Assembly (NCBI GenBank): GCA_964471565.1
Contig: CAYYFK010000001.1
Span: forward strand, 36,692-100,691
Direction: 5' to 3'
DNA from: Candidatus Woesearchaeota archaeon
GTDB taxonomy: Archaea; Nanobdellota; Nanobdellia; SCGC-AAA011-G17; PNOQ01
Length of the DNA: 64,000 nt
Both the position numbers and the translations under genes were made by a program. Under the pieces are notes generated by a model. The model was not told where the DNA came from and made no database searches. It saw nothing but the letters and a program-made list of their open reading frames with translations. Below, piece by piece: positions 1 through 64,000 of this stretch (positions within the stretch are counted from its first letter, which is position 1; the number at the start of each line of letters is the position of its first letter).

Positions 1-189
1 TTGTTCTCTTGTACATTCATCAACTAATCCTTTAATAGGTTCAACTTGAGAAGCAACAAAAACATCTGCCCTCTCATCACTAGTTATGTTTCCAAGAAGA
101 TCTCCTTGTATAAAAAACAGCCAAGCTAGAACAGCCAAAACAACAATTCCTAAGATTATAAAGATAGTTACCTGTCCTCTCTTTTGCAT
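1..189 (-). CDS. Type IV pilin-like protein with class III signal peptide (partial; continues beyond window start)
   Basis: Reverse-complement translation from ATG at 189: MQKRG|QVTIFIILGIVVLAVLAWLFF..., i.e. KRG followed by about 20 hydrophobic residues. Frame stays open to position 1. Confidence 0.55.
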   Translation of the reverse strand, partial: MQKRGQVTIFIILGIVVLAVLAWLFFIQGDLLGNITSDERADVFVASQVEPIKGLVDECTREQ

Positions 190-227
190 AAATGAAAATA
201 TAAGAACTAAATATATAAAGGTTTCCC

Positions 228-983
228 TTAATCGTTACTAACCCTCGGTGCAAGGATGGTTCTCAACTGTAATCTGTCAGTCAAACCATAAACAATTTCC
301 AATGGATAATCACTTCCAAATTTCAAAGAAACCTTATCTGTTAATTTTGACCCTTTGATTATTTTTTTTAAATACTCAACAGAATATTTTGACTTAACAC
401 TATCCTCATCTCCACCGCCAAACTCGATTTGATTTCCTTCATTAGATTTAATATTTACTTTGGCATCAGAGACATGACTTGCTGCCTCAATAATAAATTC
501 ATCTTTCAATGCAGACAAAATAATGGAATCTGCAATTATTGCCATATCTTCAACAACTTCATTAAAAACACTAGAATTCATTTCAATACTAACTGGAAAT
601 TTTAGCTCTGGAATTTTCTGTTCTCTTTCTCTTATATCAATAAGGCCTAAATTAAATTTTCTTTTACCTTCTCCATCTAACATTATTTTTAATCTATTTT
701 TTTCATTGTCTAGTTCCAAAGTTGTTTTATCATTTGCCTTGGTTCTACTTAATATCTGTTTAAAACTATCTAAATTAATTGCAATTGTTTCCTCCCCTTG
801 AACATCATATTCAACAAAAGAGCTACTCAATAATCTAAAAACAATCATGGCCACATTAGCAGGATCCATAGCAATAATTTCTAACTTATCAGAATCAAAT
901 TTTATTTGAACATCACTTACTAAATCGGAAATAATACTCACGCTCTCTTTTAATAATCTCGGCTCAGCCAATACAACTTTCAT
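228..983 (-). CDS. pcn: DNA polymerase sliding clamp PCNA
   Basis: 251 aa. N-terminus MKVVLAEPRLLKESVSIISDLVSDVQIKFDSDKLEIIAMDPANVAMI matches the archaeal PCNA family in length and pattern. Confidence 0.85.
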   Translation of the reverse strand: MKVVLAEPRLLKESVSIISDLVSDVQIKFDSDKLEIIAMDPANVAMIVFRLLSSSFVEYDVQGEETIAINLDSFKQILSRTKANDKTTLELDNEKNRLKIMLDGEGKRKFNLGLIDIREREQKIPELKFPVSIEMNSSVFNEVVEDMAIIADSIILSALKDEFIIEAASHVSDAKVNIKSNEGNQIEFGGGDEDSVKSKYSVEYLKKIIKGSKLTDKVSLKFGSDYPLEIVYGLTDRLQLRTILAPRVSND

Positions 984-1027
984 CTTAAAAAGGAAAATGG
1001 AGGTTTGTTTTTAATGTTTTCTATACT

Positions 1028-1366
1028 TTAGTATACTCTCCATCTATGTCTACATTTAGTGCACTCAAAAAACCTAGTTTCGGATTCATCACTTGATCGA
1101 GTTTGCAACGTCCAGAAATATGCTTTCTTATTTCCACATTTATTACATTCTTCATCAACCTTTGGCAAAGTTTCAATTTTCTTATCCTGAATTTCTATTT
1201 CTTGCTCTTTAGTTAATCCAACCTTTTCTTTTAAAATCAAATTTTCGGCTTTCCCCCGGGGACTATGTCCACAGGATGAACAACTCGCTTTTTTCTTTTC
1301 ATTATCTAATATCATTAAAGACCCGCATTTTTGACAAAACATTCCGTTCATTTTACCAACCCCCAA
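1028..1366 (-). CDS. tfs: Transcription factor S / RNAP subunit M-like
   Basis: N-terminal C4 Zn-ribbon (CQKCGS...CSSCGH). C-terminal TFIIS-type ribbon CNKCG...QTRSSDESETRFFECTKCRHRW. Confidence 0.85.
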   Translation of the reverse strand: MGVGKMNGMFCQKCGSLMILDNEKKKASCSSCGHSPRGKAENLILKEKVGLTKEQEIEIQDKKIETLPKVDEECNKCGNKKAYFWTLQTRSSDESETRFFECTKCRHRWRVY

Positions 1367-1998
1367 AACATATTTATTATTTCACTAAATTTTATTTTTA
1401 CCCAGCCAAGCAAAGGTAATCTAAACACTGCCTTCCCTATTAATTTGTCTTCACTAATGTCTTCTTCATTTCCAGACATTCTTTCATTATTGTCTCCTTT
1501 TGTTTGGAAATGATATCCTTCATCATCACTCCAAAGATGGACGACCCGATGAATAATTGGGTAATTTAATCCCCCATCAAAAACCACTACATCTCCCACT
1601 TTTATATCTTTCGCTTCTTTCCCAACTAATACAATAACATCTCCTTTGTTAAATCCATTTTTAAAACTATATTCCTCAAAATCTTCCATAGTAATTTCAT
1701 ATTCCTCATACCACTCACCACAAGTTTCCCAATAAGATTTTAAAGAAAAGGGTCCTTTTTTATCAACTTTAGTACCACATAAAATTGGATTCTGACAATC
1801 GTCATCCAAATAACAAGATGACCTATGCTCCATGCTTTCAGAAACAACTGCAACAATTGGATAACCAGTTCCTAAAACGAAACCAATTCCAGGATAGATG
1901 AGAAACTTAACAAGAATAAATGCTAAAATAATAGACACAATCCAACTCCATAAGGAATCTTCGTGCCATAAAAAGTTCCAAATCTTCTTAAAATTCAT
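1348..1998 (-). CDS. Signal peptidase I (archaeal Sec11-type)
   Basis: N-terminal TM segment followed by VVSESMEH (SGSMEP-like catalytic Ser motif). Has a Cys-rich insertion. Confidence 0.6.
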   Translation of the reverse strand: MNFKKIWNFLWHEDSLWSWIVSIILAFILVKFLIYPGIGFVLGTGYPIVAVVSESMEHRSSCYLDDDCQNPILCGTKVDKKGPFSLKSYWETCGEWYEEYEITMEDFEEYSFKNGFNKGDVIVLVGKEAKDIKVGDVVVFDGGLNYPIIHRVVHLWSDDEGYHFQTKGDNNERMSGNEEDISEDKLIGKAVFRLPLLGWVKIKFSEIINMFWGLVK

Positions 1999-2034
1999 AA
2001 CCTAACTTTACAATACTGCCATTTAAAAAACTTT

Positions 2035-2307
2035 TCAAAAGGACTTAATCTTAACTAGGAACTCAGAATTCTTTTTCTTTATCCTTTCAACAGCCAATAA
2101 CAAGGCTTTCTTAGGATCTTCCTTCCCATCCGTTTCAACAATCAAGATTGGATTGCCAACCAAAGGATGGTCTACGTTATAACCTGAAACCTTTATATGA
2201 GAGTCACTCCACAGTTCTCTCCGCAATACATTAGCTAGTGTATGGTCTTCCCCTTCTATCCTAATTTTGAGAGAACTTTTAGATTCTTCTAATATTTTTA
2301 GTTCCAT
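2035..2307 (-). CDS. rpoL: DNA-directed RNA polymerase subunit L (Rpo11)
   Basis: 90 aa. IRIEGEDHTLANVLRRELWSDSHIKVSGYNVDHPLVGNPILIVETDG matches the Rpo11 fold signature. Confidence 0.8.
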   Translation of the reverse strand: MELKILEESKSSLKIRIEGEDHTLANVLRRELWSDSHIKVSGYNVDHPLVGNPILIVETDGKEDPKKALLLAVERIKKKNSEFLVKIKSF

Positions 2308-2336
2308 ATTATAAAATTAGTGAAAATTCTCCTATT

Positions 2337-2933
2337 TTAAAGCTTTCGCTTTAACATCCAGATTCCTACATTTGTAGGGTATTTTTCTGATTTATGAAAT
2401 TTCATAGTTTTCTTTAAAATTATCTCTTTGGCTTCAATTCCAACAACTTCAAACTCATTTTCCTTAGATAATTTATCAATAAATGTTTTACTTTCAATTT
2501 TATGGATAGAATAAATACTATTAGAAATTTCCATTGCCTTTTCTAAAAAATTCTTATCCGCGTGTTCTTGTTGAACCCCGAAAGGAGGATTCATTACAAC
2601 GGTATCAACTTTCTCATCAAATTCCAATATATCCATTTTTCTAAAATGAACATTTTCAAATTTACAATTTCTAATTGCTACATCTAAAGCCCCATTATCA
2701 ACATCTAAAAAATATACTACTTTTGCTCCAAGCAACAAAGCACCAATGCCAAAAATTCCATTTCCACAACCCAAATCTGCAACAATCTTATTCTCAATAT
2801 CTCCTTGCATAAACGCATTCCAAAGAATATGTGCAGCTAATTCGGAATCAGTTGGATACTGTTCCAACTCAGGCTTAACATTTTCAAATTTTTCTAATTT
2901 AGATAATTCTATAGCTAACTTTTTCTTATTCAT
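2337..2933 (-). CDS. SAM-dependent methyltransferase, METTL5-like (putative rRNA adenine N6-methyltransferase)
   Basis: DLGCGNGIFGIGALLLGAKVVYFLDVD (motif I) and VVMNPPFG (NPPF amino-methyltransferase motif). 198 aa. Confidence 0.55.
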   Translation of the reverse strand: MNKKKLAIELSKLEKFENVKPELEQYPTDSELAAHILWNAFMQGDIENKIVADLGCGNGIFGIGALLLGAKVVYFLDVDNGALDVAIRNCKFENVHFRKMDILEFDEKVDTVVMNPPFGVQQEHADKNFLEKAMEISNSIYSIHKIESKTFIDKLSKENEFEVVGIEAKEIILKKTMKFHKSEKYPTNVGIWMLKRKL

Positions 2934-3384
2934 TTTTCTTCAACAAATCACCAATAGTTAAATTCTTATCTTTAAAATCTATTTCCTTGCTTTCTTTTTT
3001 TACATTAATCCTAGGCGCTTTTTCTATAAGTTCAATTTTCAAATAAAAATTTAGTTTCTTGGCTAATTTAAAATCTGGTTTCATTTTCCCAGATTCAATT
3101 TGATGAATTATCGATTCTCTTTCACCAACATCCCTAGCCAATTCTTCTTGTTTTAATCCTTTTTTCTCTCTTGCAGTTTTTATCAGTTCAGAATAATCTT
3201 CAACAATCACTTCAACATCTTCTTCTCTCCTCTCGAAGGTTTTCACTTCTCTAATAACTCTTGGCTCAGATATAGCAACTACTTGACCATGTTTGCTACA
3301 ATCTGGACAAACTTTTAACATAGAGCCTTCAACAATAGCATCAGTTAAGTTGCCTTCTTTCCCACACATTTCGCAAGTAGTCAT
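2926..3384 (-). CDS. mbf1: Multiprotein-bridging factor 1 (Zn-ribbon + HTH-XRE regulator)
   Basis: N-terminal CEMCGK...CPDCSKHG ribbon. C-terminal HTH segment LKQEELARDVGERESIIHQIESGK. Confidence 0.75.
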   Translation of the reverse strand: MTTCEMCGKEGNLTDAIVEGSMLKVCPDCSKHGQVVAISEPRVIREVKTFERREEDVEVIVEDYSELIKTAREKKGLKQEELARDVGERESIIHQIESGKMKPDFKLAKKLNFYLKIELIEKAPRINVKKESKEIDFKDKNLTIGDLLKKNE

Positions 3385-3387
3385 TTT

Positions 3388-4029
3388 CTAGATTAAAGCC
3401 TGTATACTTTCAATCTCATTAAATCCATTTAATAACTTTCCGTTAACAACAATTGAAGGAACTCCTGTAACTTTATACTTTTCCTTAAGAATTTCTACCT
3501 CGGTCAATCCAAGGTCATAATCAAATGAATAAATCCTTATGTTTTCATTCTCTTCATAAATAAAATCTAAAATAAATCCTTGTTTCTCACAAGAAGGACA
3601 TTTTTCTTTATCATTAGAATAAAAATAGAGTATCAAATCATAATCTGTTCCGCACTTTCTGTTTAAATCACTATAATATAAAAAATCATTAATTTCCAAC
3701 AGAGAATAATACGTTTTTAGAGTAAGAACTCTCTCATCTTCTTTTCCTAATTCACTTTCTAGCCTGGCTATCCTAAATCTAATTTCTTCATATTCTCCAC
3801 CAAGTTGGGAATTATCCTCCAAATATTCACAAGGATATTCGCCAAGTAATCTATACTGCAAATCATATCTCAATAGATCTGTCTTCATATCAGATAACTC
3901 ATTCAAAGTACCAGAATAATTTAAACTATTAACAAAAAATCCCAAAAGAAAAGCAACAGCAAAGATTAGAGTAGTAATTACAAAGGTCATAAAATAATAT
4001 TTTTTCGTTATCTTTCTTTTAACTACCAT
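3388..4029 (-). CDS. Membrane-anchored thioredoxin-fold (DsbA/glutaredoxin-like) thiol-disulfide oxidoreductase
   Basis: N-terminal TM helix. CPSC active site followed by VTGVPSIVVNGK (cis-Pro thioredoxin-fold signature). Overlaps the upstream GT2 gene by 7 nt. Confidence 0.5.
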   Translation of the reverse strand: MVVKRKITKKYYFMTFVITTLIFAVAFLLGFFVNSLNYSGTLNELSDMKTDLLRYDLQYRLLGEYPCEYLEDNSQLGGEYEEIRFRIARLESELGKEDERVLTLKTYYSLLEINDFLYYSDLNRKCGTDYDLILYFYSNDKEKCPSCEKQGFILDFIYEENENIRIYSFDYDLGLTEVEILKEKYKVTGVPSIVVNGKLLNGFNEIESIQALI

Positions 4030-5276
4030 TTTTGATTCCTCTGAAATATAAAATCAATGAATACCCCTAACCATATCGTCATAACAAACAACCCGTATAT
4101 GATTAAATAGACAGGTAGGACAAACCACCCATATTTAAATATTTTTTCTTTATGCGCTTCATGCGACCATTTTATCAAAACAGTAGCAAAGAACAACGCC
4201 ATAATAGCTAACGTTAACATGGTATATGATAACGAAAACCAGTGAAACTGTAAATTATCAAATAGGGATAAAAAATCAAAATTAATACCTTGTAGATTTG
4301 ATATCCAATTTAAGGTTTTTTGGGCACCTAAAAATAGCCCCATTAAAAATAGAAGGGCTATCAAAATCCCTGTGGCTAAAAAACTGGGAAATTCCATCAT
4401 TCCAAAATCTCCATATTGCCGATTAAACATCATTTTTCTATATTTCAAAGAATTGACAAGCCCTCCCTTGTACCACCTATTTCTCTGATGATAAAAAGAA
4501 ATTAGATTGTCTGGAGCAGAAGTATATGAGACCACATCTAATACTTGAACTAACCTATAATGGTGTTTCTGCAATCTCAATGATACTTCCAAATCCTCAG
4601 TTAAATTATTTTCAGAAAATCCCCCAATTTTAATCAAGACATCTTTCTTATACACACTAAACGGACCTGGAGCAACAGGAACACAATCTAAAAAAGACAT
4701 AGCATACTTGTAAAAAAAAGTTGCTAGATATTCTATCCACTGAAATTTTTCTATTATTTTTTTTGGATTTCTGACTTTTATAATTGGCAAAACACAGGCA
4801 ACTTCTTTATCTTCAAAATAAGGCAACATTTTTTGCAATGCTTCTTTATCAATAGTTGAATCCGCATCAAAAACAACAAAATACTCTCCTTTAGCAAGTT
4901 TCAGAGCATGATTGATTACTGCCCCTTTTCCCCTATTAACTTCAGAAATTAATTTAATCTTGCTATCTGAATACTTTTCAATAAACTCTTTAACAACTTT
5001 TTTTGTACCATCCTTGCTTCCATCGTCCATAACAAATAATTCTATCTTATCTTTTGGATAATTTAAATCCACAACAGATTTCATAGTTTTCCAAATTCTT
5101 TTTTTTTCATTCCAAGCAGGGATTGTAATACTAACTAAAGGAAATTTTTCAAGTTTTTTATTTTCTTTTTTTGGTTCATTAAAAATCCTATCTAACGCAA
5201 CAAGTAACCAGAAAATTAAGAAGAAGGAAGAAGTGTACAGTACAAATAAATAGAATATATCATAAAACTCAAGCAT
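4023..5276 (-). CDS. Family-2 glycosyltransferase, processive cellulose/chitin-synthase-like
   Basis: FVMDDGSKDGT, VVFDADS (D,D,D motifs), QRNRW (QxxRW processivity motif). TM helices at both ends. Confidence 0.7.
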   Translation of the reverse strand: MLEFYDIFYLFVLYTSSFFLIFWLLVALDRIFNEPKKENKKLEKFPLVSITIPAWNEKKRIWKTMKSVVDLNYPKDKIELFVMDDGSKDGTKKVVKEFIEKYSDSKIKLISEVNRGKGAVINHALKLAKGEYFVVFDADSTIDKEALQKMLPYFEDKEVACVLPIIKVRNPKKIIEKFQWIEYLATFFYKYAMSFLDCVPVAPGPFSVYKKDVLIKIGGFSENNLTEDLEVSLRLQKHHYRLVQVLDVVSYTSAPDNLISFYHQRNRWYKGGLVNSLKYRKMMFNRQYGDFGMMEFPSFLATGILIALLFLMGLFLGAQKTLNWISNLQGINFDFLSLFDNLQFHWFSLSYTMLTLAIMALFFATVLIKWSHEAHKEKIFKYGWFVLPVYLIIYGLFVMTIWLGVFIDFIFQRNQKW

Positions 5277-5344
5277 ACTCTTTACCTCTTTTCATTCCAA
5301 TAATAATACTTATATGTATCATAAAAGGGCAAATAATAAAAAAC

Positions 5345-5872
5345 TTATAAGTCTTTGGAATCTTCATTTACTGCTTCAAATAGCTTCTTTGCATCTAAAG
5401 AGGTTTTCAAACTATCTTCAACAACATCAAAATAATCATAGAATTTCTGTGTTAATTTTAGTATCCTTGTTCTTCCAAATCTTTCAGAAGTCAAAAATCC
5501 CTCTTCTTTCAATTTCTTAATATGATCGTATGATTTATTCCCCCTAATATTTGTAACATCTGACTGAACAGCAGGTTGCCTATAAGCAATAATTGCCAAA
5601 GTTTCTTGAGTTGGTTTATCTAATTCTGCATCAGATAACAAAGATTCTGTCAAATACAAAAATTCTTTCCTTATATTCAGCCTCCACAGATCATTTTCAT
5701 TAACAATTTGTAAAGCAGAATTCTTTTTCTCATAGTCTCCCTTCAATTCTTGTAAAACTTGTTTCAAATAACCAGTACTTCCAATACTAGCCAATTTACC
5801 TAAATCTTCTAATTTCAAGAATTTCCCTGTAGTAAACAAAACCGCCTCTATCCTATTCTTCGCATCTTGCAT
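5345..5872 (-). CDS. scpB: Segregation and condensation protein B (ScpB)
   Basis: 175 aa. IEAVLFTTGKFLKLEDL... has the ScpB winged-helix N-terminal pattern. Confidence 0.6.
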   Translation of the reverse strand: MQDAKNRIEAVLFTTGKFLKLEDLGKLASIGSTGYLKQVLQELKGDYEKKNSALQIVNENDLWRLNIRKEFLYLTESLLSDAELDKPTQETLAIIAYRQPAVQSDVTNIRGNKSYDHIKKLKEEGFLTSERFGRTRILKLTQKFYDYFDVVEDSLKTSLDAKKLFEAVNEDSKDL

Positions 5873-5924
5873 ACTTGCCTAAATAAGTTTAGAATTTATA
5901 AAAGTAATGAAAAAAAAGAAAAAA

Positions 5925-6647
5925 TTAGATGGAGCAGCACATTGTGTGAACCTCTTCATCTGGTGATAATTCATAGTTACAAGTAAGAATATGTCCATCT
6001 TGTGCCATCCATTGCCCAAATACACATTTAGTTTGTTCACCATTCTCACTATTATAGAAGTCACAAACTTCTTTAACATCTACTGGAGTAGAATTATAAA
6101 GACCTGAGAAAGTCAATAAACAGTCTTCCTCAAACATATCCAAAACGTCTTTTTCCTCACAACACATCGTATCCATCTTAATCCAGTGTATAGCTCCTCC
6201 CTCTTCAATAACTTCATCCCAATTATTAATAAGGTACTCATACTCGATTCCTTCATCACATGCCAATAAAGTAGAGGTAGCAATTTCCCCATAAGGAGTC
6301 ACATACTCTACAACAGATTCACTGAATGAACAGGTACCAGAACAAAACTCACTTCCAGTCAAAACTCCATCTAAATTGTCATCTAATGATCTATATCCAG
6401 GATAAGTATAATTATTACCTTGGCTGTCTTCATTTATCTGGACAGTTGGGAATACATCACATGCTACTCCACCTGGGAAATCCTCACTTTCTTCAGTATC
6501 TTCATCTCCCTCATTACCTGGTTTCAATTCTTCATCAAAGGGCAACCCAAAATATCCTTCACCAAAAGGACTCTCTTGGGCCTTAGTACATCCAGTCAAC
6601 CCAATAACTATCATCATCAAAAAAACTCCAAAGATTAATCTTTTCAT
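5925..6647 (-). CDS. Secreted acidic Cys-rich protein with lipobox-like signal
   Basis: MKRLIFGVFLMMIVIGLTGCTK (L-T-G-C). Highly acidic, 13 Cys. Confidence 0.55.
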   Translation of the reverse strand: MKRLIFGVFLMMIVIGLTGCTKAQESPFGEGYFGLPFDEELKPGNEGDEDTEESEDFPGGVACDVFPTVQINEDSQGNNYTYPGYRSLDDNLDGVLTGSEFCSGTCSFSESVVEYVTPYGEIATSTLLACDEGIEYEYLINNWDEVIEEGGAIHWIKMDTMCCEEKDVLDMFEEDCLLTFSGLYNSTPVDVKEVCDFYNSENGEQTKCVFGQWMAQDGHILTCNYELSPDEEVHTMCCSI

Positions 6648-6716
6648 TATATCACCTCAATTATTAATTAATAAAACTAAGATAGTTCAATATATAATCT
6701 TTATTCTGGACAAGCC

Positions 6717-7808
6717 CTAATAAACAGGAAATCTCAAAATGGCAGCAAATCCGCCCATTTCTTTCAGTTGAGTACCTTCTCTAGTTTCAATAGAAATAAT
6801 TTTAAACTCGCTTCCAGAATCTTCGGCTAATTTCTCCAATTCTTCCATATCTTTATCTTCCAAATCTTCAGATAATAAAAGAACTTTAACCGCCCCTAAT
6901 TCCAAGGCCTTACGAACTTCATCTTTTCCATAAGAAACTTTATCAGATTCAGTAGCCAATTTTTGAAAAAATTCTTGCATTATTTTCTTTTCTTCAACAA
7001 TAACTTCATTTGCCAAAATATCTTGACTTTTATCTACAAGCTCATTCAAACCAAAGGTTCCAGTATAACCTAAATCTTTAACACCAACAACTTTATTTTT
7101 CAAAGCAGCATACATATAATCTCCTTTCAAAAAATCTTCTTTAGTTGGCCCAGGCCCTCCGACCAAAATACCTTTCAACGTTTTCATTTCAAAAAATTCC
7201 TTATTCGCTGTCGCACCAACTTTCTTAAAAAACTCTTTAGCTGCAATATCTCTTAATCTAGCATACCTCTGTTGAGATTGGCCTCCTTTTGTTGTTTTCC
7301 CAGGAACATTAGAAGTAAAACTGGCAAGTTCAACAATAGTCGTTCCTTTCAATAACCCAATAGTTCCCTCTCTCCTATCCACAACAACCAAACCATACGC
7401 TTCATCATAATCCAAAAACTTTTTTAGAGGTTCAGTAACAAAAGTCTGATCGCATCTATACATCCGAATATTCAAAACCTCTGGAGGTTCAAGACTAAAA
7501 ACTTCAAGCTTTGGATGTCCTTCTTTCTTAGAAACATTACCTGCAAAAACAGCAAGACCGTTTGTAGGTGTTTTTCCAACAACCCTTAGATGCCTAATAG
7601 CTTTCTCTAAAGAATTAATTACATTATCTCTAGTTTGCTTATCTTTAATATTACTTGCAGTACCTTGCTCTTGTGATAAATGAGAAATAATTTTTGTCAA
7701 TTCATATCCTGCAGGAATATACACACTAACTAACTCCGTATGTCTCCCTCTAACACTATCTAAATTCGAAATAAATCTTTTTAATTTCTGTTTAGTTTTT
7801 GTATCCAT
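6717..7808 (-). CDS. prf1: Peptide chain release factor aRF1
   Basis: GGQSQQRYARLR (GGQ motif) and NIKD (NIKS-like). 363 aa. Confidence 0.9.
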   Translation of the reverse strand: MDTKTKQKLKRFISNLDSVRGRHTELVSVYIPAGYELTKIISHLSQEQGTASNIKDKQTRDNVINSLEKAIRHLRVVGKTPTNGLAVFAGNVSKKEGHPKLEVFSLEPPEVLNIRMYRCDQTFVTEPLKKFLDYDEAYGLVVVDRREGTIGLLKGTTIVELASFTSNVPGKTTKGGQSQQRYARLRDIAAKEFFKKVGATANKEFFEMKTLKGILVGGPGPTKEDFLKGDYMYAALKNKVVGVKDLGYTGTFGLNELVDKSQDILANEVIVEEKKIMQEFFQKLATESDKVSYGKDEVRKALELGAVKVLLLSEDLEDKDMEELEKLAEDSGSEFKIISIETREGTQLKEMGGFAAILRFPVY

Positions 7809-7814
7809 TTTAAA

Positions 7815-10223
7815 CTAAAGATTAATACCAAATTTGCCTACTAAAATATCTTTCGCATTTGTAACTGCTTTCAAATCGTCTAAAACTATATCTAATAATA
7901 GCTTTTCATCATCTCCAATGGTCAAAATAATCTCCTCCTTAAGAGATTTATTATGTTTTGCCTTAAACTCTCTAACTTTACCTAAAACTTCAACAAATTT
8001 ATCCCAAGTTTTTTCAGCAACTTCATTTTTTAATTTTTTATCATATTCTGGCCAAGTAGAAATGTGGATACTCTTATTTTTTTCAAAATCATACAAATTA
8101 TAAATTTCTTCGGTGATGAAAGGCATTATTGGAGCAAATAATTTTAAAGTGTTCAAAATCAAATACCTCAAGGTATACTGAGCACTCCTTCTTTCTCCAA
8201 CTCCCCTTTTATCAGGATTATACAATCTATCTTTAGCAATTTCCAAATAATTATCGCAAATTTGACCCCAAAAAAATGCCTCAGTAATTAATTTAGATTT
8301 AGAATACTCATGTTTTTCAAACAATTCAGTGCTTTCCTTTATCAAATCATTGAACTTAGAAATTATCCCTTGATCAATTAAATTTAACTTAACTTTTTTA
8401 TTATCAAAGTCTTCCAAATGCATAAGAGAAAACTTAGAAGCATTCCAAAGTTTAATTACAACTTTTAATCCATTAGCCAATTCATCTGGTTTATATGAAA
8501 AATCCTTTCCAAGAGCGGCACCAGAGGACCAAAATCTTAAAGCATCCGCACCATATTTTTCCAAAACATCTTTTGGATCTACAGCATTTCCTTTAGATTT
8601 ACTCATTTTCTTTCCTTTAGAATCCAAAACATGCCCAGAAATAACAATATCTTTCCAAGGAATTTCTCCATTATTATAAAGCCCCTTAACAATTGTATAA
8701 AATGCCCACGTTCTTATGATATCATGTGCCTGCGGTCTTAAGGACATTGGATACATTTTACCAAAATCAACATCTCGATACTTCTCATCTTTATCTTTTA
8801 TCCAATTCAAAACAATTTGAGGAGTAACTGAAGAAGTTGCCCAAGTGTCCATAACATCCTCTTCTGGAATAAAATTTTCAGAACCACAACTACATTTCTT
8901 AGAAGGTTTATCTTTTAATGGGTCAACTGGTAAATCTTTTTCACTAGCAAAGATTGGTTTTTCACATTTTTTACAATACCAAATAGGCAAGGGAACACCA
9001 TATGATCTCTGCCTAGAAACTCCCCAATCCCACTCTAAGTTTTCAACCCAATGATTATACCTAGTCTGCATAAAACTAGGGTACCATTTAATTTTTTTTC
9101 CAGCATTAATAAATTTTTTCTTCGACTTCAGAACCTCTATAAACCATTGTTTAGAAGTCAAAAATTCAATTTCAGTTCCACATTTATCATGAACATTAAC
9201 AATATGATTTATAGTTTCTTTATTTTTCAACAATTTTTCCTTTTCAAGTTCTTCCAAAATTAATTTTCTTGCTTCTTTAATCTTTTTTCCCTTATAATGT
9301 TTAGCAAGTTCATTCATAGTTCCGTCTTTATTAAAAACTATTCTAGGTTCAACTTTTCTTTTAGCTATTGCTTCAACATCATATTTGTCTCCATAACTAC
9401 AAACCATAAGAATTCCACTTCCTTTTTCAGGATCAGCAGATTCATCTGAAAAAATAGGAACTTCATAATCAAATAACGGAACTTTAGCTTTCTTTCCAAT
9501 TAAACTTTTGTACCTCTTATCTTTTGGATTTACATACACACATACGCAAGCAGGAATCAATTCTGGTCTTGTTGTAGAAATAATAATCTCTTTTTTTTCT
9601 ACCTTAAACACAACATCATTAAATGTACTAGAAAATTCCTTATCTTCTAACTCTGCTTGAGCTATTGCAGTCTGACAATTAACACACCACATAGTTGGAG
9701 CATATTTTTGATAAAGAGATCCTTTCTTATTGATATCAAGTAAGGATTTCTGAGATGTTTTAATACAGTGCTCATCTATTGTTGAATAAGTAGTATCAAA
9801 ATCACAACTCATCCCTATATCTTTCCAAGATTGTACAAAGGCAGGAGTTATTTCCTTAACTGTTTGTTGACAAAGTTTAACAAAATCTGATCTTTTCATA
9901 CCATTGTGCCTAACTTTTTTCAATTTTTCAACTAATCTCTCAGTTGGCAATCCATTATCATCAGTACCAAAAGGGAAAAAAACATTTTTTTGTTTCATTC
10001 TTTTATACCTAGCAATAAATTCAAATTGAGAATAATGCATAGCATGTCCTAAATGCATCTCTCCTGAAACAGTTGGAGGAGGGGTATCTACAGAATAAAT
10101 TTTTCCTTTTTTCTTGGGATCAAACTTGTAAATTTTTTCCTTTTCCCAATACTTATTCCATTTCCTCTCGGATTCCTTAAAATCATACTTCTTAGGTAAT
10201 TCCATAACAAAATAAACGCTCAA
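7815..10223 (-). CDS. valS: Class I aminoacyl-tRNA synthetase, most likely valyl-tRNA synthetase
   Basis: DTPPPTVSGEMHLGHA (HIGH region) and KMSKSKGN. 802 aa. Val versus Leu/Ile assignment is from the PPP-x-SG pattern only. Confidence 0.65.
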   Translation of the reverse strand: MSVYFVMELPKKYDFKESERKWNKYWEKEKIYKFDPKKKGKIYSVDTPPPTVSGEMHLGHAMHYSQFEFIARYKRMKQKNVFFPFGTDDNGLPTERLVEKLKKVRHNGMKRSDFVKLCQQTVKEITPAFVQSWKDIGMSCDFDTTYSTIDEHCIKTSQKSLLDINKKGSLYQKYAPTMWCVNCQTAIAQAELEDKEFSSTFNDVVFKVEKKEIIISTTRPELIPACVCVYVNPKDKRYKSLIGKKAKVPLFDYEVPIFSDESADPEKGSGILMVCSYGDKYDVEAIAKRKVEPRIVFNKDGTMNELAKHYKGKKIKEARKLILEELEKEKLLKNKETINHIVNVHDKCGTEIEFLTSKQWFIEVLKSKKKFINAGKKIKWYPSFMQTRYNHWVENLEWDWGVSRQRSYGVPLPIWYCKKCEKPIFASEKDLPVDPLKDKPSKKCSCGSENFIPEEDVMDTWATSSVTPQIVLNWIKDKDEKYRDVDFGKMYPMSLRPQAHDIIRTWAFYTIVKGLYNNGEIPWKDIVISGHVLDSKGKKMSKSKGNAVDPKDVLEKYGADALRFWSSGAALGKDFSYKPDELANGLKVVIKLWNASKFSLMHLEDFDNKKVKLNLIDQGIISKFNDLIKESTELFEKHEYSKSKLITEAFFWGQICDNYLEIAKDRLYNPDKRGVGERRSAQYTLRYLILNTLKLFAPIMPFITEEIYNLYDFEKNKSIHISTWPEYDKKLKNEVAEKTWDKFVEVLGKVREFKAKHNKSLKEEIILTIGDDEKLLLDIVLDDLKAVTNAKDILVGKFGINL

Positions 10224-10242
10224 ACTTTTTATTTAAAACTTT

Positions 10243-10998
10243 CTAATACAAATTTAAATTCTTATGTTTCAAAGAAACAGCATAAGTATTTGGATTGATA
10301 GTCATACCATCCCTGGCAGCAATTGTTTGAACATCAGTAATTCTCTGTATTTCTCTAGCTTGATAGATTGGATTTTGCTCCAACATCTTTTGTCCAAAGT
10401 GTGTCAAAATAACTAAATTTGGTTTGACTGCCTGAATAATTTTTACAGCGTCATCAGAACACAAATTACTTTCATCTTTATGCCCCATAGGTTTAAGAAC
10501 GTTCAGAATCAAAATATCGCTTCCTTTTAATTCATCCGTTAGTCCATCAAAATGAGTAGTATCTCCAGAATAGCCAATAACAAATTTATCACAAAATATT
10601 TTAAACCCAATAGCGGTTTCATCTTCATGTTTAGTTTTTAGAGTTCTTACCTCTATATTATTACCAAACTTTACAACATTACTTGCTTCTAAAGCTAAAA
10701 TTTTATCTAGTCTTCCCTTATGTTTTCTAGTAATATAGGACTTTTCGCCCTCTTTTCCCTGAACAAGAGATTTACTTCCGATTAAAATGCCCCGCTTATC
10801 TATTCCGGAGTGAGTCATAGAATCAATAACAACATTGATATCATTACAATGTCCAAGATGGGAGTGGCTACACAACAAAATATTATTGCCCCTCAAAGAA
10901 ATATTATAATCATTAGCTTTAATTAACGCACCTGGGCCAGGGTCTATATGAAACTGGATACCTCTAATTCTTACAATGATTCCTCCAGAGGCCCTCAA
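10243..10998 (-). CDS. Metallo-beta-lactamase-fold hydrolase (start codon uncertain)
   Basis: HSHLGHCN (HxHxDH-like). In-frame upstream codons encode the canonical N-terminal IIFLGTAGG strand with no ATG/GTG/TTG. Confidence 0.6.
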   Translation of the reverse strand: MRASGGIIVRIRGIQFHIDPGPGALIKANDYNISLRGNNILLCSHSHLGHCNDINVVIDSMTHSGIDKRGILIGSKSLVQGKEGEKSYITRKHKGRLDKILALEASNVVKFGNNIEVRTLKTKHEDETAIGFKIFCDKFVIGYSGDTTHFDGLTDELKGSDILILNVLKPMGHKDESNLCSDDAVKIIQAVKPNLVILTHFGQKMLEQNPIYQAREIQRITDVQTIAARDGMTINPNTYAVSLKHKNLNLY

Positions 10999-11169
10999 CT
11001 GCTTATTTATGGCAAATTTACCCCCGGCAGTTCCTAAAAAGATTATTTCATATGGCTCTATTTTAACTCAATTAAGAGAGCTTCTGGTTATTTTTAAAGA
11101 TTTGTAGTTCCTTGTCACCTTGACACGCACGGAGAGATTGTTTATAAGGAATAAAGACATATTAAAGGA

Positions 11170-11940
11170 ATGAAAATTACAAAAGAAGATGTATTGAAAA
11201 CATACAAGTCAGAATTTCATGGTAAAAGGGCCCTGCACCAATACGAACATTGGTTTCCTTTAAGAGCTTCTCCAAGATTAGCAGGAGTGGTTGCCGATTT
11301 AATGGAGGATGGACACTTACAAGATTGGCCAAAGTTAAGATTAGATTATACTTCAAATTCAGAAGAAGAATTAGAAAGGTTCAATCAAGAAATCTATCTG
11401 CTCTTTGGAATAAAAGGAAAGATTAGAGATTGCAAATCAAATAACTATGGTACTAAAAATCTGGGGGTGAATAACAAACCATTATCTAGATTATTAAAAA
11501 TAATTGGAGTTCCAGTAGGCCCAAAAGTATTGACCTCTTTTAAAATACCTAACTGGATAATGGAAAATAAACTCTTATTCTCAAAATTCATAAATAGATT
11601 GATTAGTTGTGAAGGTTGTGTGGATAAAGAAAATAGATACATAGAGATCCAAATGTCTAAATCTATGGGGTTACAAAAGGAAGGTTTAGAATTCTTCAAC
11701 CAAATAAAGCAAGGGTTAGAAAAACACTTTGGAATAATTTCAACAAATCCTTTTCCCGGAGGAAGATACACTAGAAAAGATGGAACAAAAGCAAGAATGA
11801 TTAGATTAAAAATAAAAAGAGCAAAGGCAGTAATATTGTTTAAAGAAAAAATAGGAATAGAAAATCCAGAAAAAAAGAAAAAACTAAGCGAGGTTGCTAA
11901 AAAATTAAAAGAATCTAGTAACATCGAAAGGTTTAAATAA
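11170..11940 (+). CDS. LAGLIDADG-type homing-endonuclease-like protein (free-standing)
   Basis: Two degenerate LAGLIDADG-like motifs about 105 aa apart: LAGVVADLMEDG and INRLISCEGCV. Basic C-terminal tail. Confidence 0.4.
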   Translation: MKITKEDVLKTYKSEFHGKRALHQYEHWFPLRASPRLAGVVADLMEDGHLQDWPKLRLDYTSNSEEELERFNQEIYLLFGIKGKIRDCKSNNYGTKNLGVNNKPLSRLLKIIGVPVGPKVLTSFKIPNWIMENKLLFSKFINRLISCEGCVDKENRYIEIQMSKSMGLQKEGLEFFNQIKQGLEKHFGIISTNPFPGGRYTRKDGTKARMIRLKIKRAKAVILFKEKIGIENPEKKKKLSEVAKKLKESSNIERFK

Positions 11941-11965
11941 CAATTTCTAACAAAGGAAAATTATT

Positions 11966-12042
11966 GGGACGGTAGCTTAATCTGGGAAAGCACTAGACTG
12001 AAGATCTAGGGATTGAGGGTTCAAATCCCTCTCGTCCCACCA
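11966..12042 (+). tRNA. tRNA-Phe (anticodon GAA), CCA encoded
   Basis: Folded by hand: acceptor GGGACGG pairs with TCGTCCC, anticodon stem CTAGA/TCTAG, loop CTGAAGA, T-arm GAGGG-TTCAAAT-CCCTC, 3' ACCA. Confidence 0.85.
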
Positions 12043-12086
12043 TTTTTCAAAATATTTATAATTCAGATTCAACTCCCATTACTAAA

Positions 12087-13769
12087 TTGAGGTGTTTAAA
12101 AAAAGTAAGAGGTGGCCTAGTAGGCATTATAGCTGCCCCTCTAATTTTGGGATCTTGCTCAAAAAATTCTCCAACTTTCATAGAAAATCCTCCAACCGAA
12201 AGCCAAATAGAAATACTAACTTCTAATCAAAATGGAAACTTAACTTTACCAAACGGAAAAATTGTACATTTACAAGAAGAAAGTACCTCAAGCTCAATTC
12301 CTGAACAAGATATAGTTTGTTTTAGCGGGGAAGATTATCAAACCATAATAACAAAAGAAGGCACATACCACCAAGCAATTTTATCTTCAAATAATTCAGA
12401 AACAGATACATTAAAACTTAAAGATTCACAAACATATGATCATGATATAAGGATTATTGAAGATCCCCAAAATTTATTCTTTAATTTTTCAAAAGATATT
12501 CTAGAAGGAAGATTTAACCTAGATAGAACCTCTGAATGCGAAATGTATAAAGGAACAACCTCTGGAGAAGAAGCATTATTGGCATACTCAGTAGCTGAAG
12601 GAATTCTAATGTATGTTGGAGTAGATTGGATAGCCACGATAATTGGAGAGGTATATGAATTAGCTGGAGCTACAGACAATTTAGAATTTAAAGAATTCCT
12701 CCTAGAAAATAACTGGGACTCATATGTGAAAGAAACAATAGTATCCGAACAACCCTTCATATCGACAAAGACTCACTTTAAGTATCCAAGTAACCAACCA
12801 GAATTAACATTGGAAAGTTTAGTAGAAGAAGACAGTGTATCAATACAATTTACTGGTTCTGACAAAGAAATTTATGAAAACCCACTTCACGATACAATAG
12901 AAGATAAAACAATAACATGTAGAGGTCCAACAGAAAATGGAGATTTTAATTACGCCTGGGACTTATATGATTCACAAGACAACTTAATAGATTCAGATTC
13001 AGATCAAACACAAGAGCTAACTTTAACATTTAACTTGCCAGCTGGAAATTACAAACTAAAAACAACATTATATGATGATACATTCTGGAAAGATATCTAT
13101 GATGATTCTGGAACAAACAAAAGTCAACTCGAAACACAGTTTACAGTAGAAGGAGATTTAGAAACATTAATTTTACAACCAGGAATAGAAGATGGGAAAG
13201 ACACATTCATTAGAATAGAAGAAATATGTGATTCAGATTGGAATTGTAATGAATATCACAAGAATGATAATTATGGGCAAGAAGAAACATTAAGAGCATC
13301 AATGAGAACATATAGCGTAAGACATTTTGACAGCACAATAACTCTAATACAATTTAATATTCCAGAGATATCTCAAATAGAAAGCGCAACCTTAGAATTA
13401 TACGGAACAATTACAAAAACAGATTACGAAAACGACTGCGGGGAAGCAAAGATAAGTTGTTATAATATGGAAGGCTTATGGTCAGAAAACACTGCAAATT
13501 TTAATAATTCATTTTATTCAATAGACACATCATACAAAATAGATGAAATAATGATTCCATATAATTCAGATCAGCAACCGCGCTGGATTTCTTTAGATGT
13601 CACAACCCAAGTTCAAAAATGGGTAGATGGAACTAATTCAAATTACGGATTAGCAGTTGCTGGAAGTGGAACAGGTTGTAGTGTGAGTGGCTTAGAAAAC
13701 ATTCCTTCTTCAGAGTATTTAGAAGATTCTACACTAAGACCAAAACTAATAATAAAATATTTGGAATAA
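12087..13769 (+). CDS. Secreted protein with lipobox-like signal (560 aa)
   Basis: MRCLKKVRGGLVGIIAAPLILGSC (L-G-S-C). Asn/Thr-rich. C-terminus ...STLRPKLIIKY. Confidence 0.5.
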   Translation: MRCLKKVRGGLVGIIAAPLILGSCSKNSPTFIENPPTESQIEILTSNQNGNLTLPNGKIVHLQEESTSSSIPEQDIVCFSGEDYQTIITKEGTYHQAILSSNNSETDTLKLKDSQTYDHDIRIIEDPQNLFFNFSKDILEGRFNLDRTSECEMYKGTTSGEEALLAYSVAEGILMYVGVDWIATIIGEVYELAGATDNLEFKEFLLENNWDSYVKETIVSEQPFISTKTHFKYPSNQPELTLESLVEEDSVSIQFTGSDKEIYENPLHDTIEDKTITCRGPTENGDFNYAWDLYDSQDNLIDSDSDQTQELTLTFNLPAGNYKLKTTLYDDTFWKDIYDDSGTNKSQLETQFTVEGDLETLILQPGIEDGKDTFIRIEEICDSDWNCNEYHKNDNYGQEETLRASMRTYSVRHFDSTITLIQFNIPEISQIESATLELYGTITKTDYENDCGEAKISCYNMEGLWSENTANFNNSFYSIDTSYKIDEIMIPYNSDQQPRWISLDVTTQVQKWVDGTNSNYGLAVAGSGTGCSVSGLENIPSSEYLEDSTLRPKLIIKYLE

Positions 13770-13811
13770 AAACCTTTATAAAATTCCCTCTCTCTAAATT
13801 TATTAACAGAG

Positions 13812-14342
13812 GTGATGTTCATGAACAATAAAAAGGGTGCAATTGAAATGTCTATGACTACAATAATAATAGTAGTTATTGGGATTACTCTTCTTAGCCT
13901 AGGTTTAGTCTGGGTAAAAACAATATTTGATAATTTAGGAGATACAACTGTAGATGCATTTGATCAAGTAGATGCAGCAATAGGTGAGCTAGGAACTATA
14001 AATAGTCCACTAACAATTAATCCAGACAAAATAAGAGTTGAACAAAAAGGGGCAAAGAGTGTAGATGTGATAGTCGCTAATTTTGAAAGTGAGGATCTTG
14101 TATTCACAGCGGTAGCTGAGGTAGTTGGAGATAATGAGCAAATAAAATGTTTATTCGTGGACACTCGTGAAGGAGAATCTAAAGAATACACCCTAGAATC
14201 GGGACAACAAGCAAAATTATCTCTAATCGCAGATGATAAAAGTAGCGCTCTAGGATTTGATAATTTTTGTAATGTTCAAATAGAGGGATTGTCTGGAGAT
14301 AATATAGAAACTCTTCAAATAGAAATCGTAATGAAAGAATAA
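13812..14342 (+). CDS. Type IV pilin-like protein (class III signal peptide)
   Basis: NNKKG|AIEMSMTTIIIVVIGITLLSLGLVWV. Same IEMS motif as 59799..60365. Confidence 0.6.
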   Translation: MMFMNNKKGAIEMSMTTIIIVVIGITLLSLGLVWVKTIFDNLGDTTVDAFDQVDAAIGELGTINSPLTINPDKIRVEQKGAKSVDVIVANFESEDLVFTAVAEVVGDNEQIKCLFVDTREGESKEYTLESGQQAKLSLIADDKSSALGFDNFCNVQIEGLSGDNIETLQIEIVMKE

Positions 14343-14344
14343 AC

Positions 14345-14361
14345 TTTTTTTCTTTTTTTCT
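14345..14361 (+). terminator. Oligo-T tract after pilin-like gene
   Basis: ctttttttctttttttc directly after the stop. Archaeal terminators are T-runs. Confidence 0.4.
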
Positions 14362-14400
14362 ATAGAAACCTTTTTAAATAGTTATTTTTCTCCACATGAT

Positions 14401-14811
14401 ATGAAAATAAACGATTTACCACCTGGAAAAATAATTGAAAAAACAGCGGAAGCTCTAAAGAAAATTCCAGAAATAAAGGCCCCAGAATGGTCAAATTTTG
14501 TAAAAACAGGAAGAAGCAAAGAAAGGCCTCCGGCAAATGAAGATTGGTGGTATGCAAGATCTGCTTCAGTTATGAAGAAAATTTCTAAATATGGTCCAAT
14601 TGGAGTAAACAAATTAAAGAAAAAGTATGGTAGCAAAAAAAATAGAGGTCACAAACCAGGAAAAAGATTTGATGCTTCAGGAAATATCATAAGGAAAATA
14701 TTACAACAGCTTGAAAAGGCAGGATTTATAGAGCCTGCATCAAAAGGCGTACACAAAGGAAGGATATTAACAAATAAAGGAAAATCATTTTTAGACAAAT
14801 CATCAAAATAA
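14401..14811 (+). CDS. rps19e: Ribosomal protein S19e
   Basis: PEWSNFVKTGRSKERPP..EDWWYARSASVMKKI...ILQQLEKAGFIE is the S19e signature. Confidence 0.9.
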   Translation: MKINDLPPGKIIEKTAEALKKIPEIKAPEWSNFVKTGRSKERPPANEDWWYARSASVMKKISKYGPIGVNKLKKKYGSKKNRGHKPGKRFDASGNIIRKILQQLEKAGFIEPASKGVHKGRILTNKGKSFLDKSSK

Positions 14812-14812
14812 A

Positions 14813-14986
14813 ATGGCAAGATATAAACCTCTAGGGAAAAAATTACGTTTAGCAAAAAAGGGAAGGCAAACTAGATGGGCCCCTTTTTGGATAGTTCCAA
14901 AAATAGCCGGAGTTGGCAAAAAAATACACCCTTCAGCATTTACTGCTAAGAAAAGAAGTTGGAGAAGGACCAAAACTGGAGAGTAA
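14813..14986 (+). CDS. rpl39e: Ribosomal protein L39e (not in ORF track)
   Basis: MARYKPLGKKLRLAKKGRQTRWAPFWIVPK...KRSWRRTKTGE. 57 aa. Confidence 0.85.
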   Translation: MARYKPLGKKLRLAKKGRQTRWAPFWIVPKIAGVGKKIHPSAFTAKKRSWRRTKTGE

Positions 14987-14988
14987 AG

Positions 14989-15504
14989 ATGGAAAGAGAA
15001 TATATAATCCCCTTAAGAAAAGAATTCTCTAAAGTGCCAAGATATAAAAAATCATCAAAATCAATTAGAGCAATAAAAGCATTTATTTCTAAACACATGA
15101 AAACAGAAAATGTGGTTATTGGAAAATATCTAAATAATGAAATTTGGAAAAACGGTCCAAAAAATCCTCCTTCAAAGGTTTCAGTAAAAGCCGTAAAAAA
15201 AGAGGATAAAGTAAAAGTAGAATTAATTGGGGCACCAGAGGAACCAGTTAAAGAAGAAAAACCTAAGAAAAAAAGTATAAAAGAAAAATTACAAGAAAAG
15301 GCAGATGAAAAGCCAACTAAAGAAGAACCAAAATTAGAAAAAGTTCCAGAAGCAAAGGAAGAACCTAAAAAAGTAATTAAAGAAAAGCCAAAAAAAGAAA
15401 AAGTTCCAACAGCAAGCGAATTAGCTAAGAAAAAAGAAGATAAAAAGAAAGAAGAGAAAGTAAAAAAAGTTCCAACAACAAAAGAATTAAAAGAAAAAAA
15501 GTAA
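14989..15504 (+). CDS. rpl31e: Ribosomal protein L31e with K/E-rich C-terminal extension
   Basis: MEREYIIPLRKEFSKVPRYKKSSKSIRAIKAFISKHMKTENVVIGKYLNNEIWKNGPKNPP. Start placed at ATG 14989, not the track's 14959. Confidence 0.8.
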   Translation: MEREYIIPLRKEFSKVPRYKKSSKSIRAIKAFISKHMKTENVVIGKYLNNEIWKNGPKNPPSKVSVKAVKKEDKVKVELIGAPEEPVKEEKPKKKSIKEKLQEKADEKPTKEEPKLEKVPEAKEEPKKVIKEKPKKEKVPTASELAKKKEDKKKEEKVKKVPTTKELKEKK

Positions 15505-15536
15505 TCCTTATAAATCTTATATTTTGACTTAATTCT

Positions 15537-16514
15537 ATGAAATTACCATCAGAAAGTATTCCAAAAAAAGTATTAGTAAAGAAAGAAGCTGAAACTAGTC
15601 TAGATTATGGAGCAACTCCAGAAAAAAGGTCATTAAAGGAATCTTTAAACTATGGAATTATAAATATAGACAAGCCAAAGGGACCAACATCACACCAGGT
15701 TGCAGACTATGTAAAAAAAATTCTCAATTTAAAGAAAGTTGGACATTCTGGAACTTTAGATCCTGCAGTAACAGGTTCATTAGTAACTACATTAGGAAAT
15801 GCAACAAAAGTTACTCAAGTTTTACTAAAAGGCGGAAAAGAGTATTTATGCTTAATGCATTTACATAAACCTGTAGAAAAGAAAAAAATAGAGAAAGTAA
15901 TGGACGAATTCATCGGAGAAATAACCCAACTTCCTCCAGTAAAATCTTCAATAAAAAGGCAAAAAAGAAAGAGAACTATCTATTACATGAAAATACTTGA
16001 AATTGAAGAACAAGATGTATTATTCTACGTAGGAACTCAAGCAGGGACATATATTAGGAAACTGTGCCACGATATCGGTCAGAGACTAGAAGTGGGGGCA
16101 CATATGGCTCAGTTAATAAGAACAAAAGTGGGACCATACAATGAAAAAACCATGCATACATTACATGAATTAAAGGATGCTTATGAATTTTATAAAGAAG
16201 GCAATGAAAAAGAATTAAAAAAAATAATCCTTCCAGTAGAGTCAGCAATTCAACATTTACCAAAAATTTGGATTCTTGACACAACAGTAGACTCATTAAG
16301 CCACGGTGCAGATTTAAACATTCCAGGGATTTCAAAACTAAATGAATTCTCAAGAAATGAACCGGTGGCAATTCTAACTTTAAAAAATGAGCTAGTTTCA
16401 CTAGCAGAATCCGAATTGTCTTCAGAAGCAATAATGAAAAATGAAAAAGGTTTAGCAGCAGTAACAAAAAAAGTTTTTATGAAATCTGGAATTTATCCAA
16501 AAATAGAAAAATGA
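15537..16514 (+). CDS. cbf5: tRNA/rRNA pseudouridine synthase Cbf5 (TruB family)
   Basis: HSGTLDPAVTGSL (catalytic Asp motif). C-terminal PUA-like region. Confidence 0.85.
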   Translation: MKLPSESIPKKVLVKKEAETSLDYGATPEKRSLKESLNYGIINIDKPKGPTSHQVADYVKKILNLKKVGHSGTLDPAVTGSLVTTLGNATKVTQVLLKGGKEYLCLMHLHKPVEKKKIEKVMDEFIGEITQLPPVKSSIKRQKRKRTIYYMKILEIEEQDVLFYVGTQAGTYIRKLCHDIGQRLEVGAHMAQLIRTKVGPYNEKTMHTLHELKDAYEFYKEGNEKELKKIILPVESAIQHLPKIWILDTTVDSLSHGADLNIPGISKLNEFSRNEPVAILTLKNELVSLAESELSSEAIMKNEKGLAAVTKKVFMKSGIYPKIEK

Positions 16515-17488
16515 CCCATCATATAATTAAAGAAGAATCAGAAATTCCTTTAGTCGGAGCAATAGCTTTTGGAATAATAGATAGAGGAACAAATTTACTA
16601 CAAATCAGACCAACATCGGTATGCAACCAAAAATGTCCATTTTGCTCAACCAACGCAAACAACCCAAAAATTCATCCAAACACTTACGAAGTAGAGAAAG
16701 ACTATTTAATAAAAGAACTAAAAAAAGTAATCAAAGAAAAAGAATGTAGTGAAATAGAGGCAAACATAGATTCTGTAGGTGAAATAACTTGCCACCAGAA
16801 AATAATTGAAATAATAAATGAAATTAAAAAAATTAAAGAAGTAACTTTCTTATCCTTACAAACTAACGGATTAACACTAACTAAAGAAAAAATAGACAAA
16901 ATAAAAAATTCTGTAGATAGAATCAACCTATCAATTCACACTTTAGACAAAAAACAGGCTAAAGACTTAGCAGGAAATAATAGCTACGACATTGAAAAAA
17001 TAAAAGAAATAGCTAAATATGCCACAAAAAATAAAATAGAAGTTCTTCTCGCCCCAGTTTGGCTTCCAAAAATAAATGATGAACAGATTCCAAAACTAAT
17101 TGACTTCGCAAAAGAAATCAAAGCCAAAATAGGAATTCAAAAATATGAAGTTTACAAATACTCAAGAAAAATGAAAGGGGCAAAGGCAACAAACTATTGG
17201 AAATTCTACAACGAACTAAAACAGTTAGAGAAAGAAAAACAAATAAAATTAATTCTAAAAAAAGAAGACATGAATATCAAAAAAGTAAAGAGAATTCAAA
17301 CAACAATGGAAATCGGAGAAACACTAAACGCAGAGGTAAAATTGCCTGGTTGGCTACCAAATCAAATGATAACAATAGCAAAAGAGAGATGCATAACAGT
17401 AAATGATTGTAATGAAAAAACAGGAACATTTCTAAAATTAAAAATAACTGACAACAAAAATAACATATATTTAGCAAAGAAAGCATAA
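16511..17488 (+). CDS. Radical SAM domain protein
   Basis: CNQKCPFC (CxxxCxxC). Start overlaps the Cbf5 stop by 4 nt (ATGA). Confidence 0.6.
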   Translation: MTHHIIKEESEIPLVGAIAFGIIDRGTNLLQIRPTSVCNQKCPFCSTNANNPKIHPNTYEVEKDYLIKELKKVIKEKECSEIEANIDSVGEITCHQKIIEIINEIKKIKEVTFLSLQTNGLTLTKEKIDKIKNSVDRINLSIHTLDKKQAKDLAGNNSYDIEKIKEIAKYATKNKIEVLLAPVWLPKINDEQIPKLIDFAKEIKAKIGIQKYEVYKYSRKMKGAKATNYWKFYNELKQLEKEKQIKLILKKEDMNIKKVKRIQTTMEIGETLNAEVKLPGWLPNQMITIAKERCITVNDCNEKTGTFLKLKITDNKNNIYLAKKA

Positions 17489-17551
17489 AATCAATAACTT
17501 TTTAAATAGTTCAAATTAACTAAATATTAAAGCATTGGAGGTGCAAAACAA

Positions 17552-17713
17552 ATGTTAGTAGTAAAATCTAAAATAAAAGAACATTCTGGTGATCTAAATG
17601 TTGCTGGTGACTTCGCAAATGCACTAGACAAAGAAGTTGAAGCAATGGTCCAAAAAGCTTGTGGACGAGCAAAAGCAAACGGAAGAAAAACATTACAAGC
17701 TAGAGACCTTTAA
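17552..17713 (+). CDS. Short histone-fold protein (53 aa; not in ORF track)
   Basis: MLVVKSKIKEHSGDLNVAGDFANALDKEVEAMVQKACGRAKANGRKTLQARDL. Like archaeal histone alpha2-L2-alpha3 (AKHAGRKTIKAEDI). GGAGGTG RBS 7 nt upstream. Confidence 0.45.
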   Translation: MLVVKSKIKEHSGDLNVAGDFANALDKEVEAMVQKACGRAKANGRKTLQARDL

Positions 17714-17735
17714 TTTCTTTTTCTTTTTTTTATTT
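17714..17735 (+). terminator. Oligo-T terminator after histone-fold gene
   Basis: tttctttttcttttttttattt directly downstream of the TAA stop. Confidence 0.45.
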
Positions 17736-17791
17736 TAAAATAGTTAAATATATATAGTTAGACTCCTCATTATTAAAAAAGGAGGCAAAAA

Positions 17792-18001
17792 ATGAAAACT
17801 AAAACTCTAATTATCATATTAATAGTAATTGCAGTACTCTTAGCAATCTTTTACGGAATTAAAGAAAATGTGCAAAATTCCCCTCCACGGTTTAAAGATG
17901 CTGCTGGTTCGTGCAGTGGCGGATGTGAAGGAGATAGTGACTGTAATCAACAGTCAGGATGTGCTTGCGTAGGTGGAGAATGTAAAAAGGTCTGGGCATA
18001 G
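17792..18001 (+). CDS. Small secreted Cys-rich peptide (6-Cys module)
   Basis: Signal/TM MKTKTLIIILIVIAVLLAIF, then CSGGCEGDSDCNQQSGCACVGGEC. AGGAGG RBS. Confidence 0.5.
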   Translation: MKTKTLIIILIVIAVLLAIFYGIKENVQNSPPRFKDAAGSCSGGCEGDSDCNQQSGCACVGGECKKVWA

Positions 18002-18011
18002 CTTCTAGAAA

Positions 18012-18419
18012 ATGAGTAAAAGAAAAGGTACTTTGTATGAAAGAGAATTATTTCATATGTTTTGGAATAGTAGTTGGGCTGCAGTAAGATCTGCAGGATC
18101 TGGATCAACCCCATTACCTGCTCCAGATATATTGGCAGGAAATAAAGAAAAATTATTAGCTATAGAATGTAAGGCAATAAAAACCAAATCAAAACATTTC
18201 AAAAAAGAAGAAATAGATCAACTAAAAATTTTCTCAGAAACAATAAATGCATCACCAACAATAGCAATGAGATTCGATAATAAAGGCTGGTTTTTCCTAG
18301 ATGTAAACAATTTAAAAGAAAATAAAAATGGAAACTACACAATAACCTTTAATCTTTGTCAAAAAGAAGGAATTGAGTTTGCCGAACTAATCGGTGATTA
18401 CAAACAAGATAAACTATAA
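18012..18419 (+). CDS. hjc: Holliday junction resolvase Hjc
   Basis: KGTLYERELFHMF...VRSAGSGS...DILAGNKEKLLAIECKAIK (Hjc PD-(D/E)xK core). Confidence 0.85.
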   Translation: MSKRKGTLYERELFHMFWNSSWAAVRSAGSGSTPLPAPDILAGNKEKLLAIECKAIKTKSKHFKKEEIDQLKIFSETINASPTIAMRFDNKGWFFLDVNNLKENKNGNYTITFNLCQKEGIEFAELIGDYKQDKL

Positions 18420-18451
18420 GTTTAAAAATCCGAATCAGCTCCCCAAAGAAA

Positions 18452-19849
18452 GTGAGGTTGATTTTATTATTAACAATTTTATTAATAATTCCAAATTCTT
18501 TAGCATCTATACAAATAACTGAAATTATGTATAACCCAGAAGGAAGCGATAATAATCACGAATACATCGAATTAATAACAAATATGAATCTAACTGGATT
18601 TATAATTCAAGATTCTTCTTCAGAAGATGTCCTAGAGTTATTAAAATACATCCCATCAAATTATTCTTTAATTGTAGAAGAAGGATTCAATCATACTGAC
18701 ATAAATGCAACAATTTATTCTGTTGGGGCAACAATAGGAAACAGCTTAAACAATGATGGAGACACAATAATAATAAAAAATCAAACTACTGTTTTTGATG
18801 CGATTCACTATTACTCTTCTTGGGGCGGAGAAAACAACGGAAATTCACTATGTATTCTTGATTACCAATGGAAAGAATGTCCAAAAACTCCTGGATATGA
18901 AAATATTGCATCTCTAAAAAATTATTCAATAGAAATAAATGAATTTTTACCAAATCCACAAGGGTATGATAACGCAGATAATCCAGAGGGAGAATGGATA
19001 GAAATAATAAATTTTGGAGAAAAAGTTGAATTAACTGGTTGTTATTTTCAAGACAATGCAAACCATAAGACGTACATAACAGACACAACCACGATTAATA
19101 CAACAATAAATAAATATCTAGTAGTGTACATTGATGGGCTATTATTAAACAATGAAGGAGTAGAAAAAATAAAATTATTCGACCCATACAATAATCTAAT
19201 AGACCAAGTTTCCTATGGCTCTTCAACAGAGGGGCTCTCTTGGTCAAAAATAAACGAAAATTGGATTCAAACAGTCCCTTCACCAAACCAAGAAAATCCA
19301 GAAAACAAAACATATTTAGAATCAAGTATAAAAATAGAAAAAGTTTATCTAGGAACAGACTATAAGGCAAAGTTTGGAGATAATCTTAGGGTAAAATTAG
19401 AAATATATAAAGGAAACACAACAAAAAATTCTATATCTATGTGGATAGAAAAAAACAACGAACCAGTCAGTAAAAGAACAAGATTCAGCATAGAGAAAAA
19501 ATACGAAGATACTCCAATAACTATACCAATTCAAATATTTCCAAATTGCAACGAGAAACTTGAAGATGGCCGGTACCACATAAAAGTAGAAGGTTTAGAT
19601 AGAACAGATAGTCAAGAAATAAAAATAGAAGGAATAACAAAAAACCTATGTGAAGAAGTAAAATGTTCATCAGAGAAGATTTTCAAAGAATCATGTTCCG
19701 AAAATAATATAAACCCTTCATCTTCCACAGTAAATGAAATTATTTATGAATCAACAAACAAAAAAACAGACAGAATTGCAGTATATCTCCTCTGTTTAAC
19801 GTTGGTTTTTATAATAATACAATTAACTACAGAAAAATGGAAAAAATAA
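18452..19849 (+). CDS. Surface protein with two lamin-tail (LTD) domains and a C-terminal TM anchor
   Basis: IQITEIMYNPEGSDNNHEYIELIT and IEINEFLPNPQGYDNADNPEGEWIEIINFG (LTD signature). C-terminal AVYLLCLTLVFIIIQL. Confidence 0.6.
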   Translation: MRLILLLTILLIIPNSLASIQITEIMYNPEGSDNNHEYIELITNMNLTGFIIQDSSSEDVLELLKYIPSNYSLIVEEGFNHTDINATIYSVGATIGNSLNNDGDTIIIKNQTTVFDAIHYYSSWGGENNGNSLCILDYQWKECPKTPGYENIASLKNYSIEINEFLPNPQGYDNADNPEGEWIEIINFGEKVELTGCYFQDNANHKTYITDTTTINTTINKYLVVYIDGLLLNNEGVEKIKLFDPYNNLIDQVSYGSSTEGLSWSKINENWIQTVPSPNQENPENKTYLESSIKIEKVYLGTDYKAKFGDNLRVKLEIYKGNTTKNSISMWIEKNNEPVSKRTRFSIEKKYEDTPITIPIQIFPNCNEKLEDGRYHIKVEGLDRTDSQEIKIEGITKNLCEEVKCSSEKIFKESCSENNINPSSSTVNEIIYESTNKKTDRIAVYLLCLTLVFIIIQLTTEKWKK

Positions 19850-20292
19850 AAATAAATACAATTATTGAAATTGCAGGCGCACCAGTAGAACATGTAAAAG
19901 GAACCATAGATAAAATGATGGACATCCTTAAAAAAAATGAAAAAATAGAGATAATCAAACAAGAGATAGCTTCTCCAAAGAAAAATGAAGTAGCTCATCC
20001 AAATGACCCAAAACAAAAAGTAGAGGTATTTTCATCGTTCGCAGAATTAGAGTTAGACTTTCCAAACTTTGATGAATTATTACAATTTTGTTTTGTATTT
20101 ATGCCCTCATCAATAGAAATTGTAGAGCCACAAGAAATAAAAATAAAGCAAAAAGATTTGGAAAATCCATTAAATGATCTATTAGCTAAATTACATAATC
20201 AAGCAAGAGTTATAATGGAGTATGATGCTTTAAGAAAACAAATAATGGCAATGCAACAACAAAAAGCTAATTCTTCTCAAAAGGAAGATTAG
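19837..20292 (+). CDS. Hypothetical cytoplasmic protein
   Basis: 151-aa ORF with no recognisable motif. Coding-like composition, overlaps neighbour by 13 nt. Confidence 0.4.
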   Translation: MEKIKINTIIEIAGAPVEHVKGTIDKMMDILKKNEKIEIIKQEIASPKKNEVAHPNDPKQKVEVFSSFAELELDFPNFDELLQFCFVFMPSSIEIVEPQEIKIKQKDLENPLNDLLAKLHNQARVIMEYDALRKQIMAMQQQKANSSQKED

Positions 20293-21502
20293 TATTTCTT
20301 TTTGATTTTTTATATTTTATTAAAATTAAAACTGCGAGAACTATAACAAAGGCCAATATTCCAAAAAGAAGAGACTTATTACTACTGGGCGCATCTGGTT
20401 CTTTCTCTTCCCTAGAATTATTAATTTGGGGAGTAGTATCATTTATAGGTTGTTCTCCAGCCGACAAAATATTAATCATAATATCAATGCTATCATAAAC
20501 CTCATCATTATATTTAACTTCAAGATTTCCTTCATAAACTCCACTTTCTCCTTTTTTGTCTTCATTGACATAAAAATGATTTACAATTTCCTTTCCTGCC
20601 ACAATAGTTTCAACATTAGCAAACTCTAAGTCAATTATATCAGCAAGATTTCCAGTCAACTCAAAATTCACATCATTCAAATCCTGATTAAAATCATTAA
20701 ATACCTTAACAAACCCAGAATCACTTTCGCCAAGCATTAAATCCGCATCAAACCCCCTTTGAATAAATACAAGTCCCCCAACAGCTTGAGTTTCATTGGT
20801 AATATTGATAGGTTCAGAAACATTTTCTTCTTCAGAAATAACAATTCCCTCTATAAATATAGGAATGGAGTAAGATAAATTTTCATGGCCCATATAAATA
20901 AAAGATTCTGACTTGTTTGCAAAAGAAGAAGAGACATAAAACTTAACAACCCTAGACGAACCAGAATTTAAAGAAAAGTAATCATAATTAGTAAAAATAA
21001 AATTGTCCAAAAAAGAGATATTTACAAAGGCAGTTTCTTCAGACGGATTATTCAATTCTATTTCAAACCAATTGCTATTTTCTAAATTAACATTAACCAA
21101 CGCAGGACTAATAGTAAAAACAGGTCCTTCTAAACTAGTTATATCCAAATTAAAAAACTGATCCTCTTCTACTAAAACATTATTATCCACATAAAGAACA
21201 TTTTCTATAACGAAATCATAGTTCCCACTATCTAAATCAACAGGCAAATCAAAATAAAAATAAGTATAATTTTCAAAGTCCACTAAGACTGGATAAATAT
21301 CAAAAGTTGATCCATTAAAGCCCATATAGAAATCATTTGATCTAATTACATCATCAAAGGATTCATCAAAAAATATTTTTCCTTGAACCGTCTCTCCAGA
21401 AAAATATGAGCTTTTTTCAAATTCTAAAGTTAGGGGGGCAGCAAAAGAAAAATTGCAAAAAATAATTGCAAAAAAAACTAAAACTAATATTCGAAGATTC
21501 AT
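20267..21502 (-). CDS. Secreted surface protein, C-terminal TM anchor
   Basis: Signal MNLRILVLVFFAIIFCNFSFA. C-terminal LLFGILAFVIVLAVLILIKYKKSKR. N-glycosylation sequon-rich. Confidence 0.55.
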   Translation of the reverse strand: MNLRILVLVFFAIIFCNFSFAAPLTLEFEKSSYFSGETVQGKIFFDESFDDVIRSNDFYMGFNGSTFDIYPVLVDFENYTYFYFDLPVDLDSGNYDFVIENVLYVDNNVLVEEDQFFNLDITSLEGPVFTISPALVNVNLENSNWFEIELNNPSEETAFVNISFLDNFIFTNYDYFSLNSGSSRVVKFYVSSSFANKSESFIYMGHENLSYSIPIFIEGIVISEEENVSEPINITNETQAVGGLVFIQRGFDADLMLGESDSGFVKVFNDFNQDLNDVNFELTGNLADIIDLEFANVETIVAGKEIVNHFYVNEDKKGESGVYEGNLEVKYNDEVYDSIDIMINILSAGEQPINDTTPQINNSREEKEPDAPSSNKSLLFGILAFVIVLAVLILIKYKKSKRNTNLPFEKN

Positions 21503-21503
21503 T

Positions 21504-23249
21504 TTATTTTTTCAAAACGTCTCTTGCCTTCTTCAAAGATTCCTCCAATTCTTTTTCTAGTTTTGAGTCTCTCCTAGCAAGATTTGGATTCGTAGCTGGT
21601 CTTTTAATTGGAACCCTCTGTCTAGTTGTCTTGAAAGGGAAAGGGCTAGCCTTTGGAGGTTGTTTTCCTCCTCTTTTTTTGCCAGAAGTTTTATCTTTGA
21701 AATATCTCATATAAACATAATAAAATATAGCAACTCCCAATAAAACAGCTAAAACAGCAACCAACCATTTCAACCAAGAACTTTTTTTCTCACACTTATT
21801 AGACGCCTTATTACATCTCTCTCCATCTCCACAATCATCATCATCCACACATTCTTCATCATCATAATCATCGTCATCTCCATCATCATCACCATCATCC
21901 TCTCCACAATAATCTAAACAATCCATACGACAACTAGAGCAACTTTCTCCACCAAGTCTATCACAAAATCCATCACCACAAGGATCCTCATCTGGGTCTT
22001 GAGGATTGCCTGTTTCATTAGTTTCACTTTCTAAAACACATTCACATGAATCTATACATATTTCTCCAAGCGTTACATTACAATGGGTATCAACTTCACA
22101 ATCTTCTTCATCATCCATGTATCCATCGCCACAGTAATTTCCATCATCTACTCCGCCATCATAAGGAATATAATCTTTTCCATAAAGAACATAAAGTATA
22201 AATGCAGTATCTCTTATATTGCCATTCCAACTACCATCATCCATTTGTTGAGTGGCCAACCACTCAGAAGCATCCCTTATATTTGCACTATTTGAACTAG
22301 CTTTTTGTTTCAGTGCCAAGATTGCCAAAGCAGTATATTCTTCTTCACCAGCTCCTTCTTCATCAACGCCCCAACTTCCATCTGGCCACTGAGCTCCCTT
22401 TAACCAAGTAGAATACTGACCAGTATCTGAAGAATCTAATAACATATACAAAAAGGCATTTCTAGCAATATTTGATGGGCATTTAAATCTCAAATAAGGA
22501 TTTACGTATGTTTCTTCTCCAAGCTTGTCTAAAACCCAAGCAGCATAACCACTATACTCACAACTACAACTTCCTTGATTAGTCAAAAAACATCCATTTT
22601 CCAAATTCATATTTTTTCCTTGATCAAATAAATAATATTCATCACTAGTCTGCCAAATCAAAGAAGGAGAATAAGTTCCTCCTAATTCACAAGAAACATC
22701 TATATCTTCATTAATTCCCACTAAACTTATACAACTCTCAAAATCTATCCAATTTGAATCTCCGCAACTAGAACTAATTTGTCCTTCAACTACACTAAAT
22801 GTATGTGTAGTACCAGTTTGATCATGATTTAAAGTACATTCTCCTTCATGGGCCGTATCAACTTGTATATACCAATTTCCTCCAGTAAAAGCCAACACAT
22901 ATTGTGTTTTTAGCCATTCTACTTCCTCTGTCATATCCTCTCCAACGTTATTTAATGCCAAAGTAGCCAAAGAGGTGTCCTTAATTGTATCCCAATATCC
23001 TCCACTATATTCCAATTCTCTCAACTTATCAATTCCTTCTGTAATATTATAATCTCCACTTCCCAAGGCCAAAACAGACAATGCTACTTCATCAACATTC
23101 TCATTCCACGAACTAGAATTCATTTGTTCATATAACCACTCATAGGCTTGAGTTTTATTAATTTCAGAACTAGTAGCAGCATTAGCAGAGCTAGCTAAAA
23201 GAATAACAAAAAATACCAATAAGAATACACTATTCCCTCTTTTCTTCAT
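21504..23249 (-). CDS. Type I membrane surface protein with prenyltransferase/alpha-alpha-toroid-like repeats, CGDG Cys modules and poly-acidic tract
   Basis: Signal peptide. Repeats such as GGYWDTIKDTSLATLAL and DDGSWNGNIRDTAFILYVLY. YCGDGYMDDEEDC and PCGDGFCDRLGGESC. DDGDDDGDDDDYDDEE. TM segment then basic tail. Confidence 0.5.
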   Translation of the reverse strand: MKKRGNSVFLLVFFVILLASSANAATSSEINKTQAYEWLYEQMNSSSWNENVDEVALSVLALGSGDYNITEGIDKLRELEYSGGYWDTIKDTSLATLALNNVGEDMTEEVEWLKTQYVLAFTGGNWYIQVDTAHEGECTLNHDQTGTTHTFSVVEGQISSSCGDSNWIDFESCISLVGINEDIDVSCELGGTYSPSLIWQTSDEYYLFDQGKNMNLENGCFLTNQGSCSCEYSGYAAWVLDKLGEETYVNPYLRFKCPSNIARNAFLYMLLDSSDTGQYSTWLKGAQWPDGSWGVDEEGAGEEEYTALAILALKQKASSNSANIRDASEWLATQQMDDGSWNGNIRDTAFILYVLYGKDYIPYDGGVDDGNYCGDGYMDDEEDCEVDTHCNVTLGEICIDSCECVLESETNETGNPQDPDEDPCGDGFCDRLGGESCSSCRMDCLDYCGEDDGDDDGDDDDYDDEECVDDDDCGDGERCNKASNKCEKKSSWLKWLVAVLAVLLGVAIFYYVYMRYFKDKTSGKKRGGKQPPKASPFPFKTTRQRVPIKRPATNPNLARRDSKLEKELEESLKKARDVLKK

Positions 23250-23287
23250 ATAGAAGAAATAAGGGTAAATTATTTAAAAAAGTTTCT

Positions 23288-23896
23288 ATGAAGATAATTA
23301 TGCAAATATCAAATATAAAAGAGATAGAATACCTAGCAAAAGGAAAAAGAGGCATTATTTACACTGGAATGTTAAATGGAGAGAAAGTTTCGATAAAGAA
23401 AAAACACCCAGACTCCGAAGCAATTGGTAGAATAAAAAACGAAGCAAAGTTCCTCAAAATATTAAATAAATATGATGTAGGTCCAAAATTAGTAAAAACT
23501 GGGAAAGATTTTATAGTTTATATTTATGTAGAAGGAGATTTTCTACCAGAATTTCTTGAAAAAGAAAAAAGCAAAGAGAAAAAGAGAAAAGTTTTAGTTT
23601 CTATTTTAAAAAAAGCGAGAACATTAGATAAATTAAAAATAAATAAATTAGAATTTACACGACCATTAAAACATATTTTAATTAAATATCCTAAAGTTAC
23701 TATTCTAGATTTTGAAAGATGTTATTATACAGAACATCCAAAAAATGTTACCCAATTTTCCCAATACCTAATTAAAAATAATTTAATGGAAAATGACATT
23801 AAAGTTTTTCAAAATTATAAAGAAAATCAAACAGAAAAAAACTTTAAAGAAATTTTAAAATTAATAAAAAAGAAAAAGAAATTAAAGGTAGAATGA
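23288..23896 (+). CDS. Small protein-kinase-fold protein (Bud32/RIO-like, atypical catalytic loop)
   Basis: AKGKRGIIYTG...VSIKKK (Gly loop plus VAIK-like Lys), YIYVEGDFL hinge, ILDFE (DFG-like). No HxD catalytic loop seen. Confidence 0.35.
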   Translation: MKIIMQISNIKEIEYLAKGKRGIIYTGMLNGEKVSIKKKHPDSEAIGRIKNEAKFLKILNKYDVGPKLVKTGKDFIVYIYVEGDFLPEFLEKEKSKEKKRKVLVSILKKARTLDKLKINKLEFTRPLKHILIKYPKVTILDFERCYYTEHPKNVTQFSQYLIKNNLMENDIKVFQNYKENQTEKNFKEILKLIKKKKKLKVE

Positions 23897-24682
23897 AAAA
23901 GCAAACTCCTCATTCTCAAGGTACAAATCTGGTTCATGGATAACCATGTAATTTCCCACTTGGATTTCTTCTTCACATTTCCCATAGTAGCCTCCTTCTC
24001 CGCACTCACCACTTCCTTCTATATTCCAGATGTATAACTCATCAGCCTCGGATGTGTCCGGATGGTATCCAAAGTAGTTAAATGCACTAACATCACATTT
24101 ACCAGTTGACATCCATCTCAAAAGAACCAAATGGTCACCAGTCAAATCTTCTCCACCAATATTAATTTGTCCTTCAAAAGGATTATACCATACCTGAGCC
24201 GATTCTCCATTTCCTGTGGCAGGAATTATTTTGAAATTCATGCCAAAATATTCTTGGAATACTCCATCAGAGTCTTCATAATAGATTGGTCCCCACAGTC
24301 CCCTTACACTAGTTGGAACAACAATAACAACCCTTCCAGTCTCAAAAGATCCAACTTTGAACCCTTTATCCTGACTTTCCCATCCGATTGCAGTAAATTC
24401 TAGAACATCTTTTTCTATACTACTACCACTACCATCATAGATGTCATAATGTTCCTTTATTTCAATACGATAAGGATATTCGGTAACACATGAACCACAA
24501 TCCTCCTCACAAACCTGACAGGTTTCATCAAAATCACAATTACCATCACCACAATAAGGGCCACCGCCTCCGCCGCCTCCGCCGCCCATATACCGAATAT
24601 TACTCTTTTCTGGCAGCTCAGCACAACTAGAAACAAATAAAGCTCCAACTAAAAACAATGCTATAAAAATAAATTTTTTCAT
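23882..24682 (-). CDS. Secreted protein with lipobox-like signal, Gly9 tract and CGDG Cys module
   Basis: LFVSSC lipobox-like. MGGGGGGGGGPYCGDGNCDFDETCQVCEEDCGSC. Confidence 0.5.
   Translation of the reverse strand: MKKFIFIALFLVGALFVSSCAELPEKSNIRYMGGGGGGGGGPYCGDGNCDFDETCQVCEEDCGSCVTEYPYRIEIKEHYDIYDGSGSSIEKDVLEFTAIGWESQDKGFKVGSFETGRVVIVVPTSVRGLWGPIYYEDSDGVFQEYFGMNFKIIPATGNGESAQVWYNPFEGQINIGGEDLTGDHLVLLRWMSTGKCDVSAFNYFGYHPDTSEADELYIWNIEGSGECGEGGYYGKCEEEIQVGNYMVIHEPDLYLENEEFAFSFYL
24558..24588 (-). repeat. GGN-codon simple repeat encoding the Gly9 tract
   Basis: ccaccgcctccgccgcctccgccgcc inside the CDS. GC-rich island in an AT-rich genome. Confidence 0.7.
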
Positions 24683-24736
24683 TATATCACCTCAATTATT
24701 ATTAATTAAAAAAAGAAACTTACATATATATATATG

Positions 24737-25549
24737 TTACGATTTAAGCTTATAACACTCTTCCTTCATAGTGCACCTTGCACATTTATTTCGATTCTTA
24801 ACAAAGGATGGCAACTTGCCATCTAAACACTTATCTATACTATCCAAAATAGTAGAAACATAATCGCCAATGAATTCATTATTCTGAACCAATCTTCTCT
24901 CTTCAGATTCCAAATAATTAACAAACCCATGTTTTACTTTCTTACCAAAATTTCCTTCCGCAAGAATCATATAGCTCTCAACCTGAAGTCTATCTCCTGG
25001 CCAAACTCCTTCAGTTGGACCCTTACTCGTTTTCAACTCAATTGGAACAATATGTTCTGGATAAATTTCAATTCTATCTACAGTTCCTTTCAACATATTA
25101 TTTTCAAGTCTTACCCAACTAAGATATTTAGGAAATAATTCCTTCCATAGTTCTTCAGAATAAATTTTTCTTCTAATCATAAAATTGAAAATATTATTGG
25201 CTCTAAAATTTACTTCCTTAAGAATAATTGGCCAAACTTCATGAAAAAAATCGGCCACTCCACATCCAATTTTTAACAAGCTTTCTCCTCCCTCTTCGAT
25301 AATTTCGTTAGCAATTTCATAATATTTTCTTCTAAACACCATTTGGATTTCGTCTAATTTTTTAAAACTCTTTATTGATTTAACGATTTCTTCATCAACA
25401 GAATTAATTTTGTCAAATATTCTATATTTCAAATCAGATTTAATTGGCATTTTATCTTCAAAAACACCAATTTTTCTAGTTTGTTCTAAGTAAAGCTTTC
25501 TTTTACAATACAAGTAAGTAGAGATCCAACTAATTGGCATAGGTCTCAT
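24737..25549 (-). CDS. Cas4-like (DUF83/RecB-family) PD-(D/E)xK nuclease, stand-alone
   Basis: N-terminal YLYCKRKLYLEQ (conserved Cys). DRIE...IVPIELKTSK core. C-terminal CARCTMKEEC Cys cluster (4Fe-4S ligands). Confidence 0.6.
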   Translation of the reverse strand: MRPMPISWISTYLYCKRKLYLEQTRKIGVFEDKMPIKSDLKYRIFDKINSVDEEIVKSIKSFKKLDEIQMVFRRKYYEIANEIIEEGGESLLKIGCGVADFFHEVWPIILKEVNFRANNIFNFMIRRKIYSEELWKELFPKYLSWVRLENNMLKGTVDRIEIYPEHIVPIELKTSKGPTEGVWPGDRLQVESYMILAEGNFGKKVKHGFVNYLESEERRLVQNNEFIGDYVSTILDSIDKCLDGKLPSFVKNRNKCARCTMKEECYKLKS

Positions 25550-25580
25550 ATTAATAGGGAAGTTATCAAAAACTTATAAA

Positions 25581-26666
25581 TCATTCCAAAACGTATATTT
25601 CTCTCTCAATAATACTCTTTTTGTCCTTATAGACTATTGGAAATTTAATATCATCTACTCTTGCTATTTTAAATCCAGATTTTTTAAAAAAAGAATTTAT
25701 TTCCAATTTATATTTTTGCCTATTTGAAGCTTTAAAGATTGGCATCACTATAGCCAATTTACCATTTTTCTTTAACATTTTTTTCAGATTAATAAAAAAA
25801 GGTTCATATAACTCATTTAATTCTTTAACAACTTCAACAACTTCCTCTTTCCTTGGATAACTCTTAAAATAAGGTCCCAAATAAGGTTCACTGGCCACAC
25901 AATCAAATGAATTTTCCTTAAAATACTTATCAACTTTTGAAGAATCTCCGAGGACAATATTATAATCTTTCTTAGAAATAGAATTTAGATTTTTCAGCGC
26001 CTTTTTTCTAATCTCCTTATCTATTTCAACTCCGCTACAAGTTATTCCTTGTAAAACACATTCTTCTAACAAAACTCCCATGCCGCAAAAAGGATCTAAC
26101 AGGATCTTTCCTTTCTTCCCCCCAGCAAGATTAATTAAAATTTTAGCCAACCTAATTGACATATTTCTTTTAAAATCATTATATGGCCTTTCGTTATCTC
26201 TTTTTTTATACTCTTTAGGATTAGAAACCTGGAAAGTCCTTCCAACATATTTATCACAAACAACAAACTCTAAAACACCATTCAATTCTCTTGGTGTAAA
26301 GTGGGTTTCTTTGGGTTTTTTTCTTGTTGCTTTTATTTTTTGAAATTTAAACCACTTAGATATATACGCTTCAAACTTTTCAAAAATTTTATCACTTCCA
26401 TACGCACTGATGGCATAATTAAGTTTATTCTTGCTTCCCAAATAAAAATCTATGTCTTTAATTTCGTTCTCAAGTATAACTTCAGCTATCTTAATAGTTC
26501 CTCCAAGTTTAGATATGTCTACATCGAATTTATCAAAAGAAAAAATAGCAATATTTTTCTCATAATATTCTAATTTATATTTCAAATTAAAATTCTTAAA
26601 ATAACTAATTAATTCAGCATAAGATAGTTCCGGATCCCTTCCTAAAACAAAAATATATTTCTTCAT
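25581..26666 (-). CDS. N2-guanine RNA methyltransferase, Trm11/TrmG10-like
   Basis: LDPFCGMGVLLEECVLQG (DPFCG motif I), EPYLGPY (DPPY-like motif IV). N-terminus FVLGRDPELSYAEL resembles the Trm11 N-domain. Confidence 0.5.
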   Translation of the reverse strand: MKKYIFVLGRDPELSYAELISYFKNFNLKYKLEYYEKNIAIFSFDKFDVDISKLGGTIKIAEVILENEIKDIDFYLGSKNKLNYAISAYGSDKIFEKFEAYISKWFKFQKIKATRKKPKETHFTPRELNGVLEFVVCDKYVGRTFQVSNPKEYKKRDNERPYNDFKRNMSIRLAKILINLAGGKKGKILLDPFCGMGVLLEECVLQGITCSGVEIDKEIRKKALKNLNSISKKDYNIVLGDSSKVDKYFKENSFDCVASEPYLGPYFKSYPRKEEVVEVVKELNELYEPFFINLKKMLKKNGKLAIVMPIFKASNRQKYKLEINSFFKKSGFKIARVDDIKFPIVYKDKKSIIEREIYVLE

Positions 26667-26685
26667 AAAAAAATAGGCCCTTTAT

Positions 26686-28701
26686 TCATTTATTTAACTT
26701 TCTAATTGGATTTTTCTGCTCCATGGAAAAAATAACAAATGGTCTATTATCCAAATATTTTCTAACTTTTATATTATCTATAATAACACTTCCCTTCAAA
26801 AAACTGTCTGCATTAAAATTAACCATGCCAATTTCTGAAATTAAATCAAAATTCTCCAAGTTCAAAGCAGATTCCTCATTAAAATAAAAATCAAAATTGG
26901 TATCGGATTTCTGAACAATACTAATATCATTCCAAATAAAATGGTCATACATAATTCCAGTAGGTTCCCACCCATCATATTGATGATTATAAACTAAAAA
27001 TTCATTTATGGCTTCTTCTCCACCAAATTTTAGACGTGCACCAAACCTATCTCCATCTAAATTTTTAATTCCCACTTCTCCCCTACTAAAATGGGTAAAA
27101 TAAATAGAAAAATCAACAGCAACCTCGTTAAGGGATTTATTCATAGATTTAGAATCGACTCCCCCTGGCCTATACAATGGCAACCAACTGAGATAATCAG
27201 AAATAAATTCTCCAGAAATAGTTTCATCCTTTTCTGTTTGAATAAATACCTTATCTTCTGAGCTATCCGAACAAAGAAGATTTTGCTTACTTGTGGCATA
27301 CTCTATAACTGCTCCCACCTTGCTTCCATAATTATGGCATTGACTATTGCAACCAAAATAATACATTCCAATTTGATTTGAACCAATGTCATCTTTAACA
27401 ATAACTGGGTCTTCGACCCTAAGAAAATTATATTCTTTGGTTCCAGTCAAAAAAGGGTTTTTTGAATATCTTGTCCAATTAATTAAATCTGTACTATGGG
27501 CAGCACCCAAGAAAAGCTTGAAATTACCTACTTCCTCCCCCCCATTATAAGTCATCAAATATTGTCCAGGAGACAATTCAATTAATTTAGGGTTCGCAAC
27601 GTGTTTCCCATCCCATTCACCCGATTCCCCTAAAAAACCTGCAGACCCATTATGCATAGGGGTCCAATTATATCCATCATCTGAAGTAGCAAAAAAAATC
27701 TGGAAATGATTCAGGCTAGGATCAATTCCTTCCATTCCCATAATATATCCTCCAGTAGAAAGTTTTATCATGTATGGAATAGAAGGTTTTACATTAGAAA
27801 CTCCATCCTGCCCATAAAATTGATATTCTGTCAGTACAGGATTCCCAATATATTTTTCCCAGTTTATACCATCATATGAAGTAGCAATACCAATTCCATA
27901 ATTATCGCTCGAATTTTTACCGACATAATTCATTAAATAATAATTTTCATCCAGCTTAATAACATTTCCAGTGGCAATTGTACTATCATCCCATTCTCCA
28001 ATTTCTCCTTGACCTAAAACAAGAACGCCATCCGACCACTCTGTTCTTTTAAGTCCTTCAGAAACTGTCCTAAATATTCTGGATCCATCCACCCCAGATC
28101 CATACCCCATATAATACCCAATATAGTGTTCATCTTCAACGACCATATATCCTTTTTCATCAATCATGGGGGCAAATCCCCTAATGCTCTTATTATCTAG
28201 GCCATCTCCATGAGGTTCAATAATAGGGTTTTTCTCGTCCTGTTCCCAAATACCAAGAGAAAACTTATCAAATATTTTAGGGCATTTCCTATTTCCAGAA
28301 TAATCATCAAAATATAAAAAAGTACTATATCCGTCACTTAAACTATTGGCATCATCATTTCCATAATAAAGATAAATTTTATTTTTTATAGCCCCTTTTT
28401 TTGAAGAAGGCAATTTCACCCAAAATTTAGAATTCTCCTTTACATTACATTCCTCTGTCCAAAAATCAAGCAAATTACCACTATAATCTGTAAACCGAAT
28501 ATCTGAGCAATCATAATTTATTTTGCCTCCCTTGTATTCCCTAGCAAATCCCTTATTTATCTCAATTTGGTAGTCGCTAACATCCTCAAAAGATGCAATA
28601 TTCACTGGGATCCTATACTCCCAATTACTTAACCAAGCATAGCTTGGACTAGCTAAGGACAAAAAAATCAAAAATACCAGTAAACTTTTCCATAATTTCA
28701 T
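26686..28701 (-). CDS. Secreted DUF2341-domain protein fused to a 5-bladed beta-propeller glycoside-hydrolase-like domain
   Basis: After the signal: WLSNWEYRIPV...DCSDIRFTD...FWVKLP...IYLYYGNDDA (DUF2341 pattern). Then repeated blades (GINWEKYIGNPVL, NWTRYSKNPFL) like GH43/32/130. Confidence 0.5.
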   Translation of the reverse strand: MKLWKSLLVFLIFLSLASPSYAWLSNWEYRIPVNIASFEDVSDYQIEINKGFAREYKGGKINYDCSDIRFTDYSGNLLDFWTEECNVKENSKFWVKLPSSKKGAIKNKIYLYYGNDDANSLSDGYSTFLYFDDYSGNRKCPKIFDKFSLGIWEQDEKNPIIEPHGDGLDNKSIRGFAPMIDEKGYMVVEDEHYIGYYMGYGSGVDGSRIFRTVSEGLKRTEWSDGVLVLGQGEIGEWDDSTIATGNVIKLDENYYLMNYVGKNSSDNYGIGIATSYDGINWEKYIGNPVLTEYQFYGQDGVSNVKPSIPYMIKLSTGGYIMGMEGIDPSLNHFQIFFATSDDGYNWTPMHNGSAGFLGESGEWDGKHVANPKLIELSPGQYLMTYNGGEEVGNFKLFLGAAHSTDLINWTRYSKNPFLTGTKEYNFLRVEDPVIVKDDIGSNQIGMYYFGCNSQCHNYGSKVGAVIEYATSKQNLLCSDSSEDKVFIQTEKDETISGEFISDYLSWLPLYRPGGVDSKSMNKSLNEVAVDFSIYFTHFSRGEVGIKNLDGDRFGARLKFGGEEAINEFLVYNHQYDGWEPTGIMYDHFIWNDISIVQKSDTNFDFYFNEESALNLENFDLISEIGMVNFNADSFLKGSVIIDNIKVRKYLDNRPFVIFSMEQKNPIRKLNK

Positions 28702-28733
28702 AAAATTTAAAATCTTACTAAACTTATAAAGGT

Positions 28734-29933
28734 TTATTTTCTTCTTTTTCTAAAGTAAATAAACCACCCTATATTGATAAGTACCAAAACAACCAAAGCA
28801 ATTACAATCACATTATTCTTATCCATTCCAGGCCCATTGGCTATCACCGCGCCAGTTCCAAAAAAATCAAACTTAATTGAATTTAAACTAATAATTGTTT
28901 TGACATTTTTCTCTATTTTTTCATCATCATAATTTAAAATTATTTTAAAGTTATATTCTCCTTCTTCTACCCCCGCAGAATCCCAGAAAGCGGTTAACTC
29001 CATTTTAGACATTGGAGGAATATCCTCGGAGGCACTCTTGAATCTGCCTATTTCTTCACTTAAATCCATAACAATTAATTCAACAAATGCATCACTTATT
29101 TCTTCAGACCAACGGTTATCAACCAGAATATCAAATCTGGCAATCTCTCCGAGTCTAAAGTTTTTAACGGTTATATCTATAACCTCTACATTCTTTTCTC
29201 CAACATCAAATATCAAATCACCATAACTTACTTCACCATCATAAGTTAATGTAAGCTTAGCATAATATTTCCCTATATTTATTGGGCCATTCCAAGTAGC
29301 CTGAAATTCTTTTCTATTTTGTGCATCTATAGAATCCAGCTTAGTCTCTAATGTAATTATTTTCTCATTAGTCAAACCATATATATCTATTATCCCTTTG
29401 GCATTTACTATTTTTTGATTCCCAAGATTGCTAGCTACAATTCTAAAATCCACTTGATCTATTCTTCCCGTCTCTATTATGTTTAAATCAGAAATAACAT
29501 ATTTCCCAGGATAAGGAACCTTTATTCTTAATTGATGTACAACTGCTACACTTGCCCCCATCATGGTATCCGATGTAGCATAATCTTTTGGAATTTCCCT
29601 TACAACTATTTTGACATCATGGTCTCCAGGGATACCAAATTTATTAGGTAAATTATATGAATATCGAATGGTTTTTGATTCCTCTCCTTCTATAAATTCC
29701 AATTCATAATCTTCAAGTCTCACAACGTTTGCATCATCTCCCTCTAAATAGATAACAACTTTCATTTCTTTATTCTCAGTATTAATTATTTTCAAACTAA
29801 TTTCATCTTCCAACCCTGGTTCAAAATCTACTATCTTCCTTGCTGGAGAAATTCCTAAGGCACTTACTTCATTGATAAAAATAATAAGAACTAAGAAAAA
29901 CATACAAATTCCTATTTTTTTTATTAATTTCAT
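28734..29933 (-). CDS. Surface protein, N-terminal signal and C-terminal TM anchor (paralogue of 38797..39945)
   Basis: Signal ...EVSA|LG. C-terminal VIVIALVVLVLINIGWFIYFRKRRK. Aligns by eye with 38797..39945. Start overlaps giant gene stop by 4 nt. Confidence 0.6.
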   Translation of the reverse strand: MKLIKKIGICMFFLVLIIFINEVSALGISPARKIVDFEPGLEDEISLKIINTENKEMKVVIYLEGDDANVVRLEDYELEFIEGEESKTIRYSYNLPNKFGIPGDHDVKIVVREIPKDYATSDTMMGASVAVVHQLRIKVPYPGKYVISDLNIIETGRIDQVDFRIVASNLGNQKIVNAKGIIDIYGLTNEKIITLETKLDSIDAQNRKEFQATWNGPINIGKYYAKLTLTYDGEVSYGDLIFDVGEKNVEVIDITVKNFRLGEIARFDILVDNRWSEEISDAFVELIVMDLSEEIGRFKSASEDIPPMSKMELTAFWDSAGVEEGEYNFKIILNYDDEKIEKNVKTIISLNSIKFDFFGTGAVIANGPGMDKNNVIVIALVVLVLINIGWFIYFRKRRK

Positions 29934-32900
29934 TCTGTTAAGCTACTCTCAAACAATATATATGAGGTTTTGTTTCCTGCAGGCTCATCTGAAGGAAGTT
30001 CTATTAATATTTCACATTGCGCAGTATCATTAGTATCTTGATATTTCAATGAATCAATAGCAATAACTTGTGCAGTGGCCATGTTTGTCCAAGTAACAAA
30101 AGAGTTCAACCAATCAAATGCTGTTTCTTCACTACTATTATCAATTCTAAACTGGTAGTATGAAGTATCCATTGCAACAGCATCAAATAATGTGGTCGCA
30201 TTAACGCTAATATTAATTAAAGCATTACCATCATTTTTAACTACGATTGGTGTAGGGCTTTCATCAGTGGTATTATCCATATCTCCCGTATATAATCTCC
30301 CAAAATTGGGAGATTCATTAATCAAACTAACCGCCAAGAGAGATTGGACAGTAAAATTATACGGATCACTCCAAACTCCCAAGTCAGAGGAATCATTAGC
30401 CCTAACTCTCCACCAATAACTTAAATCTAAATCTAAATCACTAAGGATAGTATACTCATTAGTCGCAGGAGAAACATTTATTATAATCGGTTCTGAAAAA
30501 GCATCACTATCATCTAACTCCAGCAAGTAGGTTAAACTATCTCCATCAGCATCATTAGGAATACTCCAATTTGATGTCTCAGTCCTATCTACTGTTATGT
30601 TTAAATTTGCCGGGCTATCTAAAACAACTTGATTTGGGGGTTTATTCAAAATAAGTAGGGGATTTGATAAAGTAACCGGACCATCTTCCTCTAGATCATT
30701 TGGAGTTATAGCAACAGACCAATTATGTGTTTTCACTGTACCATTAGATAGAATTCTCATAGGAGAATGATTTGCTAACCCCGCTTGATAATTAGCTAAA
30801 ATTTGTTCACTTGAAAGGGATTCATTATATATTCTTAGTTCATCTACACTTCCATTAAACATTCTACCTGGATAATAGGTATCTCTTCCTACCAGCACAT
30901 CAATACTTGAATCTCTTATATTCCCAGTATATTCTTCGCCCTCTGTCCTTACTCCATCAATATATAAAGAAATATTTTGTCGATCATAAACTCCAACAAC
31001 ATGGTGCCACCCTCCTACAGAAACCCCCCCAGAAGTAGTTGCAGAATAGGCTTGATCGGCAGCTGCAGCGCCCAATATTCTGAATTGTACATCTCCGCTT
31101 GTCCAAGCCCTAAGCAAAAAAGAGTTTCTATGGCCTGCAGTTCCTTCTGCAGCACCAGACCCCTTCATAACAAAAGATTGGTAATCAAGATCTTTAGATT
31201 TATTTACCCATATTTCTACAGTTAGTTCTTTAGTTATATTCAAACTATCGGTGTGACTAAAATTAATATATGGTCTTACACTTTCATTTGGATTAAGAGA
31301 ATACGCTCCCCCCTTTGCTCCACTATTTATCCATACAGGGTAATTTAGTGAAGAGCCACCCTCCCATTGCTGGAGAGTACCATTATTTCCAAAAGTAGAA
31401 TAATCTTTTATTATATTTAAAGCAATAGAAGATTCATTTGAATCAAAAGGAGCATTCAAAACAGCCGAAGAATTTCCATTCAACCTCCAATCTGTTATGT
31501 TATAAATTCCATCTCCATCATTATCTACATAAGTATCAAAATAAACAGTTAAATTTTCATCGGTGTAATTAGTATTGCTATCTGAAGTTGTATTTAATAG
31601 AACATTTGTGTATGCTGATGGAATGGTATTCAAAATAGTTATATTGCTAGAATTCCCCCATCCACCAAAAATAGTGCCATCATGCAATCTTATACTACAA
31701 TTCCATACCTCCCACTTGGTAGTATTTGAACTATTTAGGGTTGCATTAAATAATGTTCCGCTTGCATAAGAATCATTGTAGTCCTGACTCAACCATAGAA
31801 CTGAATTATTATACCACCTTACACTAACATTTAATTTATTAGAATCTGGATCAGTTATTGTAGCTGAACAATTTAAGTTTTGAGTAGTATAATTTGTTGG
31901 CCCGCCTGTAGCATTTAAAAGAGGACTTGGGGTATTGGGAGCAACATTACTAGTCCCTGTAGTAAAATTATAAGTTCCAGTTTCGTTACAATTATTCTCA
32001 TAATCACAAGAGGTTAAATTATAATAATATATTGTACCTTCTGACAACCCAGATAGATTAAAAGAATGGAATAATCCCAAACTTAAGTTTCCATAAGTTG
32101 TTCCTAGGGAAACAGTTCCCCCATAATTAAGGGAGGCATTTGAAGATTCTTGACTAGTCCAATTTATATCTACAGTAGTATAGCCAGTTGTATTAGTTCT
32201 ATTAAGTACCCAAGGAATTTCTTCGGTTGCCGAGAATATTGAATTATAATCTAGGTTATACTTCTTTTGTTGTTCTGTAAAGTTATATCTTATGCCAGTA
32301 TTATTTTCCCAAGATACATTTTGATTGGAGTTATTTAAAATGATTATATTATCGTGGGTTGTAAAATTAGTATTTGAGAAATTTGTTCCATTATCTGAAA
32401 ATCCATAGATATAGCTTTGGTTGTGCACATAAATTCTATTATTATAGACTTGGAGATTAGTTACATTTCTAGGATTTTCATACTTAGCATTCTTTGCTAC
32501 AATGGCCATTGGGCTTTCAGTCCTATTATAATTTGGACAAAAGAAGGTATTATTGTAAATTGTTGTATTGTGTCCTGCCCTTGTTACAAACCCTTCAAAA
32601 TTTGTTTGATTTTCCATAGTATTATTATATGCCCGATATAATGTTTCATGTTTGGATAAAATTCCATATCCCCCCCCTATTACACGATTATATCTTATTG
32701 TAGTATTAAACGTGCTTGCTGTAAATAGTGGGTGTTTACTTGTATGAACCCTTGCCATCCTAATTGTATTATTTTCTATAATTGTATCATTCATATCTCC
32801 TTGAAAATTAGTAACTGTATCTTCCCCAACATAAATTGAATATCCTGCAGGAACAGATATTGCAGAAACATTATGATCTATGGCATTATTCCTTATAGTC

Positions 32901-35900
32901 ATATTTTTGTTTGGTCCGTTGCCTGCTCCTTTTATGTGGATTGGGACCCCATCACTTATGTAAAAAGAGTTATTTTCGAACAAACTATTAGAAACATTAA
33001 TCACCCTAATTGCATATCCATTTGTTGATCCAGTACTCATATTAAGGAATCTTGTATCATTCCCCCATACATTATTTTGTATTTTCAACCCACCATTGTT
33101 ATTTGCAGATGCATGGATTGAAACCCATGCTCCAGAAAAATTTCCATGCCAGAAAGTATTATTTTTTATTAATAGGTTTTGGCTATTATTTATTGTTATT
33201 CCATACCTATTAATATAATCATTTTGATTTCCAAATTGATTATCTTTAATTTGCCAATTAGAACCAATATTATTTACTTCTATACAAGAAGAGCTAGAAT
33301 TTTCAAAATAATTTCCTTGAATAATTGTATTATTTGGAGAAGGTCCATAATATTTTATATGTGTACTAGTTAATTTATATGTAAAATTATTATTCTTTAT
33401 TGTTACATTTGAAGAATCATAACCAGATATTCCAGTCCCGGTATTATTGAAAACATTATCTTCAATGTGCCAATTATGTCTTGGACCGGGGGAGCCGCCA
33501 TAATCATACATTGCTATTCCATAACTTGTTGTATTCACAAAGGTATTATTATAAAGATTTATCACTCCAGTTCCCTGGTCTGCCCAAATTCCATCCTCTG
33601 TATTATTCCCATCTATGACAAAACCCTTAAACGTAACATTATTTGCTCCTGTAATAAATCTTATAACAATAGAAGAAGCACTAGTATTTGCTTGTATTAC
33701 TGCTTGTGATTTATTATAAGAAATAAAAGTTCTATTCTGTACATTCTTATCCATAATTAATAAGTAGTTTGATGCATAAGATTGTTCCCTGTATAATCCA
33801 TCTCCAACATAAATAATCGCATTTGCTCCCGCTGTATTTTCTGCATAATTTATAGTCTTCCATGCATCTTTCCAAGAAGTTCCAGCATTAGTATCGTCCC
33901 CATTCTTAGAAACATAATAAGTATTATTAAATTCTTTAAGAGTAAACTCACTTGAATTACCCCACTCACTTCCAGCAAGGCTATCATTTAATCTCATAGC
34001 ACAATGCCAGCTATCTCCTTCGGCCGTATTTCCAGAATCCAAAGATCTATTGAACAAAGTTCCACTAATATAACTATTAGTAGAATTAGTAAAATTTCCT
34101 TCGACTATGTAATCATTACTTCTATACCACCTTACTGTAACATTCATTTTATCAGAATCTGGATCAGTTATTGTAGCAGAACAGTTTAAATCGACAATGG
34201 GAGAATTAGATCCGTCTGTGGTATTTAGAATTGGGCTTGGGTTATTTGGAGCACTATTAGCAGTTCCAAACTCAAAGAAAATAGATTTATCACTTGTTAA
34301 ATTAACCTCCTTAAATTGTCCATCATAACTAGAATGATTAACTACAATAGTGTAATTGGTTTTATATCCATAATTTCCATGGGTCCTATTAATCAAACGT
34401 TCAGTTAGGTTTTGTCTAACTATATTACCATTAATATCTGTTGTAAGATTAAAAACAAGATTATTGGATTTAAATTTAGGCTTGCTCCCACCAGTATTAT
34501 TATATCCCTGAACAACAGAATCCGAAAGATTGCTATTATCAGTAGATAAATTGGTTTTAACATCCAAAAACCATTTAACCTCAAAAGAGTTCCACCCCCT
34601 ATCCCACTGAATATTTCCTGAAGAAGTATTTAATAACGTGTTATTTTCATCTCGTTCTCCGTTCGCCATTCGAAAATTAAGAGAGGATCCAGACACAATA
34701 GAATTAATAAAAGTATTATAAGTTAAATTGGACATATAAAGTGCAGTAGCAGCAGTAATACTAACATTATTGAAAGTATTGCTCTCAGAATGGTAAGTAA
34801 GCCCCCCATATGTGCCTGCAGCATTACAGCTTGAATTTACTATGTGCCCATAAAGGCTTCTACTCATATACATACAATTTGAGTTAGAATCAAAATTAGC
34901 AGAAGTAAGATTAAAATTATCTGTCTCGTGAACATATAAGGCATAGGAGGAAGAGCCCGCCCCAGTAAAATTATTTACAATTAACCCATCGATAGTATGA
35001 GCATATAAACAATAAGTTCCACAAGAACCAACAGAGTTATTTATTAAAGAAATGTCATTAAGACTTCGAGCATAAACTCCCGTAGTAGTAGAAGAAATGA
35101 TATTATTATTAGTAATATTATTAAAAGGACCGTTTGGATAAAGATAAAAACCATATTTATTCCCCTTAAGAGTATTATTATCAAATATATTATTCCTAGA
35201 AGTACTTTGAACAGAGTAGAATGCTGCTGAAGCAGTTTGGGAAGTATGGTTTTCAATTCTATTATCAACCATAGTGCTATTTTGAAAGTTTAACCCAAAA
35301 TCAATTCCATAGTCTTGTGAAGAATCTGTAGTATATATCGTATTATTAGTTATAGTCCAGTTTCCACCATAGCTTAAAAGCATTCCATGATCTGTATTAT
35401 CATAAATTATATTATTTTTTACAATAATATCATATAAATAGGTAACATATATTCCCCATCTATTACTACTAATATTATTGTTACTAAAATTTAACCCATA
35501 AGATCTAGTTGATGAAGAGGCCCTAATGCCTGCCCCACCAGTAATGTTATAAAAAGTATTGCCATCTACTAACCCCCCATTTGTATTTTTAAAATCGATT
35601 CCTAATAATGAACCAGAACCCTGGTAATTCTTAAAAGTATTATTTACAAAAGAAACATTGCTACTAGTCTGAGATTTAATTCCATAATCATACAACTCAG
35701 TAAAAGTATTATTCAGCCAAAGGTTATTATTTCCCCAATTAAATCCGCCCATAGCAAATTGTTTAATATGACAATTTTTTACTGTTATTCCATGTTTATT
35801 ATAAGCTATCCATATTCCCCAATTAGAATCATCCACATTATCTCCATCTATTATATGTCCATCACAATCCAAAACAGTATTGGTAGCAAGAGATAATCCA

Positions 35901-37474
35901 TTTGCAGCACAGTTAGTTATATCATTCTCCATAATCACAGTACCAGAAATTGCTTGTCCACAACTCAAAACATCATTATAAGCATAGGCAATCTGATTTC
36001 CAAATTCAAATTTTAAATAATGCTTAGCATCAGTCAAAACTTTACTAATTTCAATTCCAGTTTCTAAACAAGAGTAATTTTCAACAAAAACAGAGCCATT
36101 CTCCCATAAATATCCAACGCTCTCATTTCCGCATTTCAAATCTAAAAACTGTAAATCTAAATCATTCTTTTCTTTTATGTCCCAAGTTGTTCCATTAAAT
36201 GGTTTTATACTTAAATTGGCAGTTCCTGTTGTATTAAATCTTACAGTCCAATTTCCGCCCACATATGGATAACTTTGAACATTTAAAATTATAATCTCAA
36301 TTTCAAATTCTTTTTGTTTATCTAAAACTGGAATAATCCATTCAATATAATCAATCAAACCATCCTCATCTAAATCTTTAGTTTCAAATTCTCTCTCTAA
36401 CCGTCCTTCCTTTTCTAAAATATACAAATCAATACTTTCCTTAGGAACATTATCTAAATAAGTGTAGACTAAAACATTTTCAAACTCTTTTCCGCTTACA
36501 AAAACCTTCTTTCTCTCATTTCCAAGTTCAACTTCTTTAGATTCAGGACCAGGAGTAGAATATTTTATCAAAAACTCTTTAGAAGGATTCTTTATAGAAA
36601 GTTTATTTTCATCTAACTCATAAACTACTTCTCCAGTAGTTCTAAAAACATCCTTGAAAAAATTAAAAACAACATTGCCTGTAATCAAATTTTCGGATTC
36701 CTTTTCTTTACCCTTCTCAACAAAATCTTCATCATAGCCTATTTCATAATATTCTATATCAAAAACATCCTCAGGCAATTCAACATCATACAAATCTATT
36801 CTATTTTTTAACTTAACCTTCTTTTCCCAAACAACAGGTTGGTTAATTACAACCCCCAAATTCTTCAATGAAACCTCCTCAATCAAAGTTTCATTTACAA
36901 TTTCTACTACTTCATCCAAACTTAAATTTAACACACTATCATTTTTCACATGACTAGAAATATTTTCATCAAAGGTAGATTCATTATCCTCGGGGGTTGT
37001 TTCATTTAAATCAGTAGATTCATTATGTTCAAAAGTAGAATCATTTATTTCTGTAGAAATATTTTGTTTAACTCCCCCTATACCTTCATCCTCCAAACTA
37101 TTTTCAAAAGAGGGTTCTTCTTCAAAAATCTCTTCCTCAGAATCATCTTCTGGAAGTTTTTCTTCTTTCAATTCTTCTTGTGCAGGTTCCTCTAACTGTC
37201 CCTCCCCAGAAAGGCCAGCCACACCTTCTGAACCACTTTCAATATCAGATATTTCAACAACATCAAATCCTTGATAAGCAAACATTCCTAAAAAACCAAA
37301 TAAAAAAAGTAGTGCAACTAAAAAAAATAAAGTAAAAAAAGAAGTATTTCTCTTGGTAGGATCACTAGTTCCTAAATAAACACTTTTTACTTTGCCATCT
37401 TTTGTTCTAACACTTTTAAAATAGTAAGGACCAAATTTCTTTCCAGCTCTAGATATATACTTCTTATAAACCAA
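29930..37474 (-). CDS. Giant (2514 aa) membrane-anchored surface glycoprotein/adhesin with beta-helix repeats, Ig/FN3-like internal repeats and a LamG-like domain
   Basis: TTG start with GAGGGG RBS. N-terminal basic region plus TM. Hundreds of N-x-S/T sequons. PbH1-like repeats (NNIIYDNTDHG...ITNNTIY). LamG signature DELRIYNESLSSEQILANY. Two ~105-aa repeats. Confidence 0.8.
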   Translation of the reverse strand: MVYKKYISRAGKKFGPYYFKSVRTKDGKVKSVYLGTSDPTKRNTSFFTLFFLVALLFLFGFLGMFAYQGFDVVEISDIESGSEGVAGLSGEGQLEEPAQEELKEEKLPEDDSEEEIFEEEPSFENSLEDEGIGGVKQNISTEINDSTFEHNESTDLNETTPEDNESTFDENISSHVKNDSVLNLSLDEVVEIVNETLIEEVSLKNLGVVINQPVVWEKKVKLKNRIDLYDVELPEDVFDIEYYEIGYDEDFVEKGKEKESENLITGNVVFNFFKDVFRTTGEVVYELDENKLSIKNPSKEFLIKYSTPGPESKEVELGNERKKVFVSGKEFENVLVYTYLDNVPKESIDLYILEKEGRLEREFETKDLDEDGLIDYIEWIIPVLDKQKEFEIEIIILNVQSYPYVGGNWTVRFNTTGTANLSIKPFNGTTWDIKEKNDLDLQFLDLKCGNESVGYLWENGSVFVENYSCLETGIEISKVLTDAKHYLKFEFGNQIAYAYNDVLSCGQAISGTVIMENDITNCAANGLSLATNTVLDCDGHIIDGDNVDDSNWGIWIAYNKHGITVKNCHIKQFAMGGFNWGNNNLWLNNTFTELYDYGIKSQTSSNVSFVNNTFKNYQGSGSLLGIDFKNTNGGLVDGNTFYNITGGAGIRASSSTRSYGLNFSNNNISSNRWGIYVTYLYDIIVKNNIIYDNTDHGMLLSYGGNWTITNNTIYTTDSSQDYGIDFGLNFQNSTMVDNRIENHTSQTASAAFYSVQSTSRNNIFDNNTLKGNKYGFYLYPNGPFNNITNNNIISSTTTGVYARSLNDISLINNSVGSCGTYCLYAHTIDGLIVNNFTGAGSSSYALYVHETDNFNLTSANFDSNSNCMYMSRSLYGHIVNSSCNAAGTYGGLTYHSESNTFNNVSITAATALYMSNLTYNTFINSIVSGSSLNFRMANGERDENNTLLNTSSGNIQWDRGWNSFEVKWFLDVKTNLSTDNSNLSDSVVQGYNNTGGSKPKFKSNNLVFNLTTDINGNIVRQNLTERLINRTHGNYGYKTNYTIVVNHSSYDGQFKEVNLTSDKSIFFEFGTANSAPNNPSPILNTTDGSNSPIVDLNCSATITDPDSDKMNVTVRWYRSNDYIVEGNFTNSTNSYISGTLFNRSLDSGNTAEGDSWHCAMRLNDSLAGSEWGNSSEFTLKEFNNTYYVSKNGDDTNAGTSWKDAWKTINYAENTAGANAIIYVGDGLYREQSYASNYLLIMDKNVQNRTFISYNKSQAVIQANTSASSIVIRFITGANNVTFKGFVIDGNNTEDGIWADQGTGVINLYNNTFVNTTSYGIAMYDYGGSPGPRHNWHIEDNVFNNTGTGISGYDSSNVTIKNNNFTYKLTSTHIKYYGPSPNNTIIQGNYFENSSSSCIEVNNIGSNWQIKDNQFGNQNDYINRYGITINNSQNLLIKNNTFWHGNFSGAWVSIHASANNNGGLKIQNNVWGNDTRFLNMSTGSTNGYAIRVINVSNSLFENNSFYISDGVPIHIKGAGNGPNKNMTIRNNAIDHNVSAISVPAGYSIYVGEDTVTNFQGDMNDTIIENNTIRMARVHTSKHPLFTASTFNTTIRYNRVIGGGYGILSKHETLYRAYNNTMENQTNFEGFVTRAGHNTTIYNNTFFCPNYNRTESPMAIVAKNAKYENPRNVTNLQVYNNRIYVHNQSYIYGFSDNGTNFSNTNFTTHDNIIILNNSNQNVSWENNTGIRYNFTEQQKKYNLDYNSIFSATEEIPWVLNRTNTTGYTTVDINWTSQESSNASLNYGGTVSLGTTYGNLSLGLFHSFNLSGLSEGTIYYYNLTSCDYENNCNETGTYNFTTGTSNVAPNTPSPLLNATGGPTNYTTQNLNCSATITDPDSNKLNVSVRWYNNSVLWLSQDYNDSYASGTLFNATLNSSNTTKWEVWNCSIRLHDGTIFGGWGNSSNITILNTIPSAYTNVLLNTTSDSNTNYTDENLTVYFDTYVDNDGDGIYNITDWRLNGNSSAVLNAPFDSNESSIALNIIKDYSTFGNNGTLQQWEGGSSLNYPVWINSGAKGGAYSLNPNESVRPYINFSHTDSLNITKELTVEIWVNKSKDLDYQSFVMKGSGAAEGTAGHRNSFLLRAWTSGDVQFRILGAAAADQAYSATTSGGVSVGGWHHVVGVYDRQNISLYIDGVRTEGEEYTGNIRDSSIDVLVGRDTYYPGRMFNGSVDELRIYNESLSSEQILANYQAGLANHSPMRILSNGTVKTHNWSVAITPNDLEEDGPVTLSNPLLILNKPPNQVVLDSPANLNITVDRTETSNWSIPNDADGDSLTYLLELDDSDAFSEPIIINVSPATNEYTILSDLDLDLSYWWRVRANDSSDLGVWSDPYNFTVQSLLAVSLINESPNFGRLYTGDMDNTTDESPTPIVVKNDGNALINISVNATTLFDAVAMDTSYYQFRIDNSSEETAFDWLNSFVTWTNMATAQVIAIDSLKYQDTNDTAQCEILIELPSDEPAGNKTSYILFESSLTE
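31631..31948 (-). repeat. Internal domain repeat copy 2 in giant gene (NVAPNTPSPLLN...CSATITDPDSNKLNVSVRWY...)
   Basis: See copy 1. The copies are about 2.3 kb apart within the same ORF. Confidence 0.7.
33944..34258 (-). repeat. Internal domain repeat copy 1 in giant gene (NSAPNNPSPILN...CSATITDPDSDKMNVTVRWY...)
   Basis: About 30-nt near-identical DNA core (agaatctggatcagttattgtagcagaaca) shared with copy 2. Protein copies about 50% identical. Confidence 0.7.
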
Positions 37475-37566
37475 TCTACACCCCTCTTTTTAATAAAAAT
37501 AAACAAGAAAAAGTGATATAAAAACCTTTCTAAATCAGTTTACCTACAAAATAATAAAAAGAAAAA

Positions 37567-37884
37567 TTAAATGTCTCTAAGTTCTTCTTGTATTTTTCTA
37601 ATTTTTGCTAATTTTTGTTTTATCTCTAGCACTTTAGCCTGTGCTTTAGATTTATCTTTATTATAACTGCCCTCTTTCTCCACCAGCTTAGAAATCTGAT
37701 CTCTTAATTCCATCTCCTTAGACTGAGCATTCACCATTTTACTATTCAAAGAACCCACCCTTTTAGATACCTTATCTCTTTCGGCCTTCAGCTTCAGCAA
37801 CTCTTTTGATATATCTCCCAAAGCCTCAACAAGGGAACCTCTCTTCATGGGTGTTTTAAGAACCTTCTTTTTTTTAGTAACCAC
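37567..37884 (-). CDS. Small coiled-coil protein
   Basis: 105 aa. Heptad-like K/E-rich sequence (LKLKAERDKVSKRVGSLNSKMVNAQSKEMELRDQISKL). Confidence 0.45.
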   Translation of the reverse strand: MVTKKKKVLKTPMKRGSLVEALGDISKELLKLKAERDKVSKRVGSLNSKMVNAQSKEMELRDQISKLVEKEGSYNKDKSKAQAKVLEIKQKLAKIRKIQEELRDI

Positions 37885-37924
37885 TTTATACCTTTTTAAT
37901 TTTATTAATATATAAATCTTTCTT

Positions 37925-38800
37925 TTATATTTTTTTCACCATATTATTTATTCTCTTTAGTCCTTTTCTATACGCATCCTGCCCTATATATTTAGAATCG
38001 TATGCTTTTTTTAACAATCTTTTTTGCCTACTTAACTTATTTGCCATAGCAGTCTTTGCTTCTCGTGTTTTTTTGTTTTTTCTGTATGTTCCATACATTC
38101 TCTTTAATCTCTTAGATTGCGTTTTTTCTATTCTTCTTAATTTTGTTTGGTGGAATATAAAAACAAGCAATATAGCAATTCCCAACAAAACTAAAACAAA
38201 CCAGAATCCTACTTCCCATCCGGATGGAAAGAAAATCATTGGTTGTTTAATCTTTTCAGTTCTAGTTCTAGGAACACTCTTATCTCCAATAAGAGTCAAA
38301 TCGAGTGCTTTAAATTTTATTCCAACCCCATTAAAACTTGCCACTAAATCATCAGAACCATCCTCATCCAAATCAAAGAACAATAGTTCATCTGGAAGAA
38401 GACCAAACTTCTGACCAGAAATTTCTAAAATAAGTTTTTCATTGGCCCTATAGAAATAAACACTAAACTCAAACTCAGTTCCTAACTCAAAAATAGTAAG
38501 TACTTTATCCCCCGCTGATAAACCCTCTATCAAATATTCTTCATTTTCTGTAAAATCTAGAGTATGTGTTACAGGAGCAGCTCCACCTCCGGCTCCGCCA
38601 CTTCCCCCTCCAGATCCACCATCATCTCCAGGAGGATCAGAAGGTACAATTACATTCAAACCAACAGTGGCAGTAGCATAAGAATCTTCAGGAGCCACAG
38701 AAGAAGAATACTTAAAATACAATACACTTGGCATAACTATAGAAATAATTATTAATGCGAAAGCTAAAGAGGCAATTACTTCTCTTTTATACACTTTCAT
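37925..38800 (-). CDS. Bitopic membrane protein with Gly-rich linker and basic C-terminal tail
   Basis: N-terminal TM. DDGGSGGGSGGAGGGAAP. Second TM VGFWFVLVLLGIAILLVFIF, then a K/R-rich coiled tail. Confidence 0.5.
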   Translation of the reverse strand: MKVYKREVIASLAFALIIISIVMPSVLYFKYSSSVAPEDSYATATVGLNVIVPSDPPGDDGGSGGGSGGAGGGAAPVTHTLDFTENEEYLIEGLSAGDKVLTIFELGTEFEFSVYFYRANEKLILEISGQKFGLLPDELLFFDLDEDGSDDLVASFNGVGIKFKALDLTLIGDKSVPRTRTEKIKQPMIFFPSGWEVGFWFVLVLLGIAILLVFIFHQTKLRRIEKTQSKRLKRMYGTYRKNKKTREAKTAMANKLSRQKRLLKKAYDSKYIGQDAYRKGLKRINNMVKKI

Positions 38801-39945
38801 CTTTTACCATCTCTTTTTTTCTTTATTCTTATCAAAATAAAATACCCAATTCCAAATACAATAATAAAAATACCTGCCCCTACCCAAAGAATGGAATAAT
38901 CAAATGATTTAACTTCAATATCAAATTCTTCTTCAGTGTGTATATCATCATAAATAAGGCTCAATCTAGCAGGATATTTTCCAGAACTCATTCCTTCAGC
39001 ATCCACATATATTAAAACATCTCTTTCCTCCCAAGAATTTAATCTAAATGTCTCACTTTTGAAAGACTTAAATGGATTATGATATATTTCTAAAAAAGCA
39101 ACTACATTATCTATTTCATTACCCCAATCACTTTTCACTCTCAAATAATATCGGTTTATTGTACCAACCTCTACATCATTATCATAATCTAAAATAGAAA
39201 CATGTACATCTCCCAACTTAAAATTTGCCATAGATTCAGAAGTTTTACCTTGAAAGTTTAAAGTTGACATGCCCCAATAGTCTCCAAATGTATTATCTTC
39301 AGGATTCCATTTCATTTGTATCTCTTTTATTTCTCCCAATTCTAATTGATCATTAAAAGAAAGTTGACCAACACTCTCGTTATAAACATTAAAAATATCT
39401 ATAACTCCTTCAATATTACTAAGAGCGACACTACCTGTATTTTCCATTTTTAAATAAAAAGGAACTAGCTCTCCAACCGAAACACTAGTAGCTTTCAATC
39501 TTGAGCTCAAGTATGGCCCTTCAAAAGGCACTCTAACAATAAAAATACTCGCAGAAGCAGTTAAAACACTAATAAAATCGGTTGATTCTTCAATAGCGAT
39601 TTCACTAGCAACAAAATCAAAACGATAATCTCCAGGTTTTTCAAATTTTTCTGGCATGAGAATATTAAATCTAAAAGCTTTAGTTTCCCCAGGTTGGAAT
39701 AAATACTCCTGAGTTACAAAGTCTGTATAGTTTTCCATTTCACCATAAACAAACATCTTTCCAAGAACTTGCTCTTCATTAGAATTTCTAACATGAACAC
39801 TAACTCCTTTTGCCATTCCAGATTCAAATGTAACTACATCCTTACTTGGAGTTACCTCCAAAGCATACGCACTAGAAAACATACACAACAAAACCAAGAA
39901 AATAATTATTCCCCTCTTTACCATGTTTAAAGAAAAAGAAAGCAA
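38797..39945 (-). CDS. Surface protein, N-terminal signal and C-terminal TM anchor (paralogue of 28734..29933)
   Basis: Signal ...SSAYA|LE. C-terminal ILWVGAGIFIIVFGIGYFILIRIKKKRDGKR. Shared blocks with 28734..29933 (PGDYRFDFVASEI vs PGDHDVKIVVREI; GVIDIFNVYNE vs GIIDIYGLTNE). Confidence 0.6.
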   Translation of the reverse strand: MLSFSLNMVKRGIIIFLVLLCMFSSAYALEVTPSKDVVTFESGMAKGVSVHVRNSNEEQVLGKMFVYGEMENYTDFVTQEYLFQPGETKAFRFNILMPEKFEKPGDYRFDFVASEIAIEESTDFISVLTASASIFIVRVPFEGPYLSSRLKATSVSVGELVPFYLKMENTGSVALSNIEGVIDIFNVYNESVGQLSFNDQLELGEIKEIQMKWNPEDNTFGDYWGMSTLNFQGKTSESMANFKLGDVHVSILDYDNDVEVGTINRYYLRVKSDWGNEIDNVVAFLEIYHNPFKSFKSETFRLNSWEERDVLIYVDAEGMSSGKYPARLSLIYDDIHTEEEFDIEVKSFDYSILWVGAGIFIIVFGIGYFILIRIKKKRDGKR

Positions 39946-39963
39946 GGTTTTTAAAAATTACTA

Positions 39964-40530
39964 TTATCCTGTAAAGGTGCAAATAAAAGTTATAGTTCCA
40001 CTTTTCATTCCTGATCCCTCTCCGATTGGAACAGTAGCATTTACACTAACATTCATCTCATCAGTAGCAGCCGCAAAAGCTAGATCAGAAACCAAAATTT
40101 CGGCCGCACCAACAGAATTATTAATAATTTTAAAGCCAGTTACGCAAGTTCCACTTTCAGTTTCATTACATTGCATTGTCCAATTTTGAGTTGGTGCTGT
40201 CTCTGTTATAAATAAATCATCCGTAGAATAACCAGTTATGTTCTGCCCCACATTTCCTGTATTCTCCAAAACTATAAAATCTGGAACCGTAATCTCTTCG
40301 CTCCTATTATAATTTCCCCTAGTTATATTTCCTAAATTAATTGTACTATCTATAGCACTACAGGCAGTAGTGGTATTGACCTCCAATTTAACAGTTCCAG
40401 TAGTAGTAGCAGCTCCAGTTATAGTGTCCATAAAAGAAACACTAAGCCAAGTTCCAGAAACAGAAGCGATAATCGCCATAGCCAATAAAATAGCTAAACT
40501 ATTATTCGATGCCTTCATTTCCCTCAACAC
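39964..40530 (-). CDS. Secreted N-glycosylation-rich small surface protein, tandem paralogue 1
   Basis: Signal MKASNNSLAILLAMAIIASVSG. About 10 N-x-S/T sequons in 188 aa. About 75% aa identity to 40779..41321. Confidence 0.6.
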   Translation of the reverse strand: MLREMKASNNSLAILLAMAIIASVSGTWLSVSFMDTITGAATTTGTVKLEVNTTTACSAIDSTINLGNITRGNYNRSEEITVPDFIVLENTGNVGQNITGYSTDDLFITETAPTQNWTMQCNETESGTCVTGFKIINNSVGAAEILVSDLAFAAATDEMNVSVNATVPIGEGSGMKSGTITFICTFTG

Positions 40531-40801
40531 CCTCTTCTTTTATTTCATCAGCCACGACATTCAAACCTACAAATCCAGTAGCACTAGACTCCAAAACTAT
40601 ATTATTAGTGACTGGCCCACCATAAGAATGAGAATAGTCATAAACTGCATATGCCCCAAAGATGGAAACAATAACTGCCACAACCAACAAAGCAATAATG
40701 ACCTTGTCAGAGACCTCTCTCTTATCACCTTTTTTCATATAAAGAATATGAGAAGTAAAAATATATAAATCTTTTCCTTTAACCAGAGTATGTACAAACA
40801 A
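40502..40801 (-). CDS. Small membrane protein (likely starts at internal MKKGDKRE...)
   Basis: MKKGDKREVSDKVIIALLVVAVIVSIFGAYAV: one TM helix, acidic C-terminus. Lies between the tandem paralogues. Confidence 0.35.
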   Translation of the reverse strand: MFVHTLVKGKDLYIFTSHILYMKKGDKREVSDKVIIALLVVAVIVSIFGAYAVYDYSHSYGGPVTNNIVLESSATGFVGLNVVADEIKEEGVEGNEGIE

Positions 40802-41321
40802 AAGTTATAGTCCCAGTTTTCATTCCAGAGGACTCTCCGATAGGTACAGTAGCATTCACACTAACATTCATCTCATCAGTAGCAGCTATAGTAACCAAAT
40901 CATTAACTAATGTTTCCGCAGTTCCTACAGACGAATTTATTATTTTAAACCCATTCACACAGGTTCCACTCTGGCTTACATTGCACTGCATTGTCCAATT
41001 TTGAGTAGGGGCAGCTGAAGAATCAAACAAATCCGAAGTAGAATAACCAGTTATATTAAGTAAAACATTTCCGTTATTCTCAATAACAACAAAATCAGTA
41101 TCAGGAGTGCCATCAATCTCTTCACTCCTATTATAATTTCCCCTAGTTATATTTCCCAAATTAATTGTACTATCTGTAGCAGTACAAGAAGTAGAAGCAT
41201 TAACTTCCAATTTTATAGTCCCAGTTGTAACTGCTGCCCCTGTTATAGTATCCATAAAAGAAATTGCTACCCACGTGCCAGTTATAGTAGACACAACTGA
41301 AATTACCAACAAAATCACCAA
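40779..41321 (-). CDS. Secreted N-glycosylation-rich small surface protein, tandem paralogue 2 (non-ATG start)
   Basis: Long DNA stretches identical to paralogue 1 (e.g. ctcctattataatttcccctagttatatttcc). No in-frame ATG; upstream in-frame codons still encode ...SNNFLVILL matching the paralogue-1 signal. Confidence 0.55.
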   Translation of the reverse strand: MVILLVISVVSTITGTWVAISFMDTITGAAVTTGTIKLEVNASTSCTATDSTINLGNITRGNYNRSEEIDGTPDTDFVVIENNGNVLLNITGYSTSDLFDSSAAPTQNWTMQCNVSQSGTCVNGFKIINSSVGTAETLVNDLVTIAATDEMNVSVNATVPIGESSGMKTGTITFVCTYSG

Positions 41322-41379
41322 AAAATTATTCGAAAGTCTAATTTATTCTCCTCTTTTTACTGAATATAAAATATTTATG

Positions 41380-42249
41380 TTAGTATTTAAACTTTTTGAA
41401 AACAAACTGCCCAGACACATTGTCATTTAATAGTTTCTCAGCTTTTTTTGTTAAATTTCCATTTGTAAAAAATAAAACGGGTAATTTGTTATTATTTCCT
41501 TCTTCCCAAGCAAGTTGTATGTCTTTATCATTAATCACTTTTTTTGTTTTTGCTTTGACAAAATATCTCAATTTCCCCAAGGTGGTAGGAATATCTACTA
41601 CAAAATTAAACTCTTTATTTTTTCTAACTACATCTTGAGAGATAACATAAATTTCCTTCTCATTGAAATATTTATTTAATTCTTCAAATATTTCTCCTTC
41701 ACTAGATTGTGTTTTTTCTTCTTTCTTCAAAGGTTTCTTCTCAGCCCTTTCTGGTTCTTTTTTAGGAACCTCTTTTTCTTCGGTTTCTTTTTTCTTTTCA
41801 GAAACACCGAGCTCATTTTTTATCAATTCCTTTGTCTTTTCATTATCTTCCAAATAATATTTCCAAAAGATTTCATACTCTCCAGAGATCCCAACATTTA
41901 ATGGAACTGCAAAATCTTTCAAGGCCCTCAAAGCAACTCTCTGCCATGGTTCAGCAGTCTTATCTCGAATAACTCCTTTTTCTTTTAATAGTTGAAATGC
42001 CTCCTTTTCTTTTCCAGACAAATATTCAGAAAGATTCTCTAATTTATTTTCTTGACCTTTTAAATAGTAAAATGGACTGCCTCCTTTCTTCAAACTACTA
42101 ATTTGAACTTCCTTCTTATCTACTAGATTAGATAAAATAGCACTAGCAAATAAAATATTAGTATTAATAACTTTGGCAAGTTGAGCCGGAATAAGAGGCC
42201 CCTCTCTTTTTATAATATCTAGAATTTCTGCTTTATTATCTTTAACCAT
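41380..42249 (-). CDS. Winged-helix DNA-binding protein (TFE/TFIIE-alpha-like N-terminal wH) with K/E-rich linker and C-terminal domain
   Basis: ILDIIKREGPLIPAQLAKVINTNILFASAILSNLVDKKEVQ...GGSPFYYL resembles the TFE wH (GWYYYYW). Rest unassigned. Confidence 0.3.
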   Translation of the reverse strand: MVKDNKAEILDIIKREGPLIPAQLAKVINTNILFASAILSNLVDKKEVQISSLKKGGSPFYYLKGQENKLENLSEYLSGKEKEAFQLLKEKGVIRDKTAEPWQRVALRALKDFAVPLNVGISGEYEIFWKYYLEDNEKTKELIKNELGVSEKKKETEEKEVPKKEPERAEKKPLKKEEKTQSSEGEIFEELNKYFNEKEIYVISQDVVRKNKEFNFVVDIPTTLGKLRYFVKAKTKKVINDKDIQLAWEEGNNNKLPVLFFTNGNLTKKAEKLLNDNVSGQFVFKKFKY

Positions 42250-42281
42250 GCAAAAAGAGAAATCAAACCACTATAAAAAAT

Positions 42282-42812
42282 CTATGGTCTTTCCCAATTT
42301 ACATTATAATATGTAACATCCCCTTCATCATCTACAATAGCAATAAGCAAATTTTTCCTAGTTGAGTGAGCAACCCTATTTTTAGCAGAGAACTCATACC
42401 AACTAAAATTTTCTCCCTCATGAACAGCATACATAACCCATTTAGCATGATCCTCTCCTGGCTTAACCCCTCTTTCATAAACCCTAAAATCTGCTCCAAA
42501 TTTTAAAGCAGTTTTTACAATATATCCTCTGCCCCTTATATCCTTATACACAGAATATCTTGTCCAAAATCGAGGCTCTAGCTTTCTAGCTTTTTTTACA
42601 AAGGTTTCTATTTTCATTACTTTATTCCTACCATCAACAACGTCCATCAAACCTTTTTCAATTAAATATAAGGATTCAGATAAAGAATATCTAAATTTTT
42701 TGTATTTAAGCTCTCCAAACCTACTTTTATCATAAACCGATCTAGTTTCCGGACTATCTGAAGCTACTATCGAAAACTCCTCAAATTTTCCAGTTATCTT
42801 TCCTTTATACAT
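42282..42812 (-). CDS. endA: tRNA-splicing endonuclease EndA
   Basis: RGRGYIVKTALKFGADFRVYERG...HAKWVMYAV...AHSTRKNLLIAIVDDEGDVTYYNVNWERP (catalytic Y/H/K region). Confidence 0.85.
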   Translation of the reverse strand: MYKGKITGKFEEFSIVASDSPETRSVYDKSRFGELKYKKFRYSLSESLYLIEKGLMDVVDGRNKVMKIETFVKKARKLEPRFWTRYSVYKDIRGRGYIVKTALKFGADFRVYERGVKPGEDHAKWVMYAVHEGENFSWYEFSAKNRVAHSTRKNLLIAIVDDEGDVTYYNVNWERP

Positions 42813-42862
42813 AAAAAAACAAAAGGAAAAATTATTTAAAAACCTTTCCTTAACAGAAAAAT

Positions 42863-43756
42863 ATGAAAATTACATTTTTGGGGACATCTGGCATGCAGCC
42901 AACAAAAGATAGAAACGCCTCTGCAATTTTAGTAAACCATAAAGAAGAAAACATTTTAATAGACTGCGGAGAAGGAACCCAAAGACAATTCAGAAAACTA
43001 AACATTAGTCCAACAAAAATAACAAAAATTCTAATTTCCCATTGGCATGGAGACCATATTTTAGGATTGCCAGGATTAATTTTAACATTAGGAGCCTCAG
43101 AATATTCAAAAACTTTAGAAATTTATGGCCCAAAAGGAACAAAAAAATATATGAAAAATATATTCAAATCATTCATAACAAAAAACAAGATAGATTTGAA
43201 AATAAAAGAAATAAATAAAGAGGGAACCTTCTTAGAAACAAAGGATCTAACAATTTCTAGTGTAAATCTAATCCATTCTTCTCCTTGTCTTGGTTATTTA
43301 ATAAAAGAAAAAGACAAAAGAAAAATGAAGATGCCTTATCTAAAAAAGTTTGGATTGACAAAGGACCCAATACTAGGAAAATTACAAAAAGGAAAGAATA
43401 TTTCTTACAAAGGGCACAAAATATTAGTTAAAGATGCAACTACACTTATTCCAGGAAAAAAAATATCAATAATTTTAGATACATCTCCATCACAAAAAAT
43501 AATTAGTGCAGTAAAAAACTCAGACTTACTAGTAACAGAATCAACTTTTTCTTCGAAACTAAAAGAAAAAGCAAGATTATACAAACATCTAACATCAGAA
43601 GATGCTGCAAGAATAGCAAAAAAATCTAATTCGAAAAAACTGGTATTAACTCATTTCGGAAAGAGACATAACACTACAACGCTTTTATTAAAAGAAGCTA
43701 AAAAAATATTCAAAAACACTAAAGCTGCAAAAGACCTTATGACTATTTCACCTTAA
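42863..43756 (+). CDS. rnz: Ribonuclease Z (tRNA 3' endonuclease)
   Basis: MKITFLGTSGMQPTKDRNASAILV...IDCGEGTQRQ...ILISHWHGDHILGLPGL. Confidence 0.85.
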   Translation: MKITFLGTSGMQPTKDRNASAILVNHKEENILIDCGEGTQRQFRKLNISPTKITKILISHWHGDHILGLPGLILTLGASEYSKTLEIYGPKGTKKYMKNIFKSFITKNKIDLKIKEINKEGTFLETKDLTISSVNLIHSSPCLGYLIKEKDKRKMKMPYLKKFGLTKDPILGKLQKGKNISYKGHKILVKDATTLIPGKKISIILDTSPSQKIISAVKNSDLLVTESTFSSKLKEKARLYKHLTSEDAARIAKKSNSKKLVLTHFGKRHNTTTLLLKEAKKIFKNTKAAKDLMTISP

Positions 43757-44324
43757 CAACATATTCAAAATATCCATCATATGGGTTTTCAATTTCTAAC
43801 ATTTGCTTCACAGACAATTTTTCAAAATATCTCCTAAGTGGCCTCATAGAATTCCCATGAGCAGAAATAGCAACATTAACTTTATTTTTTTTAACAAATT
43901 TAAGTAGCTCTTCAATAAATTTCTTTACTCTTATCTCAACTTTATATATAGACTCACCGCCAGGCGGAGAAACTTTATATCCTCTATGAAAACCATCATA
44001 TTTCTTTGGAGAATTTTTTCTAATATATCCATAGTGTGTCATTCCAGTAACATCTCCATAATCTCTTTCAATTATTCTATCATCAGTGATTATACTTTTA
44101 CATTCTGGATGAAATTTTAAAACTTCTTTCATTGTTTGTTTAGATCTCTTTAGACTAGACTGATAAGCAACATGTATTTTTTTATTCTTTAACCTCAAAG
44201 CAACTATCTTGGCGTCTTCCTTTCCTCGAACATTTAAAGTTGTTTGTCTAAAGCCAGAAAACTTGCCACGAGCATTATCCCAGGTAGTCCCATGTCTAAA
44301 TAAATAGATATAATAATTTTTCAT
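43743..44324 (-). CDS. Histidine phosphatase superfamily (phosphoglycerate mutase-like) protein
   Basis: YLFRHGTTWDN (RHG catalytic motif). 193 aa. Confidence 0.6.
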   Translation of the reverse strand: MKNYYIYLFRHGTTWDNARGKFSGFRQTTLNVRGKEDAKIVALRLKNKKIHVAYQSSLKRSKQTMKEVLKFHPECKSIITDDRIIERDYGDVTGMTHYGYIRKNSPKKYDGFHRGYKVSPPGGESIYKVEIRVKKFIEELLKFVKKNKVNVAISAHGNSMRPLRRYFEKLSVKQMLEIENPYDGYFEYVVKVK

Positions 44325-44402
44325 ATTAAATTCTTGATTTTAACAAATTAAAAAACTTTCCATTACAAAAACTTAATAAAGACTTAATCTTTTCTTTCCA
44401 AT

Positions 44403-45038
44403 ATGACAGATATGGCCATAACTTATGAAACCTTGTATGATATTCTAAGAAGAGAGAAGAATAGAGCAGAACTACAAGAATTAGACCAATTATTTTACCA
44501 AAATTTAATCACTTACTTAAAAGAAAAGAAAGAAATTCTAAGATCTCAAGAGCAAAAAGACTCTATATTCACCACAGTAGAAGTCCAAAAAACTAGAAAA
44601 CAGATAGAAAACATACAAAAGATAGTAAAGGAGCTTTATGAAAAGAGAGAATCCAAGATAATTCAGCTTGCTTTAATAAATTCAAGGTCTCAAACTCAAA
44701 AAAATGACAAGATTTCAATGTTAAATTCAGAAAAAGAAATATATGATTCAATAATACAAAATTTGGATAAATACAGAAAAGATATCCTCCATAACATAGT
44801 TTTAGGAAATAACCTAAATCAAGCAAAAATTGAACCAAAAGACTTAAAAAAGGATGAAAAACCTAAAACTACAACGAGAGAAGTAATATTCAAGAAGAAA
44901 ACAGAAAAATTTGTTGGCACAGATTTGGAAAGCTATGGTCCATTTGAGAAAGGAGATATAGTAAAATTGCCAGCAGAAATAGCTGATTTCATGATAAACA
45001 AAAATCAAGTTGAAAAGGTAGAAAATGAAAACGCCTAA
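44403..45038 (+). CDS. GINS subunit Gins51-like (putative)
   Basis: N-terminal helical ITYETLYDILRREKNRAELQELDQLFYQNL. C-terminal B-domain-like YGPFEKGDIVKLPAEIADFMINKNQV. Confidence 0.4.
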   Translation: MTDMAITYETLYDILRREKNRAELQELDQLFYQNLITYLKEKKEILRSQEQKDSIFTTVEVQKTRKQIENIQKIVKELYEKRESKIIQLALINSRSQTQKNDKISMLNSEKEIYDSIIQNLDKYRKDILHNIVLGNNLNQAKIEPKDLKKDEKPKTTTREVIFKKKTEKFVGTDLESYGPFEKGDIVKLPAEIADFMINKNQVEKVENENA

Positions 45039-45336
45039 AACAAGAAAATCATATTGTAAAAAGTGTAAGAAACACACAGAGCACAAATCTAGTCAGAACA
45101 AGACAACTGGAAAGAGGGGAGCATTAAAAAGAGGATCAATTGACAGAGCAAAGAAAAGAGGATTAGGTACAGGATATGGAAATTTAGGAAATTATGGGTC
45201 AAGACCTGCAGTAACTAAATGGAAAAGATCAGGTTCAAAAACAAGTAAAAAAATAGCATTAAAATTGACTTGTAATGAATGTAGTAAATCAAAATTATTG
45301 CAACAAAGAAGATCAAAAAAGGTAGAATTTGTATAA
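45025..45336 (+). CDS. rpl44e: Ribosomal protein L44e
   Basis: KTRKSYCKKCKKHTEHK...GYGNLG...KIALKLTCNECSK (C4 ribbon). Confidence 0.85.
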   Translation: MKTPKTRKSYCKKCKKHTEHKSSQNKTTGKRGALKRGSIDRAKKRGLGTGYGNLGNYGSRPAVTKWKRSGSKTSKKIALKLTCNECSKSKLLQQRRSKKVEFV

Positions 45337-45337
45337 A

Positions 45338-45505
45338 ATGGAATCGAAATTTATAAAAATAAGATGTAAAAAATGTAAGAATGAGCAAATTATATTTCAA
45401 AAAGCTTCAACAACAATTAAATGTTTAGTCTGTGGAGAGATATTAGCTACCCCAAAAGGCGGAAAAGCAGAAATAAAAGCTACAGTCTTAGAAATTTTAG
45501 AATGA
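45338..45505 (+). CDS. rps27e: Ribosomal protein S27e (not in ORF track)
   Basis: MESKFIKIRCKKCKNEQIIFQKASTTIKCLVCGEILATPKGGKAEI (C4 Zn finger). 55 aa. Confidence 0.85.
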   Translation: MESKFIKIRCKKCKNEQIIFQKASTTIKCLVCGEILATPKGGKAEIKATVLEILE

Positions 45506-45509
45506 TAAA

Positions 45510-46283
45510 ATGTATTACAAGAAAAAAGGCATGCCCGAAGAAGGAGAAATAGTTCTTTGTACAGTTAAAAAAATTCTTTATCACTCAGTTTTTGCAACAA
45601 TTGACGAATATAATGCACTAGAAGGAATGCTTCACATTTCTGAGATTTCTCCAGGAAGAATAAGAAATATAAGAGATTATGTGAAAGAAGGAAAACAAAT
45701 AGTGTGCAAGGTTTTAAGAATAGATAAAGAAAAGGGGCATATTGATTTATCCTTAAGAAGAGTAAATAATGCCCAAAAAATAAACAAAATACAAGATAGT
45801 AAATCAGAACAGAAAGCAGAAAAAATTCTGGAATTCATTGGAAAAGACTCTGGGAAAGACCTTCCTCAAATGTATAAAGAATTAGGATATACATTAATAG
45901 AAAAATATGGATCAATAAACGCTTCTTTTGAAAATTTTTCTCTAGATCCAAGTCAGATAGATGAATTAAAACTAACAAAGAAATTATCAGAATTCCTAAA
46001 GAAAACAGTAGAGGAAAAAATAAAATCTCCGGAAGTAGAAATAAAAGAAATAATTGAAATAACTACAGATAAACCAAATGGCATAGACATAATAAAAAAA
46101 ATATTAGCAAAATTACAGAAGGGAGATATCAAGATATCTTATATTGGCTCCCCCAAATATAAAATCTCTATTAAGGCCTCAGACTATAAAACGGCAGAAG
46201 GGCTAATCCAACAACTAAATGAAGATGCAGAAAAAATGGCAGAAGAAGAAGAAATTACAATAACTTTTTCTAGAGAAAAATGA
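45510..46283 (+). CDS. eif2a: Translation initiation factor 2 alpha subunit
   Basis: S1 domain EGEIVLCTVKKI...MLHISEISPGRIRNIRDYVKEGKQIVCKVLRIDKEKGHIDLSLRRV. Confidence 0.85.
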   Translation: MYYKKKGMPEEGEIVLCTVKKILYHSVFATIDEYNALEGMLHISEISPGRIRNIRDYVKEGKQIVCKVLRIDKEKGHIDLSLRRVNNAQKINKIQDSKSEQKAEKILEFIGKDSGKDLPQMYKELGYTLIEKYGSINASFENFSLDPSQIDELKLTKKLSEFLKKTVEEKIKSPEVEIKEIIEITTDKPNGIDIIKKILAKLQKGDIKISYIGSPKYKISIKASDYKTAEGLIQQLNEDAEKMAEEEEITITFSREK

Positions 46284-46450
46284 AAAGAATTCTAAGATGC
46301 TCTAAATGTTCAACATACACTATGAAAGAAACGTGTCCTAAGTGCAATATAAAAACAATCAATCCAAAGCCTGCAAAATATTCTCCAGAAGACAAATACG
46401 GAAAATATAGAAGGATAGCTAAAGAAAAAAAACAATTCCAAATTAATTAA
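46280..46450 (+). CDS. nop10: H/ACA RNP protein Nop10 (not in ORF track)
   Basis: MKRILRCSKCSTYTMKETCPKCN...KYSPEDKYGKYRR. Start overlaps the aIF2a stop (ATGA). Confidence 0.85.
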   Translation: MKRILRCSKCSTYTMKETCPKCNIKTINPKPAKYSPEDKYGKYRRIAKEKKQFQIN

Positions 46451-46728
46451 ATTCCATTTAGGAAAATATTATCTACTCTTACAGAGAAATCCTTATCTTG
46501 AGAATTAAACACAATTTTTGCACACCCTTTAGTACTCCAGTCATCTCCAACAACATAATTTTTATAATCCAATCTTATAGTTGCTCCAAATATTCCATCA
46601 TAATTTTCTTCAGTAATAGAAACACTCCATGCCTCTTTTGGATCATTTTTTCCGCATGTAGACTCAAAACAATATTGATCTCTACACCTTTCTTCCCATA
46701 ATTTAACATCTAAAGTTCCTGGTGCCAT
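46447..46728 (-). CDS. Hypothetical protein
   Basis: 93-aa ORF flanked by real genes. No motif recognised. Confidence 0.3.
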   Translation of the reverse strand: MAPGTLDVKLWEERCRDQYCFESTCGKNDPKEAWSVSITEENYDGIFGATIRLDYKNYVVGDDWSTKGCAKIVFNSQDKDFSVRVDNIFLNGI

Positions 46729-46744
46729 AACAAGTCTATTATTT

Positions 46745-47086
46745 TTGTCTTTCGGGCTTAAATCAAAATTTCTATATGATTCATTAAAAAAGGAAGATTT
46801 ATTCCTAAAGAGAAAATATGATAAAGCAATTTTGTCTAAAGAGTATTATTCTGAGCAAGACGAAATAAACAAAAAAGGGAGGAAAATAAAAAATTTAGAA
46901 ACTAAATTTAATAAAGACATAATAACTTTGATTAAACACTACTTATATAAAAACGAATTAACTCCAAAAGAAATAACTAAAGAATTTGAAATTGGCCATT
47001 CAACTTTCTACAAATGGCTATATAAATATAAAATACCAACCAAAAAAATAAAAAATGGACAAACACGAAGCATTGAAAATAATTGA
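46745..47086 (+). CDS. Small helix-turn-helix protein
   Basis: [21 protein letters not shown] (HTH-like). 113 aa. Confidence 0.35.
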
Positions 47087-47660
47087 AAAAGAAATACTAG
47101 AGAATAAATCCTTGCCCTTAAGAGAAAAAGCAAAAAACCTAGTTTTCGGTAAAGGCAATCCAGACGCAAAAATCATATTTGTGGGAGAGGCTGCAGGTAG
47201 ATTAGAAGATGAACAAGGAATACCGTTTGTAGGTGCCGCAGGAAAAAATCTTGACAAGTTGTTAGAAAAAGTAGGACTAACATTAGATGATGTTTATGTT
47301 TGTAATATATTAAAATATAGGCCTCCAGAAAACAGAGATCCAAATCCAGAAGAAATAAAATTGCATACCCCATACCTACTAAAACAAATAAAAGAAATAC
47401 GGCCAGAAGTAGTTTGCTCCTTAGGAAATTATGCAACAAAATTCTTTTTAGCAAAAGGAAATGTAGAAGAAATGAAAAAACAGCCAGGAATAACCCAAGT
47501 TCATGGAAAATCTAAAACAATTGAAATAAAGGGGATAAAACTAAAATTAATTCCCCTATTCCATCCTGCAGCAATCATCTACAATCAGAGATTACTTCCA
47601 GAATGGGAAAAAGATATGCAAATAGTTAAACAAGAACTATCTCAAAAAACTTTAATATAA
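47055..47660 (+). CDS. udg: Uracil-DNA glycosylase, family 4
   Basis: [39 protein letters not shown] and FHPAAIIYN. Confidence 0.85.
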
Positions 47661-47681
47661 AAAAGAAAGAAATTAATAAAG

Positions 47682-48659
47682 TTATTGATTACTCAATATC
47701 TTTATATCTCTTTTAGTAGTTTCAGTGTATTTATATTCAACGCTTACATCTAAGCTTTGAGTATATTGTGCAGTTTGATCCACATCCATTATACATACAA
47801 GGATCTTTTCTTGCCCTTCAGCCAAAGTTAAATCTCCTTCAACTCCACTTCCGGATGGGAAATTACAAGAGATTGCCTCTGGATCAACATTGTTTATTTT
47901 AACATGCACCTTATTCTTTTCTTGTTGTGCAGCTAAAAGATCGATATCTTCACAAGAGACTACATCACTATATACATTCCCAGTTCCTTTATTTTCAAAG
48001 CCTATTTTAAAACTAACTTGACTAAGTCCTCTTAATTCCTCATTAAAGCTAGTTATCTGTACTGGTCCACTAGAAACACTCCCACTACCCAAATTAACTC
48101 CAGCATAATCACATACTTCTTCTGAATCTGAATCTTCTATTCTCTTAGAAGTAACACATGCCTCTATATCAGATTTAGTTTGATATGGATAACAAATCTT
48201 AGCAAATAACGTAGTGTCATAAAATTGCTGATTAATTGTTCCAGAATAATCTATTTCTCCCATATCAACCAAGGCCTCTCCACCAACATCAAAAATATCT
48301 TTCTCAATTGGATATAGGCTATTTGAGACTAATTTAAAATCGAAATCCAATGTACTAAATTCATTTGGTGCTACACCAAAAAGTTTAAGTTTCACAGTAT
48401 TTTCTGGAACTTCGTACTCGCCCATATTAATAACTTTAATTTTAACATCTACAACATCATCTTCGCCAAATTCAGAAGGGGGCATTCCCTCTTCAAATTT
48501 CATTTGTAAAGCATCATTTCCACCGATATATGGTCCAATTCCTCCACCAGTAGGTGTAGTTCCCTGCTCACAAGCAGCAACAAAAATCACCATCACAGCC
48601 AAAAACGCTAACATTATTTTTTTCATAATATCTCCCTCCTTTATTGATCGTCCCACCAA
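47682..48659 (-). CDS. Secreted protein with lipobox-like signal (IFVAAC-EQ)
   Basis: MKKIMLAFLAVMVIFVAACEQG. 3' end overlaps the next gene. Confidence 0.5.
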   Translation of the reverse strand: MVGRSIKEGDIMKKIMLAFLAVMVIFVAACEQGTTPTGGGIGPYIGGNDALQMKFEEGMPPSEFGEDDVVDVKIKVINMGEYEVPENTVKLKLFGVAPNEFSTLDFDFKLVSNSLYPIEKDIFDVGGEALVDMGEIDYSGTINQQFYDTTLFAKICYPYQTKSDIEACVTSKRIEDSDSEEVCDYAGVNLGSGSVSSGPVQITSFNEELRGLSQVSFKIGFENKGTGNVYSDVVSCEDIDLLAAQQEKNKVHVKINNVDPEAISCNFPSGSGVEGDLTLAEGQEKILVCIMDVDQTAQYTQSLDVSVEYKYTETTKRDIKILSNQ

Positions 48660-49555
48660 TCGGTATTGAACACAATTTTCTTAGATTTTACTGATTTATA
48701 TTTGTATCCTAAATTTATATTGAGATTATCTTTATAAATTATAGGCGATTCATCAAATTTCAAGTCAGCCGTACACTCAATTGGGTCTCCTTCTTGGAAT
48801 ACAACTCTTCCTTCTCTATCCTTACATGTAAACTCTGCTTGAGTTCCACTTAAAAAAACATGAACATCAATCAAATCAAATTGGCTATCTTTTTCCTTAA
48901 CTATCTCTCCAGTTGATGCTTTGTTTAGATATATTTTCAAATCTATTTTGCTATTTCCAGCAACTCTCCTTATATCCTTCTCAATTTTAGAAACAACCAA
49001 CGGAAATGCCTTTTGTTGTATTTCGGAATTGCCTAAACTTTCCTCTGCGTCACAATCAATATCATATTGTAAATTTGGATTATCTAAAATACATACATCA
49101 ACACTAGAAAGGCTATCAATCGAAAATTTCATCTCAGCGTATATATTTACATCTCCAACACTATCGTCAAGATCATGATAAGAATAAGTAGCCATTTCAG
49201 AAGGGAAATAAATTATTTTCTCAGAAGGAATAATTGTTCCCTTGCTTCCTTCATATGCTTCATCTACATATTCAGAAATACAGTCCTCAGTTACAGGAAC
49301 CCCCCCATAATAATCGGATCTATCTCCTTTGATGCACAAATCAAATTCTGCCCTTTCTGTCAATTCATTAAAAACTTTTAATCCTACTTGAAATTCCTCC
49401 TCTTCTGACAGATCTTCTTGAGGATAATCTTCTAGAAACTCAAAATCTAAAACCTTTGGGCCAACTCCGAGTCCCTCTTGACTAGGTTGCTCACAAGAAG
49501 AAATCACTAACAAACTAATTACTAAAAAAAATACAATTCCTCTTTTTTCAACCAT
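48641..49555 (-). CDS. Secreted protein with lipobox-like signal (VISSC-EQ)
   Basis: MVEKRGIVFFLVISLLVISSCEQP. Acidic, Cys-containing. Confidence 0.5.
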   Translation of the reverse strand: MVEKRGIVFFLVISLLVISSCEQPSQEGLGVGPKVLDFEFLEDYPQEDLSEEEEFQVGLKVFNELTERAEFDLCIKGDRSDYYGGVPVTEDCISEYVDEAYEGSKGTIIPSEKIIYFPSEMATYSYHDLDDSVGDVNIYAEMKFSIDSLSSVDVCILDNPNLQYDIDCDAEESLGNSEIQQKAFPLVVSKIEKDIRRVAGNSKIDLKIYLNKASTGEIVKEKDSQFDLIDVHVFLSGTQAEFTCKDREGRVVFQEGDPIECTADLKFDESPIIYKDNLNINLGYKYKSVKSKKIVFNTDWWDDQ

Positions 49556-49593
49556 AATTTATAAAACATAAAGGATGTTTAAAAATGTTTCTT

Positions 49594-50922
49594 TTAACCA
49601 TTAGATTCTAAAATTTCCACATTGGTAATACTTGTAATACCAAAGTTATACCATACCTCTACCTTAACAGATTCTCTAATTGGAGCAATCTCAGGAGAGA
49701 CTATAACATCAAAATAACACCCAGAACTAACTACTCTTTTTTCATCATAACATTTTTTATCCGTACATTCTTTATTCAAACTTTCATAAACCTCATTCTT
49801 AAGACCAAAAACTTCAAAATTTCCATCAATATAAGAATTACTCAAATCAAATTGACAAGCGGAGTTATCAACAAAACTTATTACTCCTTCTGGAACATGT
49901 ATTCTAAAATCTGTAACTTCTTCTAATTTAATTCTTTGGTCTGTGATTATATTAACTTCTAAATATGGATTAATTATACTTTCCAAAATAAACGGTTGGG
50001 GATAATCAATTTTTATTGGAACCGTAACTGGCCCAGGACTATATTCACTTCCAACTGGTTTTCCTTCTTCTGATTCATCTGCATCTTCCTGGTTAACAAC
50101 ATGTAAACTAATATTAGATTTACTAAAAAATCCATCAAAAGAACTTATCAATTCTACGGTTCTAGTATCTTTCCTACCTAAATATTCTACACCATCCTCA
50201 AACACACAAGAAATTGTTTGGGTTGGAAACTTCTGATTAGGCAATTTTTCAGAATAAGGGGGCAAAATTATTTCCTCAGGAAATATTTCATCTGCACTCT
50301 CTTTCCCATATCCTTGAAGTTTACAATCAAAATTAACTTCAGTACTCTGAGAACTCAAACTTCCAATATCTATTTTGGCTATAACATTAATTGGATGATT
50401 TTCCTTAAATTCATTACCAGGAGTTCCCTTGAAACTAGCAACAGTAACACCAATTCCCTCTTTTTTTAATTCATTGTCTTCAAATCCCCCAACATCTTCT
50501 AAATTAGAAAAACTAAATAAATTAGTAAAAAACCCTTTAATTCCCTCACCAGATACCTCTCTATTTTGCCATCTTTGCACAACATTTTCTTCCCACCATC
50601 CGCTTTGCCAAGCAAAGATATAAAACGTTCCAATTAAAAGCAACAAAATGAAAACTTTAGTAACTATTCCCCTACTAGAGGGGGCCTTAAATATCACAAA
50701 CAAATAAACAACTACAACCAAAAATCCAATTAACCCCCATTTACTTTGCCAATTATATGCTAAAATGGCTCCAATAATTACTCCAATTAGAAGAATAGCC
50801 CATTTAAAAATCCATATAATTGCCCTTTTCGAAAGCACATCTTCTGACAAATCTTCTGGATTTTCTCCTTCCCGTATAACTCTATTTAACAAAAATCTTG
50901 CGATTTTCTCCTTCATAATCAA
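49594..50922 (-). CDS. Polytopic membrane protein with large extracytoplasmic domain
   Basis: Three N-terminal TM helices (AIIWIFKWAILLIGVIIGAILAY; GLIGFLVVVVYLFVIF; VFILLLLIGTFYIFAW), then a 330-aa soluble domain. Confidence 0.5.
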   Translation of the reverse strand: MIMKEKIARFLLNRVIREGENPEDLSEDVLSKRAIIWIFKWAILLIGVIIGAILAYNWQSKWGLIGFLVVVVYLFVIFKAPSSRGIVTKVFILLLLIGTFYIFAWQSGWWEENVVQRWQNREVSGEGIKGFFTNLFSFSNLEDVGGFEDNELKKEGIGVTVASFKGTPGNEFKENHPINVIAKIDIGSLSSQSTEVNFDCKLQGYGKESADEIFPEEIILPPYSEKLPNQKFPTQTISCVFEDGVEYLGRKDTRTVELISSFDGFFSKSNISLHVVNQEDADESEEGKPVGSEYSPGPVTVPIKIDYPQPFILESIINPYLEVNIITDQRIKLEEVTDFRIHVPEGVISFVDNSACQFDLSNSYIDGNFEVFGLKNEVYESLNKECTDKKCYDEKRVVSSGCYFDVIVSPEIAPIRESVKVEVWYNFGITSITNVEILESNG

Positions 50923-50930
50923 ACCTCTTT

Positions 50931-52091
50931 TTATTCATAAACTATTTTTAATTCATCAATACTAAATTCGCTATCTGGCCTAACCTCTACAAAATTATTT
51001 CCTTTTCTAATAAAGTTACTAATATCAAATTGAGCAAAAGTATTTTCAGTGTTTAGATTAATTATTTCATCATTAATTATAATTTCAGCTTTTTTCCTAT
51101 CTCCAAACATTTCCAAACTAAGATAATAATCTTCTGCATCTTCATATACATCATTTCTTATATAAAACGAGTATGATGGAAAAACCCTTCCTTCAACTTC
51201 ATTTCTGATCTCTATATCACTAATTAAGTAATCTCCTCCACTAACACTAAATTTAAGTTCATTAACTCCAGATTCAAAATCTTCTTCATCTAGTTCAACA
51301 GTATATTCATCACTCATACAAGGAACTAATTTACTAAATATCAAACGGCTATTCAAATAGGCTTTCATAATGTTACTTTCCCCAGCATTGCCCTTGCAAA
51401 ATACAAAGAATTGTAATTCAGAATCTTGAATTGATCTTTTCTCAGAAGAACTAACTGAAAAATCTAGAATTTCGAAGGAGTGAACTATCTCATATTCTTT
51501 TTTTAGTTTTATATCCTTCAAATAATATTCATTGCTAGACCAGAAAACCAAACCTGAAGGACTAACTTGTAATCTAAGTTTATTTTCCTCTTCCAAATAT
51601 TCCTTTGGTAAACTAATAGTCTCTATTCTATTTTCATTAAGTTTTTGATTTAGAATTTGTTTTCCATTTAAAGTAAGAATCAAATCTCCACTAGCATCAA
51701 CTACTGCAAATCTCAAGGACAACCTATCTATGGAATCAAGGTTATTCAAACCAAATTCCAACTCTTGATCTAATTCTCCAAATAATCCATTTCTAATTTC
51801 TAAAGAATTCGATAATATTACAGTTTCTGGTTCATCATGAATAAATAAATCTACAGATTCAAGGGGATGATCAATTACATCATCATAATCCAAATCCAAA
51901 TTTCCTGGAGAAACCTTCAAGAGTACTCCTTCAGACAACTCGCCATCACATTCCTCACTACAATCATCACCCAATAGCCTACATCTTTCACAAGGGGGCA
52001 TAACAAGGGTATACAAAATAATAAGAATCGCAATTAGTATTATCAGCCCTTGTATCTTTGGGTCATTCCCTCTTTTATTCATAAAGAACAT
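50931..52091 (-). CDS. Secreted/anchored protein (KRG N-terminus, Cys-rich start)
   Basis: MFFMNKRG|NDPKIQGLIILIAILIILYTLVMPPCERC... Confidence 0.45.
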   Translation of the reverse strand: MFFMNKRGNDPKIQGLIILIAILIILYTLVMPPCERCRLLGDDCSEECDGELSEGVLLKVSPGNLDLDYDDVIDHPLESVDLFIHDEPETVILSNSLEIRNGLFGELDQELEFGLNNLDSIDRLSLRFAVVDASGDLILTLNGKQILNQKLNENRIETISLPKEYLEEENKLRLQVSPSGLVFWSSNEYYLKDIKLKKEYEIVHSFEILDFSVSSSEKRSIQDSELQFFVFCKGNAGESNIMKAYLNSRLIFSKLVPCMSDEYTVELDEEDFESGVNELKFSVSGGDYLISDIEIRNEVEGRVFPSYSFYIRNDVYEDAEDYYLSLEMFGDRKKAEIIINDEIINLNTENTFAQFDISNFIRKGNNFVEVRPDSEFSIDELKIVYE

Positions 52092-52131
52092 ACATTATTT
52101 AAAACTTAAAAATAATTTAAAAGCCTTTCTG

Positions 52132-52539
52132 TTAAACAAAGTATTTTATGTATTTCGGAAATTCTTCTTTCATCATCAAATCTACTCTATTTTCCGACTT
52201 TATCTCTTCTTTAATATCTTTACCACTTACTTCATTCTTCAAAAAAACATGACATAATTCGTGAAAAACAATTGCCTTAACAAAATTCGAATCGCTAGTT
52301 AAATTATTTATAATATCTTCATTTAAGCAAATTCTCTCTTCTTCACCATGAACAACAAGTGCTCCAACCTTTAGAGGAATTTTCATCTTAATCTCTTCCT
52401 TAATCAATGGACTCTTTTTAGCCAATCGCCAAAATTCATCCAAACTCACCATAGAAATCTGGCAAGTCACTTTATGTTTCTTAGAAAATTCATTATGGGC
52501 CTCTCCAGCCAAAGATTTTACTTCTTTTTTTGAAAACAT
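52132..52539 (-). CDS. Small HExxH zinc metallopeptidase-like protein (DUF45/YgjP/WLM-like)
   Basis: AIVFHELCHVFL; HELCH is the DUF45 signature. 135 aa. Confidence 0.45.
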   Translation of the reverse strand: MFSKKEVKSLAGEAHNEFSKKHKVTCQISMVSLDEFWRLAKKSPLIKEEIKMKIPLKVGALVVHGEEERICLNEDIINNLTSDSNFVKAIVFHELCHVFLKNEVSGKDIKEEIKSENRVDLMMKEEFPKYIKYFV

Positions 52540-52613
52540 AAATAAAAAAAGTAAATTAAATTTATAATGATTTCCATACTAAATTTTATAAATACCCTAT
52601 TCTCTCTAAAGAT

Positions 52614-53492
52614 ATGGAAATTATGATTATAGCATTGGTTTTTATCTATCTAATAATTTCTACAATTTCAGATATAAAAACTACAGAAATTCCTGATTTC
52701 TTAAATTATTCATTTATTTTTATTGGAATTTTCATTTATGGATTAAAAACGTTAGTGACTAATAATAATACTTATTTTCTATCCTCGATAATAACAGTAG
52801 GCATATTTTTTATACTTGGGGCAATTATGTACTACACTAAACAGTGGGGGGGAGCAGATTCAAAATTACTTATGGGTCTAGGGGCATTAATCCCAATATA
52901 TCCAGCGATTCTGTTAAATACTTTTTCACTTAAAACTTCAACATTTTTGGGAATAGATCTCTTTCTAAATCTATTAGTAGTTGGGGCAATTTATTCATTG
53001 CTTTTCGTTATCCACCTTATTATAAAAAACAGAAAAAAATTCAAAAAAGAATTCAAAAAAATATATCAAAAAAAGGAAGTAAAACTATTCGAAAAGATTA
53101 TGTGGATTTCAATAATCCTAATTAATGTACTTAGTTTTTTCTTATTTCAAAATAGTTTACAAAAGAATTTTGTGATTACAATCTCTTTGATTATCCTTTT
53201 ATTTAATTATTTAACAATCTCTATAAAAGCTATAGAAAACGTTTCAATGTATAAAACAATATCTACAACAAGATTGAGAGTTGGAGACTATATAACAAAA
53301 GAACTAAAAACCAACAATAAGATAATATACAAGCCAATAGTTCATGGAATAAATGAAAAACAAATGAAAGAAATAAAAAAACATTTCTCAAAAGTCGAAG
53401 TAAAGGAAGGGATAGTCTTCGCACCTGTATTTTTAGTTGCAACAACAATAACTTTATTTTTCGGAAATATACTTCTCTACTTATTACCCTAA
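52614..53492 (+). CDS. Prepilin/preflagellin peptidase (A24 family; PibD/FlaK-like)
   Basis: ISTISD(20)IKTTEIPD (D-x7-IPD) and WGGAD(82)SKLLMGLG (GxGD-K). Asp-Asp spacing of 62 matches FlaK/PibD. At least 6 TM helices. Confidence 0.8.
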   Translation: MEIMIIALVFIYLIISTISDIKTTEIPDFLNYSFIFIGIFIYGLKTLVTNNNTYFLSSIITVGIFFILGAIMYYTKQWGGADSKLLMGLGALIPIYPAILLNTFSLKTSTFLGIDLFLNLLVVGAIYSLLFVIHLIIKNRKKFKKEFKKIYQKKEVKLFEKIMWISIILINVLSFFLFQNSLQKNFVITISLIILLFNYLTISIKAIENVSMYKTISTTRLRVGDYITKELKTNNKIIYKPIVHGINEKQMKEIKKHFSKVEVKEGIVFAPVFLVATTITLFFGNILLYLLP

Positions 53493-53789
53493 TGCCCTTC
53501 TAACATCAACTATTTCAGCAGAAGCAACTTCTTCAAATTTTTCTATAGTTTCAGCCAAAGGATCTGGACTTCCAATTGATTCGTCCATTACAAAAATAAT
53601 TTTTAAAGCATTTAAACCAAACGCAACTGGTTCAATTTCAGTTTTCATATCTGAATCCTCATTAATAAATTTTTTAATTTCAGATTTTACTTTGATTTCT
53701 AAATCTTCAAGATTTATTTCAGGATTTTCTGGCATAATCTTAATAGTTAGAATAACATCGGCCATTTTAATTTGGACCCTCAAAACCAC
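53484..53789 (-). CDS. ef1b: Elongation factor 1-beta
   Basis: MADVILTIKIMPENPEINLEDL...VAFGLNALKI. Confidence 0.85.
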   Translation of the reverse strand: MVLRVQIKMADVILTIKIMPENPEINLEDLEIKVKSEIKKFINEDSDMKTEIEPVAFGLNALKIIFVMDESIGSPDPLAETIEKFEEVASAEIVDVRRALG

Positions 53790-54003
53790 AGCTAGGGCAA
53801 ATATATTTTATAACCTTTACTCTGCAAGACTTGCATCTAATTATTTCTTCTTTTCCACAATCTGGGCACTTAAAACAAACAGAAGCATCCAAACTTCCCA
53901 TTTTTGTTTTGCATGAACAACAATATTTTTCTTTTTTTGCCATAATAGAATTTTGGGAACATACTTTATTTATAAAGGTTTTGTTAGTCTCTAGGGACTT
54001 CAT
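53767..54003 (-). CDS. Zn-ribbon protein
   Basis: Four CxxC pairs in 78 aa (CCSCKTK...CFKCPDCGK...CKSCR...CPSCG). Confidence 0.55.
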   Translation of the reverse strand: MKSLETNKTFINKVCSQNSIMAKKEKYCCSCKTKMGSLDASVCFKCPDCGKEEIIRCKSCRVKVIKYICPSCGFEGPN

Positions 54004-54577
54004 GGTGTTCTAAACATCTTGCTTCATATTCTTGATCACCAACCAAAATTAAAGGACTGTTATAGTGGGCGGGTTTTCCGTCAATTAATCTTTGTGTTCT
54101 ATTTGCCCTTTTACCACATCCCTCATAGTCACATGCAGCGGGCAATTTAACAACTTTGTCGGCCATCGCCAATAAACTTGACATAGGTCCAAAAGGCTCT
54201 CCCTTAAAATCTAAATCTAGTCCAGAAACTAAAACTCCCTTTCCAATAACTTGAAAATCTCTTACTATTTTAATTAATTCATTAGAAAAAAAGTTAGCTT
54301 CATCAAATGCAAAAACATCTATATCTTTCAACACATAATCTTCTAATCCTTTCCAGGGATTTTCTGAATTTAAAATTTTAGCATCTATTTCTTCACTCAT
54401 ACCTCTACTAACAAGTTTATCTTCAGAAAAACGATTATCTATATCTGGTTTAAAGGCAATATAATTCAGATTAGTATGATCCAAACGTTTCAATTCTAAA
54501 ATTAATCTTCCTGTTTTTCCAGATTTCATCGGTCCACAAATGACTTCCAAGTATCCGGGTGTATAAATGTCTGACAT
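53984..54577 (-). CDS. tdk: Thymidine kinase
   Basis: VICGPMKSGKT (P-loop) and C-terminal CDYEGCGKRANRTQR Zn motif. Confidence 0.85.
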   Translation of the reverse strand: MSDIYTPGYLEVICGPMKSGKTGRLILELKRLDHTNLNYIAFKPDIDNRFSEDKLVSRGMSEEIDAKILNSENPWKGLEDYVLKDIDVFAFDEANFFSNELIKIVRDFQVIGKGVLVSGLDLDFKGEPFGPMSSLLAMADKVVKLPAACDYEGCGKRANRTQRLIDGKPAHYNSPLILVGDQEYEARCLEHHEVPRD

Positions 54578-54622
54578 ACAAAAAAATAGAATTAAAAAAG
54601 AAATTAAAAAGATTTGTATACT

Positions 54623-55660
54623 TTAGACATCATCTCTGATTCCCTTATCAGTTATGTAAAACATACATTCTCCATCAGCTAACGCAGGAGCATCTACTAA
54701 CTTTGCAACTCTACTTCCTTTTTTACCTCTTCTCAAATAAAGTCTAGTTGTAGAAGCGTGTGCAACTATATGCCCCCCTATAGCTTCAGTTGGATCTCCA
54801 AAGAATGTATCTGGTTTAGACATAACTTGATTTGTTACATAGACAGCAATATTATAAGTATGTGCCAACTTCAATAATATATGCATATGCTTATTCAGTT
54901 TTTGTTGTCTCTCAGATAATGTTCCCCTTCCAATAAACTCACTTCTAAAATGACTCATTAAAGAATCGACTATAACAATTTTCACAGGAACGTTTTCTTT
55001 ATTTATTAGTTCTTCAACTTTCTCTGCCAATAACATTTGGTGGTCAGAATTAAAAGCTCTAACAACCTTAATATTCCCCAGTAATTCTTCAGCATTCAAA
55101 CTGTTCTCCTCTGCTATTTGTTGTATTCTTTCAGGTCTAAATGTTCCTTCGGTATCAATCCAAACCACTGCTCCTCCAGCACCTCCTTCTTTTACAGACA
55201 TTTGAGCACTAACTGCTAGCTGATGTGCCAAAGCCGTCTTGCCACTTCCGTAGGCTCCATAACACTCAGTAATCGAACCAGATTCAAACCCTCCTCCAAC
55301 AAGTTCATTGAAAGCATTGCTCCCAGTAGTTATCTTAATCACACTTTCTCTTTTTTTGAGTAAATCCAAACCAGTCTCAAACCCCATATTCAATTTGTCT
55401 CTAGCAACTTGAATTATTTTTCTGGCAATTGCATCAGAAACTCCAGAAGCTTCCCCTAACTTGGAGGGGGATGCTACTGCAACACTCAATAAAGTGTCAT
55501 ATCCTGCATCCTGCAATTTTTCAGCCGTAGCAGGCCCAACTCCTGGCAAATCATTAATAGTAAAATTCTCTTCTACTAAATTTTCTTCTTCAACAATATT
55601 AGTTTCTTCAATATCTTTATTAGATTCCTCAATATTTTCATTTATTATCTCTTCACTCAT
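54623..55660 (-). CDS. radA: DNA repair and recombination protein RadA
   Basis: HhH LPGVGPATAEKLQDAGY, Walker A GAYGSGKT, Walker B VIVDS. Confidence 0.9.
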   Translation of the reverse strand: MSEEIINENIEESNKDIEETNIVEEENLVEENFTINDLPGVGPATAEKLQDAGYDTLLSVAVASPSKLGEASGVSDAIARKIIQVARDKLNMGFETGLDLLKKRESVIKITTGSNAFNELVGGGFESGSITECYGAYGSGKTALAHQLAVSAQMSVKEGGAGGAVVWIDTEGTFRPERIQQIAEENSLNAEELLGNIKVVRAFNSDHQMLLAEKVEELINKENVPVKIVIVDSLMSHFRSEFIGRGTLSERQQKLNKHMHILLKLAHTYNIAVYVTNQVMSKPDTFFGDPTEAIGGHIVAHASTTRLYLRRGKKGSRVAKLVDAPALADGECMFYITDKGIRDDV

Positions 55661-55919
55661 CTTCTTCTGCCTCCCATTCTGATTGTTGCATTAACAACTC
55701 TTCCTGTGCTTTCTGCAAAACAAGTATGGCTTTGATTAAATCCTGTCGTCTTAAGTTTAAGGACTCAGATCTCCATATATCTTCTCCTTTTTTCTTATAA
55801 CTCCTAGTTAAAGAAACCGTCTTAAATTCTACCTTATTTTCATTAAATGTCTTTTCATTACTCCATATTGCAGCCTCTATGGCTCCAGATTTATATTTAT
55901 TTATTGGTTTATTTACCAT
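55653..55919 (-). CDS. Small PC4/Sub1-like putative ssDNA-binding protein
   Basis: 88 aa. KKGEDIWRSESLNLRRQDLIKAILVLQKA resembles the PC4 C-terminus (RKGISLNPEQWSQLKEQI). Overlaps the radA start by 8 nt. Confidence 0.3.
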   Translation of the reverse strand: MVNKPINKYKSGAIEAAIWSNEKTFNENKVEFKTVSLTRSYKKKGEDIWRSESLNLRRQDLIKAILVLQKAQEELLMQQSEWEAEEDE

Positions 55920-56975
55920 TTAAATACCTCCTTTGCTTTCGCATTTTGTTTCAATTTCAGATAATTCGCCAAAAGTTGGCAAAACAGACTGACTATTATC
56001 TATTTTAAACCTATTTAATTTTGACAGGACTAATTTTTCGCTTAGTTTTTCATAACAAGTAACTTCAATCAAAGTAATGCCTTTTTCAAAACAAATGTTT
56101 CTTTTTATTTTGTCTCTTAATTTTTGTCTTTCAAATTCTTCATAATTTTTCCAAAACATAGTACTACTAAACTCGAAATGTTGTCTTCCCTGATACTCAA
56201 AAGCCAATTTTAATCTAGGAATAAAAATATCTAACTCAAGTTTTACTCCTAAAGCAGCCCAATCATGAATTATTATTATTTCATTTGGAAATAAATTTCT
56301 AACATAAAGTAAAAGTTCCTGCTCCTTTCTAAAATTATTGCCAATAATAGGCAAACCTAATTTTAACCTTCTTTTATTCTCTTTATCTCTATTCCTCGCA
56401 CGATATTTTCTACTTAGCCCCCCATGGTATTCTCTATGTTTTTTTCTGTGTTCTACAAGCTTAGAATATGCATACTTTTTACTACATAATTTACATCTTT
56501 TGCCTCTAAAATTTTCCAAAACCGCCCCACAACCTAAACATTTGGGTTCTGGAAGTAAAGATTTTCTCAAAAGTTTAAGTTTATTATAATATTTTCTAGC
56601 TATCTCAGACTTTCTCTCTTTATTCCTTTCTCTCCATTTACGATCATTCTCTTTCTTGAGTTCCTTATTCTCTTCCCTCCATTTTTTATGTTTTAGCCTT
56701 AATCTCTCCTTATTTTTAAACTCCCAATCTTTTTTGTAGCTTTTTCTGTATTCTTCAACACAACCTTCACACACCACAGCATTTTTATTTAATTCAGTAA
56801 CATCTTTACTACAAACCCTGCAAAATCTAACCTTCATCAATCCCAAATTTTTAGCTTTTTTTACTATAGTATGAATAGGAAATTTTAATTGCTCAGATAA
56901 AATTTTATTTTTAAGAGTTGGATAGTTAATTTTTAAATATTCTATTTCTTTTTCTTTCCAGCTCATTAACATCAC
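55920..56975 (-). CDS. Multi-Zn-ribbon protein fused to a DUF559/Vsr-like PD-(D/E)xK endonuclease domain
   Basis: Four CxxC pairs separated by a K/R/E-rich coiled region. C-terminal LELDIFIPRLKLAFEYQGRQHFE (DUF559 core). True start probably an internal ATG with a GGAAGG RBS. Confidence 0.55.
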   Translation of the reverse strand: MMLMSWKEKEIEYLKINYPTLKNKILSEQLKFPIHTIVKKAKNLGLMKVRFCRVCSKDVTELNKNAVVCEGCVEEYRKSYKKDWEFKNKERLRLKHKKWREENKELKKENDRKWRERNKERKSEIARKYYNKLKLLRKSLLPEPKCLGCGAVLENFRGKRCKLCSKKYAYSKLVEHRKKHREYHGGLSRKYRARNRDKENKRRLKLGLPIIGNNFRKEQELLLYVRNLFPNEIIIIHDWAALGVKLELDIFIPRLKLAFEYQGRQHFEFSSTMFWKNYEEFERQKLRDKIKRNICFEKGITLIEVTCYEKLSEKLVLSKLNRFKIDNSQSVLPTFGELSEIETKCESKGGI

Positions 56976-56998
56976 CTTCCTTTCGGGTTTTTTTCATT

Positions 56999-57017
56999 CC
57001 CCATTCAAAAAATGGGG
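56999..57017. other. Perfect 7-bp inverted repeat hairpin (CCCCATT-caaaa-AATGGGG)
   Basis: Seen directly. Lies between the DUF457 gene 3' end and the nuclease gene start, next to a T7/A7 run. Confidence 0.5.
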
Positions 57018-57059
57018 AGGTGTTTAAGCTAGGGTAGTAGGACTTATTTATAAACTCTT

Positions 57060-57075
57060 TTGCCGTGCGTGGCAA
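57060..57075. other. GC-rich hairpin (TTGCC-gtgcgt-GGCAA) about 20 nt downstream of the DUF457 gene stop
   Basis: Seen directly. GC-rich against an AT-rich background. Confidence 0.45.
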
Positions 57076-57093
57076 GCTGGCAAGAAGAAAGAT

Positions 57094-57564
57094 TCAAAAC
57101 AACAAAAACCCAATCCCAACTAAAACAGCTATAAAAACAACCCACTCTAAAAATCCGCCAACTTTGATAAATCCATTAACTCGGGTCTTATTCAAAGGAA
57201 AAAAGAAATATAATCCCCTAGTACTTAACATATCAACAATCAAGTGACTCATATATCCTAAAAAGAAAGCTCCTGCCCATAGAGTCTTATCAAATACCAT
57301 AAATAAAAAGTAGATAAAAAATGGAAACCACACTGTATGCATAAACCCTCTATGTCCGAATAACAAATTCAATAACCAAGATAAAGGTTTAATCCTACTT
57401 CCCAATTTACTAAAAGGATGATCCAAATCTGCCAAAACAGCAGAAACAACACATATAGAAACAAAAAGAACCTTCTCACTTATATTAAAATACTCAATCA
57501 TGAATAGTCCAACCAAGAGACCAAAAGCCAGGTGGGTTTTGAACATCATATCAATAAAAAGCAA
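57094..57564 (-). CDS. Membrane-bound metal-dependent hydrolase (DUF457/YdjM-like)
   Basis: MFKTHLAFGLLVGL...ADLDHPFSKLG...GHRGFMHTVWFPF (His/Asp-rich TM protein). Confidence 0.6.
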   Translation of the reverse strand: MLFIDMMFKTHLAFGLLVGLFMIEYFNISEKVLFVSICVVSAVLADLDHPFSKLGSRIKPLSWLLNLLFGHRGFMHTVWFPFFIYFLFMVFDKTLWAGAFFLGYMSHLIVDMLSTRGLYFFFPLNKTRVNGFIKVGGFLEWVVFIAVLVGIGFLLF

Positions 57565-57580
57565 AGAGGTTATTTAAATA

Positions 57581-58116
57581 TTACTTTTCATAATGTTTCC
57601 TGTCTAACTCTCTAAATGCATCTTTAGAAGGTTCTGGAATTAATCTATAGTCTAATAAAGTCAATCCTCCTCTAGAAAAAGGGTTACAATTTTTAATAGA
57701 AACTATGACTCCATTATTAGTTTGAAAAGCATCATACAAATTTTCCAAAATATGCCCATATTCTCTACTTCTAACTCCAAAACTTTTATCATCCCACGCA
57801 GTAACAAAAGGAGTATTTTCATTTGGTTTAGTCAATCTCATTCTCAACAAAGCATTAAAACGATCCTTCTCTCCAGATATAAATTTATCATATAATAAAA
57901 TAGAACTTAGGTCTCTTCTCTTAAAAATCAAGTCTTCAGGAACAAGGGTATTTCTTCTATCTTCAAAACCATACTCTTTTCCTAACTCAATGCCAAATCT
58001 TCTTCTAACTCTTTAGTTCCTCTCTCATGCTGTCCAACAAAATCCCAACCCAAATTGATACCAATAACTTTTCCATACTCTACAACTACATCAGTATCAT
58101 GAGTAGCTCTCTTCAT
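57581..58116 (-). pseudogene. Frameshift-disrupted gene of unknown function (44-aa N-terminal piece 57982..58116 plus 116-aa ORF 57581..57931 in another frame)
   Basis: ATG at 58116 abuts the RPA stop. Frame 1 stops at 57982. A second frame is open from 58015 through 57581. The frames overlap 57982-58015 and differ by 1-2 nt. Confidence 0.5.
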
Positions 58117-58117
58117 A

Positions 58118-59095
58118 CTAAACTTCCTCCATCAACTCAACAGGATTCGCTTCTTTTATCTTTCTAGCTACAAACTCCAACCTGTTAAACATTTCATTGT
58201 TATTGACCTTCCCTTCAATGATTAGTTGTTTTCCTAGAGCCTCATTACGCCACTGGTCAAACAGTCCTAAAGAATAGTTTTCCATATTCTCTTGATTAAA
58301 AGAGAATAGTCCTTGAATAACATCTCCAAAGCCAACAACCCTTATATTTCCAGTGCCATCATCAAAAAAGAAATTTATCACTCCTCTCTTCTCGACATCA
58401 ACTTTCCCATGTTCCTTACAAGTACTGTCTTCCAAAACTTTCTTTCCACATTTAGTACAAACAGTAAAAAATCTTGGTTCAAATAGTTGAACAACTGTAC
58501 CATAAACTTCAACAAAATCTCCTGCTTTAATTTCTTCTATCTTTTTCCTGCCTAGCTTACTAGTTGTCTGAGAAACTTCTCCAACCTTCTCTCCTTTAGG
58601 ATTAACAATAATTTGTGAGCTATTACCCATATGAACCTCTACAAAGCCATTATTATCCCGAGAATAGCCATTTTTAATTTTAACAATATCATTAGCCTTA
58701 AACATATTTTTTTCAATTTCATTAATTATTGGTTCATCCCAAACTACAATTCTAATAGAGCCAGTTTCATCTCCAATTGTAAAATTAACAACTCTTCCAC
58801 TTCTTCCATTTTTATTAAAACTAACTACATCTCTAACTTCCATAACCTTTCCAACAATAGAAATTCCAGACATCCCTCGGGGAATCTCTTTCACTTTCAA
58901 ACTTTTTTCTGCAGAAACACTTTCAAATAATTTGACCCCTAACTGATTAGCAACTATATGTGCAGCGCCTTCCTTACTAATTAAATCAGACAACTGACTT
59001 ATTTTCTCATTAACTTTTTGTTCAATTTCTTCATTAGAAAGTCCCTTTTCCTCTTTTATTTTATCAATAATTTGATTATAACTGAATTTTAACAT
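58118..59095 (-). CDS. rpa: Replication protein A (OB-fold ssDNA-binding protein with C-terminal Zn ribbon)
   Basis: LISKEGAAHIVANQLGV (RPA N-terminal signature), OB-fold region, CTKCGKKVLEDSTCKEHG. Confidence 0.8.
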   Translation of the reverse strand: MLKFSYNQIIDKIKEEKGLSNEEIEQKVNEKISQLSDLISKEGAAHIVANQLGVKLFESVSAEKSLKVKEIPRGMSGISIVGKVMEVRDVVSFNKNGRSGRVVNFTIGDETGSIRIVVWDEPIINEIEKNMFKANDIVKIKNGYSRDNNGFVEVHMGNSSQIIVNPKGEKVGEVSQTTSKLGRKKIEEIKAGDFVEVYGTVVQLFEPRFFTVCTKCGKKVLEDSTCKEHGKVDVEKRGVINFFFDDGTGNIRVVGFGDVIQGLFSFNQENMENYSLGLFDQWRNEALGKQLIIEGKVNNNEMFNRLEFVARKIKEANPVELMEEV

Positions 59096-59814
59096 TTCAC
59101 CCCTTCCTCCCCAAAGTTTAGTTCTTCTTCAAAATCTATACCTATTTTTATAAGTATATCTTCTTCTAAACTTGGGGTAGTGAAGGATATTTTAAAAAGA
59201 TTGCCCTCTTTTTTATAACTAAAACCAGAAGATTCAGAATTCCAACAACTTTCTAAACTTCCACACTCATCTACTACTGATTTAATCTTATCAACTTTAC
59301 TTATAAACTTATCAAAATTGAAATCTTCAATAACATGATTTTCCTTAAATTCCTTGGTATATACTAAATTGTAGGTTTCCTCTTCAACTTGTTTAATAAT
59401 AGGAAAATTAGCTGAAACAACCAATCTATCTTCTTCTCTAGAAACATCATATCCTTCCCCTAAATCTGAAATAATTATGCTCTTCAACTTATCCCAATCA
59501 TTTGGGAAACACTCTATGTCTTTTTTCCACAATATGTACTCTCCAACAAAAACTGGATTTTCAAGACCTGCGTTATTCAATATTTTCATAACGGATTCCT
59601 CAGACTTTTCTTCTAATTGACTTTTCAAAAAATATTCTTCTTCATTAGCTAAAACATAATTTCTAATAACCTGTGTAGGAACCTCCCCAATTTCGAAGCT
59701 GTATTTCTGATTTTCAATTTTAAAAAGAATTGTAAGGGCCAAACTAACAGCAAGAATAGTAAAGATTAATACATATACCATTAATATTCCTCTTTTATTC
59801 ATGGACATCCCCAA
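59089..59814 (-). CDS. Pilin-like protein (class III-type N-terminus)
   Basis: MGMSMNKRG|ILMVYVLIFTILAVSLALTILF. Confidence 0.5.
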   Translation of the reverse strand: MGMSMNKRGILMVYVLIFTILAVSLALTILFKIENQKYSFEIGEVPTQVIRNYVLANEEEYFLKSQLEEKSEESVMKILNNAGLENPVFVGEYILWKKDIECFPNDWDKLKSIIISDLGEGYDVSREEDRLVVSANFPIIKQVEEETYNLVYTKEFKENHVIEDFNFDKFISKVDKIKSVVDECGSLESCWNSESSGFSYKKEGNLFKISFTTPSLEEDILIKIGIDFEEELNFGEEGVKC

Positions 59815-60365
59815 TCACCACCTATTTGGATATCATCTTCTACATAAAAATAAACATAGTCATCTTCATTTAATCTTTGGTATATCACTGGACCATCAAA
59901 AGTATACGGCGCAATAAAAAAACCATTATGCCAAGTAAATAATTTCATTTGCTGAACTGAATTCATATTACTCCACTTATCACCATTAGATAATCCAAAA
60001 ACAAATCCTCTTTTCTTTAATTTCCCATCTACATGGTAACAATATGTTATTTCATCCAAAAATCCCTGAACTTCTCCCTCAACTAAATCTTTATTTTCTC
60101 CATCAGCCATATAATCTTTTATCAAATCACTAATTAAAATATCTTCATCATCTAGCATTACTCCTGTATTCAAAAAATTAACAACATCTGGATAATAATT
60201 GTAATTTTTTACTTTATTATCTGCCTTAACAACACTTTCTATTTCGCCAGTATTTAAAGAACCAGTAAAGGCATAGATAGAATAGAATATCAATATTATA
60301 AAAATAAACATAATTGCCACTATATCTGACATTTCTATCTGTCCTCTTTTATTTTTTAAGATCAT
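59799..60365 (-). CDS. Type IV pilin-like protein (class III signal peptide)
   Basis: MILKNKRG|QIEMSDIVAIMFIFIILIF. Shares the IEMS motif with 13812..14342. Confidence 0.6.
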   Translation of the reverse strand: MILKNKRGQIEMSDIVAIMFIFIILIFYSIYAFTGSLNTGEIESVVKADNKVKNYNYYPDVVNFLNTGVMLDDEDILISDLIKDYMADGENKDLVEGEVQGFLDEITYCYHVDGKLKKRGFVFGLSNGDKWSNMNSVQQMKLFTWHNGFFIAPYTFDGPVIYQRLNEDDYVYFYVEDDIQIGGDWGCP

Positions 60366-60822
60366 TTACAACCTCAATCTCTAATATTCCATTTTTATTT
60401 TCAAATAAAACATAATGTTTAGAAAAACTGCAAAAATATCTTTCTCTTATATTTTTCATATTATTCAACAGACATTGACTTGTTAATTGTTTATTAATTT
60501 CCACTTCATCAACTAAATTTTTATCTAAATCAAATAATTTCAAATGCAACCCTAGTTTAGAATCTTCATCCAACCCAGTGCATTTTTTTATGTTTTCAAT
60601 ATCAAAATTATCTAAATTTATTTTACCAAACTCTTCAGAAGCAAGACAATCTTCAGAAAACAACAATCTAGAAACAACCAACTCATTTTCTATTTCCTCT
60701 ATTTCAAAATCTTGGATAAAATAAGCAGCAGCTCCAACCATAATCACTACAGCCACCAATAAAATAATAACTACATATACAATCATCTTTTGAGTCTCTT
60801 TACTTACTTGATATCCAGCCAT
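60349..60822 (-). CDS. Pilus-associated small membrane protein
   Basis: N-terminal TM KMIVYVVIILLVAVVIMVGAAAYF. Overlaps both neighbours. Confidence 0.45.
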   Translation of the reverse strand: MAGYQVSKETQKMIVYVVIILLVAVVIMVGAAAYFIQDFEIEEIENELVVSRLLFSEDCLASEEFGKINLDNFDIENIKKCTGLDEDSKLGLHLKLFDLDKNLVDEVEINKQLTSQCLLNNMKNIRERYFCSFSKHYVLFENKNGILEIEVVNDLKK

Positions 60823-61223
60823 GATGTATCTCCATAAACTAATAATTTATTATTTTTTAATTCAAATATTAACGGATCCAAACTAGAACTTATTGAGTCT
60901 CCTTTATCAACAAACTCATTATCCAAACAATAATATCCTTCGTAAAGATACTCTGAAGCTATGCTTCCAACCCTAACTTCACAATCACTTTTAGTCTCAA
61001 CTCTAAATTCCTTTTCAGTTTTTGAATAAGTGTATCTCAAATCTAAATCTCCTTCAGAAGTTAGAATAGAACTCTCAATAAGAGCGATATCTCTAGAAAT
61101 TAAATTTTGGTAAACTGCATTATTATTTCCTAAGTTAACTAATGCTGCAGCTATAATAAAAAACACTACAACTGACAATAAAGAATAACCTATCCATAAA
61201 TACAATCTATTCCCCTCTTCCAT
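60804..61223 (-). CDS. Pilus-associated small membrane protein
   Basis: N-terminal TM LWIGYSLLSVVVFFIIAAALVNL. Confidence 0.45.
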   Translation of the reverse strand: MEEGNRLYLWIGYSLLSVVVFFIIAAALVNLGNNNAVYQNLISRDIALIESSILTSEGDLDLRYTYSKTEKEFRVETKSDCEVRVGSIASEYLYEGYYCLDNEFVDKGDSISSSLDPLIFELKNNKLLVYGDTSWLDIK

Positions 61224-61252
61224 TGATCAATATTTAAAAATAGAGATTTATA

Positions 61253-61750
61253 TTAGTTTTGTTGAACAATATCAAAAGAAATCTTTCCTTCACTCTTTTC
61301 AACAGCTAATAAAAATCTTCCACTATTGCCTTCTTCAACATCTAAACTAGTAATCTTTTCAACTTTATTAAAAACAATATTTTCATCAAACAATCTAACC
61401 ATATCTTCAGAAACTAATTTTTCACACCCTTCATCAAAACACAAAGTGATACATGCGGCCATATAACACTCAGGAATATCAGATTCCTTATTATAGGCAT
61501 TTAAATATATTTCATCCCTATCAAAAGCATAAAAGGGCATTTCTTTTCTTTCACCTTCCTCAACATCATTAATCACATCTCCCAACTCTACTAAAGAAGC
61601 TTCTAAAAAATGAGCATCATCATTATCCATATCAGAAGTAAGAGTTCGAATAAAAGGTTCAACAATAAATATAATTCCAATAACAAGCACAGCACCAACC
61701 AAAAGCCCCATTAAAACACTAATGCTAAGTTTTGCTCCTCTTTTTTTCAT
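61253..61750 (-). CDS. Type IV pilin-like protein (class III signal peptide)
   Basis: MKKRG|AKLSISVLMGLLVGAVLVIGIIFIV. Confidence 0.55.
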   Translation of the reverse strand: MKKRGAKLSISVLMGLLVGAVLVIGIIFIVEPFIRTLTSDMDNDDAHFLEASLVELGDVINDVEEGERKEMPFYAFDRDEIYLNAYNKESDIPECYMAACITLCFDEGCEKLVSEDMVRLFDENIVFNKVEKITSLDVEEGNSGRFLLAVEKSEGKISFDIVQQN

Positions 61751-61919
61751 TTTAATTAACTAAATCAAAAAATCCCCCTAATTTTTCCATAAAAACATTC
61801 GCCTGTCCGCCAAATAAAAAGATCATAAATATTAAAATAAGCAAAGCTATCAAAAGATAAACTAAAGTATCAGTAGCCAAAGAAAATCCTTTTTTCATTT
61901 TAAAAAAAAATAAAAAAAA

Positions 61920-62279
61920 TTAAGACAGACATCCGCCTGCGCTTTCTATTGCTCCACATGTCACTAAATCTTGACATCTAGCATATTCGTCAACCTTTCC
62001 ATCACCAGTAGTATCCAACTCATAGTCGATTGTACAGAAATTTGTCTTAAATTTCTCTAATTCTGTAGTATCATAACTGCTACAAAATCCATTACATTCA
62101 ACTACTACTTCTTGAACAGGAAGTGCCCCTTTTTGCCATATGCCTTGGATTTTATCCTTAAAAGTTTCAAAACCTCCAGTAAAGAAGATTGCAACTATTA
62201 TCAAGACAAGTACAGCAAGGATTACAACTATGATTGTGTTTGTTGAAAGCTCTTGACCTCTTTTTTTCATAAACCTCAC
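61920..62279 (-). CDS. Type IV pilin-like protein (class III signal peptide)
   Basis: MRFMKKRG|QELSTNTIIVVILAVLVLIIVAIF. Closest to the canonical KRGQ|E pattern. C-terminal Cys pairs. Confidence 0.65.
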   Translation of the reverse strand: MRFMKKRGQELSTNTIIVVILAVLVLIIVAIFFTGGFETFKDKIQGIWQKGALPVQEVVVECNGFCSSYDTTELEKFKTNFCTIDYELDTTGDGKVDEYARCQDLVTCGAIESAGGCLS

Positions 62280-62322
62280 CTCTTACTAATTTTACTCTAA
62301 ATGGAATTTTTAAGTGTTTTGG

Positions 62323-62976
62323 TTAACATAGTGGCGAATCTTCTAGTGATTTAGCACTAGCTTTGTCCACAATACATATCGTATCTTCTGAGACCTTATA
62401 AAATAATAAGCTCAAATCAACCTCACTTTTAGTTTCCCCTAGAAGATCATTCATTGCAGCAAACTCAGACATTTTATCATATTCATTTAACTCAAAAAGA
62501 ACATAAGATTTTCTACCTTTTTGAATAGTTATTTTTTGATTTTTAAATCGATCTAAAATAGATGTTCCACCAAGTTTAGATGTATCTAAACAAGATTCTG
62601 AAACAAAAGTAATATCTTTAAAATTTCCCTTATCATTATCTAACAAACTAAAGGTAGTTCTTTGACCTTCTTGCTTAGTCTCAAGAAAAAAACCATTTGG
62701 TATATCAAATTTTTCTTTAGTACACCAACAACCAATTTCTTTAGAATCCAAACAAGAGTTATATTCTTGAATAAACGAGTCTTCAAAATATACAACGGCC
62801 TTGCTTCTTAATGTATCTTGATCTTGATTAAAGGAAAAAATTTTATTACTAAACTCATCAAAAAATTCTCCAACTTTAGAATCACTAGGGACTAGAAAAT
62901 TATAAAGGATAAATAAGCCAAATAAAACTAACAAAATCATCAAAGTTCCGTAGACCATAGGTTTCCAATCAGTCAT
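62323..62976 (-). CDS. Pilus-associated membrane protein
   Basis: N-terminal TM MVYGTLMILLVLFGLFILYNF. Confidence 0.45.
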   Translation of the reverse strand: MTDWKPMVYGTLMILLVLFGLFILYNFLVPSDSKVGEFFDEFSNKIFSFNQDQDTLRSKAVVYFEDSFIQEYNSCLDSKEIGCWCTKEKFDIPNGFFLETKQEGQRTTFSLLDNDKGNFKDITFVSESCLDTSKLGGTSILDRFKNQKITIQKGRKSYVLFELNEYDKMSEFAAMNDLLGETKSEVDLSLLFYKVSEDTICIVDKASAKSLEDSPLC

Positions 62977-63127
62977 TATCCTCCACCAAACCTCAAAAAG
63001 GATTTTAAACTATCTAAGATTTCCACCATTCTTTCTCTATTTGAAAAAACCATTATTAAAATAACAACTAAAAATGCTAAAACCAAAATCCAAGTATAAA
63101 TACTCTCCCAACCTAGCTGTCCTTTCT

Positions 63128-63973
63128 TCATTGTCCACATATTTCAATCACCTTATTTGAGTTTCCCACATACAAAGCACTAATATAATCAGTTTTCCTT
63201 CCTACCGCTTCCACTGTATATCCAATTAACATCCCAGAACCACACCCTATTACTGCTCCAGCAAGAGTTCCAACTCCAGGAGTACCAACAACAGAACCAA
63301 TAACAGACCCAGCTTTCCCACCAGCCAAACAACCACCAATAACAGTTGCAATCTCAGTTTTATCTATACTGCCGAAATCCTCCCAAAAATCTTTTCTCTT
63401 ATCCGCAAAGAAAACTACATAATTAGTTTCATCAGTTTTCAAATCAATACCACTAGAAAGAGGATCTATAACTTTACTATTCTCTTCTCCATAAATATAA
63501 GAATAAAATGTTTCGCCCAATATAGGAATCTCCGTATCTCTCAAATACCCATCAAAATTATTTATCTTGGGAATTTCCTTCTGAACTTTATCATTAAAAT
63601 CAATTCTAGAACAGATATGGCACCAATTATCTCCCTTTCCAAAATTCGTATCGCTTAAAAAATCTTTTTCCCCTTTACCAAACATATACCAACAAGAAAA
63701 CATTTCAGTAGCAATCTGTTCCTTTATAATTACTTCATTTTTACTATCTATAGAAAGGGCATTAGTTTCACATTTTAAATCGTCCAAAATGGGTTTACCA
63801 AGAATTTTTGATTTAGCTCTCAACAAAACACTAGTCTTACATGATTCTCTCAATGAAGCTTGTTTTCCCTCTTTTATAATCTCTGGGACTACCCAGAAAA
63901 TAATTCCAGCAACAACTAAAGTAATTATAATTCCAGCAATGATCCACTCCATCTTACCTCTCTTGTTAAACAA
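63128..63973 (-). CDS. Pilin-like protein with Gly-rich C-terminus
   Basis: MFNKRG|KMEWIIAGIIITLVVAGIIFWV. C-terminal GGCLAGGKAGSVIGSVVGTPGVGTLAGAVIGCGSG. Confidence 0.5.
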   Translation of the reverse strand: MFNKRGKMEWIIAGIIITLVVAGIIFWVVPEIIKEGKQASLRESCKTSVLLRAKSKILGKPILDDLKCETNALSIDSKNEVIIKEQIATEMFSCWYMFGKGEKDFLSDTNFGKGDNWCHICSRIDFNDKVQKEIPKINNFDGYLRDTEIPILGETFYSYIYGEENSKVIDPLSSGIDLKTDETNYVVFFADKRKDFWEDFGSIDKTEIATVIGGCLAGGKAGSVIGSVVGTPGVGTLAGAVIGCGSGMLIGYTVEAVGRKTDYISALYVGNSNKVIEICGQ

Positions 63974-64000
63974 TTTGATTCACCCGAGTTATCACAAAAA

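Follow-up and report, generated by a model that had tools for sequence, protein, structure and literature searches.

A24 aspartyl peptidase and dispersed pilin-like precursors point to a probable type-IV-pilus-like system in a Woesearchaeota-type archaeon

Several proteins encoded in this DNA begin with a short, charged KRG- or KKG-type leader, and the same DNA encodes a candidate prepilin peptidase. Do these proteins belong with the peptidase to one system, and does a motif shared by two of them mark a dedicated class of substrates? We address these questions in the window, the whole analysed stretch of 64,000 nucleotides. Its source is a small, symbiont-type DPANN archaeon of the Woesearchaeota type that probably has one type-IV-pilus-like system, whose parts are a polytopic A24 peptidase, a pilin-like operon at 59-64 kb and class III-like N-termini on several genes elsewhere. 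We assign a probability of roughly 60% to the reading that peptidase, operon and dispersed pilin-like precursors would make up one pilus-like system, with the protein encoded at 13821..14342 as its best major-subunit candidate.

The peptidase gene (52614..53492, forward strand) encodes a predicted prepilin/preflagellin-type enzyme of 292 aa with about eight hydrophobic segments by hydropathy. The original prediction was that it is an A24 prepilin peptidase with both catalytic Asp motifs at canonical spacing, and the family membership and motifs are borne out. Pfam PF01478 matches residues 8-114 with 46.3 bits (cut-off 26.5), and phmmer aligns residues 11-137 with FlaK (3S0X; E = 4.8e-7), placing D20 and D82 on the two catalytic Asp residues of FlaK and GGADSK on GGGDGK. 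D20 (codon 52671..52673) is the first Asp of D-IKTTEIP-D (D20, D28), D82 (codon 52857..52859) lies in WGGADSK, and their spacing of 62 residues is canonical, with Ala instead of Gly preceding D82. Among NCBIfam models, the FlaK equivalog (FlaK_Arch, NF040695) is the sole match at E ≤ 0.1, and it matches the N-terminal 150 residues alone with 53.9 bits, far under its cut-off of 330. We conclude that the protein is a genuine, ordinary A24 aspartyl peptidase, as predicted from its sequence.

Like FlaK and PibD (MEROPS A24B; PF01478), the peptidase is polytopic, with the first Asp after TM1 (D-x7-D with I-P-D) and the second in G-x-x-D-x-K, although its motif reads GGAD and not GGGD. Its approximately eight segments, with a soluble insert of about 55 aa before the last helix, place it between the 5-TM PibD/FlaK and the 9-TM EppA forms (PMC4858521). 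In contrast to the bacterial system, it has no methyltransferase domain. EppA is further characterised by a clade-1 T4P context and by its need for Gln at +1. The predicted substrates in the window include proteins with Gln at +1, a residue that the Methanococcus maripaludis FlaK does not accept (PMC4371748).

The pilin-like operon (59089..63973, reverse strand) encodes ten small proteins, each with a hydrophobic helix at its N-terminus; KRG/KKG leaders are present on seven (starts 63973, 63140, 62279, 61898, 61750, 60365 and 59814). In relatives, peptidase and operon remain syntenic. In syntenic contigs (L001-L004, L098, L099), the operon is immediately preceded by genes for a T2SSE ATPase (Pfam T2SSE, 53.5 bits) and a 703-aa polytopic membrane protein, while the peptidase gene lies about 8 kb downstream of the operon; judged from these contigs, the ATPase and 703-aa protein genes fall just past window base 64000. 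The 703-aa 'platform' protein has no match in Pfam, T2SSF included. The genes at 59799..60365 and 61920..62279, and other members, share an operon with the ATPase in the syntenic contigs.

Three operon members bear on the relationships among the pilin-like proteins (slashes mark predicted cleavage sites). The gene at 59799..60365 (reverse strand) encodes 188 aa, KNKRG/QIEMSDIVAIMF, with the full translation MILKNKRGQIEMSDIVAIMF and its I-E-M-S codons at 60327..60338. The small member at 61920..62279 (reverse strand; 116-119 aa) reads KKRG/QELSTNTIIVVILAVLVL, with Glu at +2. The profile of the family of the 13821..14342 protein, hereafter the 13812 family, matches this N-terminus (KRG/QELSTNTIIVVI) with E = 1e-5 and 20.2 bits in a search of 338 ORFs, and matches the orthologues in L098 and L099 with E-values of 1.2e-7 and 6e-6. 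Unlike that of the 59799..60365 protein, the N-terminus of the 61920..62279 protein is, by these profile matches, truly related to the 13812 family. The third member (61253..61750, reverse strand; 165 aa) reads MKKRG/AKLSISVLMGLLVG; its L098 orthologue (MNKKAIELSMTT) matches the 13812-family profile with E = 1.5e-7 and begins MNKKAIELSMTTLIGLLVG, with Glu at the position that Lys occupies in the window copy.

We now turn to the candidate major pilin. The forward-strand ORF at 13812..14342 translates to V-M-F-MNNKKGAIEMSMTTIIIVVIG, and the start originally assigned at 13812 is an in-frame GTG further upstream. The likely true start is the ATG at 13821, which is preceded by a TATA box and by the Shine-Dalgarno sequence GGTGA; database homologues likewise begin MNNKKG. 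The resulting 173-aa protein has the leader MNNKKG (13821..13838), a predicted cleavage site before Ala (13839) and I-E-M-S codons at 13842..13853. Before the gene is a putative BRE/TATA-like promoter element (AAACCTTTATAAAA, 13770..13783), and a near-identical promoter-like element (AAACCTTTTTAAATA, 14366..14380) precedes eS19. An oligo-T run directly after the pilin stop (14345..14359) is a likely archaeal terminator, and the pilin gene would therefore be monocistronic. The eS19-L31e ribosomal protein genes adjoin the pilin gene in the window, and this arrangement recurs in 48 of 81 loci. Homologues of the A24 peptidase, ATPase and platform protein were absent within 10 kb of 13812 homologues in 80 loci, so the link between pilin and machinery is indirect.

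The 13812 family is very large. A word index retrieved 53 homologues, and the family comprises at least 3,237 sequence clusters at E ≤ 1e-3 (1,193 at E ≤ 1e-10), nearly all of 160-190 aa. It occurs in 102 species-level genomes, whose titles name only Woesearchaeota, Nanoarchaeota/Nanoarchaeia, Pacearchaeota or an unclassified archaeon, and no Pfam or NCBIfam model matches it. Its N-terminus is near-invariant, [KR][KR][GA]/A-[ILV]-E-[LM]-S-M-T-T-I-I, and conservation is far higher in the first 25 or so mature residues (A-[ILV]-E-[LM]-S-M-T-T-I-I-V-V-I-G-I-T-L-L) than in the head; every invariant column (K-2, A+1, E+3, T, I, G, L, L) falls within the first 30 residues. Leaders are 4-12 aa long. 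Across 141 representatives less than 50% identical, Gly occupies position -1, with Ala instead in some members, position -2 is K/R in nearly all, and about seven have Q, D or N at +3 in place of Glu. The AF2 model (pLDDT 85) has the lollipop architecture of a long N-terminal helix (residues 7-56) and a beta-rich head, here a nine-strand beta sandwich. In the PDB, the head matches only generic Ig-like, PapD-like and macroglobulin-type sandwiches, and none of the top matches is a solved archaeal pilin. This family, which has no family name, probably forms the main pilus subunit, and the window protein is the best candidate. It is a small lollipop from a very large, lineage-wide family, and its gene has a putative promoter and terminator of its own and a housekeeping neighbourhood.

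A second conserved class is represented by the gene at 1..189 (reverse strand), which runs past the window edge and lies directly downstream of PCNA (228..983). Its N-terminal 63 aa translate to MQKRGQVTIFIILGIVVLAVLAW..., beginning MQKRG/QVTIFIILGIV. Thirteen metagenome loci encode proteins with the same near-invariant N-terminus, whose lengths range from 274 to more than 830 aa; L025 and L026 carry it too, and in L086 a syntenic 290-aa version comes after PCNA and is itself followed by a 1281-aa Cys-rich protein. The window protein is probably either a minor pilin or a surface protein presented on the pilus. The N-terminally anchored surface protein at 50931..52091 (reverse strand; 383-386 aa; translation MFFMNKRGNDPKIQGLIILIAIL) has a hydrophobic helix that is joined through a Cys-rich linker to two jelly-roll (galactose-binding-like) domains. 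An identical database protein (P0059) begins MNKRG. Its AF2 model (pLDDT 83.8) has only a short TM helix (residues 12-29), and the top Foldseek matches of the model are a beta-galactosidase, reelin and BcsB.

At archaeal class III sites, position -1 must be G, A or S and position -2 must be charged (PMC4371748). All three dispersed KRG/KKG N-termini originally reported (1..189, 13812..14342 and 50931..52091) are present in the translations, but their assignment to class III holds only in part. It stands for 13812..14342 (MNNKK-G), 1..189 (MQKR-G) and the operon member 59799..60365 (KNKR-G), which have a short charged leader, a charged -2, an allowed -1 and a hydrophobic stretch of about 20 aa from the predicted cleavage site. 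It is doubtful for 50931..52091, where six to seven polar residues (NDPKIQG) separate KRG from the hydrophobic helix, no hydrophobic stretch starts at the cleavage site and KRG is not conserved, homologous N-termini including NKIG, NKLA and NRLG. As a peptidase substrate this protein is equally doubtful; a plain carbohydrate-binding-like protein anchored in the membrane is the likelier reading. KRG is no sure class III marker in the window, where it also precedes N-termini of Sec or lipoprotein type, at 21504..23249 (...SSANA/ATS), 38797..39945 (...SSAYA/LEV) and 48641..49555 (...ISSC).

Could the dispersed N-termini be something other than prepilin leaders? They may be uncleaved signal-anchors with positive-inside K/R residues on ordinary anchored surface proteins, leaving the peptidase to serve the operon pilins only. 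The Sec-like and lipoprotein-like KRG proteins agree with this, as do the 50931..52091 protein, with its unconserved KRG, polar spacer, short helix and jelly-roll domains, and the fact that 13812 homologues never adjoin the machinery in the 80 loci. However, more than 140 representatives less than 50% identical conserve [KR][KR][GA], restricted to G or A at -1, immediately before an invariant Ala, a pattern that suits processing better than a mere cluster of charges. The 13812 helix spans 50 residues and is better conserved than the head, the same N-terminal module occurs in operon pilins, and MQKRGQVT is near-invariant on proteins of widely differing length. We consider signal-anchors unlikely. 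It is highly improbable that the N-termini are Sec signal peptides cut by signal peptidase I, which would leave mature proteins soluble or S-layer associated. Both signal types share a positive n-region and, after it, a hydrophobic h-region, and the three KRG proteins noted above do have A-x-A or lipobox sites, but in 13812, 1..189 and 59799 no small-x-small c-region follows the hydrophobic stretch. In the 13812 model, the helix runs unbroken to residue 56, and all invariant columns of the family lie in this segment, whereas cleaved Sec peptides are not normally a protein's best conserved part.

The shared motif raises a different alternative, in which IEMS-type N-termini form a dedicated substrate subclass whose +2 to +5 residues are read by this peptidase. 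The original prediction of an identical I-E-M-S at these positions of 13812..14342 and 59799..60365 is correct, as it follows Gly in both translations, but the proposed subclass is not supported, given the 59799 homologues without EMS and the missing profile link between the families. Using position-specific residue frequencies from 73 non-redundant KRG-type N-termini, we calculated that about 0.009 four-of-four matches at +2 to +5 are expected among the 78 window pairs, so the identity is not pure chance; both families also keep I/V at +2 and Glu at +3. However, M+4 and S+5 are not kept in the 59799 orthologues, even at 91% identity. The five homologues found read QIESA (the 91% identical one), QVETG and, three times, QIETS; consequently, the kept part is I/V at +2, Glu at +3 and a small residue at +5. 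AIELS, ALELS and AVELS are the most frequent forms in the 13812 family, and AIEMS is a minority form. The two window proteins resemble each other over the first 13 residues only, and 59799 goes undetected by the 13812-family profile (E = 5.6). Further proteins predicted to be substrates of this system differ widely at +1 to +5 (QVTIF, AKLSI, FSLAT, QLGWE), and known archaeal prepilin peptidases read chiefly -2, -1 and +1 (PMC3387779; PMC4371748). A dedicated subclass, recognised by the peptidase through this motif, is therefore highly improbable. We infer that the identity combines a common I-E constraint with coincidence at +4 and +5, and is largely coincidence. In bacterial pilins, Glu5 is needed for assembly and not for cleavage. 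By analogy with that role, Glu+3 is most likely an assembly determinant rather than a peptidase recognition element.

Compared with known systems, the window proteins share with the Methanococcus Epd pilins and EppA substrates (DUF361) a short K-G leader, an acidic residue near the mature N-terminus, Gln at +1 (in candidates 1..189, 59799, 61920 and 62976), an operon rich in pilin-like genes and a major pilin whose gene lies away from those of the machinery. The DUF361/Class_IIIsignal motif (PF04021) is Q(+1)-x-S(+3)-x-E(+5)-x-x-x-L (PMC2910488), whereas Glu is at +3 or +2 here and the 13812 family has an invariant Ala at +1; in Pfam, PF04021 matches no window candidate at E ≤ 0.1. The main Epd pilin is reported in a 2026 preprint to be without a globular head, in contrast to the beta-sandwich head of the 13812 AF2 model. 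Bacterial type IV, Com and Tad/Flp pilins (G/FTLIE..., G/ATAIEY...) are cleaved after Gly, as is predicted here, and carry an aliphatic-Glu-[LM] sequence near the new N-terminus; as here, the N-terminal helix is extremely conserved and the head varies. However, Glu here is two residues nearer the cleavage site, and the charged -2 is an archaeal trait. Neither archaellin PF01917 nor bacterial N_methyl PF07963 gave Pfam matches at E ≤ 0.1.

In the preferred reading of one pilus-like system, the peptidase would cut precursors after the Gly or Ala of [KR][KR][GA], the hydrophobic helix would become the new N-terminus, and the T2SSE ATPase and platform would build a filament from the exposed helices. 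The near-invariant Glu+3 (+2 in 61920) may take the role of Glu5 in bacterial pilins by forming a charge pair, within the membrane or the filament core, with an adjacent N-terminus. Against this analogy, about seven of the 141 representatives have Q, D or N there, and the window's 61253..61750 protein has Lys at the equivalent position. In most archaea a single peptidase handles all substrates, and major pilin genes often lie apart from machinery genes (PMC4371748). The substrate-binding proteins of the Sulfolobales bindosome show that large surface proteins other than pilins can have class III leaders and be encoded apart from the machinery, although no ABC transporter adjoins the window genes and 50931..52091 has a polar spacer between KRG and helix. 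Under a bindosome model, 50931..52091 or the long MQKRG/QVT proteins could be substrates.

The pilin-like protein encoded at 13812..14342 on the forward strand (product: ...MNNKKGAIEMSMTTIIIVVIGITLL) has 53 homologues by word-index search, and an exhaustive profile search found at least 3,237 clusters (50% identity representatives) with E ≤ 1e-3, of which 1,193 reach E ≤ 1e-10. Family members are almost all 160-190 aa long. Scanning one genome per GTDB species, we found the family in 102 species, all labelled Woesearchaeota, Nanoarchaeota/Nanoarchaeia, Pacearchaeota or unclassified archaeon. It has no Pfam or NCBIfam model, its sources name it 'hypothetical protein', and none of the pilin candidates drew a meaningful family match in Pfam or NCBIfam scans. 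The invariant columns of its alignment (K at -2, A at +1, E at +3, and T, I, G, L and L, counted from the predicted class III cleavage site) all fall within the first 30 residues. The predicted cut follows Gly or, in some members, Ala; Lys or Arg occupies position -2, and the leader has 4-12 residues, the features by which published work recognises archaeal class III sites (PMC4371748; PMC3387779).

AlphaFold2, run with the family alignment, predicts (mean pLDDT 85) an N-terminal helix of 50 residues and a beta sandwich of nine strands, the lollipop shape typical of pilins. The head alone matched only generic Ig-like sandwiches in the PDB, so fold comparison speaks neither for nor against a pilin. 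The N-terminal module is confined to one size class and is usually present in one copy per locus. In two database proteins among the matches of the exhaustive search the beta-sandwich head is repeated in tandem, 21 times in P0142 (2650 aa) and 17 times in P0194 (2059 aa), and neither has the pilin N-terminus; the head is therefore a module that surface proteins can reuse. A profile search for this head in the window's 2514-aa giant protein gave no match.

The gene's start is most likely ATG 13821, as read from its context: this ATG lies behind a GGTGA ribosome-binding site, and homologues begin MNNKKG. The gene has its own TATA/BRE-like element, AAACCTTTATAAAA, at 13770..13783 (+), 5′ of ATG 13821, and an oligo-T run after its stop codon. 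A near-identical promoter-like element, AAACCTTTTTAAATA, lies 5′ of the eS19 gene (14366..14380, +), and the pair may show what a strong BRE/TATA consensus looks like in this organism. The pilin gene is flanked by a CBM96 surface protein gene on one side and eS19-L31e on the other; a free-standing LAGLIDADG_3 homing-endonuclease-like gene (11170..11940, +; Pfam 37 bits) is found 150 bp 5′ of this CBM96 gene. Homologues lie 0-5 kb from eS19-L31e in 48 of 81 loci, mostly 5′ on the same strand, and in 5 of the 12 loci whose ORFs in between we read, a cysteinyl-tRNA synthetase, identified from its N-terminus by reading and not by a family search, stands in between. Co-localization of the homologues with the pilus machinery was rejected: a phmmer search with the window peptidase and the ATPase and platform proteins of contig L001 against all ORFs of 84 loci found none near the homologues, and 0 of 80 loci have a relative of the A24 peptidase, the T2SSE ATPase or the platform within ±10 kb.

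The window end cuts the pilin operon, and its gene order was obtained from contigs 64-91% identical at the orthologue of its pilin-like gene 59799. The syntenic order is a T2SSE ATPase, a 703-aa membrane protein, ten small genes (63973..59089) and an RPA-like gene, with the peptidase about 8 kb downstream of the operon. In these contigs the ATPase has 764-772 aa (Pfam T2SSE, 53.5 bits); the 703-aa polytopic protein has no Pfam match and is called the platform by its position only.

The reading of 52614..53492 as an A24 peptidase with both catalytic Asp residues holds: D20, D28 and D82 are present, in D-IKTTEIP-D and WGGADSK. The protein matches Pfam Peptidase_A24 with 46.3 bits (cut-off 26.5) and aligns to the crystallised FlaK (3S0X; E 4.8e-7), placing D20 on the Asp of VQD-FRSREIE-D and GGADSK on GGGDGK. 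It is no FlaK equivalog (53.9 bits against a cut-off of 330). With about eight hydrophobic segments and a soluble insert of about 55 residues ahead of the last, it is intermediate between the 5-TM PibD/FlaK and 9-TM EppA forms of archaeal prepilin peptidases described by Makarova et al. (PMC4858521). Its gene is a solitary + strand gene flanked by EF-1beta and a small SprT-like HExxH protein, and relatives whose neighbouring pilin is as little as 64% identical still keep this layout. The HExxH protein (52132..52539, -; 135 aa, HELCH motif, weak SprT-like Pfam match with E 6.5e-4) adjoins the peptidase in all syntenic contigs (L001-L004, L098 and the P0057 contig).

Attention was first drawn by four residues, IEMS, at positions +2 to +5 of both the 13812 protein and the operon protein 59799..60365 (-; MILKNKRGQIEMSDIVAIMF), which the original prediction read as the mark of a subclass recognised by the peptidase. 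Its sequence statements on N-termini and peptidase motifs are all correct, and the match itself goes beyond pure chance, because a 4/4 identity among the 78 candidate pairs of the window is expected only about 0.009 times, given the residue frequencies in 73 non-redundant KRG-type N-termini. As a conserved signature, however, IEMS fails. The 59799 family is small, and its five homologues begin (predicted cut marked by a slash) KRG/QIESA in a 91% identical protein, QVETG, and QIETS three times; they keep only Gln+1, Ile/Val+2 and Glu+3, Ser+5 varies, and Met+4 is therefore unique to the window copy. Across 141 representatives of the 13812 family, all less than 50% identical to each other, the commonest forms, AIELS (58), ALELS (32) and AVELS (13), leave AIEMS in a minority. 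Past the first 13 residues BLASTP finds no similarity between the two proteins, and a profile of 41 members of the 13812 family finds none to 59799 (E = 5.6). Taken on these comparisons, the identity is a common I-E constraint plus coincidence, and IEMS is very unlikely to be a peptidase-recognition element. The claim is thus mostly not upheld, and it carries a lesson: two proteins of one genome can have the same four-residue motif, yet it need not be a conserved signature.

A different N-terminal similarity is real. The 13812 profile matches operon gene 61920..62279 (E = 1e-5; KKRG/QELSTNTIIVVILAVLVL against KKG/AIELSMTTIIVVVIGITLL) and also the orthologue of 61253..61750 in the more distant relative L098, which begins MNKKAIELSMTTLIGLLVG (E 1.5e-7), so 13812, 61920 and the L098 orthologue of 61253 have a common module in this system. 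Its signature, 2-3 residues past the cleavage site, is an aliphatic residue or Gln, Glu, [LM] and Ser in order. The candidates often have an acidic residue in the first six mature residues, at +3 in 13812, 59799 and 63128, at +2 in 61920, at +5 in 62976 and at +6 in 61752. The window copy of 61253..61750 (-) begins KRG/AKLSISVLMG and has Lys where the L098 orthologue has Glu (MNKKA-I-E-LSMTT at L098:1467-1943 versus MKKRG-A-K-LSISV), which reverses the charge of a conserved acidic site; this Lys is unexpected if the Glu pairs with an N-terminal amine in the filament. In bacterial pilins Glu5 serves in assembly. Bacterial and Epd pilins carry their Glu at +5, whereas the 13812 family carries it at +3.

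Dispersed proteins with similar N-termini fall into distinct groups. The product of 1..189 (-; MQKRGQVTIFIILGIVVLAVLAW...) continues off the window. Thirteen metagenome loci share its start, MQKRG/QVT[IVL]F[IV]I[IV]GI, almost without change, on proteins whose lengths run from 274 to more than 830 aa, and by this N-terminus it belongs to a second conserved class; Gln at +1 and the hydrophobic residues right after make it a good class III candidate. In two loci (L025 and L026) a protein of this type is encoded some 10 kb away from the pilin. The syntenic version in L086 has 290 aa and follows PCNA, as in the window; directly 3′ of it, L086:6875-10720 encodes a 1281-aa Cys-rich secreted protein, whose equivalent would fall just left of window base 1.

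The 50931..52091 product (-; MFFMNKRGNDPKIQGLIILIAIL) begins MNKRG in its database copy, a start correction. Across 18 homologues its 'KRG' reads NKKG, NKIG, NKLA, NRLG or TKRG, and 6-7 polar residues then precede a conserved QG/L and a hydrophobic helix. In the structural model (pLDDT 83.8), a short TM helix (12-29) is joined by a Pro-Pro/Cys-rich linker to two jelly-roll domains, with a beta-galactosidase, reelin repeats and BcsB as closest PDB matches. The likeliest reading is a surface protein of carbohydrate-binding-like type that is anchored in the membrane; by analogy with Sulfolobus substrate-binding proteins it is a possible but doubtful peptidase substrate. Three further KRG N-termini, at 21504..23249, 38797..39945 and 48641..49555 (all -), look like Sec (A-x-A) or lipoprotein (lipobox) signals; KRG alone is therefore not diagnostic of class III here, and signal peptides of this genome seem generally to place Gly after a basic pair. 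We rejected 39964..40530 and 40779..41321 (-) as class III candidates, as no [KR][GA] stands immediately ahead of the helix and a TGAA-type site comes after it. These two paralogues of about 180 aa share ...SFMDTITGAA(T/V)TTGT(V/I)KLEVN after an N-terminal hydrophobic stretch, and lie in a cluster of secreted proteins (37925..41321), none of which reaches the curated cut-off of a Pfam model.

The window has 31% G+C and carries archaeal housekeeping genes (PCNA, RadA, eS19, L31e, EF-1beta and an RPA-like OB-fold protein), and homologues of its proteins are labelled Candidatus Woesearchaeota, Nanoarchaeota or Nanoarchaeia; the source is therefore, on gene content and labels, a DPANN archaeon. 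The window encodes many predicted surface proteins, with CBM96, lamin-tail, DUF2341 and, in the 2514-aa giant (29930..37474, -), beta-helix/LamG domains. The DUF2341 protein near the giant (26686..28701, -; 671 aa, secreted, 68 bits) may be pilus-associated; Makarova et al. (2016) tied this domain to PilY-like pilus-tip adhesins (PMC4858521).

An A24 peptidase with intact catalytic Asp residues, an operon with a T4P-type ATPase and many pilin-like genes, and dispersed proteins with class III-type N-termini are thus all seen in this system. We propose that the single peptidase seen here would remove the 4-12-residue leaders after Gly/Ala from all candidates, which fits the use of one peptidase for all substrates in most archaea (PMC4371748). 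The ATPase and platform would assemble the freed hydrophobic helices, with bulk subunits from 13821..14342, while 61920 and the other operon proteins would take minor or priming pilin roles. The conserved Glu at +3 or +2 would serve assembly and not recognition, by analogy with bacterial Glu5. The 13812 gene fits expectations for a major pilin encoded apart from its machinery, since it is small, apparently core and monocistronic, and the N-terminal helix of its product is the most conserved part and resembles that of in-operon pilins. We assign a probability of about 0.6 to the overall picture of peptidase processing, pilus assembly and 13821..14342 as the major subunit.

DPANN archaea are thought to depend on physical host contact, and pili have been seen on such cells. 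At somewhat less than even odds, the 13812 family ([KR][KR]G/A-[ILV]-E-[LM]-S-M-T-T, about 175 aa) is an unrecognised DPANN major pilin of the Woesearchaeales/Pacearchaeales type, with Glu at +3, forming a host-contact filament and encoded by a core gene beside ribosomal genes. Type IV pilus-like systems and A24 peptidases of DPANN archaea are already known in outline; what is new is a very large pilin family within a known system type, not a new kind of system. A 2016 census of archaeal type IV pili could not identify the cognate pilins of nanoarchaeal ATPases (PMC4858521), and full-text searches on DPANN/Woesearchaeota pilins and class III signal peptides turned up no description of this family or its +3 Glu motif. 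A pilin family that spans the lineage, has confident limits and carries a sharp N-terminal signature would let annotators build a model, would give metaproteomics a predicted mature N-terminus, AIE[LM]SMTTII..., and would offer structural biologists a candidate subunit.

Follow-up and report, generated by a model that had tools for sequence, protein, structure and literature searches.

Comparable described systems

The closest described arrangement is that of the WxL/Csc gene clusters of Gram-positive bacteria (Lactobacillales, Bacillales). These clusters encode a WxL-interacting protein (WxLIP) made of two Ig-like domains and a TM helix, DUF916-DUF3324-TM, along with a small WxL protein, or two of them, and a large protein that ends in a WxL domain and otherwise carries beta-helical or Ig-like adhesin parts (PMC9772566, PMC10599100); an LPxTG protein is also included. 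WxL domains are reported in bacteria only (PMC9772566).

In archaeal bundling pili, AbpA (204 aa) is followed by AbpB (410 aa), which carries a signal peptide and three beta-rich domains (PMC9245690). Taken together with TasA/TapA of Bacillus subtilis, these pili stand for the succession of a pilin-sized secreted beta-rich protein and a secreted three-beta-domain protein of about 400 aa. In Sulfolobales, the gene of SlaA, a large glycosylated outer-layer protein, precedes that of SlaB, a beta-sandwich stalk whose anchor is a C-terminal TM helix. A predicted archaeal secretion or membrane complex associated with arCOG01314 brings together Ig-like membrane or "S-layer-like" proteins, a DUF4350 protein, a MoxR ATPase and DUF58/vWA proteins (Makarova, Galperin and Koonin 2015, PMC5898192).

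The locus considered here belongs to a DPANN archaeon, a Candidatus Woesearchaeota member, and was analysed within a window of 64,000 nucleotides. Eight of its nine genes constitute a cell-surface module conserved in tiny DPANN archaea, of which no published description was found in the literature. The preliminary description of this DNA had recognised no described system in the arrangement; it does resemble the WxL/Csc clusters.

The gene block

The nine genes are, in the order of transcription:

40779 to 41339, minus strand: P2, small secreted P-domain protein (P-domain HMM E 2.8e-55), with the probable start given below
40502 to 40738, minus strand: mini-protein of 78 aa, N-terminal TM helix and short strand motif ATGFVGLNVV
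39964 to 40518, minus strand: P1, small secreted P-domain protein with four conserved Cys
38797 to 39945, minus strand: Q1, anchor protein with signal peptide, three Ig-like domains and C-terminal TM helix
37925 to 38800, minus strand: Gly-rich bitopic protein, N-terminal TM helix and strand motif, ectodomain, second TM helix, basic cytoplasmic tail
37567 to 37884, minus strand: cytoplasmic coiled-coil protein of 105 aa, Pfam matches of coiled-coil type only, no signal peptide
29930 to 37474, minus strand: giant protein of 2,514 aa (Pfam Beta_helix 1.4e-28, Laminin_G_3 6.8e-26, NosD 3e-13)
28734 to 29933, minus strand: Q2, anchor protein and paralogue of Q1
26686 to 28701, minus strand: secreted protein with DUF2341 (E 9.5e-19) and weak GH43_rel and beta-1,2-mannobiose phosphorylase (GH43/GH130-like) matches

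The nine co-directional minus-strand ORFs of the preliminary description were all found at the coordinates that it had assigned to them, and its beta-helix/LamG giant and DUF2341 gene are recovered by the Pfam matches above. Both paralogue pairs are real, P1 and P2 sharing 71% identity (E 5e-95) and Q1 and Q2 26% over their full length (E 4e-36). The two 4-nt overlaps, between the giant stop and the Q2 start (29930-29933) and between Q1 and the bitopic gene (38797-38800), are likewise present. The pairs had been said to bracket the giant gene, which is true of Q1/Q2 only, both P genes being on its upstream side. Co-directionality and tight spacing exist but are not distinctive, since unrelated neighbours show both: almost all genes between 20267 and 42812 are on the minus strand, and gaps of 19-58 nt also occur at the block edges, where an unrelated methyltransferase gene and a 289-aa gene adjoining a tRNA intron endonuclease gene are located.

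Some starts need correction. P1 most likely begins at the ATG at 40518, giving 184 aa, and the mini-protein most likely at the ATG at 40738. For P2, the called TTG at 41321 is preceded in frame by stop-I-R-L-S-N-N, with GAGGAG 5 nt before an ATT. As the SNN in this stretch is a conserved motif and comes before the TTG, the non-canonical ATT at 41339 is probably the start.

Three promoter-like motifs occur in the block:

40762 to 40774, minus strand: BRE/TATA-like motif AAAGATTTATATA, located some 27 nt before the start of the mini-protein
37909 to 37921, minus strand: second copy of AAAGATTTATATA, upstream of the coiled-coil gene and also found before its homologues in two related loci (L003, L031)
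37517 to 37529, minus strand: variant AAAGGTTTTTATA, upstream of the giant gene and also found before large P-domain genes in L026 and L028

The variant is preceded by a T-rich tract and followed by a GAGGGG Shine-Dalgarno-like site. The BRE/TATA-like motif has three matches in the window, all in intergenic gaps of the block, for 0.21 expected with a pattern picked post hoc. The block would accordingly comprise more than one transcription unit instead of a single operon. A motif shared by three such units counts in favour of the WxL-like reading given below, and the split into several units against it.

Conservation among DPANN archaea

Gene order was compared with 84 further loci, drawn from five GTDB genomes and 79 metagenome loci. 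Two sub-modules recur among them: A, with the order mini-protein, small P protein, Q1 (bitopic protein, coiled-coil protein), and B, with a large protein carrying a terminal P domain followed by Q2. A protein with a C-terminal P domain is encoded at most three genes upstream of a Q2-like gene in 55 of the 62 informative loci, and a small P gene with a second Q gene directly downstream was seen in at least 23 of 48. Both types of P-domain gene precede a Q paralogue of their own. Sub-module A comes first (A-B) in the window, in L003 and in L020-L023; B comes first (B-A) in L010 (with an IS element in between), L011, L012/L014 and most metagenome loci.

The families could still be independent surface proteins, side by side only through the collinearity of compact genomes. 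Flanking housekeeping genes are indeed also kept in close relatives, and strand, spacing and the several promoter-like sites inside the block agree with this reading. However, it is largely refuted by the synteny data, as the core families remain adjacent in Woesearchaeota-like and Aenigmarchaeota genomes with wholly different flanks and with the sub-modules in either order; shared domains also link the families. We therefore regard mere collinearity as highly improbable, the togetherness of the eight genes being far beyond chance.

The DUF2341 gene behaves otherwise. Its homologues are restricted to the window's own contigs and to the closest relatives (L020-L023), and it is absent from all other loci whose sequence reaches past Q2. 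It is a lineage-specific neighbour outside the core. The earlier view of the block as one apparatus rather than scattered surface genes consequently stands for eight of the nine genes, the families of which recur together, and does not extend to the DUF2341 protein.

The P domain

The last 147 aa or so of the giant are homologous to the small P proteins (BLASTP E 7e-5 and hhalign E 1.7e-5 with P1) and define a domain of about 150 aa, here called the P domain. It stands alone in secreted P1 and P2 and is the last domain of the beta-helix/LamG giant, with the shared invariant motifs N-[DT]-G-N and P.DE..G.K. No Pfam match, and no PDB match by sequence, was obtained for it; the structure prediction for P1 (pLDDT 34) gave no usable fold. 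In 79 loci, 168 P-domain ORFs were counted, either as small proteins or as the C-terminal part of larger ones, 316-3,147 aa long. That the giant ends in a P-domain copy is a key link absent from the preliminary description.

The mini-protein family is present in 8 loci and a related family of about 65 aa in 13, always directly upstream of a small P gene. In hhalign, the two mini families match each other at 96.6%, and the mini family matches the N-terminus of the bitopic family at 90.6%.

These N-termini bear on two other readings. In the first, P1 and P2 would polymerise into a thin TasA/AbpA-like or thread-like filament by means of an N-terminal strand freed at a conserved TG.A cleavage site, Q1 acting as a TapA/AbpB-like initiator or anchor, the mini-protein and bitopic protein donating a terminating strand at the membrane and the giant serving as a tip or base adhesin joined by its C-terminal P domain. 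The succession of a small P protein (~190 aa) and a Q protein (~380 aa, signal peptide, three beta domains) parallels AbpA/AbpB, tandem small-P copies occur in several loci, and the mini, small P, ~140-aa and bitopic families and many large proteins carry at their N-terminus a TM helix, then TG.A and then a G.VNLT(I/V) strand, which recalls the N-terminal strand after the signal peptide of AbpA/AbpB and TasA/TapA. By contrast, Q has a C-terminal TM helix, large proteins also carry a P domain fused at their end, and no sequence link to TasA or AbpA is seen: Peptidase_M73/TasA in Pfam matches none of 29 P-domain proteins, and P-domain profiles searched against the PDB find no TasA, AbpA or thread subunit. 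Moreover, a polymer explains the pairing of P-domain genes with Q genes of their own less well than 1:1 docking does. Such a donor-strand fibre is rather unlikely, though the most plausible of the alternatives weighed here.

In the second, the members of four families (mini, P, ~140-aa, bitopic) would be non-canonical type IV pilin-like subunits that retain their conserved N-terminal hydrophobic helix and are assembled by type IV pilus machinery encoded elsewhere. Their N-terminus, (K/E)-(I/V)-S-N-N-x-L-x-x-L-L-x-x-A-I-V-x-S in the four families, resembles mature archaeal pilins; a single weak Arch_flagellin match (E 0.18) was obtained, and a Peptidase_A24 prepilin peptidase is encoded 11 kb away (52614-53492). 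This is nonetheless hard to credit: inspection of 28 small P N-termini showed leaders of 1-5 residues and no [KR]-[GA] cleavage site, there is no Pilin_N match, and neither an FlaI/PilB ATPase nor TadC/FlaJ was found in the scanned window genes, in the recurrent families of the related loci covered or in the representatives searched with Pfam. Beyond the helix, the conserved TG.A rather resembles a signal peptidase I site.

The giant protein

The giant combines a cytoplasmic N-terminal motif, a TM helix, an acidic linker, two beta-helix regions, FN3-like repeats, a LamG domain and a C-terminal P domain. Three of these parts are placed as follows:

37274 to 37342, minus strand: TM segment read from the sequence (residues 45-67), preceded by the conserved basic cytoplasmic motif KKYISRAGKKFGPYYFKSVRTKDGKVKSVYLG
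30800 to 31270, minus strand: LamG domain (Pfam Laminin_G_3, residues 2069-2225)
29936 to 30376, minus strand: C-terminal P domain (residues 2367-2513; P-domain HMM E 1.1e-57, pairwise with P1 as above)

Sequence features fit the surface location and adhesin-like nature first attributed to it. N-glycosylation sequons are about 2.4-fold above the expectation from composition in the giant (143), P1 (10) and P2 (9), whereas they are depleted in Q1 (2), Q2 (0) and the bitopic protein (0). This density in P-domain proteins, with almost none in Q, fits an exposed cargo on a shielded base.

A sequon-rich large protein, with an Ig-like protein carrying a C-terminal TM helix directly after it, is also what an S-layer pair would look like, with the giant and Q2 as SlaA and SlaB and with the P proteins and Q1 as a second lattice component. 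Comparable Ig-like membrane proteins in a MoxR/vWA-associated neighbourhood were labelled "predicted S-layer proteins" (Makarova et al., PMC5898192), and a MoxR-DUF58-VWA operon lies next to the module in a few distant loci only (L005, L012/L014 and L065/L069), as in the arCOG01314 system; among the Pfam-scanned window ORFs, a subset of all ORFs, no MoxR, DUF58/vWA or DUF4350 was found near the block. However, no homology to SlaA/SlaB was detected, and the homologues of the giant, which all end in a P domain, differ ten-fold in length (316-3,147 aa) and carry the varied domains typical of adhesins and enzymes, not of a lattice; beta-helix, LamG and FN3 are themselves adhesin or glycan-active modules. 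An S-layer pair is thus improbable, and the filament or S-layer-like structure proposed at first is not supported.

Q proteins and proposed docking at the surface

Q1 and Q2 fall within a large unnamed family of 3,678 representative clusters, with members of about 400 aa laid out as type I membrane proteins (signal peptide, three Ig-like domains, C-terminal TM helix). Most of its top representatives (136 of 148) are closer to Q2 than to Q1. The structure model of Q1 is confident and displays this same layout, and its top match in the PDB is the WxL-interacting protein EfmWxLIP1. Weak Pfam matches agree, with WxLIP_HBD found in 27 of 52 members (best E 1.2e-7) and WxLIP_PGBD in 5 of 52. Q resembles PapD-type chaperones of chaperone-usher pili in fold only: it is membrane-anchored with three domains, and there is neither an usher-like gene nor an outer membrane.

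The block may accordingly be read as an archaeal counterpart of the WxL/Csc clusters, with P-domain proteins docked on Q anchors at the cell surface, a reading to which we give about an even chance. Both share small secreted proteins reduced to a docking domain, a large adhesin-like protein (beta-helix, Ig/FN3-like) ending in a like domain, an Ig-tandem protein with signal peptide and C-terminal TM helix, and small anchored proteins. The likeness of the large protein's C-terminal domain is one of logic only, the P domain being a different domain without detectable WxL similarity: Pfam WxL (PF13731) matches none of 29 P-domain proteins at E<=1, and the dual W-x-L motif is not conserved in P-domain alignments. 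The module further differs by three Ig-like domains in Q for two in WxLIP, by two Q paralogues, one per P-domain gene, by the additional bitopic protein with its cytoplasmic tail and coiled-coil protein, by its DPANN host, and by the lack of peptidoglycan, sortase and LPxTG, no LPxTG motif being seen in the nine proteins. Archaea of this kind are known to have no peptidoglycan.

Under the WxL-like reading, membrane-anchored Ig-like proteins probably hold the sugar-coated, adhesin-like giant together with small proteins sharing its end domain. The binding of the P domain by Q would be non-covalent, perhaps through the kind of beta-strand complementation that is predicted for WxLIP/WxL. It would keep a variable and heavily glycosylated cargo on the cell surface, and there the beta-helix and LamG parts of the giant could bind glycans of a host or substrate, or cut them. 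The mini-protein and bitopic protein would be membrane-embedded accessory subunits, with an N-terminal TM-plus-strand segment presumably common to them and to the P proteins. The bitopic family was found in 13 loci; its ectodomain matches Q domains 1-2 in a family-level hhalign comparison (97.3%, E 2e-11), and the window copy alone gives no match. The coiled-coil family, found in 9 loci, always comes after the bitopic gene, and this protein and the basic bitopic tail may tie the complex to the cytoplasm.

The N-terminal TM helix and cytoplasmic motif of the giant imply that it may already be anchored at that end, in which case a C-terminal dock on Q2 would be topologically odd. Among the large P-domain proteins with complete sequence, 7 of 24 have the motif KKYISRAGKKFGPYYFKSVRTKDGKVKSVYLG.

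Gene content and flanks of the block

All nine minus-strand ORFs of the block are found at 26686-41321 as the preliminary description listed them.

Genes of the block, in transcription order
40779-41321 as called, minus strand: P2, small P-domain protein
40502-40801 as called, minus strand: TM mini-protein
39964-40530 as called, minus strand: P1, small P-domain protein
38797-39945, minus strand: Q1, Ig-like anchor
37925-38800, minus strand: Gly-rich bitopic protein with two TM segments
37567-37884, minus strand: coiled-coil protein, 105 aa
29930-37474, minus strand: giant, 2,514 aa
28734-29933, minus strand: Q2, Ig-like anchor
26686-28701, minus strand: DUF2341 protein

Both 4-nt overlaps, of the giant with Q2 and of Q1 with the next gene, are real, and the two paralogue pairs hold, with 71% identity for P1/P2 (E 5e-95) and 26% end to end for Q1/Q2 (E 4e-36). 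The Pfam domains proposed for the giant (Beta_helix, NosD, and Laminin_G_3) and for the last gene (DUF2341) were recovered when all nine proteins were scanned, the other seven receiving no name from Pfam or NCBIfam. Same strand and tight spacing are true of the block but do not set it apart, as unrelated neighbours are arranged alike: the minus-strand run covers 20267-42812 and the gaps between the block and these neighbours measure 19-58 nt. Housekeeping genes flank the block. One side encodes a tRNA intron endonuclease and a 289-aa protein, the other an RNA/DNA methyltransferase-like protein and a Cas4-like nuclease. GC content is even across the window (28-35%) and the block is therefore no compositional island. 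GC skew follows the coding strand, from -0.26 to -0.47 over minus-strand genes and from about 0 to +0.15 over plus-strand genes.

The most likely start of P1 is the ATG at 40518 (MKASNN...) and that of the mini-protein the ATG at 40738. P2 probably begins at a non-canonical ATT at 41339, because the conserved SNN lies in frame just upstream of the called TTG and after a stop codon (codons R-L-S-N-N, window 41322-41339), with GAGGAG 5 nt before the ATT. In public gene calls, P2 is shortened to 158 aa (P0006).

A domain shared by the giant and the small proteins

The preliminary description overlooked a domain of about 147-150 aa, here called the P domain, which is common to the C-terminus of the giant and to P1/P2. 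Both BLASTP (E 7e-5) and hhalign (E 1.7e-5) show homology between the final ~147 residues of the giant and P1/P2, and the joint alignment displays invariant N-[DT]-G-N and P.DE..G.K motifs. P1 and P2 are each essentially one P domain behind an N-terminal hydrophobic segment. Among 29 diverse members, the P domain has no recurrent Pfam match, and a profile search found no relative in the PDB; the AF2 model of P1, built from a shallow 8-sequence alignment, has a pLDDT of 34.

The giant also possesses its own N-terminal TM helix, preceded within residues 1-44 (window 37343-37474) by the basic cytoplasmic motif VYKKYIKRGGKxFGPYYFKSVRxxxGKVKSVYLG. This motif is found in 7 of 24 complete large homologues as well, and at loci L013, L026, L028, L036, L062, L064, L080, and L094. 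Because of this helix and its conserved motif, the giant may be tethered at both ends, or cleaved. N-glycosylation sequons are about 2.4-fold above expectation, with 143 in the giant, 10 in P1, and 9 in P2, and they are nearly missing from Q1, Q2, the bitopic protein, and the mini-protein. Such a distribution suggests an exposed cargo over a shielded, membrane-proximal base.

The Q anchor family

In the confident model of Q1 (pLDDT 80), a signal peptide is followed by three Ig-like domains of beta-sandwich type (29-139, 146-244, and 249-346), and residues 351-380 form a TM helix at the C-terminus. When 1.84 billion representative proteins were scanned in full with HMMER, 3,678 relatives passed E<=1e-3, of which 1,499 also passed E<=1e-30, counted as representative clusters at 50% identity; word-indexed searches, with 7-31 matches, strongly underestimate family sizes. 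Nearly all of the top 150 relatives are ~400 aa long and align end to end, and a C-terminal hydrophobic stretch is present in 134 of the top 148. None of the ten relatives looked up has a name beyond "hypothetical protein".

In Pfam, 27 of 52 diverse members of the family match WxLIP_HBD weakly (best E 1.2e-7) and five match WxLIP_PGBD, mostly under the gathering score. The sequence signal for a link to the WxL-interacting proteins (WxLIPs) is thus weak taken alone, as CARDB matches are nearly as frequent (21/52) and Q1 and Q2 themselves match neither WxLIP nor CARDB. The link is made credible by the structural ranking of the predicted Q1 model, whose best PDB match is the WxLIP EfmWxLIP1. A Foldseek search of the PDB gave only generic tandem-Ig matches, such as hydin and macroglobulins, and Q and P profiles retrieved nothing specific from it.

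Synteny and sub-modules

In close relatives (62-78% identity), the block is kept, but this proves little since the housekeeping flanks are conserved alongside. The informative loci are the more distant ones: those of five GTDB genomes (Woesearchaeota, Nanoarchaeota, and "archaeon" MAGs), that of an Aenigmarchaeota contig, and 79 metagenome loci retained from 410 confirmed matches to one 9-residue pattern, [VI]xVPYPGKY. Across these loci, the flanks differ and the core families recur as two sub-modules, which, for eight of the nine genes, bears out the proposal of one apparatus rather than scattered genes. Sub-module A runs from a mini-protein (62-96 aa) to a small P protein (~190-245 aa) and a Q1-type anchor (~370-390 aa), often with a ~140-aa TM-plus-Ig protein. 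It ends either with a bitopic protein (295-450 aa) and a coiled-coil protein (99-120 aa), or with a 670-aa protein, a 56-aa AbrB/MazE-like protein, and a 1,300-aa protein. Sub-module B consists of a large protein with a terminal P domain (316-3,147 aa), usually a ~160-aa protein, and a Q2-type anchor (~400 aa).

Each P gene tends to be paired with a Q gene. A C-terminal P-domain protein lies at most three genes upstream of the Q2-like gene in 55 of the 62 loci with enough upstream sequence, and a small P gene is followed just downstream by a second Q in at least 23 of 48. Sub-module A precedes B in the window and in its near relatives; B comes first in L010, L011, L012/L014, and most metagenome loci. 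That the block reflects mere collinearity is contradicted by these rearranged loci, and we regard this as extremely improbable. A large surface protein with a membrane-anchored partner could also be a pair of the SlaA/SlaB type, as in S-layers, but the size of the large partner varies ten-fold, which makes this explanation very unlikely. In L010, an IS element separates the sub-modules (11388-15115: transposase-like genes plus an unrelated 615-aa surface protein).

By clustering of all neighbouring ORFs, the P domain occurs in 168 ORFs at 79 loci and Q in 126 ORFs at 87 loci, followed by the bitopic family (13 loci), the coiled-coil family (9), the mini family of the window type (8), and a related ~65-aa mini family (13). 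The DUF2341 gene, previously counted as a member of the block, does not belong to this core: homologues turned up only in the window's own contigs and in L020-L023, the closest relatives, while L026 and more distant loci lack the gene, which makes it a lineage-specific neighbour. Its product has no PDB relative by sequence.

Links between the families and their N-termini

Profile-profile comparison connects several of the families. The ~140-aa family matches Q domain 1 (96.9%, E 1.5e-10) and the bitopic ectodomain matches Q domains 1-2 (97.3%, E 2e-11); the latter link is at the family level only, as the window's short bitopic copy alone has no match to the Q profile. A full-length match joins the P-domain alignment to the ~140-aa family (88%) and the mini-proteins match the bitopic N-terminus (90.6%), whereas the control comparison of coiled-coil with bitopic proteins gave no match. 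Mini-proteins, small P proteins, the ~140-aa and bitopic families, and many large proteins have a common N-terminal segment: a very short leader, an (I/V)-S-N-N-type motif, a conserved hydrophobic helix, usually TG.A, and then a G.VNLT(I/V)-like strand. TG.A fits the -3/-1 rule of signal peptidase I.

This common strand is suggestive of a fibre assembled by donor-strand complementation, and the succession of P then Q parallels that of AbpA then AbpB in archaeal bundling pili (PMC9245690); as no TasA or AbpA similarity was found, we consider such a fibre unlikely. Taking the proteins with the common TM-plus-strand segment as candidate subunits, a further reading, quite unlikely in our judgement, is that mini-protein, P1/P2, ~140-aa family, bitopic protein, and giant would assemble by strand exchange on Q platforms. 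They would form a new class of archaeal surface appendage, neither type IV pilus nor TasA-like fibre, tipped or decorated by interchangeable glycan-binding giants and coupled to the cytoplasm via the bitopic and coiled-coil proteins. In many DPANN, this appendage might serve as the principal organelle of host attachment. A non-canonical set of type IV pilins might be evoked by the prepilin peptidase gene 11 kb from the block (52614-53492, plus strand; Peptidase_A24, E 6e-12). A class III cleavage site is nevertheless missing, as are genes for a pilus ATPase or platform among the window genes scanned and in the related loci examined, so that this reading is hardly credible.

Transcription signals

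A BRE/TATA-like motif, AAAGRTTTWTATA, occurs at three positions, ~27-55 nt upstream of the following genes.

Copies of AAAGRTTTWTATA in the window
37517-37529: upstream of the giant gene
37909-37921: upstream of the coiled-coil gene
40762-40774: upstream of the mini-protein gene

All three copies of the 64-kb window fall in intergenic gaps of the block, against 0.21 expected, an enrichment that is partly circular as the pattern was picked after viewing these same sequences. In L003, L026, L028, and L031, the motif likewise precedes coiled-coil or large P-domain genes. P1, Q1, bitopic, and Q2 genes start at most 18 nt from the preceding gene or overlap it. Judging from these signals, the likely transcription units are P2, mini-P1-Q1-bitopic, coiled-coil, giant-Q2, and DUF2341; the block would thus be several units with similar strong predicted promoters, not one operon.

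A possible display module with the logic of WxL/Csc clusters

The reading that we prefer, with about an even chance of being right, is that the block is a surface-display module with the logic of the Gram-positive WxL/Csc clusters. These clusters include one or two small proteins made solely of a WxL domain, a large protein that combines adhesin domains of beta-helical or Ig-like type with a WxL domain at its C-terminus, and a WxLIP with two Ig-like domains and a TM helix, which binds WxL by a beta-hairpin insertion predicted by AlphaFold (PMC9772566, PMC10599100). In the block, the P domain stands in the place of WxL and Q in that of WxLIP. The module displays P-domain sharing, the Q architecture, the synteny of one Q per P gene, and the structural likeness of Q to WxLIP; the Q anchor is probably homologous to the latter. 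By analogy, Q would bind the P domain and so tether the glycosylated cargo, whose beta-helix and LamG parts may bind or cut glycans of a host or substrate, whereas the bitopic tail and the coiled-coil protein could link membrane to cytoplasm.

The display logic is the same as in WxL clusters, whereas the docking domain, the domain of life, and the accessory genes differ. WxL domains are described as exclusively bacterial (PMC9772566), and full-text literature searches found no description of an archaeal WxL counterpart, of this DPANN module, or of a DPANN LamG surface cluster. The nearest archaeal precedent is a predicted MoxR/vWA-associated complex with Ig-like "S-layer-like" proteins (PMC5898192, PMC6393860). 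The MoxR-DUF58-VWA genes of that complex are neighbours of the module in some distant loci, though not in the window. Such MoxR AAA+/DUF58/VWA (BatA-like) operons are found in L005 (4286-7092), L014 (14952-17830), and L065 (11980-13858), and recall the arCOG01314-associated system predicted by Makarova et al. 2015.

The module is common, with about 3,700 Q clusters and 410 confirmed metagenome loci from a single 9-residue pattern, yet its proteins are all unnamed. Its anchoring core is conserved, whereas its beta-helix/LamG cargo varies greatly and is heavily glycosylated, the pattern expected of a host-recognition system under diversifying selection. DPANN account for much of archaeal diversity, and the majority are presumed to live attached to host cells; we know of almost no molecules mediating this attachment. 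If the WxL likeness is recognised, a display principle known only from Firmicutes would reach wall-less archaea.

Other genes of the window

An anchored protein pair is encoded at 20267-23249 (minus strand): both members carry a C-terminal TM helix, and h581 has a Cys-rich, acidic stalk where h411 has Ig-like regions. The pair is kept in L009, L020-L023, and L026 along with collinear neighbours. Its proximity to Q2 in L009 made it a candidate for additional membership, which was rejected because collinearity in L009 extends to the flanking kinase and a 150-aa gene. A Cys knot, CGDGxC...ExCxxCxxDCGxC, often behind a Gly run, occurs in h266 (23882-24682), in h581 (21504-23249), and in most members of the bitopic family (consensus in L010, L011, and L064), and is missing from the window's own bitopic protein.

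Four consecutive genes at 47682-52091 (minus strand; 325, 304, 442, and 386 aa) have no Pfam match. Lipobox-like N-termini (FVAAC, ISSC) occur in two of their products and several TM segments in one; the set, which may be a second surface module, is conserved in L003. On the plus strand, a secreted CBM96-containing protein (12087-13769) and a Lamin-tail-domain protein (18452-19849) are surface- or glycan-related, and a free-standing LAGLIDADG-like ORF lies at 11170-11940.

Follow-up and report, generated by a model that had tools for sequence, protein, structure and literature searches.

The long open reading frame on the minus strand of the window (the whole 64,000-nt stretch of DNA analyzed here) is a genuine TTG-initiated gene for a giant cell-surface protein of a DPANN (Woesearchaeota-like) archaeon, and genes bearing its C-terminal domain (CTD) are followed by a p399-type gene, whose product combines a signal peptide with Ig-like domains and a transmembrane (TM) helix at the C terminus. 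Overall, the data are probably best explained by an anchored, glycosylated surface protein that carries a swappable payload and operates with a CTD and partner system (Table 1).

The protein is ordinary in kind, yet it is a member of a large, unannotated family of >1,600 clusters. The conserved parts of this family are an N-terminal leader motif with a TM helix, a stalk of three beta-sandwich domains and a ~140-aa CTD; the middle region is variable and constitutes a swappable payload between conserved ends. The preliminary description mentioned neither the conserved leader motif, stalk and CTD nor the CTD homology to small secreted proteins encoded upstream and the coupled partner gene. All named homologs are from DPANN archaea (Woesearchaeota, Pacearchaeota, Nanoarchaeota and Undinarchaeota). 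The locus is syntenic in 8 independent loci, with a conserved, co-oriented array that runs from the small CTD-only secreted proteins through p382, p291 and a coiled-coil protein to the giant gene and p399. The gene context is archaeal (aRF1; tRNA-splicing endonuclease, GINS and L44e), and in all relatives the locus lies beside housekeeping genes. Genomes encode several giant paralogs with differing payloads, arranged in tandem in L006.

Table 1. Positions in the window of the giant gene, its modules and the neighboring genes
Feature	Position	Strand	Residues	Remark
Giant ORF	29930..37474	minus	2,514 aa	TTG start
TTG start codon	37472..37474	minus		First possible start past in-frame TAA at 37492-37490
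Shine-Dalgarno-like GAGGGG	37481..37486	minus		6 nt 5′ of TTG
Putative BRE/TATA-like promoter element GAAAGG TTTTTATAT	37516..37530	minus		~45 nt 5′ of start codon; direct sequence reading
Cytoplasmic basic leader motif (MVYKKYIxRxGKKFGPYYFKSVRxxDGKVKSVYLG)	37346..37474	minus	1-43	12 K/R vs 2 D/E
Single TM helix / signal anchor	37271..37345	minus	44-68	Kyte-Doolittle
Acidic sequon-bearing spacer	36893..37270	minus	69-194	40 D/E vs 4 K/R in 126 aa
Conserved membrane-proximal stalk, three beta-sandwich domains	35966..36892	minus	195-503	Predicted model
Right-handed parallel beta-helix block 1	34580..35965	minus	511-836 (Pfam-supported)	Extension by sequence to about aa 965
Repeat module copy 1	33938..34276	minus	1067-1179	50% identity with copy 2
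Right-handed parallel beta-helix block 2	32240..33937	minus	1219-1556 (Pfam-supported)	Extension by sequence to about aa 1745
FN3-like module	31958..32182	minus	1765-1839	Sub-threshold
Repeat module copy 2	31634..31966	minus	1837-1947	50% identity with copy 1
LamG / concanavalin-A-like lectin domain	30800..31270	minus	2069-2225	Laminin_G_3
FN3-like module	30356..30619	minus	2286-2373	Sub-threshold
Conserved CTD, 8-strand beta-sandwich	29933..30352	minus	2375-2514	Predicted model
Partner gene p399: signal peptide, CARDB-like Ig domains, C-terminal TM, basic tail	28734..29933	minus	~400 aa	
p382, p399 paralog	38797..39945	minus		26% identity, E 4e-36; directly after small CTD-only genes
Small secreted CTD-only protein	39964..40518	minus	184 aa	BLASTP vs giant CTD E 2e-5
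Second small secreted CTD-only protein	40779..41321	minus	180 aa	BLASTP vs giant CTD E 2e-8

Start site, membrane topology and sequons

The frame was listed mechanically and translated, and the chance probability of an open frame this long at 32% GC is about 1e-87. An ortholog with 47% identity aligns over the full length of the protein, and thus there is no sign of a frameshift. The TTG start with its GAGGGG ribosome-binding site, proposed in the preliminary description, is backed by conservation among orthologs. Specifically, the TTG, the AAAAGAGGGG motif and the GAAAGGTTTTTATA BRE/TATA-like box are kept in 7 of 8 orthologous loci, as is AAAAGAGG(G/T)G 5′ of the start, and the GAAAGGTTTTTATA box stands at an equal distance from the start in loci L002, L004, L005, L006 and L009. 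The encoded MVYKKYI... motif starts exactly at the conserved TTG, and the next methionine, residue 64, falls within the TM helix. The BRE/TATA-like element is a putative promoter.

The basic N terminus, single TM segment and acidic spacer described earlier were all recovered (Table 1), and residues 44-68 contain the sole 19-aa window above 1.6 in Kyte-Doolittle hydropathy in the entire protein. By the positive-inside rule, this charge distribution supports a predicted N-in/C-out orientation with N-terminal anchoring. A GPY[YF]-type core signature is present within the first 45 aa in 36 of 92 family matches, and a further 4 of the 92 carry a G[KR][DE]YYY variant. The leader of the giant protein gave no match in a Pfam search, and DUF6788 was matched only weakly by the leader in 7 of 23 relatives. 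In the stalk, a double [LI]TG loop (aa 248-285, 36620-36733) is conserved and is the sole low-confidence stretch of the model.

The extreme N-x-S/T sequon density noted previously proved real as an enrichment, with 143 sequons in place of the "hundreds" first reported. Whole-protein shuffling predicts 57 ± 6.3, and the count is 2.29-fold the expectation of a 30-aa local shuffle (z 11.5). The enrichment is motif-specific: the reversed motif occurs at 0.78-fold and other spacings at 0.8- to 1.0-fold expectation. Nine sequons fall within aa 101-200, and homologs of the giant protein are enriched 1.5- to 2.5-fold. The ectodomain thus appears to be under selection for N-x-S/T and is most likely heavily N-glycosylated through the archaeal AglB pathway; no AglB gene was found within the 64-kb window.

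Payload modules and mosaic evolution

Pfam analysis bore out the beta-helix and LamG modules of the preliminary description. Across the whole protein, Beta_helix matched at 1.4e-28 over six stretches and NosD at 3e-13, and TIGR03804 found three repeats. Block 1 matched Beta_helix (8.8e-19 and 4.9e-9), NosD, a DUF1565-like cap (5.4e-5) and, below threshold, Pect-lyase_RHGA_epim (1e-3); block 2 matched Beta_helix (6.4e-11 and 1.7e-10) and NosD (8.8e-8). PDB sequence searches returned no relative of either block. The Beta_helix and NosD matches are generic and are evidence of neither binding nor catalysis. Laminin_G_3 matched at E 6.8e-26 (91.7 bits vs a cutoff of 27.6). Of the FN3-like modules, the first matched Pur_ac_phosph_N under the gathering score (E 1.4e-5 / 3.4e-4) and the second matched fn3 at E 4.6e-4 (20.8 bits vs a cutoff of 25).

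Two ~105-aa Ig-like repeats with a 30-nt identical DNA core had also been described. The repeats are present, aligning over ~110 aa with 50% amino acid identity (E 2e-31 to 5e-33), and they share a 67-nt DNA core of 90% identity (31810-31876 vs 34123-34189); the longest exact run within it is 24 nt, not 30. The Ig-like label found no supporting Pfam match (ig E=0.065), and to call the modules Ig-like would be a guess from their sequence. Because the cores are spaced by 2313 nt, the copies are in frame.

Several observations place these repeats at the joints of a mosaic. Copy 1 is a junction of mosaic identity against both orthologs P0002 and P0003, and copy 2 is a second such junction against P0003. 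Inside repeat 1, P0002, a close relative, carries an extra LamG-containing block of ~340 aa that is similar to aa 1948-2288 of the giant protein. In L006, the paralogous giant gene contains at least 4 sites that match repeat 2 DNA. Compared with genome L006, for which the background is 78-86%, aa 1076-2514 are 80% identical and aa 1-1075 only 45%, and the differences among close relatives amount to 1,000 aa and entire modules. The junctions, the insertion and the dispersed repeat DNA together indicate that the modules act as recombination joints over evolutionary time; on these sequence comparisons, the payload evolves via module exchange with joints at the repeated modules.

It is highly improbable that intragenic recombination driven by the two repeats is still under way in the living population as antigenic or phase variation, for example by in-frame deletion or duplication of the intervening 771 codons. 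The in-frame spacing, the common core, the presence of modules between or after such repeats in some relatives and their absence from others, and the scattering of repeat DNA among paralogous genes would suit such a process. However, 24 identical nt and 50% amino acid identity are marginal for homologous recombination, and the sole other assembly found with the giant protein, possibly from the same sample, has an identical sequence. The suggestion that the repeats are a recombination substrate therefore holds over evolutionary time, with no sign of ongoing variation.

The C-terminal domain and its partner gene

The CTD always occupies the extreme C terminus within the family. Its predicted fold resembles PapD-like, TasA-like and pilin beta-sandwiches. 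It is homologous to two small secreted proteins encoded upstream (hhalign 99%), which are 72% identical to each other, and a CTD profile search recovered a genuine small secreted family member. The 184-aa protein has an invariant N-terminal segment in the family alignment, D-x-ITGAATTTG-x-x-L, and contains 10 sequons vs 3.4 expected.

p399 is the translationally coupled partner gene of the giant gene, with 4 nt of overlap between its start and the giant stop codon. Every syntenic locus examined has a p399 homolog downstream and on the same strand, and in 30 of 34 species-representative genomes the gene after the CTD encodes an Ig-like protein of ~400 aa that has a C-terminal TM. In L006, a joint duplication took in the CTD, the FN3-like module that precedes it and the 5′ portion of the partner gene. 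The p399 protein contains no sequons and gives only weak CARDB, BsuPI and WxLIP_HBD matches.

This gene layout parallels, by analogy, the WxL/WxLIP (Csc) surface gene clusters of Gram-positive Firmicutes (Lactobacillales and Bacillales; PMC10599100; PMC1534035). Both comprise a large protein with variable N-terminal binding domains and a C-terminal docking domain of ~140-190 aa, one or more small secreted proteins made of the docking domain alone and a conserved Ig-like-domain protein with a TM helix at its C terminus; the weak WxLIP_HBD matches come from a few p399-family members. In WxLIP, the Ig-like, C-terminally anchored protein is predicted to donate a strand to the docking-domain beta-sandwich (PMC10599100). 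In contrast, no sequence relationship between the CTD and WxL was detected (no Pfam WxL match and no dual W-x-L motif), the archaeal host lacks peptidoglycan, the ligand of WxL, the giant protein is 2-10 times larger than the WxL large protein and is additionally anchored by an N-terminal TM of its own, and p399 has ~3 Ig-like domains vs DUF916 plus DUF3324 in WxLIP. From the gene linkage and this analogy we infer that the partner may serve as a membrane dock for the CTD, perhaps through beta-strand complementation. The CTD monomer, however, is modeled with confidence as a sandwich that seems complete (pLDDT 91), and thus the CTD need not require a donated strand. Were such a tether to operate alongside the N-terminal TM, both ends of the protein would be fixed, an unusual arrangement.

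Proposed function and alternative readings

In the reading that we favor, the basic 43-aa cytoplasmic leader and one TM helix would hold the N terminus in the membrane, N-in and C-out. The acidic spacer and three beta-sandwich domains would form a stalk displaying an exchangeable payload of two CASH/NosD-type parallel beta-helices, two ~110-aa modules, the LamG lectin-like domain and FN3-like modules, and the ~140-aa beta-sandwich CTD would terminate the protein. The payload may bind, and possibly cleave, glycans on a host cell or polymers, and such binding would mediate the attachment on which small-genome DPANN archaea depend. We thus regard the protein as a putative adhesin or glycan-binding protein.

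A structural role is an unlikely alternative, in which the giant protein is the main envelope (S-layer-type) glycoprotein and p399 its membrane stalk. As in the SlaA/SlaB pair of Sulfolobales, the gene for a large, Ig-rich outer protein, sequon-rich here and probably heavily N-glycosylated, adjoins one for a smaller stalk protein that carries a C-terminal TM helix, the latter here with signal peptide and Ig-like domains, and the conserved position beside housekeeping genes fits such a role. Archaeal S-layer proteins can contain NosD/CASH-type beta-helices. Among DPANN archaea, the candidate S-layer proteins are glycosylated and rich in Ig domains (10.1101/2023.10.27.564410). However, an N-terminal TM anchor of its own and enzyme- or lectin-type domains set the giant protein apart, and no sequence similarity to SlaA/SlaB or match to any solved S-layer protein was found in sequence searches. 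Strong mosaicism between strains, with differences of 1,000 aa and whole modules and half of the gene replaced relative to the genomic background, would be odd for a lattice-forming protein, and several paralogous giant-partner pairs with different payloads are possible per genome.

Somewhat less likely still is that the giant protein is the base or tip of a donor-strand-assembled fiber of the TasA or bundling-pilus type, in which the small CTD-only proteins would polymerize onto the giant CTD through their invariant ITGAATTTG strand. Donor-strand-complemented archaeal filaments of the TasA superfamily include AbpA bundling pili, CanX cannulae and the thread subunit (PMC9245690; PMC12518558). 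The CTD differs in giving no sequence-profile match to Peptidase_M73 or the solved subunits, in having no adjacent signal peptidase and in its fusion to the ends of giant proteins and linkage to a partner anchored in the membrane. We consider it improbable that the protein is primarily a cell-bound polysaccharide-degrading enzyme, with a beta-helix lyase, hydrolase or epimerase and LamG as carbohydrate-binding module, working with the neighboring secreted DUF2341 protein. The pectate-lyase-fold domains (including the sub-threshold match), the LamG domain, the GH43-related and beta-mannobiose-phosphorylase-like matches of the downstream DUF2341 protein and a CBM96 protein encoded elsewhere in the window point in this direction, and the Nanobdella authors speculated similarly (10.1101/2023.10.27.564410). 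Against it, Pfam gave no at-threshold match to any catalytic CAZy-type family, the beta-helix blocks lack a PDB sequence relative and the DUF2341 gene is missing at syntenic loci L005 and L009.

In kind, the giant protein resembles known DPANN surface proteins. LamG proteins (PMC10266531) and LamG/beta-helix N-glycosylated proteins occur in Woesearchaeota, Pacearchaeota, nanohaloarchaea and Nanobdella aerobiophila (PMC10266531; 10.1101/2023.10.27.564410). Like the giant protein, these are very long, many-sequon proteins of small-genome, host-dependent archaea, combining parallel beta-helix, ConA/LamG lectin fold and Ig/FN3 modules, with a presumed role in host or glycan attachment. Nanobdella encodes aglB and beta-helix "pectin-lyase-like" proteins with 36-52 N-glycosylation sites (10.1101/2023.10.27.564410), of 908-1320 aa vs 2,514 aa here. 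Those two reports cover domain content only, leaving the leader motif, stalk, CTD, small free-standing paralogs and partner gene undescribed. The SPEARE-type proteins of Nanohaloarchaeota (PMC10266531) are likewise giant, membrane-anchored, extracellular, Ig-rich DPANN proteins implicated in host interaction. The giant protein described here lacks a VirB4/TraG-like ATPase, a protease and a coiled-coil tip domain, no secretion ATPase is encoded next to it, and SPEARE proteins are a different family, 3-4 times longer.

The giant gene, its start and its source organism

The open reading frame of the giant surface protein (2,514 residues) is real. At 32% GC, the chance probability of so long an open frame is near 1e-87, and an orthologue with 47% identity aligns across 100% of its length; there is therefore no hint of frameshifts. 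The TTG start and GAGGGG ribosome-binding site read from the DNA in the preliminary description also held up. The TTG at 37474 is the earliest start after an in-frame TAA (37492-37490), GAGGGG lies 6 nt 5′ of it, and the next Met of the protein, residue 64, falls within the hydrophobic helix. TTG is kept in seven of eight orthologous loci, in most of which AAAAGAGG(G/T)G precedes the start and a BRE/TATA-like box, GAAAGGTTTTTATA, lies ∼45 nt 5′ of it. The start call is well supported because the TTG, the SD-like motif and the BRE/TATA-like box are kept across orthologous loci. The giant gene probably has its own promoter, located after the T-rich tract that trails the upstream coiled-coil gene. 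Comparison of the site at 37472-37530 (-) with loci of relatives in other genomes (L002, L004, L005, L006, L009 and L010) indicated that a weak TTG start is seemingly maintained on a very large gene.

The gene belongs to a DPANN archaeon of low GC. Among the products of the window are aRF1 and a class I aminoacyl-tRNA synthetase, and the contig also has gene calls for tRNA-splicing endonuclease, GINS and ribosomal protein L44e. A protein identical to the giant occurs in ENA metagenome assembly ERZ23498945. Its named homologues are all from Woesearchaeota, Pacearchaeota, Nanoarchaeota or "archaeon" MAGs save two: these match weakly, in part and through LamG only, lie outside the family, and include one named Anaerolineae.

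Domain architecture and glycosylation sequons

The protein begins, as first described, with a basic N-terminus (residues 1 to 43; 12 K/R and 2 D/E), its sole TM-like segment (residues 44 to 68) and an acidic spacer (residues 69 to 194; 40 D/E and 4 K/R). With this signal-anchor N-terminus, it would adopt an N-in/C-out orientation and be displayed on the stalk (residues 195 to 503). The proposed β-helix stack was recovered by Pfam Beta_helix (PF13229; 100 bits vs. a cutoff of 25.9, 1.4e-28) in six stretches that form two blocks, residues 511 to 836 and 1219 to 1556; NosD (PF05048) scored 50.2 bits against a cutoff of 23.6 (3e-13) and TIGR03804 21 bits against 19.45. Tandem PbH1-type coils above the gathering score thus identify a right-handed parallel β-helix of the CASH type. 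Likewise, the LamG domain was located by Laminin_G_3 (PF13385) at residues 2069 to 2225 (91.7 bits vs. a cutoff of 27.6, 6.8e-26), the match covering profile positions 6 to 150 of 151. Searches of PDB sequences with β-helix 1, β-helix 2 and the FN3-LamG region returned nothing significant. The two repeat modules are where they had been placed and are 50% identical (E 5e-33); the reported 30-nt identical DNA core, however, shrank to a longest exact run of 24 nt, inside a 67-nt stretch at 90% identity, and the name "Ig-like" is without profile support.

Across 92 family hits, conservation is confined to the protein ends, the middle being variable. The leader follows the consensus MVYKKYIxRxGKKFGPYYFKSVRxxDGKVKSVYLG and precedes the TM; within the first 45 residues, 36 of the 92 hits have its core GPY[YF]-type signature and four more a G[KR][DE]YYY variant. 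Queried with the 42-aa leader motif, a word-indexed search for homologues yielded two fragments only. DUF6788 (PF20586), matched weakly by 7 of 23 relatives (best E 0.0023), was rejected as a name for the leader of the giant, which gave no HMM match at E≤10. In the stalk, the loop formed by residues 248 to 285 (36620-36733, -) contains two [LI]TG motifs, 77-88% conserved, and is the only low-confidence stretch of the stalk model (pLDDT 29-41); it could be a donated β-strand or a processing site. Similar TG-hydrophobic strands are found after the TM helix in many relatives, in two proteins encoded by neighboring genes and named here by their length, p78 (SSATGFVGLNVV) and p291 (ATATVGLNVIV), and in the small secreted proteins described below (ITGAATTTG).

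The giant contains 143 sequons rather than the "hundreds" initially estimated, and they are strongly enriched. Specifically, the ectodomain has 142 N-x(not P)-S/T motifs compared to 62 ± 6.9 expected from shuffling residues inside 30-aa windows (z 11.5, 2.29-fold), N-x-T being more enriched (2.66-fold) than N-x-S (1.96-fold). Control motifs in the ectodomain were not enriched (reversed [ST]-x-N, 0.78-fold; N-[ST], 1.04-fold; N-x-x-[ST], 0.82-fold; D-x-[ST], 0.87-fold). Homologues of the giant showed 1.5- to 2.5-fold enrichment, the small secreted proteins have 9-10 sequons each vs. ∼3.5 expected, and cytoplasmic proteins have sequon counts at expectation. At the sequence level, this excess is a signature of selection for N-glycosylation sites, and the giant would be heavily N-glycosylated. 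Of the ORFs scanned in the window (64 kb), none was STT3/AglB. The two Ig-like partner proteins, p399 and p382, have zero and two sequons, respectively, and on these counts may be shielded, membrane-proximal or otherwise unglycosylated.

A terminal domain common to small secreted proteins and its linked partner

The last ∼140 residues of the giant (residues 2375 to 2514, the CTD) are terminal in 32 of the 33 family members that carry this domain. A CTD profile matched 1,638 50%-identity clusters in a library of 1.84 billion proteins, 588 of them below 1e-30; its top matches run to the C-terminus, or stop no more than a few residues short of it, on proteins of up to 5,817 aa, and it also matches small free-standing subunits. 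Two such subunits, the CTD-only 180-aa and 184-aa proteins, are encoded close to the giant gene and are homologous to its CTD (BLASTP E 2e-8 and 2e-5, respectively; hhalign 99.1%, E 8e-19, 136 columns); both carry an extra invariant N-terminal segment, D-x-ITGAATTTG-x-x-L. The CTD had no Pfam (even at E≤10), NCBIfam or PDB sequence match, the CTD and small-protein alignment profiles (A1 and A2) hit nothing relevant among PDB sequences, and neither Pfam nor NCBIfam had a significant match to the small proteins, p78, p291 or p289. AF2 structure predictions, made as single chains of the CTD and stalk, gave modest fold matches; a jelly-roll/Ig β-sandwich resembling that of TasA or AbpA is possible for the CTD. 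Because the curated-library and solved-structure searches yielded nothing usable, the names of the cluster parts are descriptive only.

The genes from 42249 down to ∼24700 are all co-oriented with short gaps, and their order recurs at the loci of orthologues 33-80% identical to the giant. The p399 gene overlaps the giant's stop by 4 nt. Its product is paralogous to p382 (E 4e-36), and both consist of a signal peptide ending ...ALG(V/I)(T/S)P(A/G)R, ∼330 aa of CARDB-like Ig domains and then a C-terminal TM with a poly-basic tail; against PDB sequences, a p399 profile yielded no more than marginal CARDB-like matches. A scan of species-representative genomes with the CTD, using a 7-sequence subset of the 26-sequence alignment and thus biased toward closer relatives, returned 34 loci in Woesearchaeota, Pacearchaeota, Nanoarchaeia, Undinarchaeota and a few bins labelled Methanosarcinales. 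In 30 of these 34 genomes a p399 homologue lies just 3′ of the CTD-ending gene on the same strand, either abutting it (-3 to +29 nt) or separated by a gap of mostly 450-700 nt. At L010 and L011, two loci from other DPANN lineages, this gap holds an ORF of ∼160 aa, which is absent from the window. The small proteins, too, have a p399-type gene (p382) after them, so that a CTD-bearing protein followed by a membrane-anchored Ig partner makes up the recurring unit.

This cassette can also duplicate: in the closest relative, the orthologue is preceded in tandem by a second, upstream giant gene (L006/L007/L008, 1-9930; 3,588 aa, with LamG) that has a 399-aa partner of its own. The DNA block duplicated there takes in the FN3-like module, the CTD and the partner gene's 5′ part. 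The small p78 ORF is kept at the same position, with 55-78 aa, in L002, L004, L005, L009, L010 and L011. The methyltransferase-like and Cas4-like genes come after the surface cluster and are syntenic in all relatives examined.

Features of the surface cluster, in gene order, followed by an ORF seen in relatives and by other features of the window
Feature	Coordinates	Strand	Description
p289		-	Neighbor-gene product
Small 180-aa protein	40779-41321	-	CTD-only, secreted
p78	40502-40738	-	78-aa ORF, one TM helix, acidic tail; overlaps start of small 184-aa gene
Small 184-aa protein	39964-40518	-	CTD-only, secreted
p382	38797-39945	-	p399-type gene 3′ of small CTD-only proteins
p291	37925-38800	-	N-terminal TM, Gly-rich stretch, second TM, long basic tail; between p382 and giant in all close relatives
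105-aa coiled-coil protein	37567-37884	-	Between p382 and giant in all close relatives
Giant	29930-37474	-	2,514-aa surface protein
Repeat 1	33938-34276	-	Residues 1067-1179 of giant
Repeat 2	31634-31966	-	Residues 1837-1947 of giant
p399	28734-29933	-	Giant's partner
DUF2341 protein	26686-28701	-	Secreted, 671 aa, GH43-related/β-propeller-like region
N6/N4 DNA methyltransferase-like (361 aa), then Cas4/PD-(D/E)XK nuclease-like (270 aa)	24737-26666	-	
∼160-aa gap ORF	L010 18401-18880; L011 18398-18883		N-terminal TM and FN3-like "YYWKV" domain
560-aa protein	12087-13769	+	CBM96-containing putative surface protein
465-aa protein	18452-19849	+	Putative surface protein with lamin-tail domains (LTD)
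tRNA-Phe(GAA)	11966-12042		At edge of plus-strand block

Mosaic divergence and the proposed display of the giant protein

Identity to relatives is uneven along the cluster. Compared to L006, the locus of the closest genome, the flanking proteins are 78-86% identical and residues 1076 to 2514 of the giant 80%, whereas residues 1 to 1075 are only 45% and the DUF2341 protein 48% identical. Against L004, where the background is 62-78% (except for the small p78 protein and p411), the giant, taken in thirds, is 49%, 70% and 51% identical. The DUF2341 protein shares 83% identity with its L002 counterpart, and the other L002 genes are 29-73% identical, a pattern that resembles an exchange of cassettes or alleles among lineages. 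Between the giant and the homologous giant protein P0002, identity rises from ∼40% to ∼80% between residues ∼940 and ∼1040, and P0002 has an extra ∼340-aa LamG-containing block, resembling residues 1948 to 2288 of the giant, inserted inside repeat 1. A second junction, with the homologue P0003, coincides with the end of repeat 2, and repeat 2 DNA matches at least four sites in L006's paralogous giant gene at 72-80% identity. Thus, the repeat modules behave as module-exchange joints over evolutionary time, and to that extent the earlier suggestion that the pair is a recombination substrate stands. Such exchange of modules, documented here mostly for the half of the giant that is exposed, would be the outcome expected of host-range arms races.

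Much of archaeal diversity falls within DPANN, whose members are thought to live attached to hosts; to our knowledge, the molecules used for this attachment are essentially unknown. On its own, the giant is an ordinary example of the β-helix/LamG surface proteins already noted in DPANN genomes, where giant glycoproteins of this kind are a recognised feature (PMC10266531; 10.1101/2023.10.27.564410). No curated family that was searched matches its leader motif, its stalk module, the CTD common to small secreted proteins or its near-obligatory partner. None of the cluster's protein families carries an annotation. The useful result is a frame: a conserved leader, TM and stalk, a conserved terminal domain common to small secreted proteins and a membrane-anchored partner to which it is almost always linked. 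From this frame comes a concrete model, open to test, of the way these proteins would be mounted on the cell, and the CTD profile provides a handle for cataloguing the entire repertoire of displayed payloads in metagenomes.

By analogy, the closest described logic is that of the WxL clusters of Lactobacillales and Bacillales, which encode a large protein that has domains for host binding at its N-terminus and a WxL domain at its C-terminus, a small WxL-only protein and WxLIP, a protein that has two Ig-like domains plus a C-terminal TM helix and a loop that, by prediction, completes the WxL sandwich (PMC10599100; PMC1534035). The giant's cluster likewise encodes small secreted proteins consisting of the putative docking domain only, a likeness of architecture and not homology to WxL, and the partner, tightly linked in 30/34 genomes, may correspond to WxLIP, with which it has an architecture of Ig-like domains plus a C-terminal TM helix in common. 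Unlike WxL domains, the CTD has no WxL HMM match and no dual Trp-x-Leu motif, its consensus having NWL and WTN and no W-x-L pair. Among p399-family members, PF11797 (DUF3324, WxLIP_HBD) matched weakly in 3/25 (best 8.5e-5), CARDB/BsuPI matches were as weak, and DUF916 (PF06030) matched in 0/25. Archaea lack peptidoglycan. With no WxL HMM match, no dual W-x-L and a host without peptidoglycan, membership in the WxL family fails; the claim is therefore that the cluster "works like" WxL, not that it "is" WxL. Among the top-ranked papers of a literature search, none joined WxL with DPANN terms. A SPEARE-type identity, after the giant proteins of Nanohaloarchaeota, was also rejected: neither the giant nor its neighbors have a VirB4/TraG-like ATPase or protease Pfam domain, and there is no adjacent secretion ATPase.

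By analogy, the CTDs of both the giant and the small proteins would probably be docked by p399 and p382. More tentatively, the giant gene may be part of an undescribed surface-display system in several DPANN lineages, an archaeal functional counterpart of the Firmicute WxL/WxLIP clusters; we judge this wider reading somewhat less likely than not. In such a system, the ∼140-aa terminal β-sandwich would be caught via β-strand complementation by the co-encoded Ig partner, itself anchored in the membrane at its C-terminus. Candidate donated strands would be the conserved [LI]TG motifs, which many relatives have after their TM helices and which also lie in the low-confidence stalk loop and N-terminally in the small subunits. 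The almost invariable pairing could instead be that of an SlaA/SlaB-like envelope pair, which we judge unlikely. The N-termini of the small proteins, read by eye, also suggested a TasA-type donor-strand fibre built on the CTD. Such a fibre is quite improbable: the proteins showed no Pfam match to the TasA superfamily and no profile relation to Peptidase_M73 or to solved TasA, AbpA, CanX and thread subunits, and the scan of cluster ORFs returned no peptidase family, such as an adjacent SipW-type signal peptidase I. Because profiles do not confirm it and the signal peptidase gene is absent, the TasA/SipW idea is kept only as a rival.

The CASH-type β-helices and LamG lectin fold would bind, or perhaps cut, glycans on a host or polymer. 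That the giant is primarily a cell-bound polysaccharidase is very doubtful, as the only match bearing on a catalytic, CAZy-type polysaccharide lyase/hydrolase signature was a sub-threshold Pect-lyase_RHGA_epim (19.4 bits vs. 27). Programmed variation through the giant's repeats would build on the same modules that mark the exchange joints; a 24-nt identity within the gene is marginal for recombination, and we regard such variation as highly improbable. In the surface-display reading, with the giant mounted through its CTD by the Ig partner, these tiny symbionts could mount giant glycan-binding payloads and swap them by recombination at the repeat-module joints.

Outside the cluster, at ∼10000-20000, a plus-strand gene block with positive GC and AT skew lies inside the otherwise minus-strand, negative-skew window.
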